DNA of 63,734 bases, filler included, from Reclinomonas americana ATCC 50394 (GCA_048213135.1; 10 parts of 10 records of this genome joined end to end with filler, not necessarily neighbours in it), one strand, 5' to 3'. Shown: positions 1-63,734, counted from the first letter of the whole stretch. The notes: generated by a model not told the origin, from the sequence alone. Program-made: numbers and translations.

Positions 1-849
1 GATTATCAAGCCGTCTGGAAAATACAGTCAATTTTATTTTTCAAATTATGATACCATTTTTTTGAACCATTCTTTATGCTCATGATTTTCCCAACATATT
101 TTTTGCCGGATGGTCTTATTTCATGATCAGATTTTTTTTATGAGCATCATGATGCAAATTATAAAATCGTTCCCAAAAAATGGCATTTTAGGTCTATTAG
201 CTCTTATGATCAGACCTATGAGCAGATTTTTTGGATTTTTTATGGTTTATGATCATTTGCCCTCTGGAAATAATTTACTCCGGTCTGCTATATATGTGTA
301 CCGTGCACCAGTGAAGGCCACGTACTCGCGTATATCGCACGGGGTCTACCCACCGCAGGCACCAACAGGAGGCCTGCCAGCGCTCTGAAAAGAGGAAAAA
401 TAAAAGTGCGCCGACAAACTCCGTCGTTCGACTGCGCGCACTTCTCGCACAGTCAACCCCGAAAAGCCGCTGCATCACTTCACTTCTCGCACGAGCACAG
501 ACACGCGAAACAGGCGCCAGAGCGCAGCCGACGAAGACGCGATCGCAGAGTGCGCATGCTGCGAATTTGAACATGTGCATTAATTAACAAAATTCTAATG
601 ACAAGCAGGTGTTCTCGGGCAGAATGGATTGAGTGTGATCTCGAAGAGAGTGGTCACGATATGATCTCCATTCTTCCATGGGAGTAACCGCCACGGTGGC
701 CAGGCGGGAGTGCTAGCGCTCGCATTTCCTTTAGACGACCGATCCAAAGACCTGGAAGTTGTCCCGAGCCGCCGGATTTGTCCCTTAGTTGGTCCTTAGT
801 TATTTTTTCGCTTATCGCGGAGAACTTGTTATCCTCGCTCAACACCAAG

Positions 850-2929
850 ATGGTACGTGCTCTTGTTCACCACGCTGCTTTCCATGCACCCTCTCTTGTC
901 TGTTTGCCTCTCTTTTTCCCGTGCACATGCTGGACAACACGTTGCTTTGTGAATGAATATGTGTGTGCGTGCCAGCATGCACATTTCGCGTGCCGTCGAC
1001 CTCTCACTCCCTTCTTCTTGTTGTTCTGCGTTCCTCTCTTGCCACATTGTTTGTAGCACTGTGTATGAGTGCGTGTGTATGTGTGGTGAGCAGTGGAAGA
1101 GAATGACGCGTCGACATGTCTTCTCACGAGATGCGCCCTCCCCTTCCCCTTCTTCTTCCACAACCACAGGCACTCCAGCTCTACACCTACCCCAACAACC
1201 CGCGTGCCTTCAAGGCACTCATCACCGCTCTCTACAACGATGTGGAGATTGAGGTGCCGCCGTTCGCCTTTGGAACCACCAACAAGGTCAGTCATTAATC
1301 AACATGCTCCTCCTCCTCCTCCTCCTCCTCCTCCTCCTCCTCCTCCTCCTCCTCCTCCTCCTCCTCCTCCTCCTCCTCCTCCTCCTCCTCCTCCTCCTCC
1401 TCCTCCTCCTCTGATCGTCTCCTCTCTCTCTGTGCAGACCCCGGAGTTCCTGCGCATGAACCCGCTCGGCAAGGTGCCGGTGTTGTCGACCCCGGAGGGT
1501 GCCATTTTTGAGAGCAACGCTATTGCCCGCTATGTTGCGCGCCTCGGCAACCAGAGCATGTACGGCTCGTCGCTGTACCAGACTGGTGCCATTGACCAGT
1601 GGCTCGACTTTGCCAGCAACGAGATTGAGCCGGCGGCCATCACATGGCTCGGCCCGATCCTCGGCTTCCTCACTTACCAGCGCCCGGCTGCCGAGAAGGT
1701 AATGTCGCACACACACCGTCTTCTTCTCTCCTTTGCTCTGTGGCGATGCACGCACGAACACGCACACGCATGGCACGTACACACGCGGAGATGATGCAAA
1801 ACATCGAATGCCGATTTCCTTGTGATTAATCATGAACGCAAACCCGATCCATCTGTCTGATCCACTTGTTGTTGCTGCTCCTGCTGCTGTCGTCACATCG
1901 CCACCTCCTTTCCCACCGTATCATCTGTCTTCTTTCCCCTATTGCATGGATGACTGACGACGACGCATTTGGCTTTGCTTTGTTGCGCGGCAGGCAAAGG
2001 AGACCGTCTTCAACGCCCTCGAGGCCCTGAACACGGTGCTGTCGGACCGCACCTTCCTGGTCGGCAACCACGTCACTCTGGCCGACATTGTGGTGTTCTG
2101 CTCCGTGATGGGCCTGTACAAGTACGTGCTGGACCGCCCGCTGCGCGCCAAGTTCCCGCACGTGTCGCGCTGGTTCTCGACGGTGCTGTCGCAGGCCAAC
2201 GTCTCTGGCGTCATTGGCGCCTTTGAGTTCTGCGAGCAGGCCGCGGAGCCGGTGCCGGCCAAGAAGGCTGAGGGTGGCAACAAGTCCAAGGCCGAGGGCG
2301 GCAAGGCGAAGGCGGAGGGTGGCAAGGCAAAGGCTGAGGGTGGCAAGAAGAACAAGAAGCAGGAGGAGCCCGAAGAGGCACCGGCTGCCCCCGCTCCGGC
2401 TGCGCACCACGCTGAGGAGGAGGAGGAGGAGTCCTTTGAGGACGCTCCCAAGGGCAAGAACCCGCTCGACTCCCTGCCGAAGAGCAACTTCAACCTGGAG
2501 GAGTGGAAGCGTCAGTACTCGAACTCGGACACCCGCAACGGTGCCATCCCGTGGCTGTGGTCGCACTTTGATGCGGAGGGCTTCTCGTTCCACTTTGCCG
2601 ACTACAAGTACAACAACGAGCTCAGTGTGCCGTTCATGGCCTCCAACCTGGTGCAGGGCTTCCACCAGCGCGCCGACGGCTGCCGCAAGTATGCTTTCTC
2701 GAGCATGCTCATCACTGGCGAGGCCGGCAACCTGGTCATTCGCGGTGTGTGGCTGTTCCGCGGCCCGGAGGTGCCGGACGTCATGAAGACGGTCGACGAC
2801 TGCGAGCTGTACGAGTGGCGCAAGGCCGACCTGGCCAACAACGCAGACAAGGCTCTGATTGAGGACATGCTGGCATGGGACAAGCCGATTGACGGCCGCC
2901 CGGTGCTCGACGGCAAGAGCTTCAAGTAA
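850..2929 (+). CDS. EEF1G: Translation elongation factor 1-gamma (eEF1B-gamma); exons 850-852, 1170-1286, 1438-1698, 1994-2929
   Basis: Spliced product begins MALQLYTYPNNPRAFKALI..., with GST-N (NPLGKVPVL, IFESNAI), GST-C, a Lys/Glu linker and the C-terminal EF1G domain (NPLDSLPKSNFNLEEWKRQYSN...GKSFK*). Three GT-AG introns restore the frame. Confidence 0.96.
1308..1410. repeat. (CCT)n microsatellite, about 34 units, in EEF1G intron 2
   Basis: Pure CCT run between donor 1287 and acceptor 1437; the intron has an in-frame TAA in the EF1G frame. Confidence 0.95.
1787..1863 (+). ncRNA. Candidate intronic box C/D snoRNA
   Basis: Terminal stem GGA/TCC, box C ATGATGC 1791-1797, D' GTGA 1822-1825, C'-like ATGAAC 1832-1837, box D CTGA 1857-1860. 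The 13-nt D' guide TGCCGATTTCCTT is complementary (2 G-U pairs) to the conserved LSU rRNA segment AGGGAAGUCGGCA. Confidence 0.7.
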
Positions 2930-3021
2930 TCCTGCTTGCGGTGTGAGACGAAGTTAAACGCGTTTTGCCTGCTTTCGAAACACACTTGTTCCTACTTTTC
3001 ACTGGTGCGTACAAGCTCTCT

Positions 3022-5454
3022 TTAAGACGCTGCAGGCTGCAGCTCCATGCCGTGCGGTTCGGTTGACAGGTACGCATCGACCTTTTGCAAAAGCCACCGC
3101 GCATCCTCTGGGGTGATGATTAATGACGAGGTGTCGGTCGCGCGTTCATCAAAGTAGGCAAACGTGCGACATCCCTGCGCACACAACAAAGACGGCAGGT
3201 GTCACAAGCTTTGTCAATTAATTTCTGCTAGACATACAACACGTACCTGGTACGCCGCCATCATTACGTGCGATGGCTTCCAGGACTTGCTTGCTTCGCT
3301 GCCATTGCTGCCGCCGGGCAGAACCTCCACATGCGCACACGGTCGGCGCCGGACGAACGCGCGATGTGCAAAGGCACCTCCGTGCGGCCCAAACACAATG
3401 TCCGCCGTGTAAAAGTCGAGAATCGTCTCCAGCGGCGCCTTGTCCGTCGAAACCGCAAACTCGGTGACGACAAAGTGCGGAAACTCGTCCTTGATCAGTT
3501 GCACAATCTGTGCACGGTTGTCGCGTCACTTCACCACCCAACAACAACAAATAGACCGCCTCCAGTGCGCGCACGCAACAGCAGCGTGTGTGGCCAGCGA
3601 GCGAGCTCCCTTGCGTTGCAGCATGAGAATCCGTCGCCGAGGCTTCCCACTGGCTGGGTCCTTGAGGGGCGGCGCTTTCACTGCCGACGAAAATCAAGAG
3701 GCAGAGTAAGCGTGAAATGCAGCGTGCATCACACACGGAGGACCGCCCGCACCCTCCCAGAATTCACGCAGAGCCGACCGAATCATCTCCTTGTGCAACG
3801 ACTGGAACGCGTCGGCGAGTCCGTGAAGCACAGTCGGGTGTGCCGCACCGCAAAAGACGCCGCTGGTGAAATACGCCTTTTTGGCCAGCACCGGTGGCGG
3901 ATTGATCAGTACCTGTGATCATGGTATGAGCCGCAAGGATGAGGGGGAAATTAGGGGGGAGAGTACACAGCAGCTTGCCACTCACCTGCTCGCGTCGCAC
4001 GCCGAGAGCCTCGAGGAAGCCGAAAGTCGCCTCCTCGCCGTAGACATTCTTCTGCACGAGCACGTAAATGTTGCGGAAGGCGTTCACTTCCTCCCATACC
4101 TGCAACGTAAAAGTGTCAGCACACGCACTCACTGTTGCCATCATGTAGTGTCACAACTGACCAAGAGGAAGCGCGGAAGGACTTCGCCGAGGTAGTGAAA
4201 GAACGAATCGCCCCACGTCTGCTGCAACGGCACCACGGCATCGACGAGCCACACGCGGCCGTCGGCCTTCCACGCAAAGTGCCCGGAACGATCCGCCGGC
4301 GCACACTGACGCGGAATGAACACACGGTCGCGCGAGAAGATCCGCCCGTCCGTAGACACCAACTGCATGCACGAAAAACGAAATTGAGCTGGTGCATCGT
4401 TGGGAGTCACAGAGCCACTCCACGCACAGCATCGTCAATCACAACCGAGTGCGCCTTCAGCGGTGCTGTCTGCGCATGCTGACCACGTCCACCGGGTGCC
4501 ATGAGCACGGGTGCGCCGAGCTCAGTCGGGCGGTTGCCCGGCGGCCGCATCGGCAGATCAAAGTACAATGGATCCGCCTGCTGGCGTGCTCAGTCAGCAT
4601 CGACGGCACCGGCGCGCAGCCAGCGACTCACCTTGTCAAACTGCGGGTGTCTCCTGACCAGGTAGCCGGGCGCGCGAGGCGGCATGGACAGCGCGTCCTC
4701 CTCCATCATCACCTGCGTCGCTCCCGTACGATTCGCCGCCGTCTTCAGCACCGTCTTGTGCGCCGTCAACCACGACGACACCGCACCGACACACTCCGAT
4801 CGCAGCGGGTACGGCGATCGCGCCTCGCCCACCACACCCGCCTCACCATAGCGCGCATGCGCAAACACCATCCCGCGCGGATCAAACAGCGACCACGGGA
4901 ACTGCTCCGCGCATTCTGCACTTGTCAACTGCAACAAGCAGTCAGTCAGTGTGTGCGTGTGGCGCGAAACACGCAACAAAAAACAGTGGAAAGCAAGCTA
5001 TACCTTGGGCAATGGCGGCAAATCACTGCCTGTGCACACATACATCATCACGGTGAGTGTGTGACGCGTACACACGCACATGCAAGTCACTCTCCGCACC
5101 TCCCTGTCCGTTCACAATCTCCACGCTCTCCACACCACCAGCCTCGCCACTCCACGTCGCATCGGTCTCCTTCGCGCGCTGCCCAGAGGCCAGGAACTGC
5201 CACAACCAAACACTCAGATAGAGAAAGAGAGAAGGACGCACGCACACATACTTGTTGCGTACCAGTGTGACGCCAAAGAAGCCCACAATGGCGCCCAACA
5301 AGCCCAGTGCAAGGTAAAAGAGCACTTGCTCGGTCTTTCCCGCGGTTTCTCTTCTTGCCGACGATGTCGCTGCTGCTGGTGATCGACTGTTCTCATTGTC
5401 GCGGTATGGGTTATTGGTGAACACAATGAGAGAGGCGCCCTCGTCGTCGTCCAT
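3022..5454 (-). CDS. Glycosyltransferase family 61 (DUF563)-like type II membrane protein, multi-exon
   Basis: N-terminal TM anchor (VLFYLALGLLGAIVGFFGV), WGDSFFHYLGEVLPRF, ILMLQRKGARSL and ADIVFGPHGGAFAH match GT61 motifs. Stop TAA at 3022-3024. Confidence 0.8.
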
Positions 5455-5525
5455 GTTTAGTTGGTTGCTGACACACAGGACACTCTGACAGCAAATATCG
5501 AACGAACTTGAGAAGAGAAGACAAC

Positions 5526-8500
5526 ATGGAGGAACCAACACTTGTGCAGCCCATTGCGGGCCTGTTCTACCAGGACCCAACAGTACCAGCGGGAAAGAGC
5601 GTGCTGCCTGTGGAAGGTGTGACACGGCTGTCATTTTTCCGCCTTTCACACTCAAAGCACTTGTCTCACTCGTGTGCTTCTTCCTCCGCCTCTCTCTCTC
5701 TCTTTCTCTCTTTCTCTCTTTCTCTATCCTCGCTGTGGCACAGGCGTGCATGTGCAAGCGGAGATTGTGGGCGCGACGGCGCGAGTGACATGCATCCAGG
5801 TGTACGCCAATCGCACTGACACGCCGCTGGAGATCACATATATGTTCCCGTGTGACCGCAAGACTGCCGTGTGTGACTTTGCGGTACAGGTTGATGGGCG
5901 GGTGTTGCGAGTTGAGTGTGCTACGTGTTCGCGTGTTTGTTGTCAGCGATCACACGCGCCTTGATATTTTTAGCTAATCTGTGATTCTGATCGCTGCAGG
6001 GCGCTGTGGAGGCCAAGCAGCGGGCGCAGGAGCGCTACGACGATGCCATTGCGGCCGGACATCGACCATTCATGGTCGAGAAGCGTGACGAGTTCACCTA
6101 CACTGTTGCGTCGCTGCCAGGAGACAGTGTTGTCTGCTGACGATCGCCGACCATCGTGCATTTCGTTCACACACAGGTCAACATCGGTCGGCTGGATCCA
6201 ACACACGAGGCCACCGTGTGCATCACATACGTGACGGAGCTGAAGGCCGACGCGCTGGCCAAGAACCTCGTCTTTGTCGTCTCCAAGTCGCTGCTGCCAC
6301 CGCTGCGTGAGCGCGAGTTGCGTTTCATTCCTCTCCTTCTCTCTCTTTCCTCTGTGAGGCATCCCTCACTCGGTGTCGACAGTGAGGCCGGCTCGTCTGC
6401 ACCTGAGGCAGTGGAGATAGAGACCGCCTTTGGTGTGCTGCGTCGGTTCTGCGCGTCGGTGGATGTGAAGGCCACAATGCCGTCGGTCATCACCAATGTG
6501 ACATCGGAGAATCACGCAATGCACAGCACCGATGTGCGCGACAACGAGGCCACATTGCGTCTGGAGGACGTGCGACAGTCGTTTGCCAGCGACTTGTGTG
6601 TATCATTCACACTGGAGGAGCTGCCAGGTGCGCTGCTGTCTTTCTCTCCTCCCTTGTTGGCCAACATTGAACAATGCAACAGTGCCTGCTGTCTCTGTGG
6701 AGGTGGATCCGGCGTTGGCGGGCACCGACAAGGAACTGGCGGTGTGTGTGACGATTGCCCCGGCGTTGGATGCCAACCTGGATGTGGAGATCAACACGGA
6801 GATTGTGTTCCTGTTGGACTGCAGTTGCGTGGGCATGTTGTTGTGGATGTGCAATCGTCGCTCAGATTGTGACCATGTGTTTGTGATGCAGGTGGGTCAA
6901 TGAGTGGTGGACCAATCCGCGAAGCCAAGCGCGCCATGCAACTGTTCTTGCAGAGCCTCGCACCTGGCGTCATGTTCAACATCTACCGGTCTGCATGTAT
7001 CGGGGGTGACCGTTTTTCTTGTTGTGTGTATCTCACTGCACAGCGTCTGCTCTTCTGCGGTCGCAGATTTGGTGGTGTATTCCACAGCCTGTGGCCGCAG
7101 TCGCGCAAGGTCGACGAGGACACGCTGACCGAGGCGCGTGCGTATGTCGAACGCGCTGACGGTGATCTCGGTGGCACGAATCTGCTGGCACCACTGGGTG
7201 CAATCTTCCGTCAGCCAGTGGTGGCCGGCTACAGCCGCCAGTTGTTTGTGCTGACCGATGGCGAAGTGGAGAATACACAGGCCTGTGTCAGCGAAGGTCG
7301 GTGTGGCAGCAGGTAGTCATCCTCGTCTGTTCGTCGTTGGCTGACATCAATGAGATCCACAGTGGTGCAGCATGCGGGAACGACTCGAGTGTGGTCCATT
7401 GGCATCGGCAACGATGTGAGTCTCCTGGCGGCTGTCTGCGCAGGTGTGGGAAATGCTCACTGTGCATCTTGGCTGTAGGTGGATGCCGAGCTGGTGTTGG
7501 AACTGGCGCGCAAGGGAAACGGCAGTGCTGCATTCAGCAAGATCGGGGAACAGCAGATGGCCTCGCTGGTCATCACCCAACTCACTCGTTGCGTGGCATT
7601 GTGCTTCTCGCACGAAGTGAGTGGAAGCTGACGAGGGTGGAATGCGTCCGTCTGTGTTCGGCGTCCTCACAGGCGCCATGCAACCGGCACTCACCAACTG
7701 CAAGATCACGGTCGACAACCCACGTGTGCATGTGGCCGACGATGTGATTCCGCCAACGTTCCAGGGCGAGTTGCACTGCGTGTATATGTTTGCACCGCGT
7801 GATGTCGGCTCGTTCGAGGTCAAGCTGACGTGGCAGCAGGGTGCCGGTGAGTGCGAAATCTCCTCTGTGTCACAAGTCGACACTCACTGGTTTGTGCATC
7901 TTTGGCAGAGGAAGTGGAGGAGACGGCAACTGTTCGTGCTGGTGCGGCTGTGCGGGGCACGCAAGTGCACACTCTTGCTGGTACTGTGCCGATCATGAAC
8001 TGTGGTGTGTTGAATCAGCAGCGATTTCTGTGCTGACGTGGTGTTGTGTGTGTGCAGCCAAGAGTAAGATCGCGCACTTGGAGACTCACAATGGGTGCGT
8101 ACATGTGAAGAACGGGGGATTGTCTTCGTTGTTGTTGTTCTGAGTGACCCGTGCAGATCGACTGGCGACATTGTGGAGTTGGCAACTCGCTTCAAGCTGG
8201 CGTCGAAGCACACGAATTTCATTGTGGTGGACGACACTCCGTCGGCCGCCAGTGATGGTGGGTGTATGTACATGCACGCACAATCCAAAGTGTTCAGCAA
8301 AGTGTCTGACTGTTGTGATGTTGCGTGTACAGTGGCTCCAGTGTTGCGTGAGATCAACATTGCTCTCGAGAGCGGCTACAAGTCGTTGAGTACTGCTTGT
8401 CAGTTTCCACATTCATTCGTTATATTCTTATTGCTGATGTGCAACAGAGCGGCCACCAGTGGACGACCTGTGATGCGAGGTCTCGGCGCACATGGTTTTG

Positions 8501-10000
8501 CTGCGCCCGCAGCTTTTGCGCCGAACTCCGGTGTCGCATCGTTGGCAGCCTGGTGAGTTTGCTGTACACATTGCTTGCCATTGAATATCCAAGATAGTGG
8601 CTTAGACGATAGCATTGCCGGTCTGCAGTTTAAGAACGCGTCATGCCGTCATGCAAGATGATTCCGATGAATCAGAAGGATCTGACGACGAGGACTGGGA
8701 AAACAGTCCTGCTTCCTCGCCCATGGCATGTGCGTTCTACTGCCGCCATGATTGCATCCTTTTGCACTGCATCTGTCGCCTCACTCTGTTTGTGGACGGT
8801 TTCAGCATTCCACCAAGAGACGCTGTCACGGGCGCGAAAGGCACCATCGCCGCCGAATTTGTTTGGGGCGATGATGTCTTCATCCTCGATGGCATCGCCA
8901 CCTCCACCGCCACCTCCGCCACCGATGTTTGCGTACAGATATGCAGGTGCACCACCGCCACCGCCACCACCACCACCGCCGATGGCCGCACACAGAAGTG
9001 CACCACCCCCACCTCCGCCTCCTGGAGCGTCGCCTCCACCACCCAGAGCAGTGGCGGCCCCCCAACTGCCACCCCCTCCTCCAAGAGCTCCACCTCCATC
9101 TGGAGTAGCACAACGTTCTGTACTTCTCGATGAAATCAGGGACGGTCGCATGCTACGAGCTGCTGAACCTGCTCCAGCGCGAGCCGGGAGAGCAGCAGTG
9201 GGTGGTGGAGACGATGAAGACGACCCGGCACTGTCTGCAGTACTGGCCGCCTCTCTGGCGTCGTACGAGGCAGAGGAAAAGTGTGTCGAACCCTCTAGTC
9301 ATTGATGCGTGTGCGGCAAACTGACTCTGAAGACAACTGTACAGGCAGCAGGAGAAGCCAGTCGGCAAGAGCTCCGTTGTGGCAGCTCCAGTCTTGAACC
9401 TCGTTGCGTCCGCAGCAGGTGCTGTTGTCATCAAACTTTGTTGCTCACTCGATTCCACACAGGACTCACTGATGCTGAAGCAAAACGTTGCGCACCTAAC
9501 ATTCTCTCTCTATCTCCCCACTCACCAGCTGCTGTCGTTGTGTGTGTTCCTGACCTCTGTCTGTGCTCTATGTGTACTGGTTGTGCAGTTTGCTGGGTTC
9601 TGGTCGCCGTCGGAGAGCGGACTGATTGCGGGCTACACGACGAAGACTGTGGAGCAGCTGAATGCACTGCGTCCGGCGTCGGTGGCCGACGACAAGGTGT
9701 GGTGGACTGCTATTGCAATGGCCGTGCTGCAGGTTTGTGCATCAGCGTTGATTGTGTGGAAGGTGCGAGCTTCTTTACTAATTTCATTGATGGCTTGAAG
9801 ACCGTGGGCGCTGCGCGTCGTGGCGAGTGGCAGCTGATGTTCGTCACTCTTGTGCACTTGAGTGTTTCACCACCGCCTGTTGCTGTACATCTCACTGTCT
9901 GGGTTTCGGTTGCAGTTTCAACAAGGGGCAGCGATTCCTGCGTGGCGCCGGTGTCAATGTGGACGAACTGTTGGCGACTGCTGTGCTGGCCATTCAGTGA
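5526..10000 (+). CDS. VIT + VWA domain protein (VWA5A/PARP4-like) with polyproline, WH2-like and UIM-like segments; about 20 introns
   Basis: VIT domain (QVYANRTDTPLEITYMFP...AKQRAQERYDDAIAAG), VWA MIDAS residues (FLLDCSGSM, GGTNLL, FVLTDGEV, WSIGIG) and C-terminal QNFAGFW...WWTAIAMAVL domain. Stop TGA at 9998-10000. Confidence 0.88.
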
Positions 10001-10121
10001 GGTGTGATGCGGTATCATCAGAATGTGGAGGAGTGAAGAATTGGTTGAGCTGCACTGGCGATTCATTCTTTCACTCACGCGCATAGCTGCGTGGTGCACT
10101 CGTTGAAACAGGAAGGGAGAT

Positions 10122-11720
10122 CTAGTCGAGGGACTCATCAGCAAAGAGGTCAAAGTTCCAAAAGTCGGCGGGATTGGCGAAGCGGAAGCGGAAGTCAATG
10201 GCAGACAGCTCCTTCATGTCATCCGAGCTCAACTCAAAGGCGAGAGTTCCGCGGAAATTGCTCTCCACTCGTGCAGCGTTGACAGACTTGGGAATCACCG
10301 AGATGCCGCGTTGGAGGAGCCAGCGCAGCGCAATGTTGGCCGGATCCACGCTGTACTTGGTGGCCAAGCGCGTCACCTACGACAGGCATCATGGTCAATC
10401 GTACGAGCGCATAGATGACAAACAAAAAAATCTGCGTGCGAACCACTGGATCTTCGAGCATCACACGCCCACCGGCCTTGTCGCTCTTTTGGGCCAGTGG
10501 TGAGTACGCCGTCATGTGGATGCCGTGGCGAGTCAGTGTCTCGTGAAGTCGATTCTGCGGCAGGTACAGATGGCACTCGACCTGTGTACACGTGTGACTT
10601 GTGAGTGGGTCGGCGAGACGTGCACAGAGGCAAAGCACGCGGCTGACCTGGTTCACAGAAGGACGGATGCGTGCTTCGGCGCACAGTTCCTCGACCTGCG
10701 CCACCGTAAAGTTCGAGATACCGATGGACTTTACCAGACCAGCGTCGACAAGCTCTGCGTGGCGACGCGGAAGTGAGAAGAATCACTTCCCATGTCGGCA
10801 ATTCGACCGCGTGCAACGCAACTCTCCATCTCCCGCCACGTTTCGAGAATAGTGACGCTGTCGTCGATCTGCGAAGAGCCCGACTTGAACTGCGTACGGG
10901 TGAGTGGTGTGCGTCGCGAGAGAAGGGCATCGCAACATGCGACAACACGTACCGCCATTGGCCAGTGGATGAGGTACAGGTCAATGTACGCCAGCTGCAA
11001 AAGAAGTGAGCACTCGTTGATAGGTTCTCTCACGCGGCGGTGCAAACCTTCAGGCGCTGCGACAGACAACAGAGAGAATGCATCATGAGCGACACGAAAC
11101 GCACAAGGCCAATCACAATTGCAACACACCTGCAACGACTGCTCGCAAGCTGCACGCACTCGTGCCGGCGCATGCTCCGTGTTCCACAGCTGCAAGCGAC
11201 ACTGAGCAACAACACGACATTCACATCATCGTCATCTTCATCATCAAACCTTCGTGACAATGAACAAATCCTCGCGCTTGACAACATGCTCGGTGTTGAT
11301 GAGGCGATCCAGCTCATCGCCAATCTCAGCCTCATTGCCATCTGCACACGCATGTGAGAGGAGCAACACCAGTGAAGAAAGCTGCGGCGAATGACGACGC
11401 ACAAATCGCGGCAGTGTCAATGTGACGATCTACATGCATGCATGCACCATGTCAACACCAAGATAAAGGCAAAAGGAACGACAATGATATGCACACACGC
11501 AACATCCTGCAAGAATGGCAGCGCGCACTGCAGCGCCGACTTCACCACGCGACGCCTGCCACGTACCTGTGTTTGTTGTTGCATGTTTTCACTGTGAGCG
11601 TGTGTGCAACAGTCACACGTGTGTGTGTGTGTGTGTGCGCGCACACGCACCAAGACCAATGAGCGGGAAGGGAGCCACACCCGGGGCAATCTCCACAGTG
11701 GGGGCAGACGCGGAACTCAT
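10122..11720 (-). CDS. Aldo-keto reductase, multi-exon
   Basis: FPLIGLGTWQ, GYRHIDTAA, LWNT, YIDLYLIHWP, LVKSIGISNF, NQVECHLY, AYSPLA, VIPKSV. Confidence 0.93.
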
Positions 11721-11989
11721 TGCGCACGACAGAAGTCAAAAAAAAATAACAATCAATCAACCTCGGAGTGCGTCGGAGATTCAATGGCGTCGTGCAGCAG
11801 TCACTGTCGAGTTTTTGTGCTCGTCCATGATAAACGACGGGATGAAGCTGCATTCAGTGAGGCGCGGAACACATAGTGCACTTTGAGTTGTTTTCATGCA
11901 TGTCGACCCGAACTCGAACACTGATACTGTATCACCCGCCCTCTCTGTTGTTTCCTGTATCCCCCTTTATTTTCGTCGATTGCACTTGC

Positions 11990-14855
11990 TCAGTTGTGCT
12001 TGATGCTGGCGTAGATGGCTCGCAGGAAGAAGAAGCAGGCCAAGAAGCCAATCGCACCCTGCACACGCGTGTGGAGTACGAGTGAGCTTGCATGGCGCAC
12101 GCGTGGCAATGCGCTTCGCGACACTCACCGTCAGCACGAAGAAGAAGAAGGAGATGAGAAGCATGTAGCCAAAGTATAACAAGCCAGACACGAAGGCGAC
12201 AATGTCGAGGCGCGTGAAGAAATACACAAACGAGTAGAGGAAGAGATAGAGAGCCGACGATCCCGATGTTAGGAACGACCTCCACCACCATTGGTGATCC
12301 TGCGCGCGTGCATGACTGAGTGAGAATAAGCGAAACAAGACACTTCCCCTGGCAGGCACGCAACTCCGCCACACAGTTGGAAGTAGCACAACACAATGGT
12401 GATTTCGCCGCAGGTAATAATGAGGATGAAGAACACGATGAAGAGGAAACCGAAGAGGTAGTAGAACTGTTGTTGCCACAACGACGACATGATGAAGAAG
12501 AGCTCGATGAAGACGGCGAAGAACGGGAACACGCCGCCGACCAAGATGGTGAACATTGGTTGCATGTACCACGGCTGCCACAGCACACCGTCGCACACGT
12601 CAGCATTCGACAACAAGTGACACACAGTTTCCCCACACTCACCTGCGGTGGTACGTGACCCGGGAAGTTGCGCGGTTTTACAGGGTATTGAATAGCCTGT
12701 GCGGAAAAATGTAAGCGGGAGAAGAGAGAGAGAGAGAGAGTACTTTTTTGTTGTTTCTCGCATGACACTTGCCTCTTTCCGGAAGCCAAAGTACGCGCCG
12801 ACAAACACGAGTGGCACAGAGATACCGAACCACATGCCGATGAGGCCCACCATGGCGCCGAATGGTACAGCTCCACTCGAGCCCATCATGAACATGACAA
12901 AGTTGAGGAAGACGAATACACCAAAGCAGGCGCCAGGGAACGCCAACGCGGTCTGCAGTACGCACAAGTGAGCGGGCAGACCAGAGGGAGAGAGCAGGGG
13001 AGAAAAAGGTGCCACGGAACGGCAAGGCAGTTGCGCTTCCAGTTCTCGCCACCAAACGTCTTGTAGAACCGCGCAGAGAAATAGCCAGCCACCGCTCTGC
13101 GAGGACGGTGTGAGACATACGAGGATTCGCAGAAAGGTACAGATATACCAACGACGCACCCCATGAGCACATACAGCACGACCATGGCGGTCATCAAGGC
13201 TCCGCGGAACTGTGGTCGCAGGAAGCCGAGCGACGCAAACACTGCGGCGGGGTCGACACGAGGTGAATACTCTGGAATACAAAACAGAGGGAAGGAAAGC
13301 GCGCACACGCACCCATGGTGATCATGGCCATGGACAGCACCTGCACACCGGATCCCACCGCCACCGCAAAGAGATTCNNNNNNNNNNNNNNNNNNNNNNN
13401 NNNNNNNNNNNNNNNNNNNNNTTAATTAATTAANNNNNNNNNNNNNNNNNNNNNNNNNNNNNNNNNNNNNNNNNNNNCCGGGCTTTTCTGGATCAGGCTC
13501 GTGCTTGACACTGGCGACACAATGGTCGGTGAGTGCGCCGTGATCGGATGATAAGAGAAAAAACCGAGCACATACCTAACGGGCTTGATCTCGAAGCCCA
13601 CCACACGCTTGCCCGTGAACGACGGTTCAGTGTGGTACTTGACGGTGAAATCGAGGTGGTTATAAATGTATGGCACATTGGCTTTTGTGTTGGGATACAG
13701 CTGCGGTGCCACGGGCGTGAGGATGATGGAACATACACACACACACACACACACACACGCGCGTGGCAAGCGAGTCACCTCTGGATCGCCGAGGAATCCC
13801 AGCTCAAAGCCGATCTCGTAAGTGCCGCTGCCCTTGAGTACCGACGCCGGCAACCCGTCCAACAACCTGCGCCAGTGAAAGTGAGTCGCCAGCCAGCCAG
13901 TCACCGAATCGAACCGAGGCCGCAACGCAACATGTTCACACGATACTCCTCCTGAATGCGCTGTGCAAAGGCCGCCATCTGCGTGGCATCGTATGTCGGA
14001 TCGCACAGGATGCTGCACGTCTTCTTTTGCATCATCTTGAGCTGTGTGCAGACGATTTAGAAGATCGCCTGCGATTCACACACCCAGAACGCACTCCACA
14101 ACGCAACCGTGTACGCCGAACTCTCGATGCGATCGCCAAAGAGCAACTCGCCCAAGTTCTCTGCGAGTATCGCCAGCAACAGTCAGCCACAGCACATGCA
14201 GGAGCGATTCCCCCCACTGCACGCTGTCCGCACCCGACGCCTGACGAATGCCATCCTTCGGTCTGCGAATGTGCAAGTCAGCAGCGTTGATTGAGAATGA
14301 CAAGCGCCACAGCATCGACGCAACTGGCAGAACGGCAGTGTGTAGTACTCGTACGGCAATTGTGTCTGTGCAGTGAGAGAGTGTGTGTGTGAGGACAACT
14401 CGATCGCCTCCACTGTGAGAGAGAGAGACACGCACCTTGGACGATGTCAACGCGTTGACTTTCAAGTCGAGCTCCTCATCGTCTGCGACCACGAACACTC
14501 AAAGTGTGAATGATCACACTCGCACACGCACAAGCGCACACAGCGCGCGCCAAGACACGTGTGACACACACGCAGGGACTGTTGCCATGGCCATCGCTCT
14601 CTCACACACACACTCTCTCACAAAACACACATGCAATCATCTCTCGCTCTCTCGCAATGTGTGCGCATGTGCAAGTGAGAGTGCACTCGTGTGTGTGTGT
14701 GCATGACGACAGTGGCGAAAAACGAAAGTGAACTTGCCTGCATATGAGCGCGCAGACATGCCCGGCAACTGCGCAGCTGCTGGCACCACCAGCATGCTCA
14801 CTATGGCGAGCACTGCCACCAGCAGAAGCAGCAGCAGCAATGGCGGTCTCACCAT
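11990..14855 (-). CDS. Transmembrane 9 superfamily (EMP70/TM9SF2/4-like) protein, split across the first assembly spacer
   Basis: Contig 2 holds the signal peptide, LPYEYYTLPFC, ENLGELLFGDRIE and IYNHLDFTVKYH. Contig 1 holds GFLRPQFRGAL, WFGISVPLVFVG, WWWRSFLTSG and the end AIYASIKHN*. The middle is lost in gap 13378-13477. Confidence 0.93.
13378..13477. other. Artificial contig spacer (44 N + TTAATTAATTAA + 44 N); also at 15541-15640, 20104-20203, 23504-23603, 30014-30113, 33484-33583, 38871-38970, 58454-58553 and 62567-62666
   Basis: Identical 100-bp blocks containing the six-frame stop linker. Confidence 0.99.
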
Positions 14856-15165
14856 TCGCGTAAGACAATGGAGGACAGATTGCGCAGCGAGCCCCACTGT
14901 CCGCCACATCAAAAAAAAATGTGCGGTTTTCCCCACACTGCTTTACTTCCCGCCTGCGACATGCCGCTACACAGGAGGACACGCAGCATGAGAGAGGACG
15001 ATAGTGATAACGGTGACTTTGTGTGATGCATTCAACATTTCATCGAGTCCATTTCGACGGCGGAGTGCGTGATTTGGACGGTTGTGAGCTCTTTTTCGAA
15101 CATTGCTTGAGTGACAGTCCGAGATTTTTGTGGGTGGCACGCGTGTGTGGTTTGGATCTGAGATT

Positions 15166-15540
15166 ATGAGCAGCACACCGCCGGCGGCGACCCCGCCGGG
15201 CGCATCGACAGCGGCCACAGCGTGTCTGAGTGTGGAGCGCACGCCTCCGATCATGACGCCGCACTCGTCGCGGCCGACTTCGGCACGGCGATCGTCGCGG
15301 TCGGCGCTGACGTTGCGCTTGGAGATGGATGAGGAAGAGGAGGAGCACCGCGCGGCCGCTGAGCAGCAGCTGATGCGACAGGTGGCGGCGCTGGAGGCTG
15401 CGGCGATTCGGCGAAGCAGAGGAGCGGAGGAGCACGACGATTTGTTCGCGGAGCAGGCGGACGAGGATGAGGATGAGGATGTGCGCACTGCTCGTGCCAT
15501 TCGCGCGACTGCCGAGTCCATCTTCTTCTTCCGTTCGGCA
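15166..15540 (+). CDS. 5' part of a hypothetical protein (S/T/P-rich, then acidic), truncated by the gap
   Basis: ATG at 15166 and an open frame with coding-like codon usage to the contig end; divergent from TM9SF. Confidence 0.55.
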
Positions 15541-15683
15541 NNNNNNNNNNNNNNNNNNNNNNNNNNNNNNNNNNNNNNNNNNNNTTAATTAATTAANNNN
15601 NNNNNNNNNNNNNNNNNNNNNNNNNNNNNNNNNNNNNNNNAGCTCAACTCTCTTGCCGATTGCCGCTGACGTGACCGCCGCAG

Positions 15684-16233
15684 CCGGTATCCACAAGTGC
15701 ACGGCGTGTCCGCCACCCGAGCCCGGCACAGTCTACACAGAAACAGGCGTCGTCAGTGAGCAATGTCCACGAGTGTGCGCGCCCGGGTACGAGTGGATTG
15801 TGCAATCGTCGTCGTGTCAACCGTGCCGATCCGGATTCTTCAAGTCGCACAGCGGTAGCCTCCTCCTCTCGACCCAATCAAAGGAGAAGACTTGTGCGTG
15901 TGTTTCTCATTTCATGGTTGCTAATCGCAGGCTCCGTCGCCTGCACGGCATGCGCCAACGCACCGCTGAATAGCTTCTACACTGGTGTCGGATCGACGAC
16001 GAGCGAGTGCACGTTTGTTTCACTGGTGTGTCGCTTTGCTTCGCTACACGCGTCGGTGCTCTTTCTAACAACGCGCGCCACAGTCGGGAGTTTTGATGTC
16101 GCGGGGCACCGGCCATCTGTCCTCGTTCGTGTTTGGTTGTTTAAGCGCGCTGGTGCTGTACTACGTGGCCCGCAAGGCATACGATTGGTGGATTGACGCG
16201 ACGCCGCGGAAGCCCGACGATCTGATGGTTTAA
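15684..16233 (+). CDS. 3' part of a single-pass membrane protein with Cys-rich (GCC2/GCC3, TNFR-like) repeats
   Basis: CTACPPP...CAPGY...CQPCRSGFFK | CTACANAPLNSFYTG | TM segment SFVFGCLSALVLYYVA, then tail ...DDLMV* (TAA 16231-16233). Confidence 0.7.
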
Positions 16234-16699
16234 ATTCATTCAGTGATTGTAGACGTCTGTTGCTTTTTTGTTTACGTCATCGAGGTGATTGATTTGTATG
16301 GGGTGGTGCGCTCATCCCCCTCCTTGGTGCTTGTGTGACTTTCCTTGCCCTCTCTGCTGCTCGCTGATCAGCCGCGTTTTTCGCAGTGCGCGAAAAAATG
16401 ACTGTAGCTTTTGGGCCTTCGTTGTCTTTTTCCTTTTTTGCTAGCCATGCGAGGGAGGTACGTTTACGTATGGGAAGGTGGGTGATACTGCGTGTGGCTG
16501 TTGTGGTCGTTGGTTTATTTTTTTCGTTGTCATCACTGCTTCCGTTCCTGCAGTTGATCGCCGATCGTCATCAGATGTCGCGCGCGCCTGTCTGTTGGCA
16601 AACGAAGCTTGCCGCTGTATCAGCGTCATCACAGTTCACCTGCCCATGGGAATGAGCCGCGTTTTATCGACAGGCGGTAGTGGGTCTGCGATCGGCGGC

Positions 16700-17400
16700 C
16701 ACTCCTGATTTTGGCGCACTTCAACTTTGTGTGACTCCCTCCGTATTCGCGGGATGCACATGTGTGTAACTCCTCCACCCGCCGATGTGCCGCCAGGCAT
16801 TCGTGAGAGTGCGTGGGCGTCTGAGTGTTCATCGCGTACCCAGAGGCGACAACAGACGCCATCAACGAGTGACGTCGATCGCCAACCAGGCAGATGAACG
16901 CTTGAAATGACATCTGTACATCATTCTCCCAGTCGCGCGCTGTGACGATGAGATGGCGAGAAAGCAGCACCACTGCACCTTGCGGAGACACGGAGTGATA
17001 GAAAACGCAAAACCGCCCTCCCTCTGCGTCATCATCGTCTAATCGTCGTGCTTTCGCACGATCAGCCGGCCTCCGGAGCTCCACTTCACTCGCCACGGTG
17101 CGCCGACACGCTCTCTGTGCTCGTTCTCCAGCCACCGCCTGATGGAGATCGTTGCACTTTGCGCCGCCACCAGGGCGCTGACAGGCGGGTCGTCCTCCAC
17201 GAAATATGTGGCTCAACGACACCGCGTTTCGCCGCGTACTCGACAACATGCAATTCGATTTTGCACAATTGGAGTCCGTTTGGCGCGCGCACCCGCTTGG
17301 TGCACCCGCTTCCACCGTTGCGCCTTCCGCGAAACGGCGCTTCGTCACCTCGCCATCCTCTGTGTCAACAGTGACGTTGTGGAGCACCCTCTCGACGCGC
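16700..17400 (-). CDS. Possible exons of a hypothetical protein
   Basis: Long open frame (track ORF 16629-17525) preceded by a pyrimidine tract and acceptor; no recognisable domain. Confidence 0.3.
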
Positions 17401-18189
17401 GGGCACGGGGCGAGGAAGAGAGGGAGAGAGAGAGAGAGTGAATGTGTGTGTCCGGATCGCTGTGCAATATCGCAAGTGTTCGCTGTCCCAACGCAGGGCG
17501 CACAAACACATTTACACACGCACACACACTCGCGACGGCACTGCCGTATGCCACACGAAGAAGCTGTCGACTAAACCAAACCCGATCGCAAAACAAAAGC
17601 CACGCACGGAGATACCCTTTTCAAGACACGCGAGTGAAACCGCTCACATTCCGCCGCCGACGCGCGACGACGATGACACCACGCGAGAGCGACTGATCTT
17701 CGAGCATCATCCGTTGGCGAGGCGGGTGCAAGCTGTTTCTCCAAAGAGTGCCTCGGAGTGCATGTCTGAATGGATATGGCAAGTGGCGATTGGTTCCTCG
17801 AGGCGGCGCACACGATTCTCCTCCCCACGATGGCCCATCCAACATGGACCGCCCTCAGGCCATCATGCCATCGACAACGCAGTCGCATGCGCGCGCCATG
17901 AACAACGCAGCGTTGAGTGGTACGCCTTCTCACTGACGATTCCCCCCATTCACATACCGGCGCAGCGTGCGTTCAGACCCCCTCTCCGCACGGAAATGCA
18001 TTTGCTCTTTCGTGCCCGCACACCCCACACACACCCACACCTCTCACCATCGCTTTGATTCTGTGGTAACCCACGATGCTGCGATGCGCCCGCCCACACA
18101 CCACCCACCACCACCAACGAGTTAAACACAACACAAGCTTATTCTACATTTTGTTTCAGGTGCAACACACTATCGCTCTCTCGTTTGTT

Positions 18190-18565
18190 TTATGGTTGCC
18201 GTGTGACATCAAAGCGCGGAGAGCCGTTGTCATCCAACTCCTGCGCACACAGACAGTGAGGGAACAAGGAACAAGAAAGTGCGCATCGCAGTGGACGAGG
18301 AGGTCGCACTCACCATTGCACTGCCGCAGTGTTCGAGATCGGCGTCGGCATCGGCGTCGGCTGCGTCAAACAGCAATCTCCGCACACTGCGCACAGGGCG
18401 CACGGGGGCGAGTGTGCGAGCAGCAGCGGCCTTGGAGTGCAGCCAGTGCGGCGTGGCAGCTGGCGGACACGTGGCTGGAGGGTGCATGTGGCCATGGTGG
18501 TGTGCGGCCATTGTTGTTGGTGCAGAGGGAGCGATGAAGGGGCGAGTTGATGAGGCGCTCGACAT
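18190..18565 (-). CDS. Small two-exon hypothetical protein (about 100 aa)
   Basis: ATG at 18565, donor GTGAGT at 18313, acceptor CAG at 18241-18243, ends ...FDVTRQP* (18190). Confidence 0.45.
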
Positions 18566-18849
18566 GGAAGGAAGTGGGCGGGAGAGGAAAGGAAAGGGGG
18601 AAATGGGGGGGGGAGTTGTCTTCTCTCGCACGAGCAGCAAAAAATGAAAATGGACAAATGTTCGGATTGGCCAAAATAGTCTTGATCGACCTCGACCGCA
18701 GCACGCGTTGGCTTGTGAACGTGGAAGCAGCGTGTGGAGGGAGGGAGAAGGGCTGTTAGTGCAATGCACGCATGCAGTGGTGCTTCAACATGTCACAATA
18801 TCGATTACGACTTCGCGCAAAAATCGATATCGTCCGAGTGCGTTCCTGA

Positions 18850-19480
18850 TATCGATTGCACGCCATCAGCAAGGAACCCTGCGCTGTTAAAGTGATCGCT
18901 ACAACAAATTCGTGCATGCAACGAACTCGAGCCGATGTTTCTCTTGCTGGAAGCATTTCGACGTCTTGATCAGGGTTCGGATTCTCTCGCGACGTCGATG
19001 GATTTCTCGAATACCTCCGGTGCCCACTCAAGGCTACAAGTATCATGCAGGTGCGTTGGTGCTAGAGTTCGTTGTTGCAACAAATCCTTGCTCTGCTTTC
19101 TCATCATGCATGACCAGCTCGATCGACGTCGAATGCTAAGAAATTTTCAACTTTCGACGTGAACGATCAGAGTCAACACAATGACTCAACAGGAAAGAAA
19201 GTGAAAAACGAGAGGAATGTGAAGACTCCGATCGTATTTTCACTTACGAAACCGTGAGATTCCAACAGTGATGTGGAAATCCGGACTTTCTCCAGTGCCC
19301 ACTCAAGGCACTGCGGTTGTAATGCAACTTTGATGCTGGCATAGTTGTTGTTGCAACAAACTCTTTCTTGCTCCAACCCTGGGTTCTCTTGCAGCATTTC
19401 GAATTTCTCTCGACGTTGTACTCTTTTCTCAAATATCTCAGCTTCCCTAGTGCCAACTCAAAGAAGAAGATGTTCTATGC
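18850..19480 (-). pseudogene. Degenerate internally repeated coding-like sequence (possibly ankyrin-like)
   Basis: Three diverged copies of blocks such as GTTGTTGCAACAAA, AGCATTTCGA and GTGCCCACTCAAGG. Fragments translate to ALSGH, VEML and FVATT in shifting frames with stops. Confidence 0.35.
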
Positions 19481-19582
19481 ATTATGCAGCAGCATCGCTG
19501 TGTGGCCTATGAGAGTTGTTGCTTTGATATCGTATGTCCTGCAAAAAATGCAACGGCCACATTTCGCGTCTCAGGAATCGAC

Positions 19583-19626
<44 letters not shown>

Positions 19627-19669
19627 CCTCCGTGTGAGAGAGTGTGTGTGAGAGAGTGAGAGAGAGAGA

Positions 19670-20203
19670 ATGCGCGCGGCTCATTGGACAGCTGTTGGGC
19701 TTCTTGCGCTTCTCTTTGCGATCTCGGCGGTGGTGTTGCTCACGCGTGAGAACAACATGTTTACGACGATATTTGCGCGGCAACCTGCATCGGTGAGTGT
19801 GTGGAAAGAGAGAGAGAGAGAGACAAAAGAGACAAGAGAGACAAGAGAGGACCAGAGTGAGTGAGAGAGTGAGAGAGTGTGAGAGTGACTGAGTGAGTGA
19901 GTGAGTGAGTGAGTGAGTGAGTGAGTGAGTGAGTGAGTGAGTGAGTGAGAGAGTGAGTGAGTGAGACGAGAGAATGAGAGAGAGAGACACAAGTGAGAGA
20001 GACAAGAGAGAGACAAGAGAGAGAGAGAGAGAGAGACAAGAGAGAGAGAGAGAGAGAGAGTGTGTGAAAGTGTGAGAGTGTGAGTGTGTGTGCGTGAAAG
20101 AGANNNNNNNNNNNNNNNNNNNNNNNNNNNNNNNNNNNNNNNNNNNNTTAATTAATTAANNNNNNNNNNNNNNNNNNNNNNNNNNNNNNNNNNNNNNNNN
20201 NNN

Positions 20204-20251
<48 letters not shown>

Positions 20252-23200
20252 ACTCATCCAGGCATTTCCTGTCTCTCTCTCTCTCTCATCCAGACATTTC
20301 CTCTCTCTCTCTCATCCAGACATTCCTGTCTCTCTCATCCAGACATTCCTGTCTCTCTCATCCAGACATTCCTCTCTCTCTCTCTCATCCAGACATTTCC
20401 TGTCTCTCTCATCCAGACATTTCCTCTCTCTCTCTCATACATTTCTTCTCACATCCAGACATTCCTGACTCTCTCAAGATTTTCCTCTCTCTCTGTCTCA
20501 TCAAGACATTTCCTCTCTCACACACATTGATATTTCGTTCTCCTTCCCTCTCTTCTTCGTTCCCCCATTCGCCCTCTCACTCTGTTCCGTCTTCCTCCTG
20601 ACAATTTTCCTGATCACCGTCTCACCTCGATGTCGTCAGTGGCGCTCTATCCATTCTCCCACTTGCTTTCCCCCTTCCCTTATTCGCCTTCTCACCCTGA
20701 TTTCGTTCCATTATTTCCTATTCCTGTCCCTCTCTCTCGTCCCCCTTTCCCTTTCCACTCACATTCAGACATTTCCTTTACTCTTCCCCTCTTCACTGCC
20801 CTCATTCTCGTTCTTGTCCAGTTCTCTCTGTTCCTCATGTAGACATTCCTTCGCTAGACTCTTTTCATCCTTCCCCCATTCACCCTCTCACTTCGATCTC
20901 TTCCCTGATATGCTGTTCATGCCCATTCTCCCCTCTCTTCCCCTTCCTTCCTCGCCCTCTCCCCTCCGCCCTTTTCCCCCCTTGCGTTTCTTTTCTTGCC
21001 CGCCCACTTTGTTCTCATTATCCTGACCATTTCTGTTCTCCCCTCCCCCACTCACTCTATGCCCCTCCTCCCGTTCATCCTCTCACCCTTGCCCTTCCGC
21101 CCTTTTCCTCATCATCTCCCCTCATCTCTCCTTCCCCCCGTTTGCTCAGCTGGACTTTGAGCGACTGCGGGCGTTGGTCGGCTCCATCCAGAACTGCTCC
21201 ATGAACCTCCGCGTGGTCGTGATTTCGTTTGATGCGACGGGCGGTGAGTGCACGCCTCCCCGATTGTGAGTTTGTCAGTTTGCCGACATTTTTTCCCCCT
21301 CTGTTTGTTTCGCGCCAGGTGCGATACAGGAGAACAAGGCCAGCGAGATGCGCGTGTGGGTCAACACAGATCTCGTGCACATGACCGGCTCCATCAACAA
21401 CGACGACGAAGCACTGGCGCTGATCGAAAAGGCCGTCACCAGTGTGGCTGGCGCCTCCATGGACATCATGTTTATCCAGCCCAGCGTCGTCTTCGGCAAC
21501 TGCCCGAAGCGGCCGTCCACGTCGCTGCGCACGGTCACCATCAATGCGGCGAGCGAGCGCACCGTGCCCAAGTTGCCGCCTGGTCACTGGTACGTCGATA
21601 TCTCTGCATCGTTTTGCGCCGCTTGTGAGTACTGAGTGAAGGGGGGGCGGCGTCGCAGGTTCGAGCGCTCGGGCAAGAGCATTCTTCCGTGTCCGAGTCC
21701 GTGCCCGGGTGGCGCCAATTTGCTGCTGCCCATCCAGTGGCCGGCGCGTTGTCACCTGATGCTGCGCGACAAGGATCCTGAGCTGGAGATGGCGTACCAG
21801 TTGATCAAGGGCGCTGACGGCGTGGTGAGCGAGTCGCCGCTGAATGTGGCCACGCTGACTCCCGAGCGAGTCGCACAAGATAAGCCGGAGATGTGTGTCG
21901 TGATGCCGCTGTATCACCGCGGTCGCGACCCGCTGGAGCAGAGCCATCTGTTCAGCATCTTCATGTGGCAGGTGTGTGTGTGTGTGTGAGAGAGAGAGAG
22001 GAAGAGGAAGTGAGTGAGAGAGTGAGGGAGAGAGAGAAGGAGAGGGGAAGAGAATGAGTGAGGGAGGGAGAGAAGGAGAGGGGATGAGAGTGTGAAAAGG
22101 ATGGAAGGTGAGTGGAAGAGAGTAAGTAAGAGAGGGGAGTGAGTGGGTGTGTGAGTGAAAGTGTGCGAGACAATCACTGACTGAATGAGTAAGTGAGTGG
22201 GTTAGTGTGTGTGTGTGCATGTGTGTGCGATGGATTACACATTCGTGTTATTTGCTCATTTTTCTTTGCAGACCGTGAATCAGCTGTTTGCGAATCTGGA
22301 CGGCACCTATCGGCTGGCGTTCTACTGTTGCGTGGTTCCTGTTGCTGTTAGCTTCGCCGTGCTGCATCTACTCACATTCTGCATCTGTGCAGGGGCCATG
22401 CAGCACGACAAGATTAACACAGACACACCGGGCGAGTTGTCCAAGATTGGCTATCGCGAAGTACGTCTTTTATTATCACCGATGCACGTGACATGCAGTT
22501 GCTGACTGTGGCGCGCGTGCAGTTTAAGAGAATTTTCACCGCCGCTGCCAAACCCGGCGAGATCACGCGCTACCAGACGTACATGACGGGACTGGGGGTG
22601 TGTGCTATGTGCGCTCTTGCTCTCCTTTTTTTTTTCTTTTTGACACCCGTCGCTCTCGACACACAGCCACCCAGTGACAATGTGTATTACCCGCGAAACC
22701 AGCTGGCCTCAGTTTCGTTGACTCTTCCGTCGTTTAGTCGTCGTTGGCTCTGACCCCAAAACCCCCACTTTGTGCAGTTGACATACAACCAAGGATGCAC
22801 GTACTTCTTTTTGACCGACAACGACGCCATCTTCATCGACACCAATTTCATGAATCGGTGCGTGTGCGATGCTGTTCGCTCCTCGTCACCAAGGTTGTCT
22901 CATACTTTCAGCAGCTGGGTCAATGAGCTGCGCTTGATGGGCGACTTTGGGTGCGTTGTGTCGCGCAGTCGTCGAGGAGTGCATCGTCTCACCTGCGGTC
23001 ATTTTGATTGGCAGAGCTGTCGGGAGCGGATGGCGTGACACTCTCTTCAATGCGTTCATTGTTGGGCGCCCGCACTTGGAGATTTTTGGCTCAGTTGCGT
23101 GATCCCTTTCTTCTCTCTTCTCCACTTCTGCCACTAGTGCTCATCTGTTTCACTCCGCAGTACTGGCCTCCGTATTTCCACAACTGGTGAGTGGTTCCAC

Positions 23201-23835
23201 ATGTCGTGATACATAATGCTTGAGGCACAGCACTCCATCCGCTCTCCTGCGTTGTCCACCTGTTTGTGTATCCAGTAAGAAGTCATTTTTGTCCTTTCCA
23301 TGATCGCTTATCTCGGTCTGCTTGTCTGTATATATTCTCTGCCTCTCATGCCTCTCCTATCTCGTTTTCCACATTTCGTCCTCGTATTCTCAGTCGCACT
23401 CCCTCCCTCCCTGCTTGTGCTCCGACTGCCCGCCCATCTTCCCGTTTCTCTATTGTCGCTCCCTTTTTTTGTCTCTCTTCGCTCGCTCTCTCTCTCTCTC
23501 TCTNNNNNNNNNNNNNNNNNNNNNNNNNNNNNNNNNNNNNNNNNNNNTTAATTAATTAANNNNNNNNNNNNNNNNNNNNNNNNNNNNNNNNNNNNNNNNN
23601 NNNGGCGATTGCGCGGTGGCTGTGCCGGCAGGCCGACCAGTCGCACGATCAGGCCGAGAGCACAAGGTTGCGCGCCAAGTGCAACTTCTACGAGCGGGCC
23701 ATCGACAATCCCACCGTGCCCGAGCGTGATCTTATCCTGTGCTCTCAGCAGACGAGGGAGCACCTCGAGGCACTGGCGGCGTACACACGAAATCCTCTCA
23801 CGCAGGACGTTGTGTGGAAGCTCAAGCTGCCATGA
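19670..23835 (+). CDS. Type II membrane GT-A fold (GT2-like) glycosyltransferase spanning contigs 3-5
   Basis: Signal anchor MRAAHWTAVGLLALLFAISAVVLL (19670-19792). Exons 21150-23187 carry TYNQGCTYFFLTDNDAIF, AFIVGRPHLEIFG and YWPPYFHNW. Probable last exon 23604-23835 (...VVWKLKLP*). Confidence 0.7.
19793..20103. repeat. (GA)n/(GAGT)n/(GT)n tract at the 5' end of an intron
   Basis: Seen directly. Confidence 0.95.
20233..20520. repeat. Intronic minisatellite: core ATCCAGACATT(T)CCT with variable (CT)n linkers, about 9-10 copies
   Basis: Seen directly. Confidence 0.9.
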
Positions 23836-23997
23836 ACCAGAAAAAAAAAAGAAGGCTAATGTATGTATGTGTTACGCGGAGTGGTAAAAAAAACACAGCA
23901 GAATAACTTCATTCTTTGTGTGCACGGAGAGCCGCTAAACATCATCGTTCTTATTCACAGTCGGTGGGAGGAGAGAGTGGAGTGGAGATTGCCAAAC

Positions 23998-26900
23998 TCA
24001 TGTCGGGGGCGATGAGGAGGAGGGATCACCTAAAGAAGCTCCCTGTGCCCGAGCATTCTCCTTGGCGGCTCGCAGTTTGTCGCGCACCATCTTGTCACGC
24101 AGAAGCTTGAATTGCTGCGCGATGGACGAGGATTGTCAGTGGCATGCAGATGGACGAAAGCACGAGGAGAGCAAGGGAGGGGGGAAAGAGGATGACGAAG
24201 AAAGCAAAAGAAGAAAGAGAAATGCAAGATGTGGAAGACGTGGCAAAAGAAGGGATGAGGAGAAACAAAAACCTACTGGCAGAGGAAGGGAAAGAATACA
24301 ACAGAATAGAGAGAGACAGGCGAGGCACAAGCTTGTGGTAAAAAGAACAGAATGAGATACACGAGAATGAAGGAGAAAGAGTGTTAGAGAACTTGTTTGT
24401 CTCTTCCCTTCTATCCTTGCCCCCTCCTCTCTCCCCCCTCTATCCCCTTCTCCTCTTTCTTGTCGCAACTTCATCAAATGCTGTGGACGGCCCCGGAGCC
24501 GCTGCTGCTGCTGTTGCTGCTGCCTGCGGTGGTGGCGACGCTGAAGCATCACCTGCCGCGACCGACGTCACTGTTGCAGTCGTGGTGGTCGTGGTGGTTG
24601 TCGTAGTATTGCTGGTCGCTGTCAGCGCGGAGAGCACAGTGGCCGCCGGGTCTCGCGTGGGTGGCGAGCGAATTGAATTATCGCGCGAATCATGTGCACT
24701 TGCTTGCAAGAGTCCTGCATCCACAAATGGTAATGACGACGAGGCCGCCGTCGGTGTCGCCGCCGCTGATGCCGACAAAGGCGGCGTCTTGTCGCTCATC
24801 CAGCTGTCGACGTGGAAACTCGCGTCGCTCGGACGACCGAGGCGGCGGAGTGCTTCCACGGCCAGCGAGCTGAAGAGGGGCGCTGGTGCCGACGGAGGTG
24901 ACGATTCAGATGGAGGTGGTGCGGGACCCGACGCTGAGGCGTCGCGTTGGTACAGCTGCGCCAGCGTGCCGACTCCCAACAGCGGCCGGCTGCCAACAAT
25001 GTCACTGTCCAGTATCGCGGCGGCAGTCGTGCCACGTGCCACGTCACGCTCAGGCTCGGCACGCATGGCGGCGTTCGAGTCGTCGTCGTCTTGCTCGGGG
25101 AGATCGGCTGCGTTGGGGTTGGCGTGACTCAGATCGGAAATGTCACTGAGAGCGCTGAGGTTGAGGTCGTCCTCGCTGGCCGCCACCGACAGTGCGGCCG
25201 GCGAGTCTGCCAGCATTCGACCAGGCATACCGACATGCGGCAGTGACGGCGTGCTCGGAGCGCTGCCTCCGCCACCACTGCCACTGCTGTTGCCAAACAC
25301 CATGTCGGTGCTCTGCACAAACGACAGCATGTTGCCCTTCATCTTTTGCAGTGTGCGAGCGACGGCGGCCCTGGCACGTTGCTCTGTCTCCGAGTCGATG
25401 ACAGGCGCTGCGCAGGTGGCAGTTGGTGAGCTGCTAAAATTGAAAAGAGAGAGAGATCTCACAGAAGAAAAATAATCCCTTCCTCCTGTTCCCGCTACGC
25501 ACCCACATATCCCGGAGATGTCTCGCTTCCATCGCCGTCGGCAAACGATACACGACGCGACGGAGTGCCGACCTGCGAGGTCGGTGTCGAGGAAAGTGGA
25601 GTGATGGACGATGACTGCGTGGCCGCCGCGGCAGCTGCGGCGGTAGCTGCAGCAACCACCGCAGCCATGGTCGCGGCTGCCGACTGGTTGCCTCCGAGCC
25701 CAGCATCGCTACCAGAACGCGAGCGCGACGGCGACGGCGTGCGGTGATCCATCGGCTGCAGGATGGACTTGGGTTCGCGAGTCGGAGGTGAATCTGCGAC
25801 AGGCACCGTAAGCAAATGCGTAGTGATTGGCGACTAGCACCGCTTCCGTTAGCACACCCAGTTCAGCTGGCGACGACTGGTCGTCGTCGGCACTGTCGGC
25901 GCCTGCTTGCCGATTCGCCAGTGGCCGCACTCCGCCAGGTCCACCGCCAATCACCGCGCCAGATGGAGTTGTCAACTGAACAGAAGAGAGCAACCGTGAT
26001 GAGACACTGGAGGCACATTTGCTGTGCTCACCAACTCGGATACATGCGTGTTTTGAACTCACACTCGAACACAGTATCTCTCATGCCTCTCTCTTTCACA
26101 ACCTGTTTCTCTCTTTCTTTCTTGCCCATTCTTTCCTTTCCAATATTGTTCCTCTTTCTTCCCTGCGCCAACCCCAATACCGATTTCCCTGTCTCTTCTC
26201 GTTCTGCCACATCCACCTTCTTACGCACGCCCATGCCCTTCCATTACGATCTCTTTACTTCACTCTCTCTTCAGTCCATTGCCATACACTGCACCTCTTG
26301 TACCACTCTCTCCTGTCACTTTCACCCTTCTCCATCCACTCTCTTGCCTGTTATATGCACTCGTGCCAGTGCCTTGATTTCCAGTCTGACTGATCTTTTT
26401 GCTCGTCCCCACTAACACTTTTGCCATTTCATTCACTTTCGCACGTTGAAGTTCTGTATCATTCTTTCTCCCATCCGCCCACGTGTCTTCTCTCTCGCCC
26501 GTGCCTTTCCATTCCGATGTCTTTCATCACTCCCAGTCCCCAGTTGCTTTCTTTTCACTCACTATCGCCCGTTCCAGATTTCGCCTCTACCATCCGCCCC
26601 TTGCCAGTGCCATTCTATCATTTGCACTCACTCTCTCCCTCTGCCTTCACCTTCCTTCCCCCTCTTTCCTCCCTTCGCCTCTTCTTTCCTCTCTCCTTCT
26701 CCTCTCCTTCCCCCTTCCCCTCTCTCCTCCTTTCCCCTCTAACCCCTCTCCTTCCCCTCTCCTTCCCCCTTCCCCTCTCTCCTCCTTTCCCCTCTAACCC
26801 CTCTCCTTACCCTCTCTTCCCCCTTCCACCTCCCTTTCCCCTTTCCCCCCCTTGCTCACCGCCAGAGCCGGGACGCGTGGATTCTCGTTGGGATTGGGTG

Positions 26901-29900
26901 CCGACGGCCGCAACCGCTGTGGCGCTGCATCATCAACCTGAGCGGCGGCGTCCACAGTGTTGGGGTTGTCGGTCTCCGCTGCGGCCGCGGCTCGCAAGCT
27001 CTCGTGCCGCTGTCGCTCACTCTCCAACTGCGAGAGGAGCTGATCGTGCGACTGCCGCAACTCGACTAACCGCGTACGCGCGTGCGCCACCGGAGCGGCC
27101 GCCTCTGTCGCAGCAGCAGCAGCGTCGGGTGCTGCGGTCGGTGTTCCGCGTGCAGGCGCACTTGCGCCCCCACCCAGAGCAGCCGCCATGGCAGCCGCAA
27201 TGCCGGCCTGGCCTACGCGGAGCGAATCAAAGACGGCTGCGTCGGAATCGACTACGTCCTCCTCGCGGTTGACCTGCGGCAGCGCAGGTGGCAGCTCGGG
27301 CGTCGGCGCTCGATGCTGTGCACGCGGCGGGCCGCCAACTGTCGCACCGGGTGGAACAGTCAGCGTCACCGTTGTGGTAGTAGTTGGCGGGCGCGTGGGC
27401 TCCGCGGGCGGCAGTGCAGGCGGTGCAAACGGAATCGCCGTGGTCAATGGCAGCGGCGACGGTCGAGTCTGCTGCTGCTGCTGCGGCTGCTGTGGAATCG
27501 AATAGCGCGAAAGTTGTTGATCTAGACTGGCCAGCGCCGACACAGTCATGTTGATCTTGTTGCCGAGCTCGCGAATTCGCTCATCCTCGGCGAGCAGTGC
27601 CAACGCAGCCTGATCGGCAATCTCGGATTTCCGTGATGCACTCGGCGGCTCCGATGAAGGCGCGTCGGCCGCCGATGCCGATGTCGCGGTGACGGCGGTC
27701 GTCGACGGTGGCGGCTGTTGTGCCTGTGCCACGGTGGGACTGCCGCTCGCCAGCGTCGACGGTGAGATGCTCATGTCCAACGACTCCGCATCCGACACAG
27801 CCAGGTGGCTGTTGGCAGCGCGCGGATCGACGGCTGCTGGGTGCGGAGATGGCCCAGTGGCTGGACTGGAACGGCGGTCACGATCTCGCTGCGACACGCA
27901 AACAATGCAACTATCAGGCCCAAGTGCATGACACGAAAGCAAGCTGCATGCTGCCCGACGCACCGATCGCATTTGTCGCAGCTCACGGGCCCAAGAATTG
28001 GCGCGTCGCGATTCGTAGTTTTTGAGGATGCGCTGCTGGAGGAAGAGGTTGCGCTGCAGCAACTCGCTGTGGTGCTCCAGTTTTTCCACGTACTCTAGTG
28101 AGAGGTGATCATCGCGAGCCCTGCGCGTAATGTCGGCCAACGTCACCACCAGGGACGAGGAGGCCGACGAGGGGGCCAGCAGTGGGCTTGCCGACGGCGA
28201 CGTCGATGAACCCAAGACGAACGACGGGGTGGCCGAGCTCCCGGTAAAAGTCGGTGTTCCGCGCTGGTACATGATGGAATCGAGAGGTGTGCTTGGCGTG
28301 ATGGCCACCAGCGGCGGACTCGGCATGTGATTGCCAACCACGGCTTCTGCGGCTGCGCATGCAAACGAGAAGAGAGATGGGTGACAGGAGGAAACAAATA
28401 AACATACAATGCATAAAAGAAGTACCTCCATGTTCCACGTGCTCGGCATCGAGTCCTTGACTGACGCGCAGCAGGCGCTGCCTTTCGAGCTCATCTCGCT
28501 GCAATTGTGCCTGTCTCTCCGCCTGGCAGGCGAGCAGAGTGAGTGCCGCCCCTACATCACAACAGGATCGCACACAACGAACCGACTCCACATCCCGCAA
28601 CACACGTTGTATTTCCTCGTTGTGGATCAGCAAATGCGGTAGCGCCACATCCACATGTGGAATGCCTGCCACGTCTGCGATTGCGTTTGAGCAGATATAT
28701 CTCGGGTAAGTGAATACCCTCTCTCTCCTTTCTCTCCTCTGTCTCTGTTCTCTCCGTCTCTCGCTCGCGCGCTCTCTGTCTCCCCTCTCCGTCTCCCTCT
28801 CTGTCCTTCTTTCAGTCTCCCTCTCCGTCTTCCTCTCCGTCTCCCACTCTGTCTCCATCTTTCTCTCCGTCTCTCGCTCGCTGTCTCCCTCTCACTCTCC
28901 CTCTCCTTCCCCCCCTCCCTTTCCCTCATCCCTCTCCCTTTCTTTCTCCCCCTCCCTCTCCCTTCTCCCTCTTCCCCCTCTCTACGCAACCGACAACTGG
29001 CGACAGGGTGGCGCTGGTAAACTTGCGCCGACGGAATTGTGGCTTCGTGTCGGTAGGCGGTCTCGGGTGCATCGCGGTGTCATCAGTTACTCGGAAGGGA
29101 GAGCGATGGCGCGTCGAAGGGTCCGGCGTCTGTGTCCGTACTGGCGTGGAGCGGTGAGAGGAGGAGGAGGCTGTGGCAATTTTTTGGGCATGAGAACCGC
29201 GCCCGCACAGAAATGCTGGTGCACGTCACGCAACTGGGTCGACCGACTGCGACAGCGGCTGCCTCATCCATGGTGACATGCTGGTGTGTAGACATTGCCT
29301 CCGGCACAATACCCAGAGCGTACACCTCCGATGCGACAACAGCGCTTTGCACCCGTTGGTGCACTTTCTGTCGCCTCTCTTCAGCCCGCTGCGCAGCATG
29401 GAAAGGCACATGCTCCGTGGAAGTCGCGACAGAGCCCACTGTCGAAGGGGGTGGAGCTGAACCCGGCCGCTGTCGTGGCGGAGCACTGGCCGCACGACGG
29501 TGAACAGGTGACACACCGGTCTGTGTGGCGATGCTAGTCCTGCTGGAGGACATGGGAGAGGCGGTCGTGGCCGTAGGCCGACCAGACCTGTGCCACCAGC
29601 GCATGTAAGCCAAAAAGCGCACTCTTTCTCTCTGCGAGTGACTTTTCGCACCGAGTTCCGCCTGCCGCCGACGCCGGTGGTAGAGGTCGTGAGGCAGCTG
29701 GTGAAGATCGCTTGCGAGGAGGCGTGTTTGCCGCACGTCCAGTTTTTGGACTCCTGGAAGAAACGCGATACAGTGAGACACAAGCGCATAGAGACACCCT
29801 CTCACTCGAATCACACGCCACCTGGCGCGCGGTGCACTTTGCGATCGTTTTTTCGATGGCGTGGCGGAGCTGGAGCGAGGCCTGTCGTGTATCTGTAAGC

Positions 29901-30013
29901 AACCGCACACACAAAGCAGTGGTGGCGAGACACAGACGCAACGCAGACGTCGATCGCGTGGGTGTCTTGCGGGCGGTCGCAGGAGACTGTGCCCGACCCG
30001 GCGACGGCCGGCT
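23998..30013 (-). CDS. Large low-complexity (S/P/A/T-rich, coiled-coil) hypothetical protein, 5' end missing
   Basis: Long open exons (for example 24470-25430 and 26860-27890) bounded by GT-AG sites. Last exon 23998-24114 (QFKLLRDKMVRDKL...PPT*). Confidence 0.7.
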
Positions 30014-30113
30014 NNNNNNNNNNNNNNNNNNNNNNNNNNNNNNNNNNNNNNNNNNNNTTAATTAATTAANNNNNNNNNNNNNNNNNNNNNNNNNNNNNNN
30101 NNNNNNNNNNNNN

Positions 30114-31303
30114 AAAACACGCACACATACATATACACACAAGCGCCGCACCAGTGATAGTAATGGTGGCCACGGATGCACCCGAAGCCGATGTGCGGCT
30201 GTAGGTGGTGGTGGAGAGCGTGATCGCCGAGGGTGGATTATTCAGCAATATCGTTGTCGTGAGAGTAGAGCTCGTCAGCGCCGGCGTGCTGCGGAAGTGT
30301 GAGAGGTAAGCCGAGCAATATGCACACGTGCCGGCAACACTCGACGAGAGACGCAACCCGCTGTCTTGCGCGTAGGTCTTGACAACGAGGCTGCCCACGA
30401 CAGGCCCCAGCAGCGTGTCGGAGGGGTACAGTCCGGTGCCGCTGATGGCAAAGAGGAAATTGTTGCCTTGCCCATCGGCCAGCACGTACGTAATCGTCTG
30501 CGTCGTATTCGCGTCGGTGGCCGAGTAGGTGCCGAGGAGAGTCGAGCTGGGGATGCCGCCGGTCACCAACGGCAGGAACCCGCTGTCCTTCAGTGGTTGG
30601 AACACGGCCGTGAATGTCAGGCCAGTGGGCGCAACATTGGCTGGGGAGCATGAGCACAACAGAGTGAGAAAAAGCAAGTGGTGATGACATGCATTTCTCC
30701 ATCTCATACATCTCTCTCTCTCTCTCACACACACATATCTCTCTCTCTCTCCTCTTTCCTCTCTCCTCTGTCTCTCTCTCTCTCTCTCCTCTCTCTCCCT
30801 CCTTCCCGCCACTCGCACGCAACTATCAGTCACCGTGATTGACACATCTTGCTGCCCGCTCCCGCCTGCATAGATCGCTCGCACCGTGCACGTCAGAGTC
30901 CCAGAGGCCGCCGACGTGTTATCAATGAGCACTTGCGCGGTGCCGTCTCCATTGTCGGTCAACGTCAGAGAGTTGGTCGGGGACACGTTCCTGATGGTGA
31001 TGCTGTTGGGAAGCGGGTTGTCGGTGTCGCTGTTGGTGAAGGTCACCGTGCACATCAGGTCGCCCGAGGTCAACGAGCTCGCTGTATTTCGTTCATCATC
31101 ATGCAGAGTTGGCGAATGTGTGTTCGAATTGGTTCTTTTGCGGTAACGTGGAGCGTGCGCAGGCGAGGTGGGCGATACAGAGACGGAGATGGTGGCCTCG
31201 GCCGCGTGCAGGGTGCTGGTCCACGCCACCACCGCTGCCATGACAACAATCAGGGTCGCCAACTGCTGTTGTCGCCCATGTCTCTTCCGAGGCCAAGTGC
31301 ACT
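30114..31303 (-). CDS. Secreted or surface protein with cadherin-like/Ig-like repeats, 3' end in gap
   Basis: Hydrophobic leader (LATLIVVMAAVVAW...AAEA). Repeats such as VSITVTD-TNVAPTGL, LLGTYSATDANTTQTITYVL, FAISGTGL, VKTYAQDSG and LLNNPPSAITLS resemble cadherin-like linkers and strands. Confidence 0.65.
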
Positions 31304-32277
31304 ACTCCAGCATTGTGCGCAGCGAAGCAGGGTGGTGCGCGCGCGCACACACACACACACGCACAAGGGAAGGGAATTCCACGGGTGGCGGCGGAGAAGA
31401 GAGTGAAAAGCGCAGTTTGTCCGATTTGCCCGCTGTAAACGGAGATATCGCTCGCGGTGCGCGCCATCTGAATCCGCTTCCGTAGTCAATTTCCGTTCCT
31501 CCATCCACGACCGAGCGAGGCTGCCTCTGAGTCTGCGCTCATTTTCTTCACCACTCAGTTCTGCAGGCCATGGTGAGGGCACACGCCTCGAGTGAAATCG
31601 ATTGTTTCGTCTTGTTGTCGTCGTTGACGCCGCGTCTTCACCTCACGGCGAGTGAGACTGCGCACAAGTCTGCCCAGCGGACACTCTCCGTACACTGGAG
31701 ACAGCCTGTGGAAGAACCGTGGGGCGGCGGGTGGACACGACAACAAAAATTGCAGGACTGACCGTTACTCATTGTGCAGATTCGAGTTCCCGCGCGTCGC
31801 GCCACCACAGCACTCCCCTCGTCGTCGCGCGACAGGGGGGTCCTGCTCATCCACATGCGCATGCACACACGCGCACACATCGATGCTTGAACAGTGCTCT
31901 CGCCGAGGACACACCGCGCAAGCCGAACAAGCTGGACCGTTACAGTATGTTTTGTCGGTGAGAAAAGCGTGCCACAGCGAGCTTTCTGCGCGTCGCCCGC
32001 ATGCACTTCTGGGTGGCACGTGTGTGGAGTGCGAACAGCGCTGCGCCACACCCCTCAGGAAGTCACCACAGTGCCCAGCGCCGATTCTTCCTGCATGATC
32101 CGAGTTGACCGTTGCCGGAAGACGTTACTCGATTTTGTGTTTTCCGACGAGCAGGCGCATATCGTCTTTTTTCCTTCGATTCTTGCGCACAGACAACGCA
32201 CCTCCCCTCTATCACTTTTTGTTGCTTTCGCCTTGCTGCATCACCCCCTTGCTCCTCCTCCCTCCCCAATCACCGAC

Positions 32278-33483
32278 ATGCGCTCGTTCATTGTCCTCGC
32301 TGCCCTCTTCTTCCTCGGCCTCGTTGCCGTGTGCGCTGCTTCCTCAGCTGAGGAGTCAGGTGAGCAGTGTGACGTGCACGCGCGCGCCAGACACACACGC
32401 ACACCCCACCCCACCCCTCCCCACTCGCTGACCCCACTCGTGTGTGTCTTAATTTCCTTGCCGTTGATGCCTGCAGAGTATGAACTCACCGATGAAGGTG
32501 CGTGCTCCCGACCGTTACTTTGCCTCCTGCATTCAACAAGGCACTCACCTGTGTGTCTCTCACCCACAGAGTTCGCCAACTTGATGCGATGTTGCGACGC
32601 GCTGCATGAACACACACACGCCACATGAAATCACCTCGTCGTCTCACCTCGTCGTCGTTTGCGTACATACAGTTGCCCAGTTCGACTCCTTTGCGGAGGA
32701 CTGTTGCGTCTTTCCCACTTTTCCCGCCACACACAAACCCGCTATGCATCCATGCATCCAACCCCACTCACATTACGTTGTGTGCCGCGCAGCATACGAT
32801 GACACCGAGTCTCAGCTGCAAGCACAGGAGGCCGCCAACAAGCAAAGCGCTGCCCTGCTGCTGTCCTTCAACCTGTCGACTGAGAAGTGCTGCGGTGCTC
32901 GTGGCTCTGTCGGCTACTGGTTCCAGAAGCTGTTGGACGCCCGCGCGTTGCGTCTCCATTTGCCGACCGTGCTCGTCGGAAGTTTGTGTCCTCACTCTCT
33001 GTGCTCTCCATGCAGTGCTCTGATCGCCGCCACCCGCAACCTGGTGGCCGACAACAAGGCCATTGATGCCCTGAACGCTGCCGTGGCCTCGCAGACCGCC
33101 CAGTGCCAGCAGTACCCGTACGACACTGTTTCGTTCGACTTGCTCCATTTTTTCCATTTATGCGCATCCAGTTTGCTCGCCTACCGATGACTTACGATTA
33201 TTCCCCACCTTCTCGTGTCGTGCAGACCTGCGCTGCTAAGCTGGCCGCCATCAAGAACGACCTGGCTGCCGCCACCGCCAAGCGCGATGCCGACCAGAAG
33301 TCGATCAACGAGTTGCGTCATGGAAATGAGATGATATCGCCCCATCTCTGTCTCTGCCTTGCTGACTTTGGTGGTGTGAACGCGCGCACACAGCATCAAC
33401 GGCCAGATTGGCTCCATCACTGGCGACCTGAACTACTGGACAGGCCTGGTGCAGACGCAATGCATCAGCAAGTAACTCTGCGC
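32278..33483 (+). CDS. Secreted coiled-coil protein with microexons, 3' end in gap
   Basis: Signal peptide MRSFIVLAALFFLGLVAVCAA, eight introns that restore one frame, heptad-like Ala/Gln/Lys-rich segments with spaced Cys, and strong codon bias. Confidence 0.8.
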
Positions 33484-33583
33484 NNNNNNNNNNNNNNNNN
33501 NNNNNNNNNNNNNNNNNNNNNNNNNNNTTAATTAATTAANNNNNNNNNNNNNNNNNNNNNNNNNNNNNNNNNNNNNNNNNNNN

Positions 33584-36325
33584 CGGGTTCGCGCAGAATG
33601 TCGGCCATCAACTCCTTGACTGAACTTTCCCGTGACAAGACTGCAATCGATTGGCACGTATGAGCACCCCCACCACAATGCAAACATAAAAAAGGGTTGC
33701 CTCGTGTACCTGGCCCTTCTCTGCTGCGGGCGGCAAACGGTACACGCACACTTGCAATGACCACATCATCCATCAGTGGAACGCGATGAGCGACTTCAAT
33801 GCGCCCAAGCCGCGCCGACTCGGCGGCCGCCGACTGGAAAGAGGACAAGGACAGTGCTGGCGTGTCGACAGGCGACAGGCGGGCGACACCGTCGACGCAT
33901 CGCACGGCATCAATGTATCGCCCCTCGAGCTCCGAGACGTACGGTCCAGTGTAGCGTACGCGAACGCCATCCACGCGGTCACCCGGGCGAGCCAGCGTCA
34001 CCTGCCGCTGATCCTCGTACACACGCGACACAAGACCGACGCGCGACAGTTGCGGCCGTGTGCTGTCCAGGGCCACCATGTTGCCTTCGTACACGCCAAC
34101 CACGTCGCCAGCACGCAAAGGCCGATATTCGTCGGCCATGTAATCAAACAGCAAGGTCACCGGCGGAACGTCGAGCACGGGTGACCATGCCGGCTCACGC
34201 GACGATAAAATGCGCAATTCACGGTCGAGCAGCAAGACGGCGGCTGCACGACGCACAATCAGTGATCCGCTGCGTGCGGTCCAGGTGCGCCCTCCACCAC
34301 CACACTCACCTCTGTCCTTCAAAAATCCGGCTTGCTGCTGCAACATTTGCGCCTGCTGCTGATGCAGCTGTGCGCGCTGCTCGTACTCGCTGACCAGATG
34401 CAGCAAGTTGCGCTCCTCGGACGGTGTCGGCTCCAACGTCCATTCGTTGCTTCCATGCGGTCGATTGGCGGCAGGCACAATTACCCGAAGCGACGGTGGT
34501 AGTGGCGGCGACGGTTGTGGCGGCGCCGAAAACAGCATCGGCGCAAAATCCACTCCCACCGTGACTGTCGTCGGCGACAGTTTCTGATCCAGGTCCATGT
34601 CTGCACAGCGGTTGACGTGCGGAATGACCTGCGTCGCCGCATGTTGTTGGTCACGCCAGGGGAAGCCGGAGGTGCCGGTGAAGCGAGCACCGGCGGGTGG
34701 AGGTGCAGAGGCTGTCGCAAGAACACTGCTGGCGGTGACAGTGGTTGCGGTGGTTGTCGTTGTGTTTGTGGTTGTGGTGGTCGTCGTGGCGGCACCCGCT
34801 ACCGCAGTGGGAGGCGCCAGCAAGCAGGACGTGGGTGAGTCGGACAGAGGCGACTCGGATTCCGACTCGTCGTCGTCCTTCTCGCTGTGTGCCGGCAGCG
34901 ACGCCGGCTTCGCGGTCTGTGGCAAGACCCACAGCTGCGTCAGTGGAGTAATGGTGTCGTCTGTGGGGTGCCAGTCCCACAAGTCGGGGCGTTGCGTACG
35001 ACGGTACCGAGTTGAGGAAAGCGGCGGCAACACAGGAGGTGCGGCGGCCGTGGCCGACACGAATACGGCAGTGGGTTGCGAGGCCACAGTCGCCGGTGGC
35101 GCTGACCGAACACCGTCACTCTTTGGTGTCGCCGTCGCGGTCGTCGTCGTCGGCGGCGGCGAGCCAAGTTTGAACACGGGGCGCACAGTGGGTAAAGACG
35201 GCATCATCATGGCCAGCGTGGTCGACGATGGAGGAGGTTTCAGTGGTCCCACTGGCAAGTGCTGGTGCTGGTGCTGTTGCTGCTGCTGTTGCTTGCCATG
35301 CTTGGCCTTGTTGCGCCGACTCGTTTGCGACGGATTGCGCATCATGACGTGAACCACGTCGCCACGAGCAGTTCGCAAGCGCGCCTCACGGGCGTCCTTG
35401 CCGCACTTTTTCCCTTCGCGACAGTACTGGAATGCATTTGTGGGCGCGCAAGCAGAGACATGATATCCAAATACACAAACACGCGCGCACAACACGTACC
35501 TCAGCCTTGCCTTCGCATCGGCGCCACGTGATGAGCACGGCACCGTCGTCCCCGACGGAAAACTGAACAACAATCGTGAGTGCGACGAAATCCCTCTGTT
35601 CGCACACCACACCACAAAACATCCACTCACATTCTCCAGACTCTGCACGCCTTCCACCTGCGTGACCAACAGCGTCGCACACGACTCGGCATCACGCACA
35701 AAGAAACGATCGGCGGAGCACGTGCTCGGCCTCTCCAAATTGACATGATACTCGAGCGTCCACACCGTTCCCGACGACTGCGACTCCGCGCGCTCCTGCT
35801 CATCCTCTCCCCCGTCCTCCCCGTCCTCCACCGTGGCGTCTCCATCGCTCACCAGAGACGTGCAGCCACTCTCCTCCATCGAGATGCGCTTCACCATACG
35901 CAGACTGCGTCCCGCGTATCGCAGCTCCACTCGTCTGCGCGCCGACTCCTGTGTCAACACACGACGTGTGGCGGGTAGTGACGGAGGCGGGAGTGGTGGT
36001 AGTGATGCCAGTCTCTGTGCCGGCCTGTCATCGTTCTCATCGACATCGCCGGAATGCAGTCGATCATTGTCAGAGTCATTCCGGTTCGAGTCATCAGCAT
36101 CTTCATCATCATGTGTGTGTCGAGCATGCATGGTGTCTGTGACGCGCAACACTCACAAGTCAGTCTCTTGCAACGTGGAAGAGAAAAGAGAGAGAGTGTG
36201 TGTGTGTATGTGCGTGAGCGCGCACCACTGACACCAGTCATTGGCACATCAACATCGTCGTCGTTGGCGTCTTCTGCTGCACTGGCCGCGCTCACAAGCA
36301 AGTCGAGTGCGCGTGTTCCCCACAT
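33584..36325 (-). CDS. Hypothetical protein: N-terminal beta-rich basic domain, long S/T/P linker, coiled coil and C-terminal beta domain
   Basis: ATG at 36325; mostly covered by the 874-aa track ORF, with short GT-AG introns. Confidence 0.7.
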
Positions 36326-36460
36326 GCTGCCCTCACTCACACACGCACACACGCACGCAGAGGTGCGCGCCACTGCTGCAAACTTTCGAGTGAGAGAGAA
36401 GAGTGCATATGTCGCGCGCGCGAGCGGTTGTCCACGCACTTTCACCGCAATACAAACACC

Positions 36461-38797
36461 ATGTCGGGCGGTGAGTTGGCCCACTCGCATGCACACTGTG
36501 TTGCCTACACACGCACGCACGCACAGACACGCGCGCGAATGTCTGCACTTTGTGTTGTTTTGCTGTGCGTGACATTTCCCCCTCTTGCTGCTCACACCAA
36601 ACTTGCACGCAGAGTCGACGACACTGCGCATTGTGCACGTGAACGATGTGTACGAGCTGCATCAGTTCCCGCGACTGCGCACACTGGTGCAGCAGCAGCA
36701 GCAGCGATCGACTGATGCACGTGTAAAGACTGTGACAACCATGGCCGGAGACTTCCTCGCGCCCTCACTGCTCTCGGGCATTGATCGCGGTCGTGGCATG
36801 GTCGACTGTCTCAATCGCGTGCCTGTTGATATTGTCTCGTTTGGAAATCACGAGACCGATGTGCCGTATGAGTCGCTGGAGAGACGCATTGAGGAGTACT
36901 CGGGAGTGTGGCTCAACAGCAACATGCCGGCGTTTGGAGTGCCGTTGCCGGCGTCGCATGTGGTGCAAGTGGGCAAGCGCAAGGTCGCCTTTGTGGGACT
37001 CATGTCTGCGGATCCAACGTTGTACCGCCCGAATTCGTTTGGAGGTGCATTCACGTCGTTGACGCCGGTGAACAGCACGTTGCGTTGCTGCGCACAGTAG
37101 AGGGAGAGTGAGAGCTGTGCAGCGGCCAACGAATGTGCATGCTTGTAGATGTGCCGATTTGTGCCATCAGCTGCGTGGCAGTGTCGACTGTGTTATTCCG
37201 TTGACGCACCAGGATCAGCCGGATGACGATGCTCTCGGCCACATGGGTCTCTCGCTCGGTGTGCCGGTGGTTCTTGGCGGGCACGATCACAATGAGGTGA
37301 GGAGACGCAGGCGGGGGTGCGCACGCGTGTGTGCGTCGCTTATGCCTCCGATGCAGTGCGTCAAGTTTGTCAATGGCTGTCTCGTGGCCAAGAGCGGCAT
37401 GGATGCCAAGCGCGCCACCATTATTGAGTTGACGTGGAGCAGCGATGAGGATGTGCTGCCGACAGTGACGTTCCACATGGAGACGGTGACCGCGTACGAC
37501 CCCGACCCGGCGCTGGCCGAGATTGTGGGGTCGCACATGGTTTGTTGGAGTAGTCACCATCTCCCCTCTCTGTCTTCCCCTCTACTCTGTCTTCTCCCCC
37601 ACTCTGTCTTCTCCCCCACTCTGTCTCCCCACCTTTCCGTCTCTCTCCCCCACCCCTTTGTAATTGCAGTACGGTTCTCACCTTTCGTTGGGCAGGTGAA
37701 ACTTGCGGCCCTCGACTGCATGGTGTTGTTTTTGATTCGCGACAAGGAAGCGCCGGCACGCAGCCCCACCTCCACCGAGATGGCGGAAAAGTATTCGGGG
37801 TTGACGGCCCGGCAGCGCTTCCTCGCGCTCACGTTGCACTCGTTGCCGGCGATCTCGTCGGTGAATTCGCGCTGCCAGGGCACCACACTCGGCACGCTGC
37901 TGTGCTCCATTCTCCGCGGCATCCTCAACGTGGATGTAAGTTGGGGAGCGGGTTGCCCATGCGTGCGCATTTGCTGACTTTTTTTCCCATGCGCAGGCCT
38001 GCGTATTGGAGAGCGGCGGCGCTCTGCGTGTCCGCAAGGATTACCCCGAGCGCTTCACGTACGGCGATTTGCAGGCCGAGATGGTGCGTCGCATGTATCA
38101 GACACACGCACACCCCTTTTGTTTGCTAACTTTTAACTGTGGGGCGAAACAGCCGTTCGAGAACAATCTCGGCGTCATTGCGATGCCGGGAGCTGTGCTG
38201 GCCGAGGCCATTCGCGTCTCGCGCGACGTGCAACCCGGTGAGGAGAACTCGAGCTTGCTGCAAAACGACGACGGCATCACGATCGAGCCGGCGCCGTCAC
38301 ACCGCGTGACCCGCGTCGGCGGGCGGCCACTGGAACCGGAGCGCCTGTATCGTGTGGCATTCAACTTGGATCTCGGACTCGGGCACAGCAATCCCGTGCT
38401 GCGCGCATTCGCAGAGCGCAATCCAACCATTGTGCCACACGCCGACTCCTGTCTGCCGGCCAAGATCGTGCTGATGGAGTTCTTCAGTCGCCTCTTCTGG
38501 GAGCGCCTGCCCTCGTTCGACACGGTCGACGTGAACGGCGACGGCTTCCTGTCGGTGGACGAGGTGCGCGATCAGTACGTGAAGCTGTTTGCCGACGTGA
38601 ACGGCGACGGTGTCGTGGACGCCAGCGAACTGGCGGCCGCCAACTGCATGGCCGAGTTGCTGATCAAGGCCGTCGATCGCAACCGCGACTTCAAGGTCTC
38701 TCGCGAGGAGTACGAGACCATGTTTTGCGATTCCAGCCCGGCCGCACCAGCGCCCGTGTCGGTGCATGATCCGGACTATGTGCCGGCGTGGGAGTGA
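36461..38797 (+). CDS. 5'-nucleotidase/apyrase-family metallophosphoesterase with C-terminal EF-hands
   Basis: IVHVNDVYE, AGDFLAPS, FGNHE, PLTHQ and LGGHDH motifs; 5'-nucleotidase C domain (SGGALRVRKDY...TYGDL...PFEN); EF loops DVNGDGFLSVDE, DVNGDGVVDASE and DRNRDFKVSREE. Confidence 0.9.
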
Positions 38798-38970
38798 GTG
38801 TGAGGGAGGAAAGGAGGAAGGGAAATGTAATGTGACCGTTGCAAATTTGGCGGGAGGCGAGAGGAGGGGGNNNNNNNNNNNNNNNNNNNNNNNNNNNNNN
38901 NNNNNNNNNNNNNNTTAATTAATTAANNNNNNNNNNNNNNNNNNNNNNNNNNNNNNNNNNNNNNNNNNNN

Positions 38971-41900
38971 CCGTCGGAGTTGAACAGTTTGCAGACGCTG
39001 GCCGAGAAGATGATTCGCGACTCGATGCCGCGCAAGTCAGCTGTACTGGCACTCTATGGTTCGTGCTCGAGTGAGATACAGAGAAGAGGATAATGCGAGA
39101 CGAGAAAGTGACTGAAAACAACATAGAGAGACTGAGAGACACAGCAAGCAGACTGATGCGTTGACAAGAAAACAGAAGCCCCGTGTCGCTGTCGCTTTTT
39201 CGCTGTCGCTTTGTCGATGTCGCCTTGTCGATGTCGCCTTGTCGCTGTCGCCTTGTCGCTGTCGCCTTGTCGCTGTCGCCTTGTCGCTGTCGCTTTGTCG
39301 CTGTCGCTTTGTCGCTGTCGCTTTGTCGCTGTCGCTTTGTCGCTGTCGCTTTGTCGCTGTCGCTTTGTCGCTGTCGCTTTGTCGCTGTCGCTTTGTCGCT
39401 GTCGCTTTGTCGCTATCGCTGCAAAGCACCCCTCTTTCCTCAGCAATCTCACTTGTCCCTTCATTTGCCCGCAGAGTGGCTCGAACAAAGCAAGAAGCGC
39501 GAGTTCGCTGCCAGGGCCTCCCGCGCCGCCGCCCTGGCCGCCTCCATCCTGGGCACGCACTCGCGGTACGGGAACGAAGGCGTCAGCGACGCGTCACTCA
39601 CCGAGTTCGACGAGGAGTACACGTCGGCCAACCGAGACGGCATTCGATCGCGCTCCGCCGACTCGCGTGGCGTCAGTCGGACGCAACAGCGCTCGGCGCG
39701 CATGCACATTGGTTCGTCGCACAGTGCCCGTCACCGCGTGGTGCGCTCCGCGCGCTCCTCGCAAGACGGACGCGGTTCGCACGCCGACCGACCGCCGTCG
39801 CCCATCTCACGCTGGTCGGCGGTCCCCGGCGAAGAGGAGGACACGGCCACGCGCCCCACCGGCAGTCGTCAGAGCCGCCGGGGTACGACCATGCACGGCG
39901 TGTTCATTCTCGACTCGGATCCGTCGCGCGACAGTTTCGATGGAGGAGGTGGCGGTGGTGGTGTTGGTGGTGTGGTCGGTCGGACGCGGATTGGCAGCAC
40001 GCCGGGGTTGGGTGGGGTCGACGAGTTTGGCGACGATTATGGTCGCGCGCTGACACCGTCGCCGTCGTCGACGGCGGATGGGACGGAGACGAGAGATGTG
40101 CCGCACACGACGCTGTTCTTGCAGGGCGTGCCGGCCATGCTGCGCACACCCGACGGTCTGCTGCGGCACGGATTGCTGATGCTGGGGAGCGGGTTGCCGT
40201 CCTCCAATATGCATGCGTTGTTTGTGGCGAGGGCGGCGGATGCGGGGGTGCCGGAGTCGGCGTTTTGTCAGCCGGGGACGTTGCGCGGAATGGGGGAAGG
40301 GAGGGGTAGGGTGAAGGGAGGGTGAAGGGAAAGGGAGATGAGGAGAGAAGAGAAGGGGAGTAGAGAGAAAAGAAGAGAAGGGAAGAGAGGAAATGAAAAG
40401 AGCAAAGGAGATGAAAAGAGACGAAGAGATGAGAAAGAGAAGAAGAAATGAGATGAGAAGAGAAGAAGAGAAAGGAGAGAAGAGAAAATAGGGAAAGGAT
40501 GAGAAAACATGCGAGGGCAGAAGAGAAGAGAGAAGAAAGAGACGAGTAGAAACGAGGAGAGATGGGATGTGAAGAGAAGAGAAGAGAAGAGATGGGATTA
40601 GAAGAGATGGAAGGAGAAGAGAAGAGAAGAGATGGGATTAGAAGAGGAGTGAAAAAGGAAAGAGAAGAAAGCAGCGGAGGAGAGGAGGGGAGAAAAGAGA
40701 GGAGAGACGAGAAGAGAGGAGAACAGAAGAGAAGATAAGAGAGGAGAGAAAGAGGAGAGGGGAAGAGAAGAGAAAGGCGAGAAGAGAAAATAAGAGGAGA
40801 AGGACAGGGAAAGAAGAGAAGAGAAGGGAGAAGAAAGAGACGAGGAGAAACGAGGAGAGAAGAGATGAAAAGACAAGAGAAGAAAGAAGAGAAGAGACGA
40901 GAAGGTGAAAGCACGAGTTGAGAGCAGGAGAATAGAAAATAAAGGAGAGGACAGAGAAAGGAGGAAAGCAGAGATGAAAGCAGAGACAGCAGAAGAGGTG
41001 GGGAGAGAAGAAAAGGCGACAGATGAGAAGAAAAAGAAGGCATGAAAGAGAAGAGAGGAGGTTACATGAGGAGAGACGAGAGACCTACTCTTGCTGATCC
41101 TCACTTTGCATTGTTGCAGGGAATTGGTGGTCAGCTCTGTTCCAGCTGTTGTGACGCCGGTGAGTGGAGAGGGAGCAGGGATGGAATTTGGGAAAGAAGA
41201 ATGGAGATTGAGTGAGTGGATCAGGAGAACTTGGTGGGATGTTTTAAGGAGAAGATCGAGCGTGCGGCTGTGGCTACTCGGGGACGTAGAATTCGTAAGC
41301 TTGAGTCAAGAAGGTGGACGAGTGAGAGACAATTGAGCAAGACGCGGAGACAGTCGACGCAAAGTGGAGCAGACAGGAACAGAATGGATCAGTGGATGAC
41401 TGAGGGAGTGAGAGAGCTTTGGACACCACTGCACGCCGGCATTTGTGTTTCAGTCACTGCTGTGTGGCTGTGAAGCCAGTCAACTGCCATGAGACAGATT
41501 CCGCTGCACGAGAGGGAAGAGTCAGTTAACTTGGAGAGGAGAACACGACGTTGCCTTTCTCATGCTCTGCCTTCCCTTTCGTCATCCCTTTGCCTTTCCT
41601 TCCTCATCCCCTTTCCTCCCCACCGCAGCTCATCATCCACCAAGCCGGCCGACGCCTCTTCCACCTGGTGCTGGAGGACGCATCGCTGCTCTCACTGCTG
41701 GCCAACGAGCTGCTGGAGAATGTGCGCGACGATGTGGACGGGCTCATTGTGCGCCAGCTCAAAATCCTGCCGCGCTACATTGCCGGTGAGTGCGTCACCC
41801 TCCACCTGACGAGGACCTCAGTGCTCTCATCTTCTCAAAAAAAGGTCACGGTCGACCCAACACACGCAACTCCGAGGCGGCCGCCGAGGCGCTGTTGACC

Positions 41901-44675
41901 GATCCCGCGTGGGTGCAGCGTGTGATGCCTGTGCACGGCTCGCTGCCGTACTACGGCCAGTACCGGCACACACCGTCGCCGCCACCGTCGCCACCGATGT
42001 CGCCTCCACAGCTGCAGCAACATCAACTGCAGCAACAACAGCAAGCTGCGGCCGCCGCCGCTGCTACAGCGGCTGCCGCCATTGCTTCGATGCATCAGCA
42101 TCGCCTGCTGGCGCACGACGGCGGCAAATTGGGTCGTCCGCGCTCCGACAGCTTCCCCGCCATGCCCGTGTCGCACGGTGGCGGGCGGCTGCACTCGGGA
42201 CGCAGCCTGACCCCGCTGCAGACGTCGCCGGCCGTGTCACCCGGTCGCTTCATGAACCCCGACGACATGATCGACCAGTTGTTGCGCGAGATGCCGAGCG
42301 TGTTGCGCCGGTCGACCACGCAACTGCCGCACGGACAGCCGGCGCCGATGCAGTCTGCGTCGTCGACACAGCAGGCCAGCAGCCAGTTGATTCACGGACT
42401 GGTGCTGTCGCCCAACTCGCTGCTGGCCACGCTCGCCATGGCGTCGCCAATGCCGATGCTGAAGATCGAGGCCATCAGCAGCCACTCGCCCGTGTCGTCG
42501 TCCGCGCAGACCGCGTCACCACAGCAGTCGCAGCAACAGCAGCAGCAGTCACCGCAGTCCACGCAGTCGGCGTCGTCGGACAAGGAGCGAAAACGCTCAC
42601 TCCCGCGGCCTCCGCACGCGCCGCCCTACGACGAGTCGGCCATGTCGCTGTGCGAGGTGCTGCCGCCGGAGCTGTTGCAGACGGCGGCCGCCGATTCGGT
42701 CAAGGAGATGACGGAGCGCTTGGTGTCGGCGCAGTTGAACACGGATGCGGGCTCGCTGGGGGAGGCCGTCGACGAGGTGTTTACGCGCTACGAGATCCTC
42801 ATGGGGCGCGCCCGCAACGCCAAGGTGAAGAGCGTCAAGGCGGCGCTGCGTTTCCGCGCGCTCTTCTCCATGTTTAGCGGGCGTCGCAATTATGGAGGCC
42901 CGCCGACGGGAGACAGTGATGATGAGGATAATGGTGCGGCGGGTGAAGCTTCACAGGCGTGGCTGCGACCACCGAGCAACAGCGAGCTGTTGGAGTTTTT
43001 GGAGGACGACGATTTCGGCGATGCATGGCTGTCGTGGTTGCAGCAGGTGCTGATTACGATGAAGCGCAGCAATGTGCGCGACCGGTGGACGCATGTGCTG
43101 TCGCTCATCTCGGGCAAGTTTGTGGAGCTGCAGGGGGAGGTAAATTGATAAAGGGGAAGAGAGAGAGAGAGAGAGGAAGGGGATTGCTTATTATTATTGC
43201 TTCGCAGTATGTGGCCGCCGAGAAGCGCACGCCGGACTACTTTCAGCGTGCTGCGCTGCAAGCGGCGCATGAGGAGGGTGTGGCGGCAGGGCAGGGTTCA
43301 TCGACCATGGCGCGCATTCCGTCGGGGCTGAATCGGGCGGCGGCGGTGGTGGCGACGGGGGTGGTGAGGAATCGGCTGCCGTTGTTGCCGGTGCGCGTGT
43401 CGTCGCAGGTGATGGGGGCGGCGGGGGCGGGGGCGGGGTTGACGGCGGCGGCGCCGTCGACAATGACGTTGATGTTGCCGCCGTCGGCGGGGGAGTCGAG
43501 GAGGTCGAGTTTGTCGGTGGTGGATGAGCAGTTTCGTCGAGGGGGAAGGGGGTAAGGGGGAAGGGAAGGGAAGGGGGGGAGGGGGCAAAGGGGGGCAAAG
43601 GGGAAGGGAGAGTTGGGCAACGTAGCTTTATTTATATTTTTGGGAGACGAAGGTGGAAGGGAAGAGGGCAAGGGAAGGGAAGTGTGAAAGGAGATCTGTA
43701 TGCCTCCAGGTCTCCGTTGTTTTTTGGATTGTGTGAATCTCTCTGATTTCTGTTGCTGAGCTTCGCGAATATTAATGGTTGGGGAACGAGGGAAGGGAAT
43801 GGAGGAAAGGATTCTGCGAAGCCTCTGTTCTGTGTTCTGGCAGACTGTGTCAGATGTTGTGCATGTATCTCAATTTCTGTCACTGAGCTCCGCATTTGAG
43901 AAAGACAAGCGGGGGCACGAAAAGGGAAGGGCATTGAGGAACGAGCCCTGCAACTCAGCTGTTCTGCGTTCCGTCAGAATGACTTGTCTGTGAATGTGGA
44001 AGCTGCTCTTTTTTCTGTTGCTGACTATGGGGAAGGCGAGGGGAAAGGGTGCGTGTTTTGCATTCTGCCATTCTGTGTTTGAGATTGTGTGAGTATGTCT
44101 GGTTCCTGTTGCCGACTGTTGTTTTTTGGGAAGGACAAGAGAAGGAGAAGGGAGGAAGGAGCTCACTGTGTCTACAATTCCTTGTTCTGTCAGAGTGAGA
44201 GTGTGCAGACCTCTCTGTCTTTCTGTCGTTGAGGCCCGCAGTTGTTGCTGTCTGGGAAATGATCATTCTCTCGCTGAGAACAATCTGAGTCTTCCTAATC
44301 ACTCACACTTCGCCCCCACGCAGACCCCTCCCCACCCGCGACGAATTCGAGCTGCTCGAGCTGCGCGCCCGACTCCTGCTGATGGTGCTGCAGAATGTCG
44401 ACCACACGGTCAACCAGGTGTTACCGCCGCTGCTGGCGCACCGTGGTATGGCGACCGATGGCATGCCGGGTCCAGCCCATGCCGAGTTGCGCGCGTTGAT
44501 GGAGGGAGAGGGGGTGGAGGAGACGTTGCTCATTCCAGTGTCGTGCAGGGAGCTGCGTGGTGTGCGAAAGCAGCATCTGTTGGAGGAGAAGCGAGTGCTG
44601 ACACGAGCGGTGCGCTCGCTGCTGCGTGCCGTGCACATTCACAAGACGGAGCCGTCGGGGAGGGTGGAGTTGTGA
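38971..44675 (+). CDS. Large hypothetical multi-exon protein, 5' end missing
   Basis: Coding-like exons at about 39476-40290, 41629-41785, 41845-43139, 43208-43530 and 44323-44675 with GT-AG borders; no domain recognised. Confidence 0.65.
39185..39420. repeat. 14-bp tandem repeat (TTGTCGCTGTCGC[T/C])n, about 16 copies, intronic
   Basis: Seen directly; lies upstream of the acceptor near 39475. Confidence 0.92.
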
Positions 44676-44734
44676 GTGGTTATGAAATATTCTAATTGTT
44701 TATGTTGAGGTTGGGGGCAGGGTCGCAGATGTGC

Positions 44735-44968
44735 AACCCTCGACCCTCGAACGTTAACCCTCAACCCTCGACTCACAACCCTCGAAAATCGTCAAGGGTC
44801 GAGGGTCGAGGGTCGAGGGTCGAGGGTTGAGGGTTGAGGATCGAGGATTAAGGGTCGAGGGAGAAGGGTCAAGGGTTGAGGGAGGGTGCGGCGCGACACT
44901 GGTTTCTCGACTTTCGCAGATTTTGGAGTTACGAATCGAAGGTCGAGGGTTGACGGACGAGGGTTGAC
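44735..44968. repeat. Interstitial telomere-like heptamer array: (CCCTCRA)n followed by (TYGAGGG)n
   Basis: C-rich copies 44735-44785, G-rich copies 44792-44886, degenerate copies to 44968. Confidence 0.8.
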
Positions 44969-45967
44969 GGTGGAGAGCACATGGTCACAGGCAATGGGAA
45001 CTTGGCGAACTGCGAGGTGCGAAGGCGCCTCACCGAGAGCAGAGTTGGAGTCGAGGGGCAAGAGTACAAGGGACAAAGTTGACTGCGCGACAGCCGGCAC
45101 TTTGAGGACTGCGGCAGCACAGCAGCTGTGATGGCAGCGTGACTCGCGCCACGCACTCAGCCAGCCTTCGTCGGCTTGCCACGAAATTTTTGAAGTGCAG
45201 CTCGTTGCCCTCGAGTCAGTGACGATATCAACGGGAAGTGCATTGTGCTCACTTTGCGGCGCCACCTTCTGCGAGCCCGCAACCCACGAAAGGCACCTTT
45301 CTCGAACGATCCCGAAGCCGGTTTCTACGATACAGTTGTATTCTCTCGGAGCTTTGAACAAGTGCATTGCAGCGTGTTTGCACAAGTGGGTTCAAGCGTC
45401 ATGCGCCACAGGTCGACGTTTGTGGGTGCAGAGAGCAAATGGAGAGGGAACACGGCACGAGATATCGATATCGATAAATTCAAATGAGAAATGCTTCCTC
45501 GCAAGCTTTGCAGCGACTTCCGCCTATGGACTTGGTGCTCGTCTCGTTGTGTGCCATGGGTGGTGAGCTGCAGCCAACGACGTGCGTCCCATGACAACCA
45601 GTATTCCGCCAATTCCGTCTCATCCCCCACTGCGCATTTCATGGGCACCTCCTCGTCTTCCGACAACAGTGGCAGTGGCAGCGGCTCCGGCAGCGGCTCC
45701 GGCGACAACAGCGGTGAGAGAGAGAGAGCACGACAAGCAAACAAACAAACACAAAGGGGAAACAATGCCTCACACTCTGCTCTCTTTGCTCTTTGCTCTC
45801 TCTGTTTGTTTGTTTTTTTGAAGGTGTGGGTGGTGGCTGGCGCCAGACACCAACGTGCGACATGATGCAGCCGATGCCGACGTCAATGACGACGGTGAGT
45901 GCGAGAAAAATTAATGTGTGCGAGAAGTTTTTTAGTGAGAGTGAGAGTGATGATGGAGGAGGGTTGT

Positions 45968-46003
<36 letters not shown>

Positions 46004-46087
46004 GAAGGGGAGTGAGTGTGTGAGAGCGAGAGGGGGAGAGGAAGGGGGAGTAAGTGTGAGTGAGACAATGAGTGACACATAAACACA

Positions 46088-46119
<32 letters not shown>

Positions 46120-46184
46120 TGTGTGTGTGTGTGTGTGTGTGTGCGACACTCTTTCACACAAACACTCTCAATCACGCTCACTCA

Positions 46185-46219
<35 letters not shown>

Positions 46220-46619
46220 TCACTCACTCTCGCTCTCTCTCTCTCACACACACACACTCTCTCTCACTCACACACTCATTCACACACTCACACACTAACT
46301 CACTCTCTCTCTCTCACTCACTCACACACTAACTCACTCTCTCTCTCTCACTCACTCACTCCCTCCCTCCCTTCCCTCCCTTCTTTCCACCATTCACTCA
46401 TGCTCATCTCCGCTTTCTGTACAGCCCGTCGCTCTCGACGTGGAAACGTACGCGTCGCCCGTGGACAGCTTATTCAAGTGAGGTGGGAAGGGTGGCTTTG
46501 TTTTTTGTGTCGCGCCGACTGCAACCTCCCCTCTGTCAAACGCGGATGATGATACGTGTGTGAAGTAAATCTTTGACACGCTCGAGACCTTTGGCGGTCG
46601 GTGCAAGGATCCACGGGCA

Positions 46620-46860
46620 ATCGCCATGATCGCACTGTGCGGTCATTGCCTCAACTCACCACCCACTGCCCGTCGCCAGAGACCGCCACTGTTCTCACAA
46701 TGGCCGCATGACCGTGCATGCACGACACCTCTTGTCCACTGCTCACCTCCCACATGCGCACAGTGCAGTCCTTGCCGCCAGTGACCACGTGAAGTCCGTA
46801 GGGTGTCACTGCCAGTGCATGTACGCAGCTGGTGATGCTCTTCCTGTGAGTAGAGACCAC
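46620..46860 (-). pseudogene. Degenerate WD40-repeat fragment
   Basis: VHALAVTPYGLHVVTGGKDCTVRMWEV...GHAAIVRTVAVSGDGQWVVS*GNDRTVRSW; an in-frame TGA at 46651-46653 replaces the conserved Gly, and the flanks lose frame. Confidence 0.75.
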
Positions 46861-47185
46861 ATGCGCAGACTCATGTCGCCGTCGCAGTCGACGTTGAAGA
46901 GGTGCTGTGTTTGTCGGGGGAGAAGAGAACGTGGCTGATGACGCTGTGGTGGTGGTTCCAGTGGAGGAGCGGGTGGAGGAGGGAGGTGGTCATGGGAAAG
47001 GAGGAGAGGAGAAAGGATTTGTCACGCACAAGTCCTACTTGTCAGATCGCCAGCTGCTGTTGAGCAGAAGTGAGCTTGCCTGTTCTCTTTCTGCTGTCAG
47101 TGTCAGTCCTCGCTGTGTGCGTTTGTGCAAGAGAGAAGGAGAAAAGGAGAGCGAGTTGTTGCATTTCTCCGCTTCTTATTGTGCC

Positions 47186-47230
<45 letters not shown>

Positions 47231-47855
47231 TTCCCCGTGCATCTTGTCTGTGTGCTGCTTGTTCTTCTTGTTGTTGTGACGCATCATCATGGCAAGTGGG
47301 AGTGGAGTGCCGCGTGAGTTGCGTGTCTCTCTCATTGTGTTATTGTCAGATGCATCATCATCATCATGTCTCACACCGTGTGTGATTCGTTCCCTGTCAC
47401 TCTCTTCGCCTCTCCTCTCCTCTCCCGTGCAGTCATTCTCACGATGCTGGTGATGAAGAATGCATGATTCGCCTTGCCAAAGCCCTGTCTCGTCCATGCA
47501 CCCGCGCTCTGCAATCCAAACTCGAGCAAGTGCTGCCGGCGTTTCTCGATTCGTATCCCGGTGTGAATCACGTTGCCGAGTGGTGCAAGGCGCCGAGTGA
47601 GCGTGATGTGCGGTGAGTGTGTGGGGAGAGATGTGGAAGCCCACGAAGTCAAGATGCAGATGGGAGAAGAGAAGAGATTGCCACAAGCAAGTGGCAGATG
47701 GTGACGCACTTGTCATCCCTTTCTCCCCATTCTCACGCTCTTCATTGTCTCACACACACGACTACACATTCTATCCCTGATGAATGCCCCCACTTTCTTG
47801 TCACACACGTCCCTCGACTCACCTGCATCCTTGTGACTTCCCCACATGCAGCACC

Positions 47856-50800
47856 ATGCCCGACGTAGTGGACATGTGCGTCCAGTTGAACGAGAAGGAG
47901 CGGCAGACGGTGCGCGAGTGGCATCAGCGAGGCCAGGTGCACGACTGCAGTTCATTTGATGCGATGCTGTGCTGCTCCATCTTGCTGCTGGCTGGTCATC
48001 GAGAGCACCCGAGAGACGAGCCGGATCGTCTGATTCCAGCTGGCGATGTGGTGAGTGCGTGAGAATGAGAAAAAGGAGGAGGAGTGTGATCTCCCTCTCT
48101 GTGTGATTGTGTCTCTCAATCTCTCATTGTTACACAGCGCGATGCGATTGCGCGAATGAGGGAGGTGTTTGAGCAGACGAGTCCCGCACGAGCTCGTGCA
48201 CTCTTTGTGTCTCTGCTCGGAAGAGGAGGAGGAGAGGGCGAGTTGCACCAGCTTGTGCGGCGGCTGCAGATTGGCAGGGATGTGGAGGAGGAATTGGTGG
48301 TACAGCTGAACGAGTCTCGTGATGGTGGGTGGGAGGAGAGATGGCTGATGCTTGCGCGTGCATGATTTGATTGAATGTGGAAGCTGATGCTGTCTTGGTT
48401 GTGTGTGAATGCAGGCGCATTGAGTCTGACAGACCAGGCATCAATAGCAGCCAATGTGGAGCAAGTTGAGTGGATTTGCATGAGGGAGGCGGTTGCCTGC
48501 ACAGTATTCATGGATTCTCACTTGCTTGTGATTGATCAGATGCGCGTCGAGATGGAGCTCATGCGGAAACAGCTAAGCACAATGTGCATCTCGCCCTCTT
48601 CTCCTTCTGTTGCAGGTTCGTTCTAAGATGGACCTGCATCGGAATGCATTACTGTGCTCACCCTCACTCTCTGTGGCACACAGCACCAGACAGCAGTCAC
48701 CCACCCAAGACACCACTCATGGCCCGCACCATCAATCCAGTGACCACATTCCGCTTCCCAAGTCGGCGTGCGCTGGCAGGTTCACTCGCCACACGCATTG
48801 TGGATGCTGTGGAAGGTTGGGTGTCCATTCTCCTTCTCCCTTCCTTGTATCTCTACATTCATGTGTCTCATCGTGTTGTCTGTGGTGGATGATTCTGTGC
48901 AGCACATCAGCCAATCATGATGGTGCTGACGGGCGATGGTGGCACTGGCAAGTCGTTCCTGGCCGAGCTGCTGGTGACCGAGCTGCTGGCGACTCGTCGA
49001 TGGAAGGGATCGGCCGTGTCGGTAGAGATGCGTGGTCATGTGAGCGATGTGAGGGAGCATGTGAAGGTGTGCTGAGGAGCATGCATGTTGTCTTTCATGT
49101 TGCACCATCTCCTTCCCTGTCATTCTCACTCTGCCTCTCTTTCTCCATGCCACTTGCCGCAGGCGCAAAGTGCTCTCGGCGAGTGTCTGCGTGCCTTTGT
49201 GACGGCGCAGATGCGAGTGGATGAAGTGGAGGGACGAAGACTGGCCGGTCAGGTGGATGCACTGCTCGCGAGTGGCGAGGTGGAGCCAGCACGTCGTCTG
49301 CTGCGACAGCTGATGCACGCCTCGAGTGGAGCGACGATGCTGGACAATGTGGGATCGGCTGAGCAAGTGAGGAGTGTTGTTCAGTGTGCTGATGAGGGTG
49401 CGTGTAATCATGAGAGGGAATTCTCTTTCCTGGTTGGGTGTTGGATTCTGACTTGATGTGCATCATGTGTGTCTGTGTGCAGATGGACTGGTGGCACCGA
49501 TAGTGGTGGTGACGAGTCGGTATGGACAAGTGGCGGATGAGATTCGTGACTCGATGATGCACGAGGCGGAGGTAGAATGTGTGCGAGTGGCGAGTGTGGA
49601 GAGCGAGGATATTGTGCAGCTGGTGGAAGAGCGACTGCTCCACAAGGTGTCGGTGGATGTGCGACGACGGATCGTGGAGGCGCTGGAGAGTGGACAGCAG
49701 GAGAAGAGTGCACTGCGAGTGAGTGCTTGTGTTGGGTGAGTGCTGAGTGAGTGAGTGGCTCGTGGATGAGAAGACTCACTCTTCTCTCCTTTTCTTCTCC
49801 TGCATGCAGCTGGTTGCTGTCACAATCACCAGCGCAGCTGGTAGGAGTGCGACTGGAGGAGGTGCTGAGTGGCATTGGTGGCGATGCGCTGTCGAAGCTA
49901 CTGGAACGCAATGTGATGTCGCAGACAGCAGCCGCGCGTCGTCTGTTGGTGCTGATCACGGCGTGCAAGGAGCTCGGCTTGCCAGTGACAGTTGCACTCG
50001 CACGAGTGGCTCTCGGTGTGCTGCGAGTGATTCCCGATATGACGGTGGTTGTGGGTGGTGGCGATGAAGATGAGGAGGCGGCAAGTCGACTGGTGGAGTT
50101 CGGTCAATGTGTGCGTCGACTGCGACTGCATGAGCTTGCACAGGATAGGCGACGGCGTGCACCCGAGGTGGTGAGTGAGCGACTGCAGTTTGACGAGATA
50201 AGTGTGGAGGAGGAACAGCGAGTGCGTGCACGGCGTGATGTGTTGGTGGGAGGTGGTGGTGGCGGTGACTATGGAGTGGAGGATGTGCTGGAAGGTCTGT
50301 GCTTGTCGAATCTGGTGACGGTGGGTGTCAGTGGCAGCATGGACAGCGTCGCTCGTGTGCTATGTGGTGAGCAAGTGAGAGGGAGTGGCAGTGTGGTGGT
50401 TGAGTATCGGGTACACGACGAGATTGCTGGGTGGATTGTGGGACGGTGTGGGGATACCGTGTCACGGGCGCAGCGACTGATTGTGCGACTGGTGTGCTGT
50501 GTGCTGAATGGCATCGATTCACAGCTGGACAGTGACGGTGTGTTGTTGGTGTCTCGTGACTTGCTCGGTGTGCTTCACACGGTGTGGCGCCTGTTGGGTG
50601 AGGATGATGGCATGTGGGCGAGGGATGCTGTGGGTGTGAATGGGCTGCTGGTGCAGTGTGGGGCGGTGGAGTGGATAGCTGAGCAGTGTGGCAGCGATAA
50701 GCTGGCGTCGGTTGGATTTGATAGAGCTGTGGCGTCGTCACTTCTGCGACGAGTGACAGAGTGTGGAGTGTGTAGCGATGGTGATGTTGTGATGAGTCCT

Positions 50801-51655
50801 GTTCGACGACGTTTCACAATCGTAGTGGCAAAGTGTCAGGTATGGTTGTTTTATATGCTTCGTCGGTGGGATGATCGCAAAGCAGCGTGGGAACAGGCGT
50901 GGCATTTGTGCGAGGAGTGGGAGAGAGATGACAGTGGCGAGATGACTGTACTTGACAAAATTGACGTATTGCGCTGCTTGATGTGGTTTGCTTATGATTT
51001 GGGTAACTTGCCTCTTCTGGTGCATTGTCACGAGAGGCAGTGCGTGACATTTGGTGAGGGTCATCCGGATTCCCTAATGACGCTGCAGTGGCAGGGCAAT
51101 GACCAGTTTGCTGAAAGGCGATTTAATGATGCTGAGACACTTCATCGTCGGTGCTGGGAGTTGCGAAGACTTGTTCTTGGAGACGGGCATCCCGACACGT
51201 TGGTGTCCGAGAACAATGTTGCCGCATGTATTTGGAAAAGTGGCAATCGGCTTGATGAAGTGATTCAAATGACGCGCGATTGTTTACGCTTGACACGAGC
51301 TGCAGTGGGAGACAGGCATCCGGACACACTCAGGTCGATGAACAATCTTGCTCGTTCTCTCTGTCAACAAAACACAGCAGAGGCACTTGCCGAAGCTGCT
51401 GATTTGTACCGTGAGTGCTTGGAGGGTCGACGACAGGTGCTGGGTGACAGGCACGAAGATACATTGTACACGATGTGCAACTTCGGTGACCTACTTTTGA
51501 AGCTGCAACGATGGGCCGAGGCAGAGGCACTGCTGGTGGAGTGTGTGGATGGTCGGCGAGCGGTGCTTGGTGAAGATCATCCGCATACGAAAGATGCCGT
51601 GGAGTTGTTGGAGGATTGTCGGCGACGTGCAAGAGAGGCTGGGGTGCTTTTGTGA
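47856..51655 (+). CDS. NLR-like STAND protein: helical N-terminus + NB-ARC-like P-loop NTPase + TPR repeats
   Basis: Walker A MMVLTGDGGTGKS (about 48932), Walker B TMLDNVGSAEQ, sensor IVVVTSR, and five kinesin-light-chain-type TPR units (GHPDSL, GHPDTL, RHPDTL, RHEDTL, DHPHTK). Stop at 51653-51655. Confidence 0.82.
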
Positions 51656-52207
51656 TTTACCAGTGAAGTTGCTCACTCTTTCGGTCCTCCCTTCTCCGAA
51701 AATCTTTGACGACGTCTCTCGGCATTCAACGTGACCGCCAGCAAGAAGGGAAGATGAGAGTTGTGCACTGGAAGAAGATGCGGATGCACTGTCACGATTA
51801 ACGGCAGGGTTAGACAAAGAATCGAGTGCTGTGTTTGACTGTGTGTCGCTTGCGCCCGTTGTCGCTTCATAGAGCCCCCAGAGTAGGGAGAGAGAGATGA
51901 TTAAGATCTCAATACAATCAGCCATGCAGACGTCTGCAATTATACCACCGCCAGCCGCAGCAAGGCTTTCAGTCCATGCAGAGTTACAAATCACACGACC
52001 GTTCTTACGGCCCGCCTTCAGTATCCAACGTTTCACAGGGACAGAGGGGTCGCACAGAGCCTTCTCGCTTCACTCATTTCGTTGGTGGTGCGTCCCCTCG
52101 CTCGCAGCTTGGCGCGGGTGCCTGTGCTTTCGCCTCCGATATGCCTCATATTCACTGACGTCATGAGGACTCCACACAAATCATCCTTCTTCGCTTCATT
52201 ATCTTCC

Positions 52208-52510
52208 TCACCCTCGACGCGACTGCCCAGCCTCATACGTCACCACACACGGAGCAGTGGCACGAGCAATGGCACCAATGGAGCCCGCCGGCGCCTCCGC
52301 GTGATCAAACTGCGGCGTCAGTGTCAGGGCCGACAGGTACTTGGCGAAGATGACCTGCACGTGGTGGCGATCAGGGAAAGAAACGGAATGCCGTCACGAC
52401 AGAAGAGATGTATTACCTTGAAGGCGTACATGGCGAACGGCATTCCGGGGCATGCGTGGGAGCCTGTCGCGCACGGAGATTGAGAAGCGATCGCGAATTG
52501 AGGTGCGTGC

Positions 52511-52558
<48 letters not shown>

Positions 52559-55500
52559 GTGCGTGTGTGCTGTGTGTAGGGAGTGTTCCAGCCCTTGCGA
52601 TTTGCCTTTCCTAAACACATGGATCTGTCTCTTTGTCATACTTCTCATTCTTTGTATTCTGCTTCATTCAATCAATCGCTTCTGTTTCTGCTTCTTGCTG
52701 TCGACGTTGTCATTGTTGTTTCCTTTTCATTCTCTCTTGTGCAACCTCTGCAGTCGCCAAAGGCACCTCTCTTCCCTGTCAGCAGCGCCTCCCTCATTTT
52801 TCGCCTTCTCCTTGCTATCAATTTCATCAACTTCCTTTTTCATCTCTCTCCTGTTCTCTCTCTCACTCACCCATTAACTTCTTCATCGTTTCCTACCTCT
52901 TCTTTCTATTGTATGTCTCTTCTTCTCCATCTTTTCCTTTTCTCTCTCAATGCATCTCTGTTCTTCTTCACTCTTCCACTCCACCCTCTCCATCTCAACC
53001 CTTTCCCCCCTTCCCCTCCCGCGCCCCTCCCTCTCCTCCCTACCCTCCTTACCATGCCCAAACGTCGACACAGAATACGTAAAATCGTTGACCGCATTCA
53101 CCACCCGCGCATCATCCGCCTTGCCCGCCGGCACATACCTCGCCACATCCAGTCGTGTGCGCTGCAAATTCAAGAGTCAGACAACCTCCTCTACGCCCAT
53201 CCTTTCCCCACACCCGCAACATCATATCGATCCGCATTGAACTCGCTCAGCGGCGGCACGCCATCCGCCACCTTCACCCCCACATCCGGCTCGGCCACAT
53301 TGGTGATGGAAATGAGCGTGCCGAGGTACATGCCGGGTGGCAACTGGTACTTGTGCTTCTCGTCCTCGAATAGCGCCGGGCGCATGACCTTGCGGAGGGT
53401 GATGGACTGCGAGTGGGGGAAGTGTGACAATGAGAGGCGAATAAGACTTTCTCCGCATTCTGGCTCTGCTACGTACTCGCTACTCTTGTTTTACTTCTCC
53501 TCTGCCTGTTTCCTGTAAACATCTTCACCATGTCTACTCTCTCTCTCTCTGTGTGTGTGTGGCCTTGTCCCTCTCTCTCTTCTGCGTCTCTCTCCATAAC
53601 CTTCCTCAATGCTTCTTCTTCCAAATCACTTGTTCTTTTTGTGTCCTCTCCTTTCTCACATCCTCCTTGTCCTTCTTCCCCTCCTTGTCCTTTTCTCCCT
53701 TGTCCATTTCCCCCCTTTCTCTTCCTTCAGCGTCTCGCATCCACCTATCTCAAATTTGTTTCCTCAATGCTTCCTCTTCTCCATCACATGTTTCTTTTTA
53801 GTGTCCTCTCCTTTCTCACATCCTCCTTGTCCTTTACCCCCTTTCACCCACCTGCTGTGCCAACCGCAACGACTCCTGCGCAATGCATTCCATGCCATAC
53901 ATGCCCTCGTCAAGCGCCTGCAGCGAGTGCGTAAAGTCCTGCGCATCACCACATGAGAATGCTGACTGCGACAGCGACAATGGTGGGAGCCCCACCTCGT
54001 CGTACTGGCGCACGAGCTGCTCGCGCTCCGTCCGCAACCGCTCCACCAGCGGGCGCACCACAGTGCCATCTGCACGTTACACTATAAGGCAACGACTGTG
54101 ATTTGTAGAAACAAAGTCACGACTCACCGCGTCCCTTTGTTACACCCTGCGTCAGCACATTGATCATGGTCCACGAGATGGCGGCGTACATGTTGATCAG
54201 CGACGCCAGGTGGAACTGGAAGGTGGCCACGGCGACCTTGCGGTGGCGAACCTGCGGTGGGAGAGAAGGGAAAGTGGAAAGAAGGGGAGACAGAGACACA
54301 TAGAAGCAATGAGTTTGAGAACGAATGAATAACGAAATGGCGGAAAGAGAGAGAGAGAGAGAGAGAGACAGCGAAAGAGGGAGGGAGAGAAAGAAAGAGA
54401 AAGAGAGAGATGTGAAAAGTGACGGAGATAGTAGCGTAAAAAAGACAAAAAGAGTCAGAAAACGAGAGAGAGAGAGAGAGAGACAAAGTGATGAGAATTG
54501 CACAGAGAAGACAGACGAACTGATGGACGAGCGAGAAGAAGCGAGAGGGAATTATGAGAGAAAGAGAACTGGAGAGACAGAGGTGCAATAAACAGAGATA
54601 ATGAGAAACAACTTGCGAGAGAGAAAGGAAGAGAAAGATAGAGAGACAGACGAACTGATAGTAGAGCGAAGGGAATTATGATAGAAGGAGAAAGATAGAG
54701 ATAGAGGTGCAATAAACAGAGATATTGAGAAACAACCAGCAATCGAATATGAGATAGCGTGCGAGAGAGAAAGGACGAGTGAGACAGACAGACAGAATAC
54801 GAGAAAGCAAGAATGAGAAAAACAAGAAATAGAACGAGTGGCAGCAAGAGAGAAAGAGAAAGACAGTGAGAAAGAGAGACACAGACAGCGATAGACAGAG
54901 AGGAAAGAGACAGAAAGCAAAAGAGAGAAAGAGCACACGTGCACGCGCGAGAAAAAGGGCGAGAAGAGGGAGACAAACAGACCCGAAAGGAAAGAGGATC
55001 AAGGGAAGAGCGAGAGTGCGTCAGGGACTGTGTGCGTGGGAGAGAGAGAGAGAGAGACAGAAGGAAAACGGCACAGCAAGAAAAGAAAGAGAATGAGACG
55101 AATACAAAGACAGCAAGAGAGAGACTTGCAGCTTGAAGAGAAAAGAAAAAGGAAAAAGTAGAGAGAGAGGGAGAGAGGGAGCGTTAAGCAAGAGTGAGAC
55201 AGAAACGCACATCCTCAGGCAAGTCAGCGTACAGCTTGTGCAAGCTGGCTAGATTGTCGTTCAGCTCGTCCTCCTCCTCCTCGTCGACATGGCGATTGCC
55301 CTAAACGCACTCAATGTGAGTGACCGCCACTGTGCCCTCTTCCAGCTTCGAACGCACCGTCCGCTGCTGTCGCTCCTCCCACAACTCACGCAGCGTCTTC
55401 TCCAAATCGTCCAGAGCGCGCTTCTCGCGGTAGCGGCGAGTCAGAATGGTCCACGCGAACGCCGTGACGTTGGAGAAGCCGGCCTCTGCGTCGAAAAGTG

Positions 55501-57566
55501 AGTGAAAAGAGGGACAGAGCGAGAAGAAGGAGTGAGCGTACCAGGGTCGAGTGCCTCGAATGCGGCGGTAATGCGATCAAAGTAGCGCGGCTGGCAGGCC
55601 TCGTTGCCGACCCAGCACAGAACGCTGATCTTGTGCAGCAGTTGCTTCATGTGGGCGAAGATCTGCGAGGAGGAGCAGAGTGAGTGAAGGGAGGAGATGG
55701 GAGGAGCTAAAAAGAGATTACCTCAAACTCGCCGCGCTGGCCGAGCTGCGCAATCGACTCGTCGCAGGCGGCGTTGATGCGCTGCGATGGGAGGGAGTGA
55801 GATTGCAATGAAGGAATGGAAAAGAAGGACGGAAAGAACACACCTTGATGTATGTTTGGACCAGCGGGCGACGGAGGCCCTTGTGGAATTGGATCTGTGA
55901 GGAAGAGGGAGAGTTACTTCGAATAAGTACATACGGAGGAGGGTATAGAGGCGACGGCAACAAAGGCAATTGGGTGCAGGGAGAAGGGGAGAGCAGGGAC
56001 GTGCGAAAAAATCGGTGTTGGCGACGAGCGAGGAACTGGATGGAGGTACGAGGGAAGAGACAGTGGAATACAGCGCGAGAGAGACGAGAGAGAAGAGAAA
56101 TGCGCGCAGTATTGCAGCTCCCTGTAGCTGGTCCTGTGGAATCAATCTCATAGTTCACCTCCGCTGCTGGGGAGGAGAACAGACAGTGGAATGCAGCGCG
56201 AGAGAGACAAGAGAGAAGAGAAATGCGAACGCAGACGGCACATGTATTTGCACTCCCTTCTGTGGAATAAATCTCTCATACTTCACCTCCTCTGCTGGAG
56301 AGGAGAAGAGACAGTGGGATACAGCGCGAGAGAGACAAAAGAGAAGAGAAATGCGACGCAGACGGCACATGTATTTGCAGCTCCCTATATGCTCCTCTGC
56401 TAAAGAGGAGAAGAGACAGTGGGATACAGCGCGAAAGAGACAAGAGAGAAGAGAAAATGCGGACGCGTAAGGCACATGCATTTGCAGCTCCCTGCAGTTG
56501 GTCCTGTAGAATAAATCTCTCACACTACACGACCTCTGCTGGAGAGGAGAAGAGACAGTGGGATACAGCGCGAGAGAGACAAGAGAGCATAGAAATGCGG
56601 ACGCAGACGGCACATGCATTTGCACTTCCCTACAGCTGGTCCTGTGTAATAAATCTCTCATACTTCTGGAGAGGAGAAGAGACAGTGGGATACAGCGCGA
56701 GAGGGACAAGAGAGAAGAGAAAATACGGGCGCAGGCGGCACATGTATATGTGGAAAAATCTCCCCTCTGTTGCAGTCTTGCCACCTGATCTCTTGTGCCT
56801 TGCACTATTCTCTGCATCCGTTACTGAGTCCGATTCTGCCGCAGCCTCTCAACAAAGTGCCTCCTTCAGCACCTGCATCTCAGTCTGCCTCCTCCTCTGC
56901 TCTTGCTTCAGCACAGCTTCTCTAACAGCGACGACTTGTCTTTGCGTCAGACTCTGCGACTGCAGTACCTTAATCTGCCTCGTAAACAGCTGTATCCGCT
57001 TTTGTGTCTGCCTTTTTCTGCCATCTCCCCTCTGCCTTCTCCTCCGTTGCCTCTGCCTTTCTTACATTTCCTCTTCCCCCATCTCATTCTCTCTCTCATC
57101 CCCTTTCCCACTCTCCCTCCTCTCCCATTCACGCACCATGCTCCCCTCAATCAACTCCTCCGGCAACTTGAGACTGAGAAGCCCGCGCGTCGCCTCCGTG
57201 AAGCTGGCATCCTTTTCCGGCACCTGCCCCCCACCCACATTGATCAACCCTTCACCACGCAGCAGGCGCGACGACGAGGCAACGGCGTACCTTGTACAGC
57301 GACTTCAAACCGACGGGCGAGAACGTGAACAGCAGCCGCATGCCAAACATGTCGAGCACGAACGTGGGTCCCACCTGGCGAGCAAGCGCAGTCAGGAGGA
57401 GCGCACAAGAGAGCACCATCACTCTGGAGGTAAATACCTGCTTCTGCATGCGCTCGAGAAATGCGCGCGGAGGACCGCGGACGAACTGGAGGCCGCAGCC
57501 GACCCACGGAAGCCAGCCGGTGATGACAGGGACGGTGGCGTTGGAGTCGCCAGGGAGGTGGAGTTT
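52208..57566 (-). CDS. Cytochrome P450 (CYP7/CYP39/CYP51-like), N-terminal anchor exon not seen
   Basis: PVITGWLPWVGCGLQF, GPTFVLDMFG, I-helix HLASLINMY, ExxR (QESLRL) and spliced heme motif FGH|GSHACPG. Stop at 52208-52210. Confidence 0.88.
56050..56755. repeat. About 120-bp tandem repeat, about 6 diverged copies, inside a P450 intron
   Basis: Unit GAAGAGACAGTGGGATACAGCGCGAGAGAGACAAGAGAGAAGAGAAATGCG...GGCACATGTATTTGCA... recurs near 56055, 56177, 56304, 56410, 56550 and 56676. Confidence 0.92.
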
Positions 57567-58252
57567 CTGAGAGGGGGAAGTGGGGCAAGGGGGTGAGGGA
57601 GAAGGATGAGAGTGAGGGAGGAGAGACAGAGAGAGAGAGAGAGGAATAAGGAAAGGGTGCAGAGAGAGGTGGATGAGGAGAGAAGGAGAAATACAGGAAG
57701 AGAGAGAGAGAGAGAGAGAGAGGCACTAGAGATGTAAACCACAACACACAGTACAGGGAGAGAGGGGGGGAAACGAACAGAGAGTGTTTGTTCATGTGAG
57801 TGCGTGAGAGAAACGAAGAGAGAAAGCGACAGCAAAGAGAGAGAGAGAGAGGAGAAGAGATAGAGGAGAAAGACAGGGAGAGACAGAGGAGTGAGAAACG
57901 GTGGACGATAAGAAGCAGGGAGAGTGAGAAAGAGCGAGAGGAAAGTGAACAGAGAGACAGGAAGGGATGAGGAGAGAGATATACGATGCATAGAGATATA
58001 CGATGCATAGAGACGCGGAAGAGACGCGAGAGACAGAGAGGAGAGAGACAAAGTCAGGCAAGATCAGAAGTGCAATGCAGAGGGTGAGAGCGAAGAGGAA
58101 GTGAAACCAGGCGTGGAAGGTGTGAGAGACAAGGAAAAGGGAGAGAGAGACAGACACACACAGAGAGACAGAGAGTTAGAGAGAGTGTGTTTCGAGGATG
58201 TGAGTGCAATGCAGCGAGAAAAGCGATAAGAAAAGGACAAGTGCGACAGACA

Positions 58253-58317
<65 letters not shown>

Positions 58318-58553
58318 AGAAGAAGAAGAGAGAGAGAGACGACGTAGTAGTAGACGTACTACGTAACGTAACCGTTCGGTACCGACGACGACGACGGACG
58401 ACGGACCGGACCACCGAGGAACGACGTACGACCGAACGGACAACCGAACGGAANNNNNNNNNNNNNNNNNNNNNNNNNNNNNNNNNNNNNNNNNNNNTTA
58501 ATTAATTAANNNNNNNNNNNNNNNNNNNNNNNNNNNNNNNNNNNNNNNNNNNN

Positions 58554-59143
58554 TGGGTCGGGGCTGCATCGCAGAGCTGGGCCGCGCGCAGAAGCTCGCC
58601 TGGCACAGCCGCAAGATCGCCGGGAACTCCGCCCGAGCGGCTGAGATGCAGGGCGTCCACCAGCATGGCGCCGTTCGGCCTGCCGGCCTGGCGCACGATG
58701 GCCTCGGCCTGCGCCAGGGTCCCGACCACGCGCCAGCGCATGAACTCCAGATCGACCCGCAGGCCGAACCCGCCGGCAAGATCGCACAATGCGGCGAACG
58801 TGGCGGTCAAGCGCAGGCGATCGGCATCGTCGCCGGACACGGTCACCGCGCTCGCGCCCAGTTCGGCTCCAGCTTCGAGCAGCGGTGCAAAGGACGCGAT
58901 GTCGAGGCTGGGCGTCAGCTGGATGAACTCGATCTCGTTCAGACGCACGCCTTCCGATGCCAGGATCGTGCGCAGCTCCCGCTGCGCCCATGAACCGGTC
59001 CGGATCGGATAGGCGACGCCGCCGGCCATCGCCGGATGGACGCGCAGGCCGATGGCGCCGAAGCCGGCGCTCGCCGCCTCTCGCGCCAGCTCCGGCGGGG
59101 AGAGCTCCAAGGCCGTCAAATGGGCGAGTCCGAGCGCGCTCAT
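58554..59143 (-). CDS. Sugar phosphate isomerase/epimerase (xylose-isomerase-like TIM barrel), 3' truncated, bacterial
   Basis: LAHLTALELSPP, AGFGAIGLR, VDLEFM, LVDALH and AQLCDA; intronless with high GC3. Confidence 0.88.
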
Positions 59144-59289
59144 CGATCTGCCCCTTCATCGCAAGCGAGCGACGGGTCGTCCCGCAATCCGAGTTGCCGC
59201 GCTGTGACCGGGACGGGTGGGAGAATCCGGGCGGATCGACTGGATCCTGTGATCGCCATGCGTCTCCCCCCTTTTTTAATTAACCCGCT

Positions 59290-59324
59290 GGATAATTGCG
59301 AGCTAATTATCCTTGCGGATAATT
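59290..59324. promoter_or_regulatory. Overlapping inverted repeats, probable TetR operator
   Basis: GGATAATT (59290-59297), AATTATCC (59305-59312) and GGATAATT (59317-59324) lie in the AT-rich divergent promoter upstream of the TetR gene. Confidence 0.65.
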
Positions 59325-59393
59325 GCTGTCAAGCGCCGTCAAATCGGTTAAGGAGGAGGCGCAATCGCCAGGACGGGCAGTCGAGACCGCGAG

Positions 59394-60086
59394 ATGAAAA
59401 CTGTGAGCGCGCGCAGGCCGGTGGAGAACAAGCCAGCCAAGGTCCGCCGGCGGGACCGCGAGAAGACGAAGGCCGAGATTCTGCAGATCGCTTTCGAGGA
59501 GTTCGCCGAGAGTGGGCTGCTCGGCGCCAATGCCGACGCGATCGCGGCCAAGGCTGGGATCACCAAGCGGTTGATCTTCTACTACTTCAACTCAAAGGAA
59601 GAGCTCTTCATCGCGGTGCTGGAGATGGCCTATGGCAAGATGCGCCTGGCCGAGGAGGACCTGCATCTCGCGACACTCGAGCCGGAAGCGGCGATCCGCC
59701 GGCTCGCCGAATTCACCTTCGACTTCCACCAGGCCAATCCGGAGTTCGTCCGGCTCGTCGCGATCGAGAACATCCATCGCGGCCGGCACATCCAGCGCAG
59801 CGAGAAGCTGACGCAGATGACCCGGCCGATCATCGGCCAGATCGAGCGCGTGCTGGCCAAGGGCAAGAGCCTCGGCGCGATCAGGCCGGAGATCGATGCG
59901 CACGAGCTGCACATGACGCTGAACGCCCTGTCGATATTCTCCGTGGCGAACCGGCATACCTTTGAGGCGCAATTCCGCTGGGATATGACGTCCCCCAGCG
60001 CGACGACCCGCCGCCGGGCAGAAATCACCGAAGTCCTGTGGCGCTATGTCCGCAGCGACGAGCGTTCAGCGACTGTCGATCAATAG
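59394..60086 (+). CDS. TetR/AcrR family transcriptional regulator
   Basis: HTH ILQIAFEEFAESGLLGANADAIAAKAGITKRLIFYYFNSKEELF; C-terminal FVRLVAIENIH. Confidence 0.95.
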   Translation: MKTVSARRPVENKPAKVRRRDREKTKAEILQIAFEEFAESGLLGANADAIAAKAGITKRLIFYYFNSKEELFIAVLEMAYGKMRLAEEDLHLATLEPEAAIRRLAEFTFDFHQANPEFVRLVAIENIHRGRHIQRSEKLTQMTRPIIGQIERVLAKGKSLGAIRPEIDAHELHMTLNALSIFSVANRHTFEAQFRWDMTSPSATTRRRAEITEVLWRYVRSDERSATVDQ

Positions 60087-60334
60087 TCCGTTCGACTGAA
60101 AGGCTGGGTCATCGATCCCACCGCCGAGCGTCCGCGTCGCGCGCCCAGCGGTCCATGAGATTGTTTGATTGCGCCGCGCGTTACCCCTACCCGCAACTTT
60201 CGGCGAACAGACGATCAGCAGCACCAGCTACGCACGTCGATACTGCAGTGCGCCAATAGCTGACCTTGGATCACGGCCGGTTAGCGGACATTCCTTTGAG
60301 GCCGACGGAGCCGAGTGCCGCCGTCCTACAATCT

Positions 60335-60784
60335 TCAGACCTGGAAGTTCCTGATCAACCGCGCCAGCTCGGCTTGAAACTGCTTATGACGCTGGATGAC
60401 GCCTGCCGTTGAAAGATCGGCATCCAGGATGACCGGAAGCCCGCGGGAGAGCAGCAAGTGGCCTTCCCCTGTCAAAGACAGTCGCCTCAATCGGGCATCT
60501 TCCGGATCGGTAAGGACGGCGACCAGCCGCCGACGGAGGAGTGGCTTGAGGCTCGCGGTGATGGTGGTCCGATCCGCGCCAAGAGCGGTGGCGACCTCGC
60601 CGATCGACGGTGGCGCATCCACGTCGAGGCAGCTCAATAGGATCAGCTGCCCGGTATTGAGGCTGAGATGTCGTAGTGCTGCGTCGGTCCTTCGAGACAG
60701 AACCCTGGCGGCACGCAGGATCGAAGCGGTAAGCTCGGTGGAGACGTCATAGGCCGAGCTTGCGGAGGCTGGCCCATCGCTCAC
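60335..60784 (-). CDS. MarR family winged-helix regulator
   Basis: LRRAAR-like helix (ILRAARVLSRRTD), SIGEVATALGADRTTITASLKPL and DARLRRLSLT. Probable GTG start overlaps the RND stop (GTGA). Confidence 0.85.
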   Translation of the reverse strand: MSDGPASASSAYDVSTELTASILRAARVLSRRTDAALRHLSLNTGQLILLSCLDVDAPPSIGEVATALGADRTTITASLKPLLRRRLVAVLTDPEDARLRRLSLTGEGHLLLSRGLPVILDADLSTAGVIQRHKQFQAELARLIRNFQV

Positions 60785-62566
60785 TCCGCCGCTTGCGCAA
60801 GGGCGAGCGGCGAAGTTGCGGCATTCGATCGGGTATCGACCTTGCCGGCGGCTGCTGATGTCGGCTTGATCCGGAACCACGCAGCATAAAGCGCCGGAAG
60901 GAAGAGCAAGATGAGCACCGTCCCGACCGCCGTACCGCCGATCAGCGTATAGGCCATCGAACCCCAGAAGACGGAGTGGGTCAGCGGGATGAAGGCCAGG
61001 ACCGCGGCGAGCGCCGTCAGGATGACCGGTCGCGTGCGCTGAACCGTCGCTTCGATGACGGCATGATAGTCGTCCAGACCCGCGATCTGGTTCTCCTTGA
61101 TCTGGTCGGTCAGGATCAGCGTGTTGCGCATCAGGATGCCGGCGAGCCCGATGAGGCCCAGGATCGCGTTGAAGCCGAAGGGCTGGTTGAAGACCAAGAG
61201 CGTTGGAACCACACCGATCAGGCCGAGCGGGGCTGTGAACAGCACCATCGTCATCATCGAGAACGATCGCACCTGGAGCATGACGACGATCAGCGTCACG
61301 GCGATCATCAGCGGGAGGATCTTGCCGAGAGCATCGTTCGCCTTGGACGCCTCCTCGATCGAGCCGCCCATGTCGATGCGATAACCGGCCGGCAGCGCGG
61401 CGATCAGCGGCTGGAGAGCGGTCAGCACCTGCTTGGAGACCTCCGGAGGCTGCGTCGCTTCGTTGATCTCGGAGCGGACCGTGATCGTCGGCATCCGATC
61501 GCGTCGCTTCAGCATCGGCTCCTCGTAACGGATCTCGGAATGCCCGATCTGATCCAGGGGGATCTGCCGGCCGTCCTTGCTCATGAGGGAAAAGTCGGCG
61601 AGGCGCGTCGGGTCGAGACGTTCAGCGCCTGCGCTTCGGGCCATGACCGGCACGTTGCGGATGTCCTCGCGGACCTGCGTGACCGGCACCCCGCTCAGCA
61701 GGAACTGGAGTTGCTGGCCGACCTGCGCCGGCGACAGGCCAATCAGGTTGAGACGATCCTGATCCGGCACGAAGCGCAGCACCGGCGTGCGATTGCCCCA
61801 GTCGCGATTCGCTTCCCTGACATCGGGGATGCCGCGCATCACCTGCAGGGCCTGTTCGGAGATCTTGTAGAGCTCAGCCGGGTCCGGGCCGACGATACGG
61901 AACTCGACCGGGAACACCGAAGGCGGCCCGAAGACGAATTGCGTCGCGCGGACATAGGCTTCGGGCGCGAGGCCGTTCGAGATGGCCGCGCGCAGGCGCT
62001 GCTTGAGCTCTTCGCGGGCATGCGCGTCGGGCGTCAGCACGACGATCTTGGCGAAGGCCGGATCGGGGAGTTCCGGCGACAGCGCCAGGAAGAAACGCGG
62101 CGCGCCCTGCCCGACATAGCTGGTGACGATCTTGGCTTCCGGCTGCTGGTTGAGCCAGCGCTCGACCTTCTGGACCGCGGCTGTGGTGGTCTCGATGCTG
62201 CTGCCTTCCGGCAGGCGGATTTCGACGAGTACCTCGGGCCGATCCGAAGTCGGGAAGAACTGCTGCTTCAGCCCGCCCATGCCGAGGCCGGAGAGAGCGA
62301 AGGCGATGCCGACGATCGCGCAGGTCAGGAACTTGTGGTCGACCGCGAAGGTGATCAGCCGCCGCAGGCGTCGATAGTTCGGCGTGTCGTAGATGGCGTG
62401 ATGGCCGCCGGGGACGGGCTTGATCTCCGGCAGCATCTTGACGCCGAGATAAGGAGTGAAGATCACCGCCACGATCCAGGACACGATCAGCGCGAAGCCG
62501 ACGACCCAGAAGATGTTGCCAGCGTATTCGCCGGCCGTGGAGGAGGCAAACCGCGGGCAGAAGCCG
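60781..62566 (-). CDS. Efflux RND transporter permease (AcrB/AcrD/AcrF family), C-terminal half
   Basis: QQFFPTSDRPE, YVGQGAPRF, LGLIGLAGILMRN and RTRPVILTALAA. Confidence 0.95.
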
Positions 62567-62784
62567 NNNNNNNNNNNNNNNNNNNNNNNNNNNNNNNNNN
62601 NNNNNNNNNNTTAATTAATTAANNNNNNNNNNNNNNNNNNNNNNNNNNNNNNNNNNNNNNNNNNNNCCGCCGCATGCCCCGTCTGCGCTGCGGGCGGGGC
62701 CATTCAACCTGCCGGCGATTGACCGCGCCGCGCTGTTTCGCCTCCATATCCGGCGGCGCGCTTCGCAGCCCTGGGGGATGATAG

Positions 62785-63264
62785 ATGCTCGAAGTGATCG
62801 GCCGCTCGCTCGCGATCGGCATCGGTGCGACCGCCCTGCTCGATCTCTGGGCACTGTTCCTCAACCGGGCCTTCGGCATCCCGCTGGCGAACTGGGCCAT
62901 GGTCGGGCGCTGGTTCGCCCATCTGCCGCGTGGCCGCTTCATGCACCACACCATCGCCGACACGCCGCCGGTGCAAGGCGAGCTCGCGATCGGCTGGATC
63001 ATGCACTACCTGATCGGCGCCCTGTTCGCCGCGATCGTCATCATGATCTGGGGGCTCGACTGGGCCCGCCACCCGACGTTGATCCCGGCCCTGATCGTCG
63101 GAGTGGTCACTGTTGGCTGTGGCTGGTTCATCCTGCAGCCCGGCATGGGTTTTGGCCTCGCCGCCAGCAAGCGGCCGAACGCCAACCAGGTCCGCCTGAT
63201 CGGCCTGATCAATCACGTCGTCTTCGGCTTGGGCCTCTGGCTCGCCGCGCTGCTGATGCGCTGA
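62785..63264 (+). CDS. DUF2938 family membrane protein
   Basis: IGIGATALLDLW, WAMVGRW, GWIMHYLIG, FILQPGMGFG and HVVFGLGL. Confidence 0.88.
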   Translation: MLEVIGRSLAIGIGATALLDLWALFLNRAFGIPLANWAMVGRWFAHLPRGRFMHHTIADTPPVQGELAIGWIMHYLIGALFAAIVIMIWGLDWARHPTLIPALIVGVVTVGCGWFILQPGMGFGLAASKRPNANQVRLIGLINHVVFGLGLWLAALLMR

Positions 63265-63303
63265 GCAGCCTCCCTTCCAGCTTCACACTCAAGGACGAAA
63301 CGC

Positions 63304-63734
63304 ATGGCCGCGACCCTGTTCCAGAATGCCCGCATCGTCGACGGCACCGCGCCCGAGCGCGCAGCGCCGGTCTCCGTCCTGGTCGAGGGCGGGCTGATCC
63401 GCGAGGTCGGCAAGACCATCCGCTCCGACAAGGCCCGGGTGATAGACCTCAAGGGCCGAACGCTGATGCCGGGCCTGATCGACGCGCATGTCCATGTCAT
63501 CGCCGGCCTCGCCGATCTCGGCCGCAACGCCGCCTTGCCGGATTCGCTGGTCACCGTGCGCTCGCTGGTGATTATGCGCGAGATGCTGCTGCGCGGCTTC
63601 ACCACGGTGCGCGATGTCGGCGGCGCCGATTTCGGCCTGAAGCAGGCAACAGAGGAGCACGATTTTCCGACACCGCGCCTCGTCATCTCCGGCAAGGCGC
63701 TGAGCCAGACAGGCGGCCATGCCGATTTCCGCGG
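63304..63734 (+). CDS. Amidohydrolase family (prolidase-like) protein, 3' truncated
   Basis: MAATLFQNARIVDG...IDLKGRTLMPGLIDAHVH...RGFTTVRDVGG...LSQTGGHAD; AAGGA ribosome-binding site upstream. Confidence 0.93.
   Translation, partial: MAATLFQNARIVDGTAPERAAPVSVLVEGGLIREVGKTIRSDKARVIDLKGRTLMPGLIDAHVHVIAGLADLGRNAALPDSLVTVRSLVIMREMLLRGFTTVRDVGGADFGLKQATEEHDFPTPRLVISGKALSQTGGHADFR

What the first reader, a model, noticed from the sequence alone, without database searches (positions are those of the whole stretch)
3579..48471. A major class of 'shifted' 5' splice sites, GTTG[C/A]G(T), used throughout this eukaryote's genes
Seen: restoring frame and conserved motifs points to donors reading GTTGCGT, GTTGAGT or GTTGCGN. 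Plus strand: 5911, 6105, 6824, 7588, 8385, 9403, 9487, 22327, 23094, 32591, 32703, 32947, 33312, 37079, 48465. Minus strand: 3579, 10822, 11503, 12364, 13931, 14107, 14324, 24469, 28990, 30823. GTTTCGT occurs at 22712 and 33128. These are the organism's normal donors (GTGCGT, GTGAGT, GTTCGT) with one extra T, and all but two (14107, 28990) follow a non-G exon base. Several fall inside conserved motifs (VWA DC-S-GSM, AKR G-Y-RHID, TM9 N-M-LLD), which fixes the cut position. Established: mammalian U1 can read rare GUUAAGU-type sites in a +1 shifted or bulged register, but such sites are exceptional there. Inference: here the intron +1 G stands in for the missing exon -1 G as a routine second register, or a variant U1/U6 snRNA serves this class.
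Basis: partly seen in the sequence, partly recalled or inferred. Interest (0 to 1): 0.82.

Follow-up and report, generated by a model that had tools for sequence, protein, structure and literature searches.

The report
One-base-shifted intron start signals
In this unidentified GC-rich protist about a third of introns begin with GTTGCGT, the usual start signal displaced by one base, an arrangement known only as a rare exception in mammals.

Summary
All 27 motifs are at the stated coordinates.

Ten of them are fixed as GT-AG donors by my own protein-profile-to-DNA spliced alignments, which score no donor motif. These lie in TM9SF, an aldo-keto reductase and a VIT-VWA gene. Thirteen more are used in ab initio models. 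Four are unsupported there.

- **Frequency:** of 32 homology-fixed introns, 11 are GTTNNGT.
- **Control:** the same pipeline on 24 foreign TM9SF loci gave 0 GTTG[CA]GT and one GTTNNGT in 148 introns.
- **Exon base:** -1 is G in 1 of 11 shifted donors against 19 of 21 others, Fisher p = 1e-5.
- **Window counts:** AGTTGMGT occurs 14 times against 5.2 expected.
- **U1 pairing:** with the standard U1 5' end, shifted donors average 6.0 pairs one base out of register and 3.5 in register.
- **Age:** two shifted introns sit at positions shared with 11 of 11 control loci.
- **Not mobile introns or U12-type:**

Not tested: RNA junctions (no run listed) and the organism's U1/U6 (no genome held). The donor class is shown. 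The shifted-register mechanism is inferred.

Verdict: a new variant of a known kind, interest about 0.7.

The parts
14318..14324 (-). shifted donor a|GTTGCGT, TM9SF intron 14324-14263 (62 nt, phase 2)
   Evidence: homology-fixed
14101..14107 (-). shifted donor g|GTTGCGT, TM9SF intron 14107-14042 (66 nt), at an intron position shared with 11 of 11 control loci
13925..13931 (-). shifted donor t|GTTGCGT, TM9SF intron 13931-13867 (65 nt), splits the conserved Met codon of RVNM|LLD, at an intron position shared with 11 of 11 control loci
   Evidence: recovered exactly with no dinucleotide constraint
   Evidence: homology-fixed
12358..12364 (-). shifted donor a|GTTGCGT, TM9SF intron 12364-12300 (65 nt)
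   Evidence: homology-fixed
11497..11503 (-). shifted donor t|GTTGCGT, AKR intron 11503-11430 (74 nt), inside AGY|RHID
   Evidence: 4 of 4 homologues
10816..10822 (-). shifted donor a|GTTGCGT, AKR intron 10822-10755 (68 nt)
   Evidence: 4 of 4 homologues
5911..5917 (+). shifted donor a|GTTGAGT, VIT-VWA intron 5911-5999 (89 nt)
   Evidence: homology-fixed
6105..6111 (+). shifted donor t|GTTGCGT, VIT-VWA intron 6105-6176 (72 nt)
   Evidence: homology-fixed
   Evidence: ambiguous, excluded from counts
6824..6830 (+). shifted donor a|GTTGCGT, VIT-VWA intron 6824-6891 (68 nt), inside the metal-site motif LLDCS|GSMSG
   Evidence: recovered exactly with no dinucleotide constraint
7588..7594 (+). shifted donor c|GTTGCGT, VIT-VWA intron 7588-7672 (85 nt)
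   Evidence: homology-fixed
3573..3579 (-). shifted donor t|GTTGCGT, intron 3579-3508 in a GT61-like gene
   Evidence: ab initio only
9403..9409 (+). shifted donor c|GTTGCGT in the unconserved C-terminal part of the VIT-VWA gene; acceptor uncertain
   Evidence: ab initio only
22327..22333 (+). shifted donor t|GTTGCGT, intron 22327-22392
   Evidence: ab initio
23094..23100 (+). shifted donor a|GTTGCGT, intron 23094-23160
   Evidence: ab initio
28984..28990 (-). donor g|GTTGCGT; acceptor uncertain (316-nt intron in the model)
   Evidence: ab initio, weak
   Evidence: ab initio
30817..30823 (-). shifted donor a|GTTGCGT; acceptor uncertain
   Evidence: ab initio
32591..33318 (+). five GTT-type donors of one small secreted-protein gene (32591 GTTGCGA, 32703, 32947, 33312 GTTGCGT, 33128 GTTTCGT). 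Removing the model's 7 introns gives one open frame from ATG to stop
   Evidence: ab initio
37079..37085 (+). shifted donor c|GTTGCGT, intron 37079-37181 in a metallophosphatase/5'-nucleotidase-like gene
   Evidence: ab initio; PDB comparison did not reach the junction
   Evidence: ab initio
48465..48471 (+). shifted donor a|GTTGAGT; acceptor uncertain
   Evidence: ab initio
8385..8391 (+). claimed donor c|GTTGAGT
   Evidence: used only in the donor-neutral run, not
9487..9493 (+). claimed donor c|GTTGCGC after a putative 24-nt exon
   Evidence: used only
22712..22718 (+). claimed donor a|GTTTCGT
   Evidence: motif present; in no model
24463..24469 (-). claimed donor a|GTTGCGA
   Evidence: used only

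Best explanation
GTTG[CA]GT, and more generally GTTNNGT, is a genuine and frequent class of GT-AG spliceosomal 5' splice sites in this organism.

The normal donor reads (A)G|GTGCGT. The second class reads (A)|GTTGCGT. This is the same eight-base signal A-G-N-T-G-C-G-T with T in place of G at the third place, so the only GT lies one base further upstream, and the cut follows that GT.

The signal is most likely bound by the ordinary 5' end of U1 one base out of register. Intron +1 G pairs where exon -1 G normally pairs, and +2 U is a mismatch. Later components (U6, U5, Prp8) then set the cut at the GU.

Shown here: the cut positions at protein level, the frequency of the class, its dependence on the -1 base, and the shift of the exon-side preference.

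For: 1. Ten sites are fixed by motif-blind spliced alignment to homologue profiles. Two (13931, 6824) are recovered exactly with no GT/AG constraint at all.
2. Eleven of 32 homology-fixed introns belong to the class. Against this, 148 control introns from 24 foreign TM9SF loci run through the same pipeline gave 0 GTTG[CA]GT and one GTTNNGT.
3. A gene finder started with uniform donor weights made GTTGCG the top donor hexamer, 14 of 80.
4. In the homology-defined genes the motif occurs 11 times sense and 0 antisense.
5. Coding potential drops across the motif as strongly as across G|GTG[CA]GT: median difference 3.74 (n=37) against 3.41 (n=54), and -0.87 for all GT sites.
6. -1 G is found in 1 of 11 shifted donors against 19 of 21 others, p = 1e-5. 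AGTTGMGT occurs 14 times against 5.2 +/- 2.3 expected, and GGTTGMGT 4 times against 5.05.
7. With the U1 5' end AUACUUACCUG (as printed in PMC4856993), the shifted class averages 6.0 pairs in the +1 register and 3.5 in the canonical register. The other donors average 3.3 and 7.1.
8. At the ancient phase-2 intron inside a conserved Met codon, where -1 must be T, the control loci use at|GTGAGT, GTAAGT and similar donors (also GTATGN, GTAGGN, GTGCGG), and this organism uses at|GTTGCGT.
Against: - No RNA evidence was available, because no run was listed.
- The organism's U1 and U6 sequences are unknown. The pairing count assumes the standard 5' end.
- The preference for GCGT over AAGT at the paired positions is not what a standard U1 predicts.
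- One shifted donor (13931) pairs slightly better in the canonical register, 5.5 against 4.5.
- The homology-fixed sample is small: 4 genes and 32 introns. Five called introns were dropped as doubtful before counting.
- In the unconstrained mode, 2 of the 9 shifted introns examined were not reproduced (14324 was merged with its neighbour, 7588 was displaced). Five others were displaced by 1 to 10 nt at the same length.
- The acceptor-motif test did not discriminate.
Confidence: 0.55

Rival explanations
1. Bulged register: standard U1 pairs with +1 G and +2 U as usual, one of the two U's bulges out, and pairing resumes at GCGU.
For: The class is literally the normal donor with one extra T, and bulge +2/+3 registers are documented for human sites (PMC4856993, passages read). 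The intron-side pairs are the same as in the shifted register.
Against: In this register exon -1 G and -2 A would still pair and should stay favoured. Instead -1 G is found in 1 of 11 and -2 A in 2 of 11, while -1 A is enriched. A one-base bulge usually costs more than one internal mismatch (inference).
Confidence: 0.15
2. A variant snRNA: a U1 paralogue (or an altered U6 ACAGA region) whose recognition sequence matches GUUGCGU directly, serving this class beside a normal U1.
For: The class is very uniform (9 of 11 are GTTGCGT) and as common as any normal donor type. GCGT is preferred where a standard U1 would favour AAGT.
Against: Nothing bears on it directly. No snRNA is in the window and no genome is held. 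The shared A-G-N-T-G-C-G-T frame and the shifted exon preference are explained without a second snRNA.
Confidence: 0.17
3. Ordinary see-saw compensation between exon-side and intron-side signals (the AG//GUNNN and NN//GURAG classes) read in the normal register, with no shift.
For: Anticorrelation of -1 G with intron-side strength is general in intron-rich eukaryotes (PMC11732430, sections 4 and 8 read).
Against: In the normal register the class has +5 C and +6 G, so it lacks the +5 G that defines the intron-strong class. Only after a one-base shift does it match this organism's own GUGCGU.
Confidence: 0.06
4. Copies of a mobile intron (introner-like element) that carries its own GTTGCGT end.
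For: Many introns share an identical 7-mer, and the genes are very intron-dense.
Against: Intron interiors show no extra similarity. The median local score is 8 for shifted-shifted, other-other and mixed pairs alike, and lengths and composition match. Two of the introns are at positions shared with 11 of 11 control loci.
Confidence: 0.02
5. Artefact: the heptamers are chance or mis-modelled, and the real cuts lie at other GTs.
For: There is no RNA evidence. Ab initio models outside conserved genes are noisy. Four claimed sites have no model support.
Against: as given under the best explanation.
Confidence: 0.03

Closest known systems
Shifted-register 5' splice sites of mammals (Roca and Krainer 2009, recalled and not held; described in Tan et al. 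2016, PMC4856993, passages read)
   Same: A GU-initiated site whose downstream bases match U1 one position late, so that +1 G takes the place of -1 G. Cleavage stays at the GU.
   Different: In humans all noncanonical registers together are put at 1.5 to 5.1% of sites, and shifted ones are a small part of that (recalled). Here the share is 11 of 32 homology-fixed introns, it includes ancient intron positions, and the core is GCGU rather than AAGU.
Bulge +2/+3 register sites (Roca et al. 2012, recalled; figure legend in PMC4856993)
   Same: The normal donor with one extra U after GU.
   Different: The exon-side preference here is displaced or lost, which the bulge model does not predict.
[quoted passage not shown]
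   Same: Two separable donor classes, one with and one without exon -1 G.
   Different: The G-less class here is displaced by one base rather than merely strengthened on the intron side.
Strict GTGCG(T/C) donors of Ostreococcus (Irimia and Roy 2008; known to me only through earlier scan note e1-560454, paper not read)
   Same: A GC-rich protist with GTGCGT as the normal donor core.
   Different: This was not checked.

Membership tests
Shifted-register U2-type 5' splice site | Intron begins with GU and is cut at that GU | tested here: met
   Protein-level junctions for 10 sites. The RNA level was not testable.
Shifted-register U2-type 5' splice site | More complementarity to the U1 5' end in the +1 register than in the canonical register | tested here: met
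   Ten of 11 sites, mean 6.0 against 3.5 pairs. This assumes the standard U1 5' end, because the organism's U1 is unknown.
Shifted-register U2-type 5' splice site | Register proven by compensatory (suppressor) U1 mutations | not testable with these tools
   Needs experiment.
Bulged (+2/+3 U) register site | Exon -1 G and -2 A preference kept in the normal alignment | tested here: not met
   -1 G in 1 of 11 and -2 A in 2 of 11 shifted donors, against 19 of 21 and 12 of 21 in the others.
U12-type (minor spliceosome) intron | Donor RTATCCTT | tested here: not met
   0 matches in the window. The donors are GTTGCGT.
Introner-like mobile introns | Sequence similarity along the intron between copies | tested here: not met
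NN//GURAG intron-strong donor class | +5 G (GURAG) in the normal register | tested here: not met
   +5 is C or A in all 11 shifted donors (C in 10, A in 1). G is at +6.

The most novel reading that the evidence does not exclude
This lineage runs a two-register 5' splice site code. About a third of its introns, ancient ones included, are recognised one nucleotide out of register. The intron's own first G serves as the exon's last G wherever the coding sequence cannot supply one. A dedicated U1 or U6 variant may have evolved alongside.
Probability: 0.5. Interest if true: 0.8.

Novelty: new variant of a known kind. Interest (0 to 1): 0.7.

Why it matters
Register flexibility of U1 at the 5' splice site is known from a small minority of human sites and from disease mutations. 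An organism that uses the shifted register for roughly one intron in three would be a natural system for three questions: how the cut site is uncoupled from U1 binding, how U6 and U5 cope with the displaced signal, and how donor signals evolve when the exon cannot carry the -1 G.

It also matters in practice. Gene finders with a single donor matrix will mis-annotate such a genome.

Tried and rejected
- **Whole genome:** none is held, so there was no genome-wide census and no U1/U6 search.
- **Rfam:** 0 hits at gathering thresholds. At E up to 1 the 23 hits included no spliceosomal snRNA: most are miRNA-like hits on microsatellite palindromes, with one weak C/D-box snoRNA hit and a few bacterial sRNA hits.
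- **Donor-neutral self-training gene finder:** it drifted to the wrong strand and to over-long introns. I kept only its donor-hexamer ranking.
- **Acceptor-matrix test downstream of the motif:** it did not discriminate, 0.21 for both donor classes against 0.10 background, and one control was at 0.29.
- **PDB comparison for the 37079 junction:** the upstream exon matched a nucleotidase only far from the junction, and the 38-residue downstream exon matched nothing.
- **'Longer' homologue search for the AKR:** it gave only 10 fused or tandem proteins, so I used four of them singly.
- **Metagenome scan for relatives:** best identity was 78% on a highly conserved exon, so there are no close relatives. 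I used those loci as controls only.
- **Earlier scan notes:** nothing on this genome or motif.
- **Literature searches:** motif and 'register' searches found no report of a GTTGCGT/GUUGCGU donor class. The library lacks most subscription journals, and the organism is unidentified, so a description in its genome paper cannot be excluded.
- **Introns dropped before counting:**
  - 14737 (GC donor in the weakly aligned N-terminus).
  - 11129 and 11047 (a 9-nt micro-exon on which the homologues disagree).
  - 6311/6317 (ambiguous).
  - 2243 (a gap in a low-complexity linker inside one open frame).


Full report
**What the window is.** The 63,734 bases are ten contigs joined by N44-TTAATTAATTAA-N44 linkers, with 56% G+C. 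No whole genome is held. No RNA run was listed. Rfam finds no spliceosomal snRNA in the window.

Pfam on open frames identifies these genes:
- EF-1 gamma (1090-2926, +).
- An aldo-keto reductase (about 10180-11700, -).
- A TM9SF/EMP70 gene that runs across the first linker (11999-13376 and 13498-14825, -).
- A metallophosphatase/5'-nucleotidase gene with EF-hands (36461-38797, +).
- An NTPase-TPR gene (to 51655, +).
- A weak GT61-like match (3217-3525, -).

The best EF-1 gamma homologues are only 56 to 59% identical, so the organism's own proteins are not in the protein collection. I did not identify it.

**Fixing the cut sites without assuming the motif.** I wrote a spliced aligner of a protein profile to DNA. 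It requires only GT or GC at the donor and AG at the acceptor, and it gives every such pair the same penalty.

- TM9SF, profile of 40 homologues: it returned 15 introns. Four start GTTGCGT (14324, 14107, 13931, 12364) and one starts GTTCCGT (13020).
- AKR, four single homologues: 11503 and 10822 were found in 4 of 4.
- VIT-VWA, profile of 34 homologues: 5911, 6105, 6824 and 7588 were found among 9 introns.
- EF-1 gamma: two normal introns.

The junctions fall in well-aligned stretches: LLDCS|GSMSG, AGY|RHIDTA, EYRVNM|LLD, QLCGG|DHQWWWRS and QLTR|AMQPALTN.

With no dinucleotide constraint at all (the AKR was not run in this mode):
- 13931 and 6824 were recovered exactly.
- Five further shifted introns came back with the same length, displaced by 1 to 10 nt.
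- Two were not reproduced: 14324 was merged with its neighbour, and 7588 was displaced.

Before counting I dropped five called introns as doubtful (14737, 11129, 11047, 6311, 2243). That leaves 32.

**How common the class is, and whether the pipeline makes it.**
- Of the 32 introns, 11 are GTTNNGT: nine GTTGCGT, one GTTGAGT and one GTTCCGT. GTTGCGT is the commonest single donor heptamer. GTGCGT follows with 5.
- If the five dropped calls are counted as non-members, the share is 11 of 37.
- The same aligner and profile on 24 TM9SF loci of other eukaryotes, fetched from metagenomes (several are near-duplicates), gave 148 introns. None starts GTTG[CA]GT, and one is GTTNNGT (ag|GTTGTGT).
- A gene finder started with uniform donor weights and trained on its own output made GTTGCG the top donor hexamer, 14 of 80, ahead of GTGTGC at 5. 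Many of its other introns were wrong.
- Within the five homology-defined gene spans the motif is on the sense strand 11 times and on the antisense strand 0 times. Ten of the 11 are the fixed donors. The eleventh, 6317, is a probable donor in frame with a GC alternative.
- An annotation-free test, using a coding model trained on long open frames only, shows coding potential falling across GTTG[CA]GT (median difference 3.74, n=37, p=5e-4 against all GT sites). This matches G|GTG[CA]GT (3.41, n=54). GTG[CA]GT without a preceding G shows almost none (0.29, n=140).

**The remaining claimed sites.** Ab initio models trained on the 32 introns use 13 more of the claimed sites as donors. They also add 29234 and 47318. 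The donor model of these runs already contained the class, so they are not independent evidence.

The best case is the small secreted-protein gene at 32278-33475. Five of its seven introns start GTT-, and removing the seven gives one frame from ATG to stop.

Sites 8385, 9487, 22712 and 24469 were not used in these models. The first, second and fourth were used in the donor-neutral run. A PDB comparison could not reach the junction at 37079.

**Dependence on the exon.**
- In the 32 introns, -1 is G in 1 of 11 shifted donors and in 19 of 21 others (Fisher p = 1.0e-5).
- -1 is A in 5 of 11 shifted donors, as -2 is A in 12 of 21 normal ones.
- Window-wide and annotation-free, AGTTGMGT occurs 14 times against 5.2 +/- 2.3 expected (0 of 100 shuffles reach 14). 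GGTTGMGT occurs 4 times against 5.05.

So normal sites read AG|GTGCGT and the second class reads A|GTTGCGT. It is one signal with G or T at its third place, and the cut goes with the GT.

**Mechanism.** The U1 5' end AUACUUACCUG is printed in PMC4856993. I assume, without proof, that it holds here.
- The shifted class averages 6.0 pairs one base out of register and 3.5 in register. Ten of 11 are better when shifted.
- The other donors average 7.1 pairs in register and 3.3 when shifted.

A bulged-U register gives the same intron-side pairs but predicts a retained preference for exon -1 G and -2 A, which is not seen. I therefore favour the shifted register (about 0.55) over the bulge (0.15). A variant U1 or U6 (0.17) cannot be tested here. 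The preference for GCGT, where a standard U1 would favour AAGT, keeps that option open.

The general see-saw between exon-side and intron-side signals (PMC11732430) explains the loss of -1 G. It does not explain the extra T, because in the normal register these sites have C (A in one) at +5, not G.

**Other readings excluded.**
- The introns are not copies of a mobile element. Interiors of shifted introns resemble each other no more than they resemble other introns (median local score 8 in all three comparisons), and lengths and composition match.
- They are not U12-type: there is no RTATCCTT in the window.
- Two shifted TM9SF introns (14107 and 13931) are at positions and phases shared with 11 of 11 control loci. 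At the second, the exon must end in AT of a conserved Met codon. The controls there mostly have at|GTGAGT, GTAAGT or GTATG- type donors (also GTAGG- and one GTGCGG), and this organism has at|GTTGCGT. Old introns can therefore carry the shifted signal. A one-T insertion after GT inside the intron would convert one form into the other without touching the exon (inference).

**Known or new.** Shifted and bulged U1 registers are established for human sites. All noncanonical registers together are put at 1.5 to 5.1% of human sites (PMC4856993). The original shifted-register paper is not held, and I cite it from memory. My searches found no organism in which such sites form a major class, and no mention of GTTGCGT/GUUGCGU donors.

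I rate this a new variant of a known kind, with interest 0.7. The main limits are the small sample (about 58 kb, four conserved genes), the lack of RNA evidence, and the unknown snRNAs.

Noticed in passing
13378-13477 and eight further N blocks (15541, 20104, 23504, 30014, 33484, 38871, 58454, 62567): The window is ten contigs joined by N44-TTAATTAATTAA-N44 linkers. The TM9SF gene continues across the first linker with about 130 residues missing, so neighbouring contigs are ordered pieces of a scaffold.
   Followed up: partly
58554-62566: This contig carries long uninterrupted frames for an AcrB-type RND transporter (60784-62559, -) and a MarR-like regulator (60338-61621, -). It looks bacterial, either a contaminant contig or a transfer.
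   Followed up: no
12766-12772 (-): A GC-AG intron, g|GCAAGTG, in TM9SF, fixed by homology.
   Followed up: partly
11999-14825 (-): Very high intron density and uniform small size: at least 14 introns in about 500 aligned TM9SF codons. Median intron length is 68 nt, 30 of 32 acceptors are CAG, and there are CTCAC/CTGAC-like branch motifs.
   Followed up: partly
11048-11056 (-): Possible 9-nt micro-exon (RLK) in the AKR gene between introns 11129-11057 and 11047-10995. The four homologues disagree.
   Followed up: no
whole window: GTG[CA]GT without a preceding G is common (140 sites) but shows almost no fall in coding potential, so most are probably not donors. The exon -1 G seems nearly obligatory for the normal class.
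   Followed up: partly
46086-46246: Palindromic run of (TG)n(AG)n ... (CT)n(CA)n microsatellites that gives spurious sub-threshold miRNA matches. Several contigs also end in CT/GA repeats.
   Followed up: yes
7297 (+), compared with P0251, P0256 and P0265: Short predicted proteins from other organisms end by reading into what looks like an intron at the same VWA position as the window's 7297 intron (for example ...CVME|VSG... = GTGAGTGG). That intron position may be shared.
   Followed up: no
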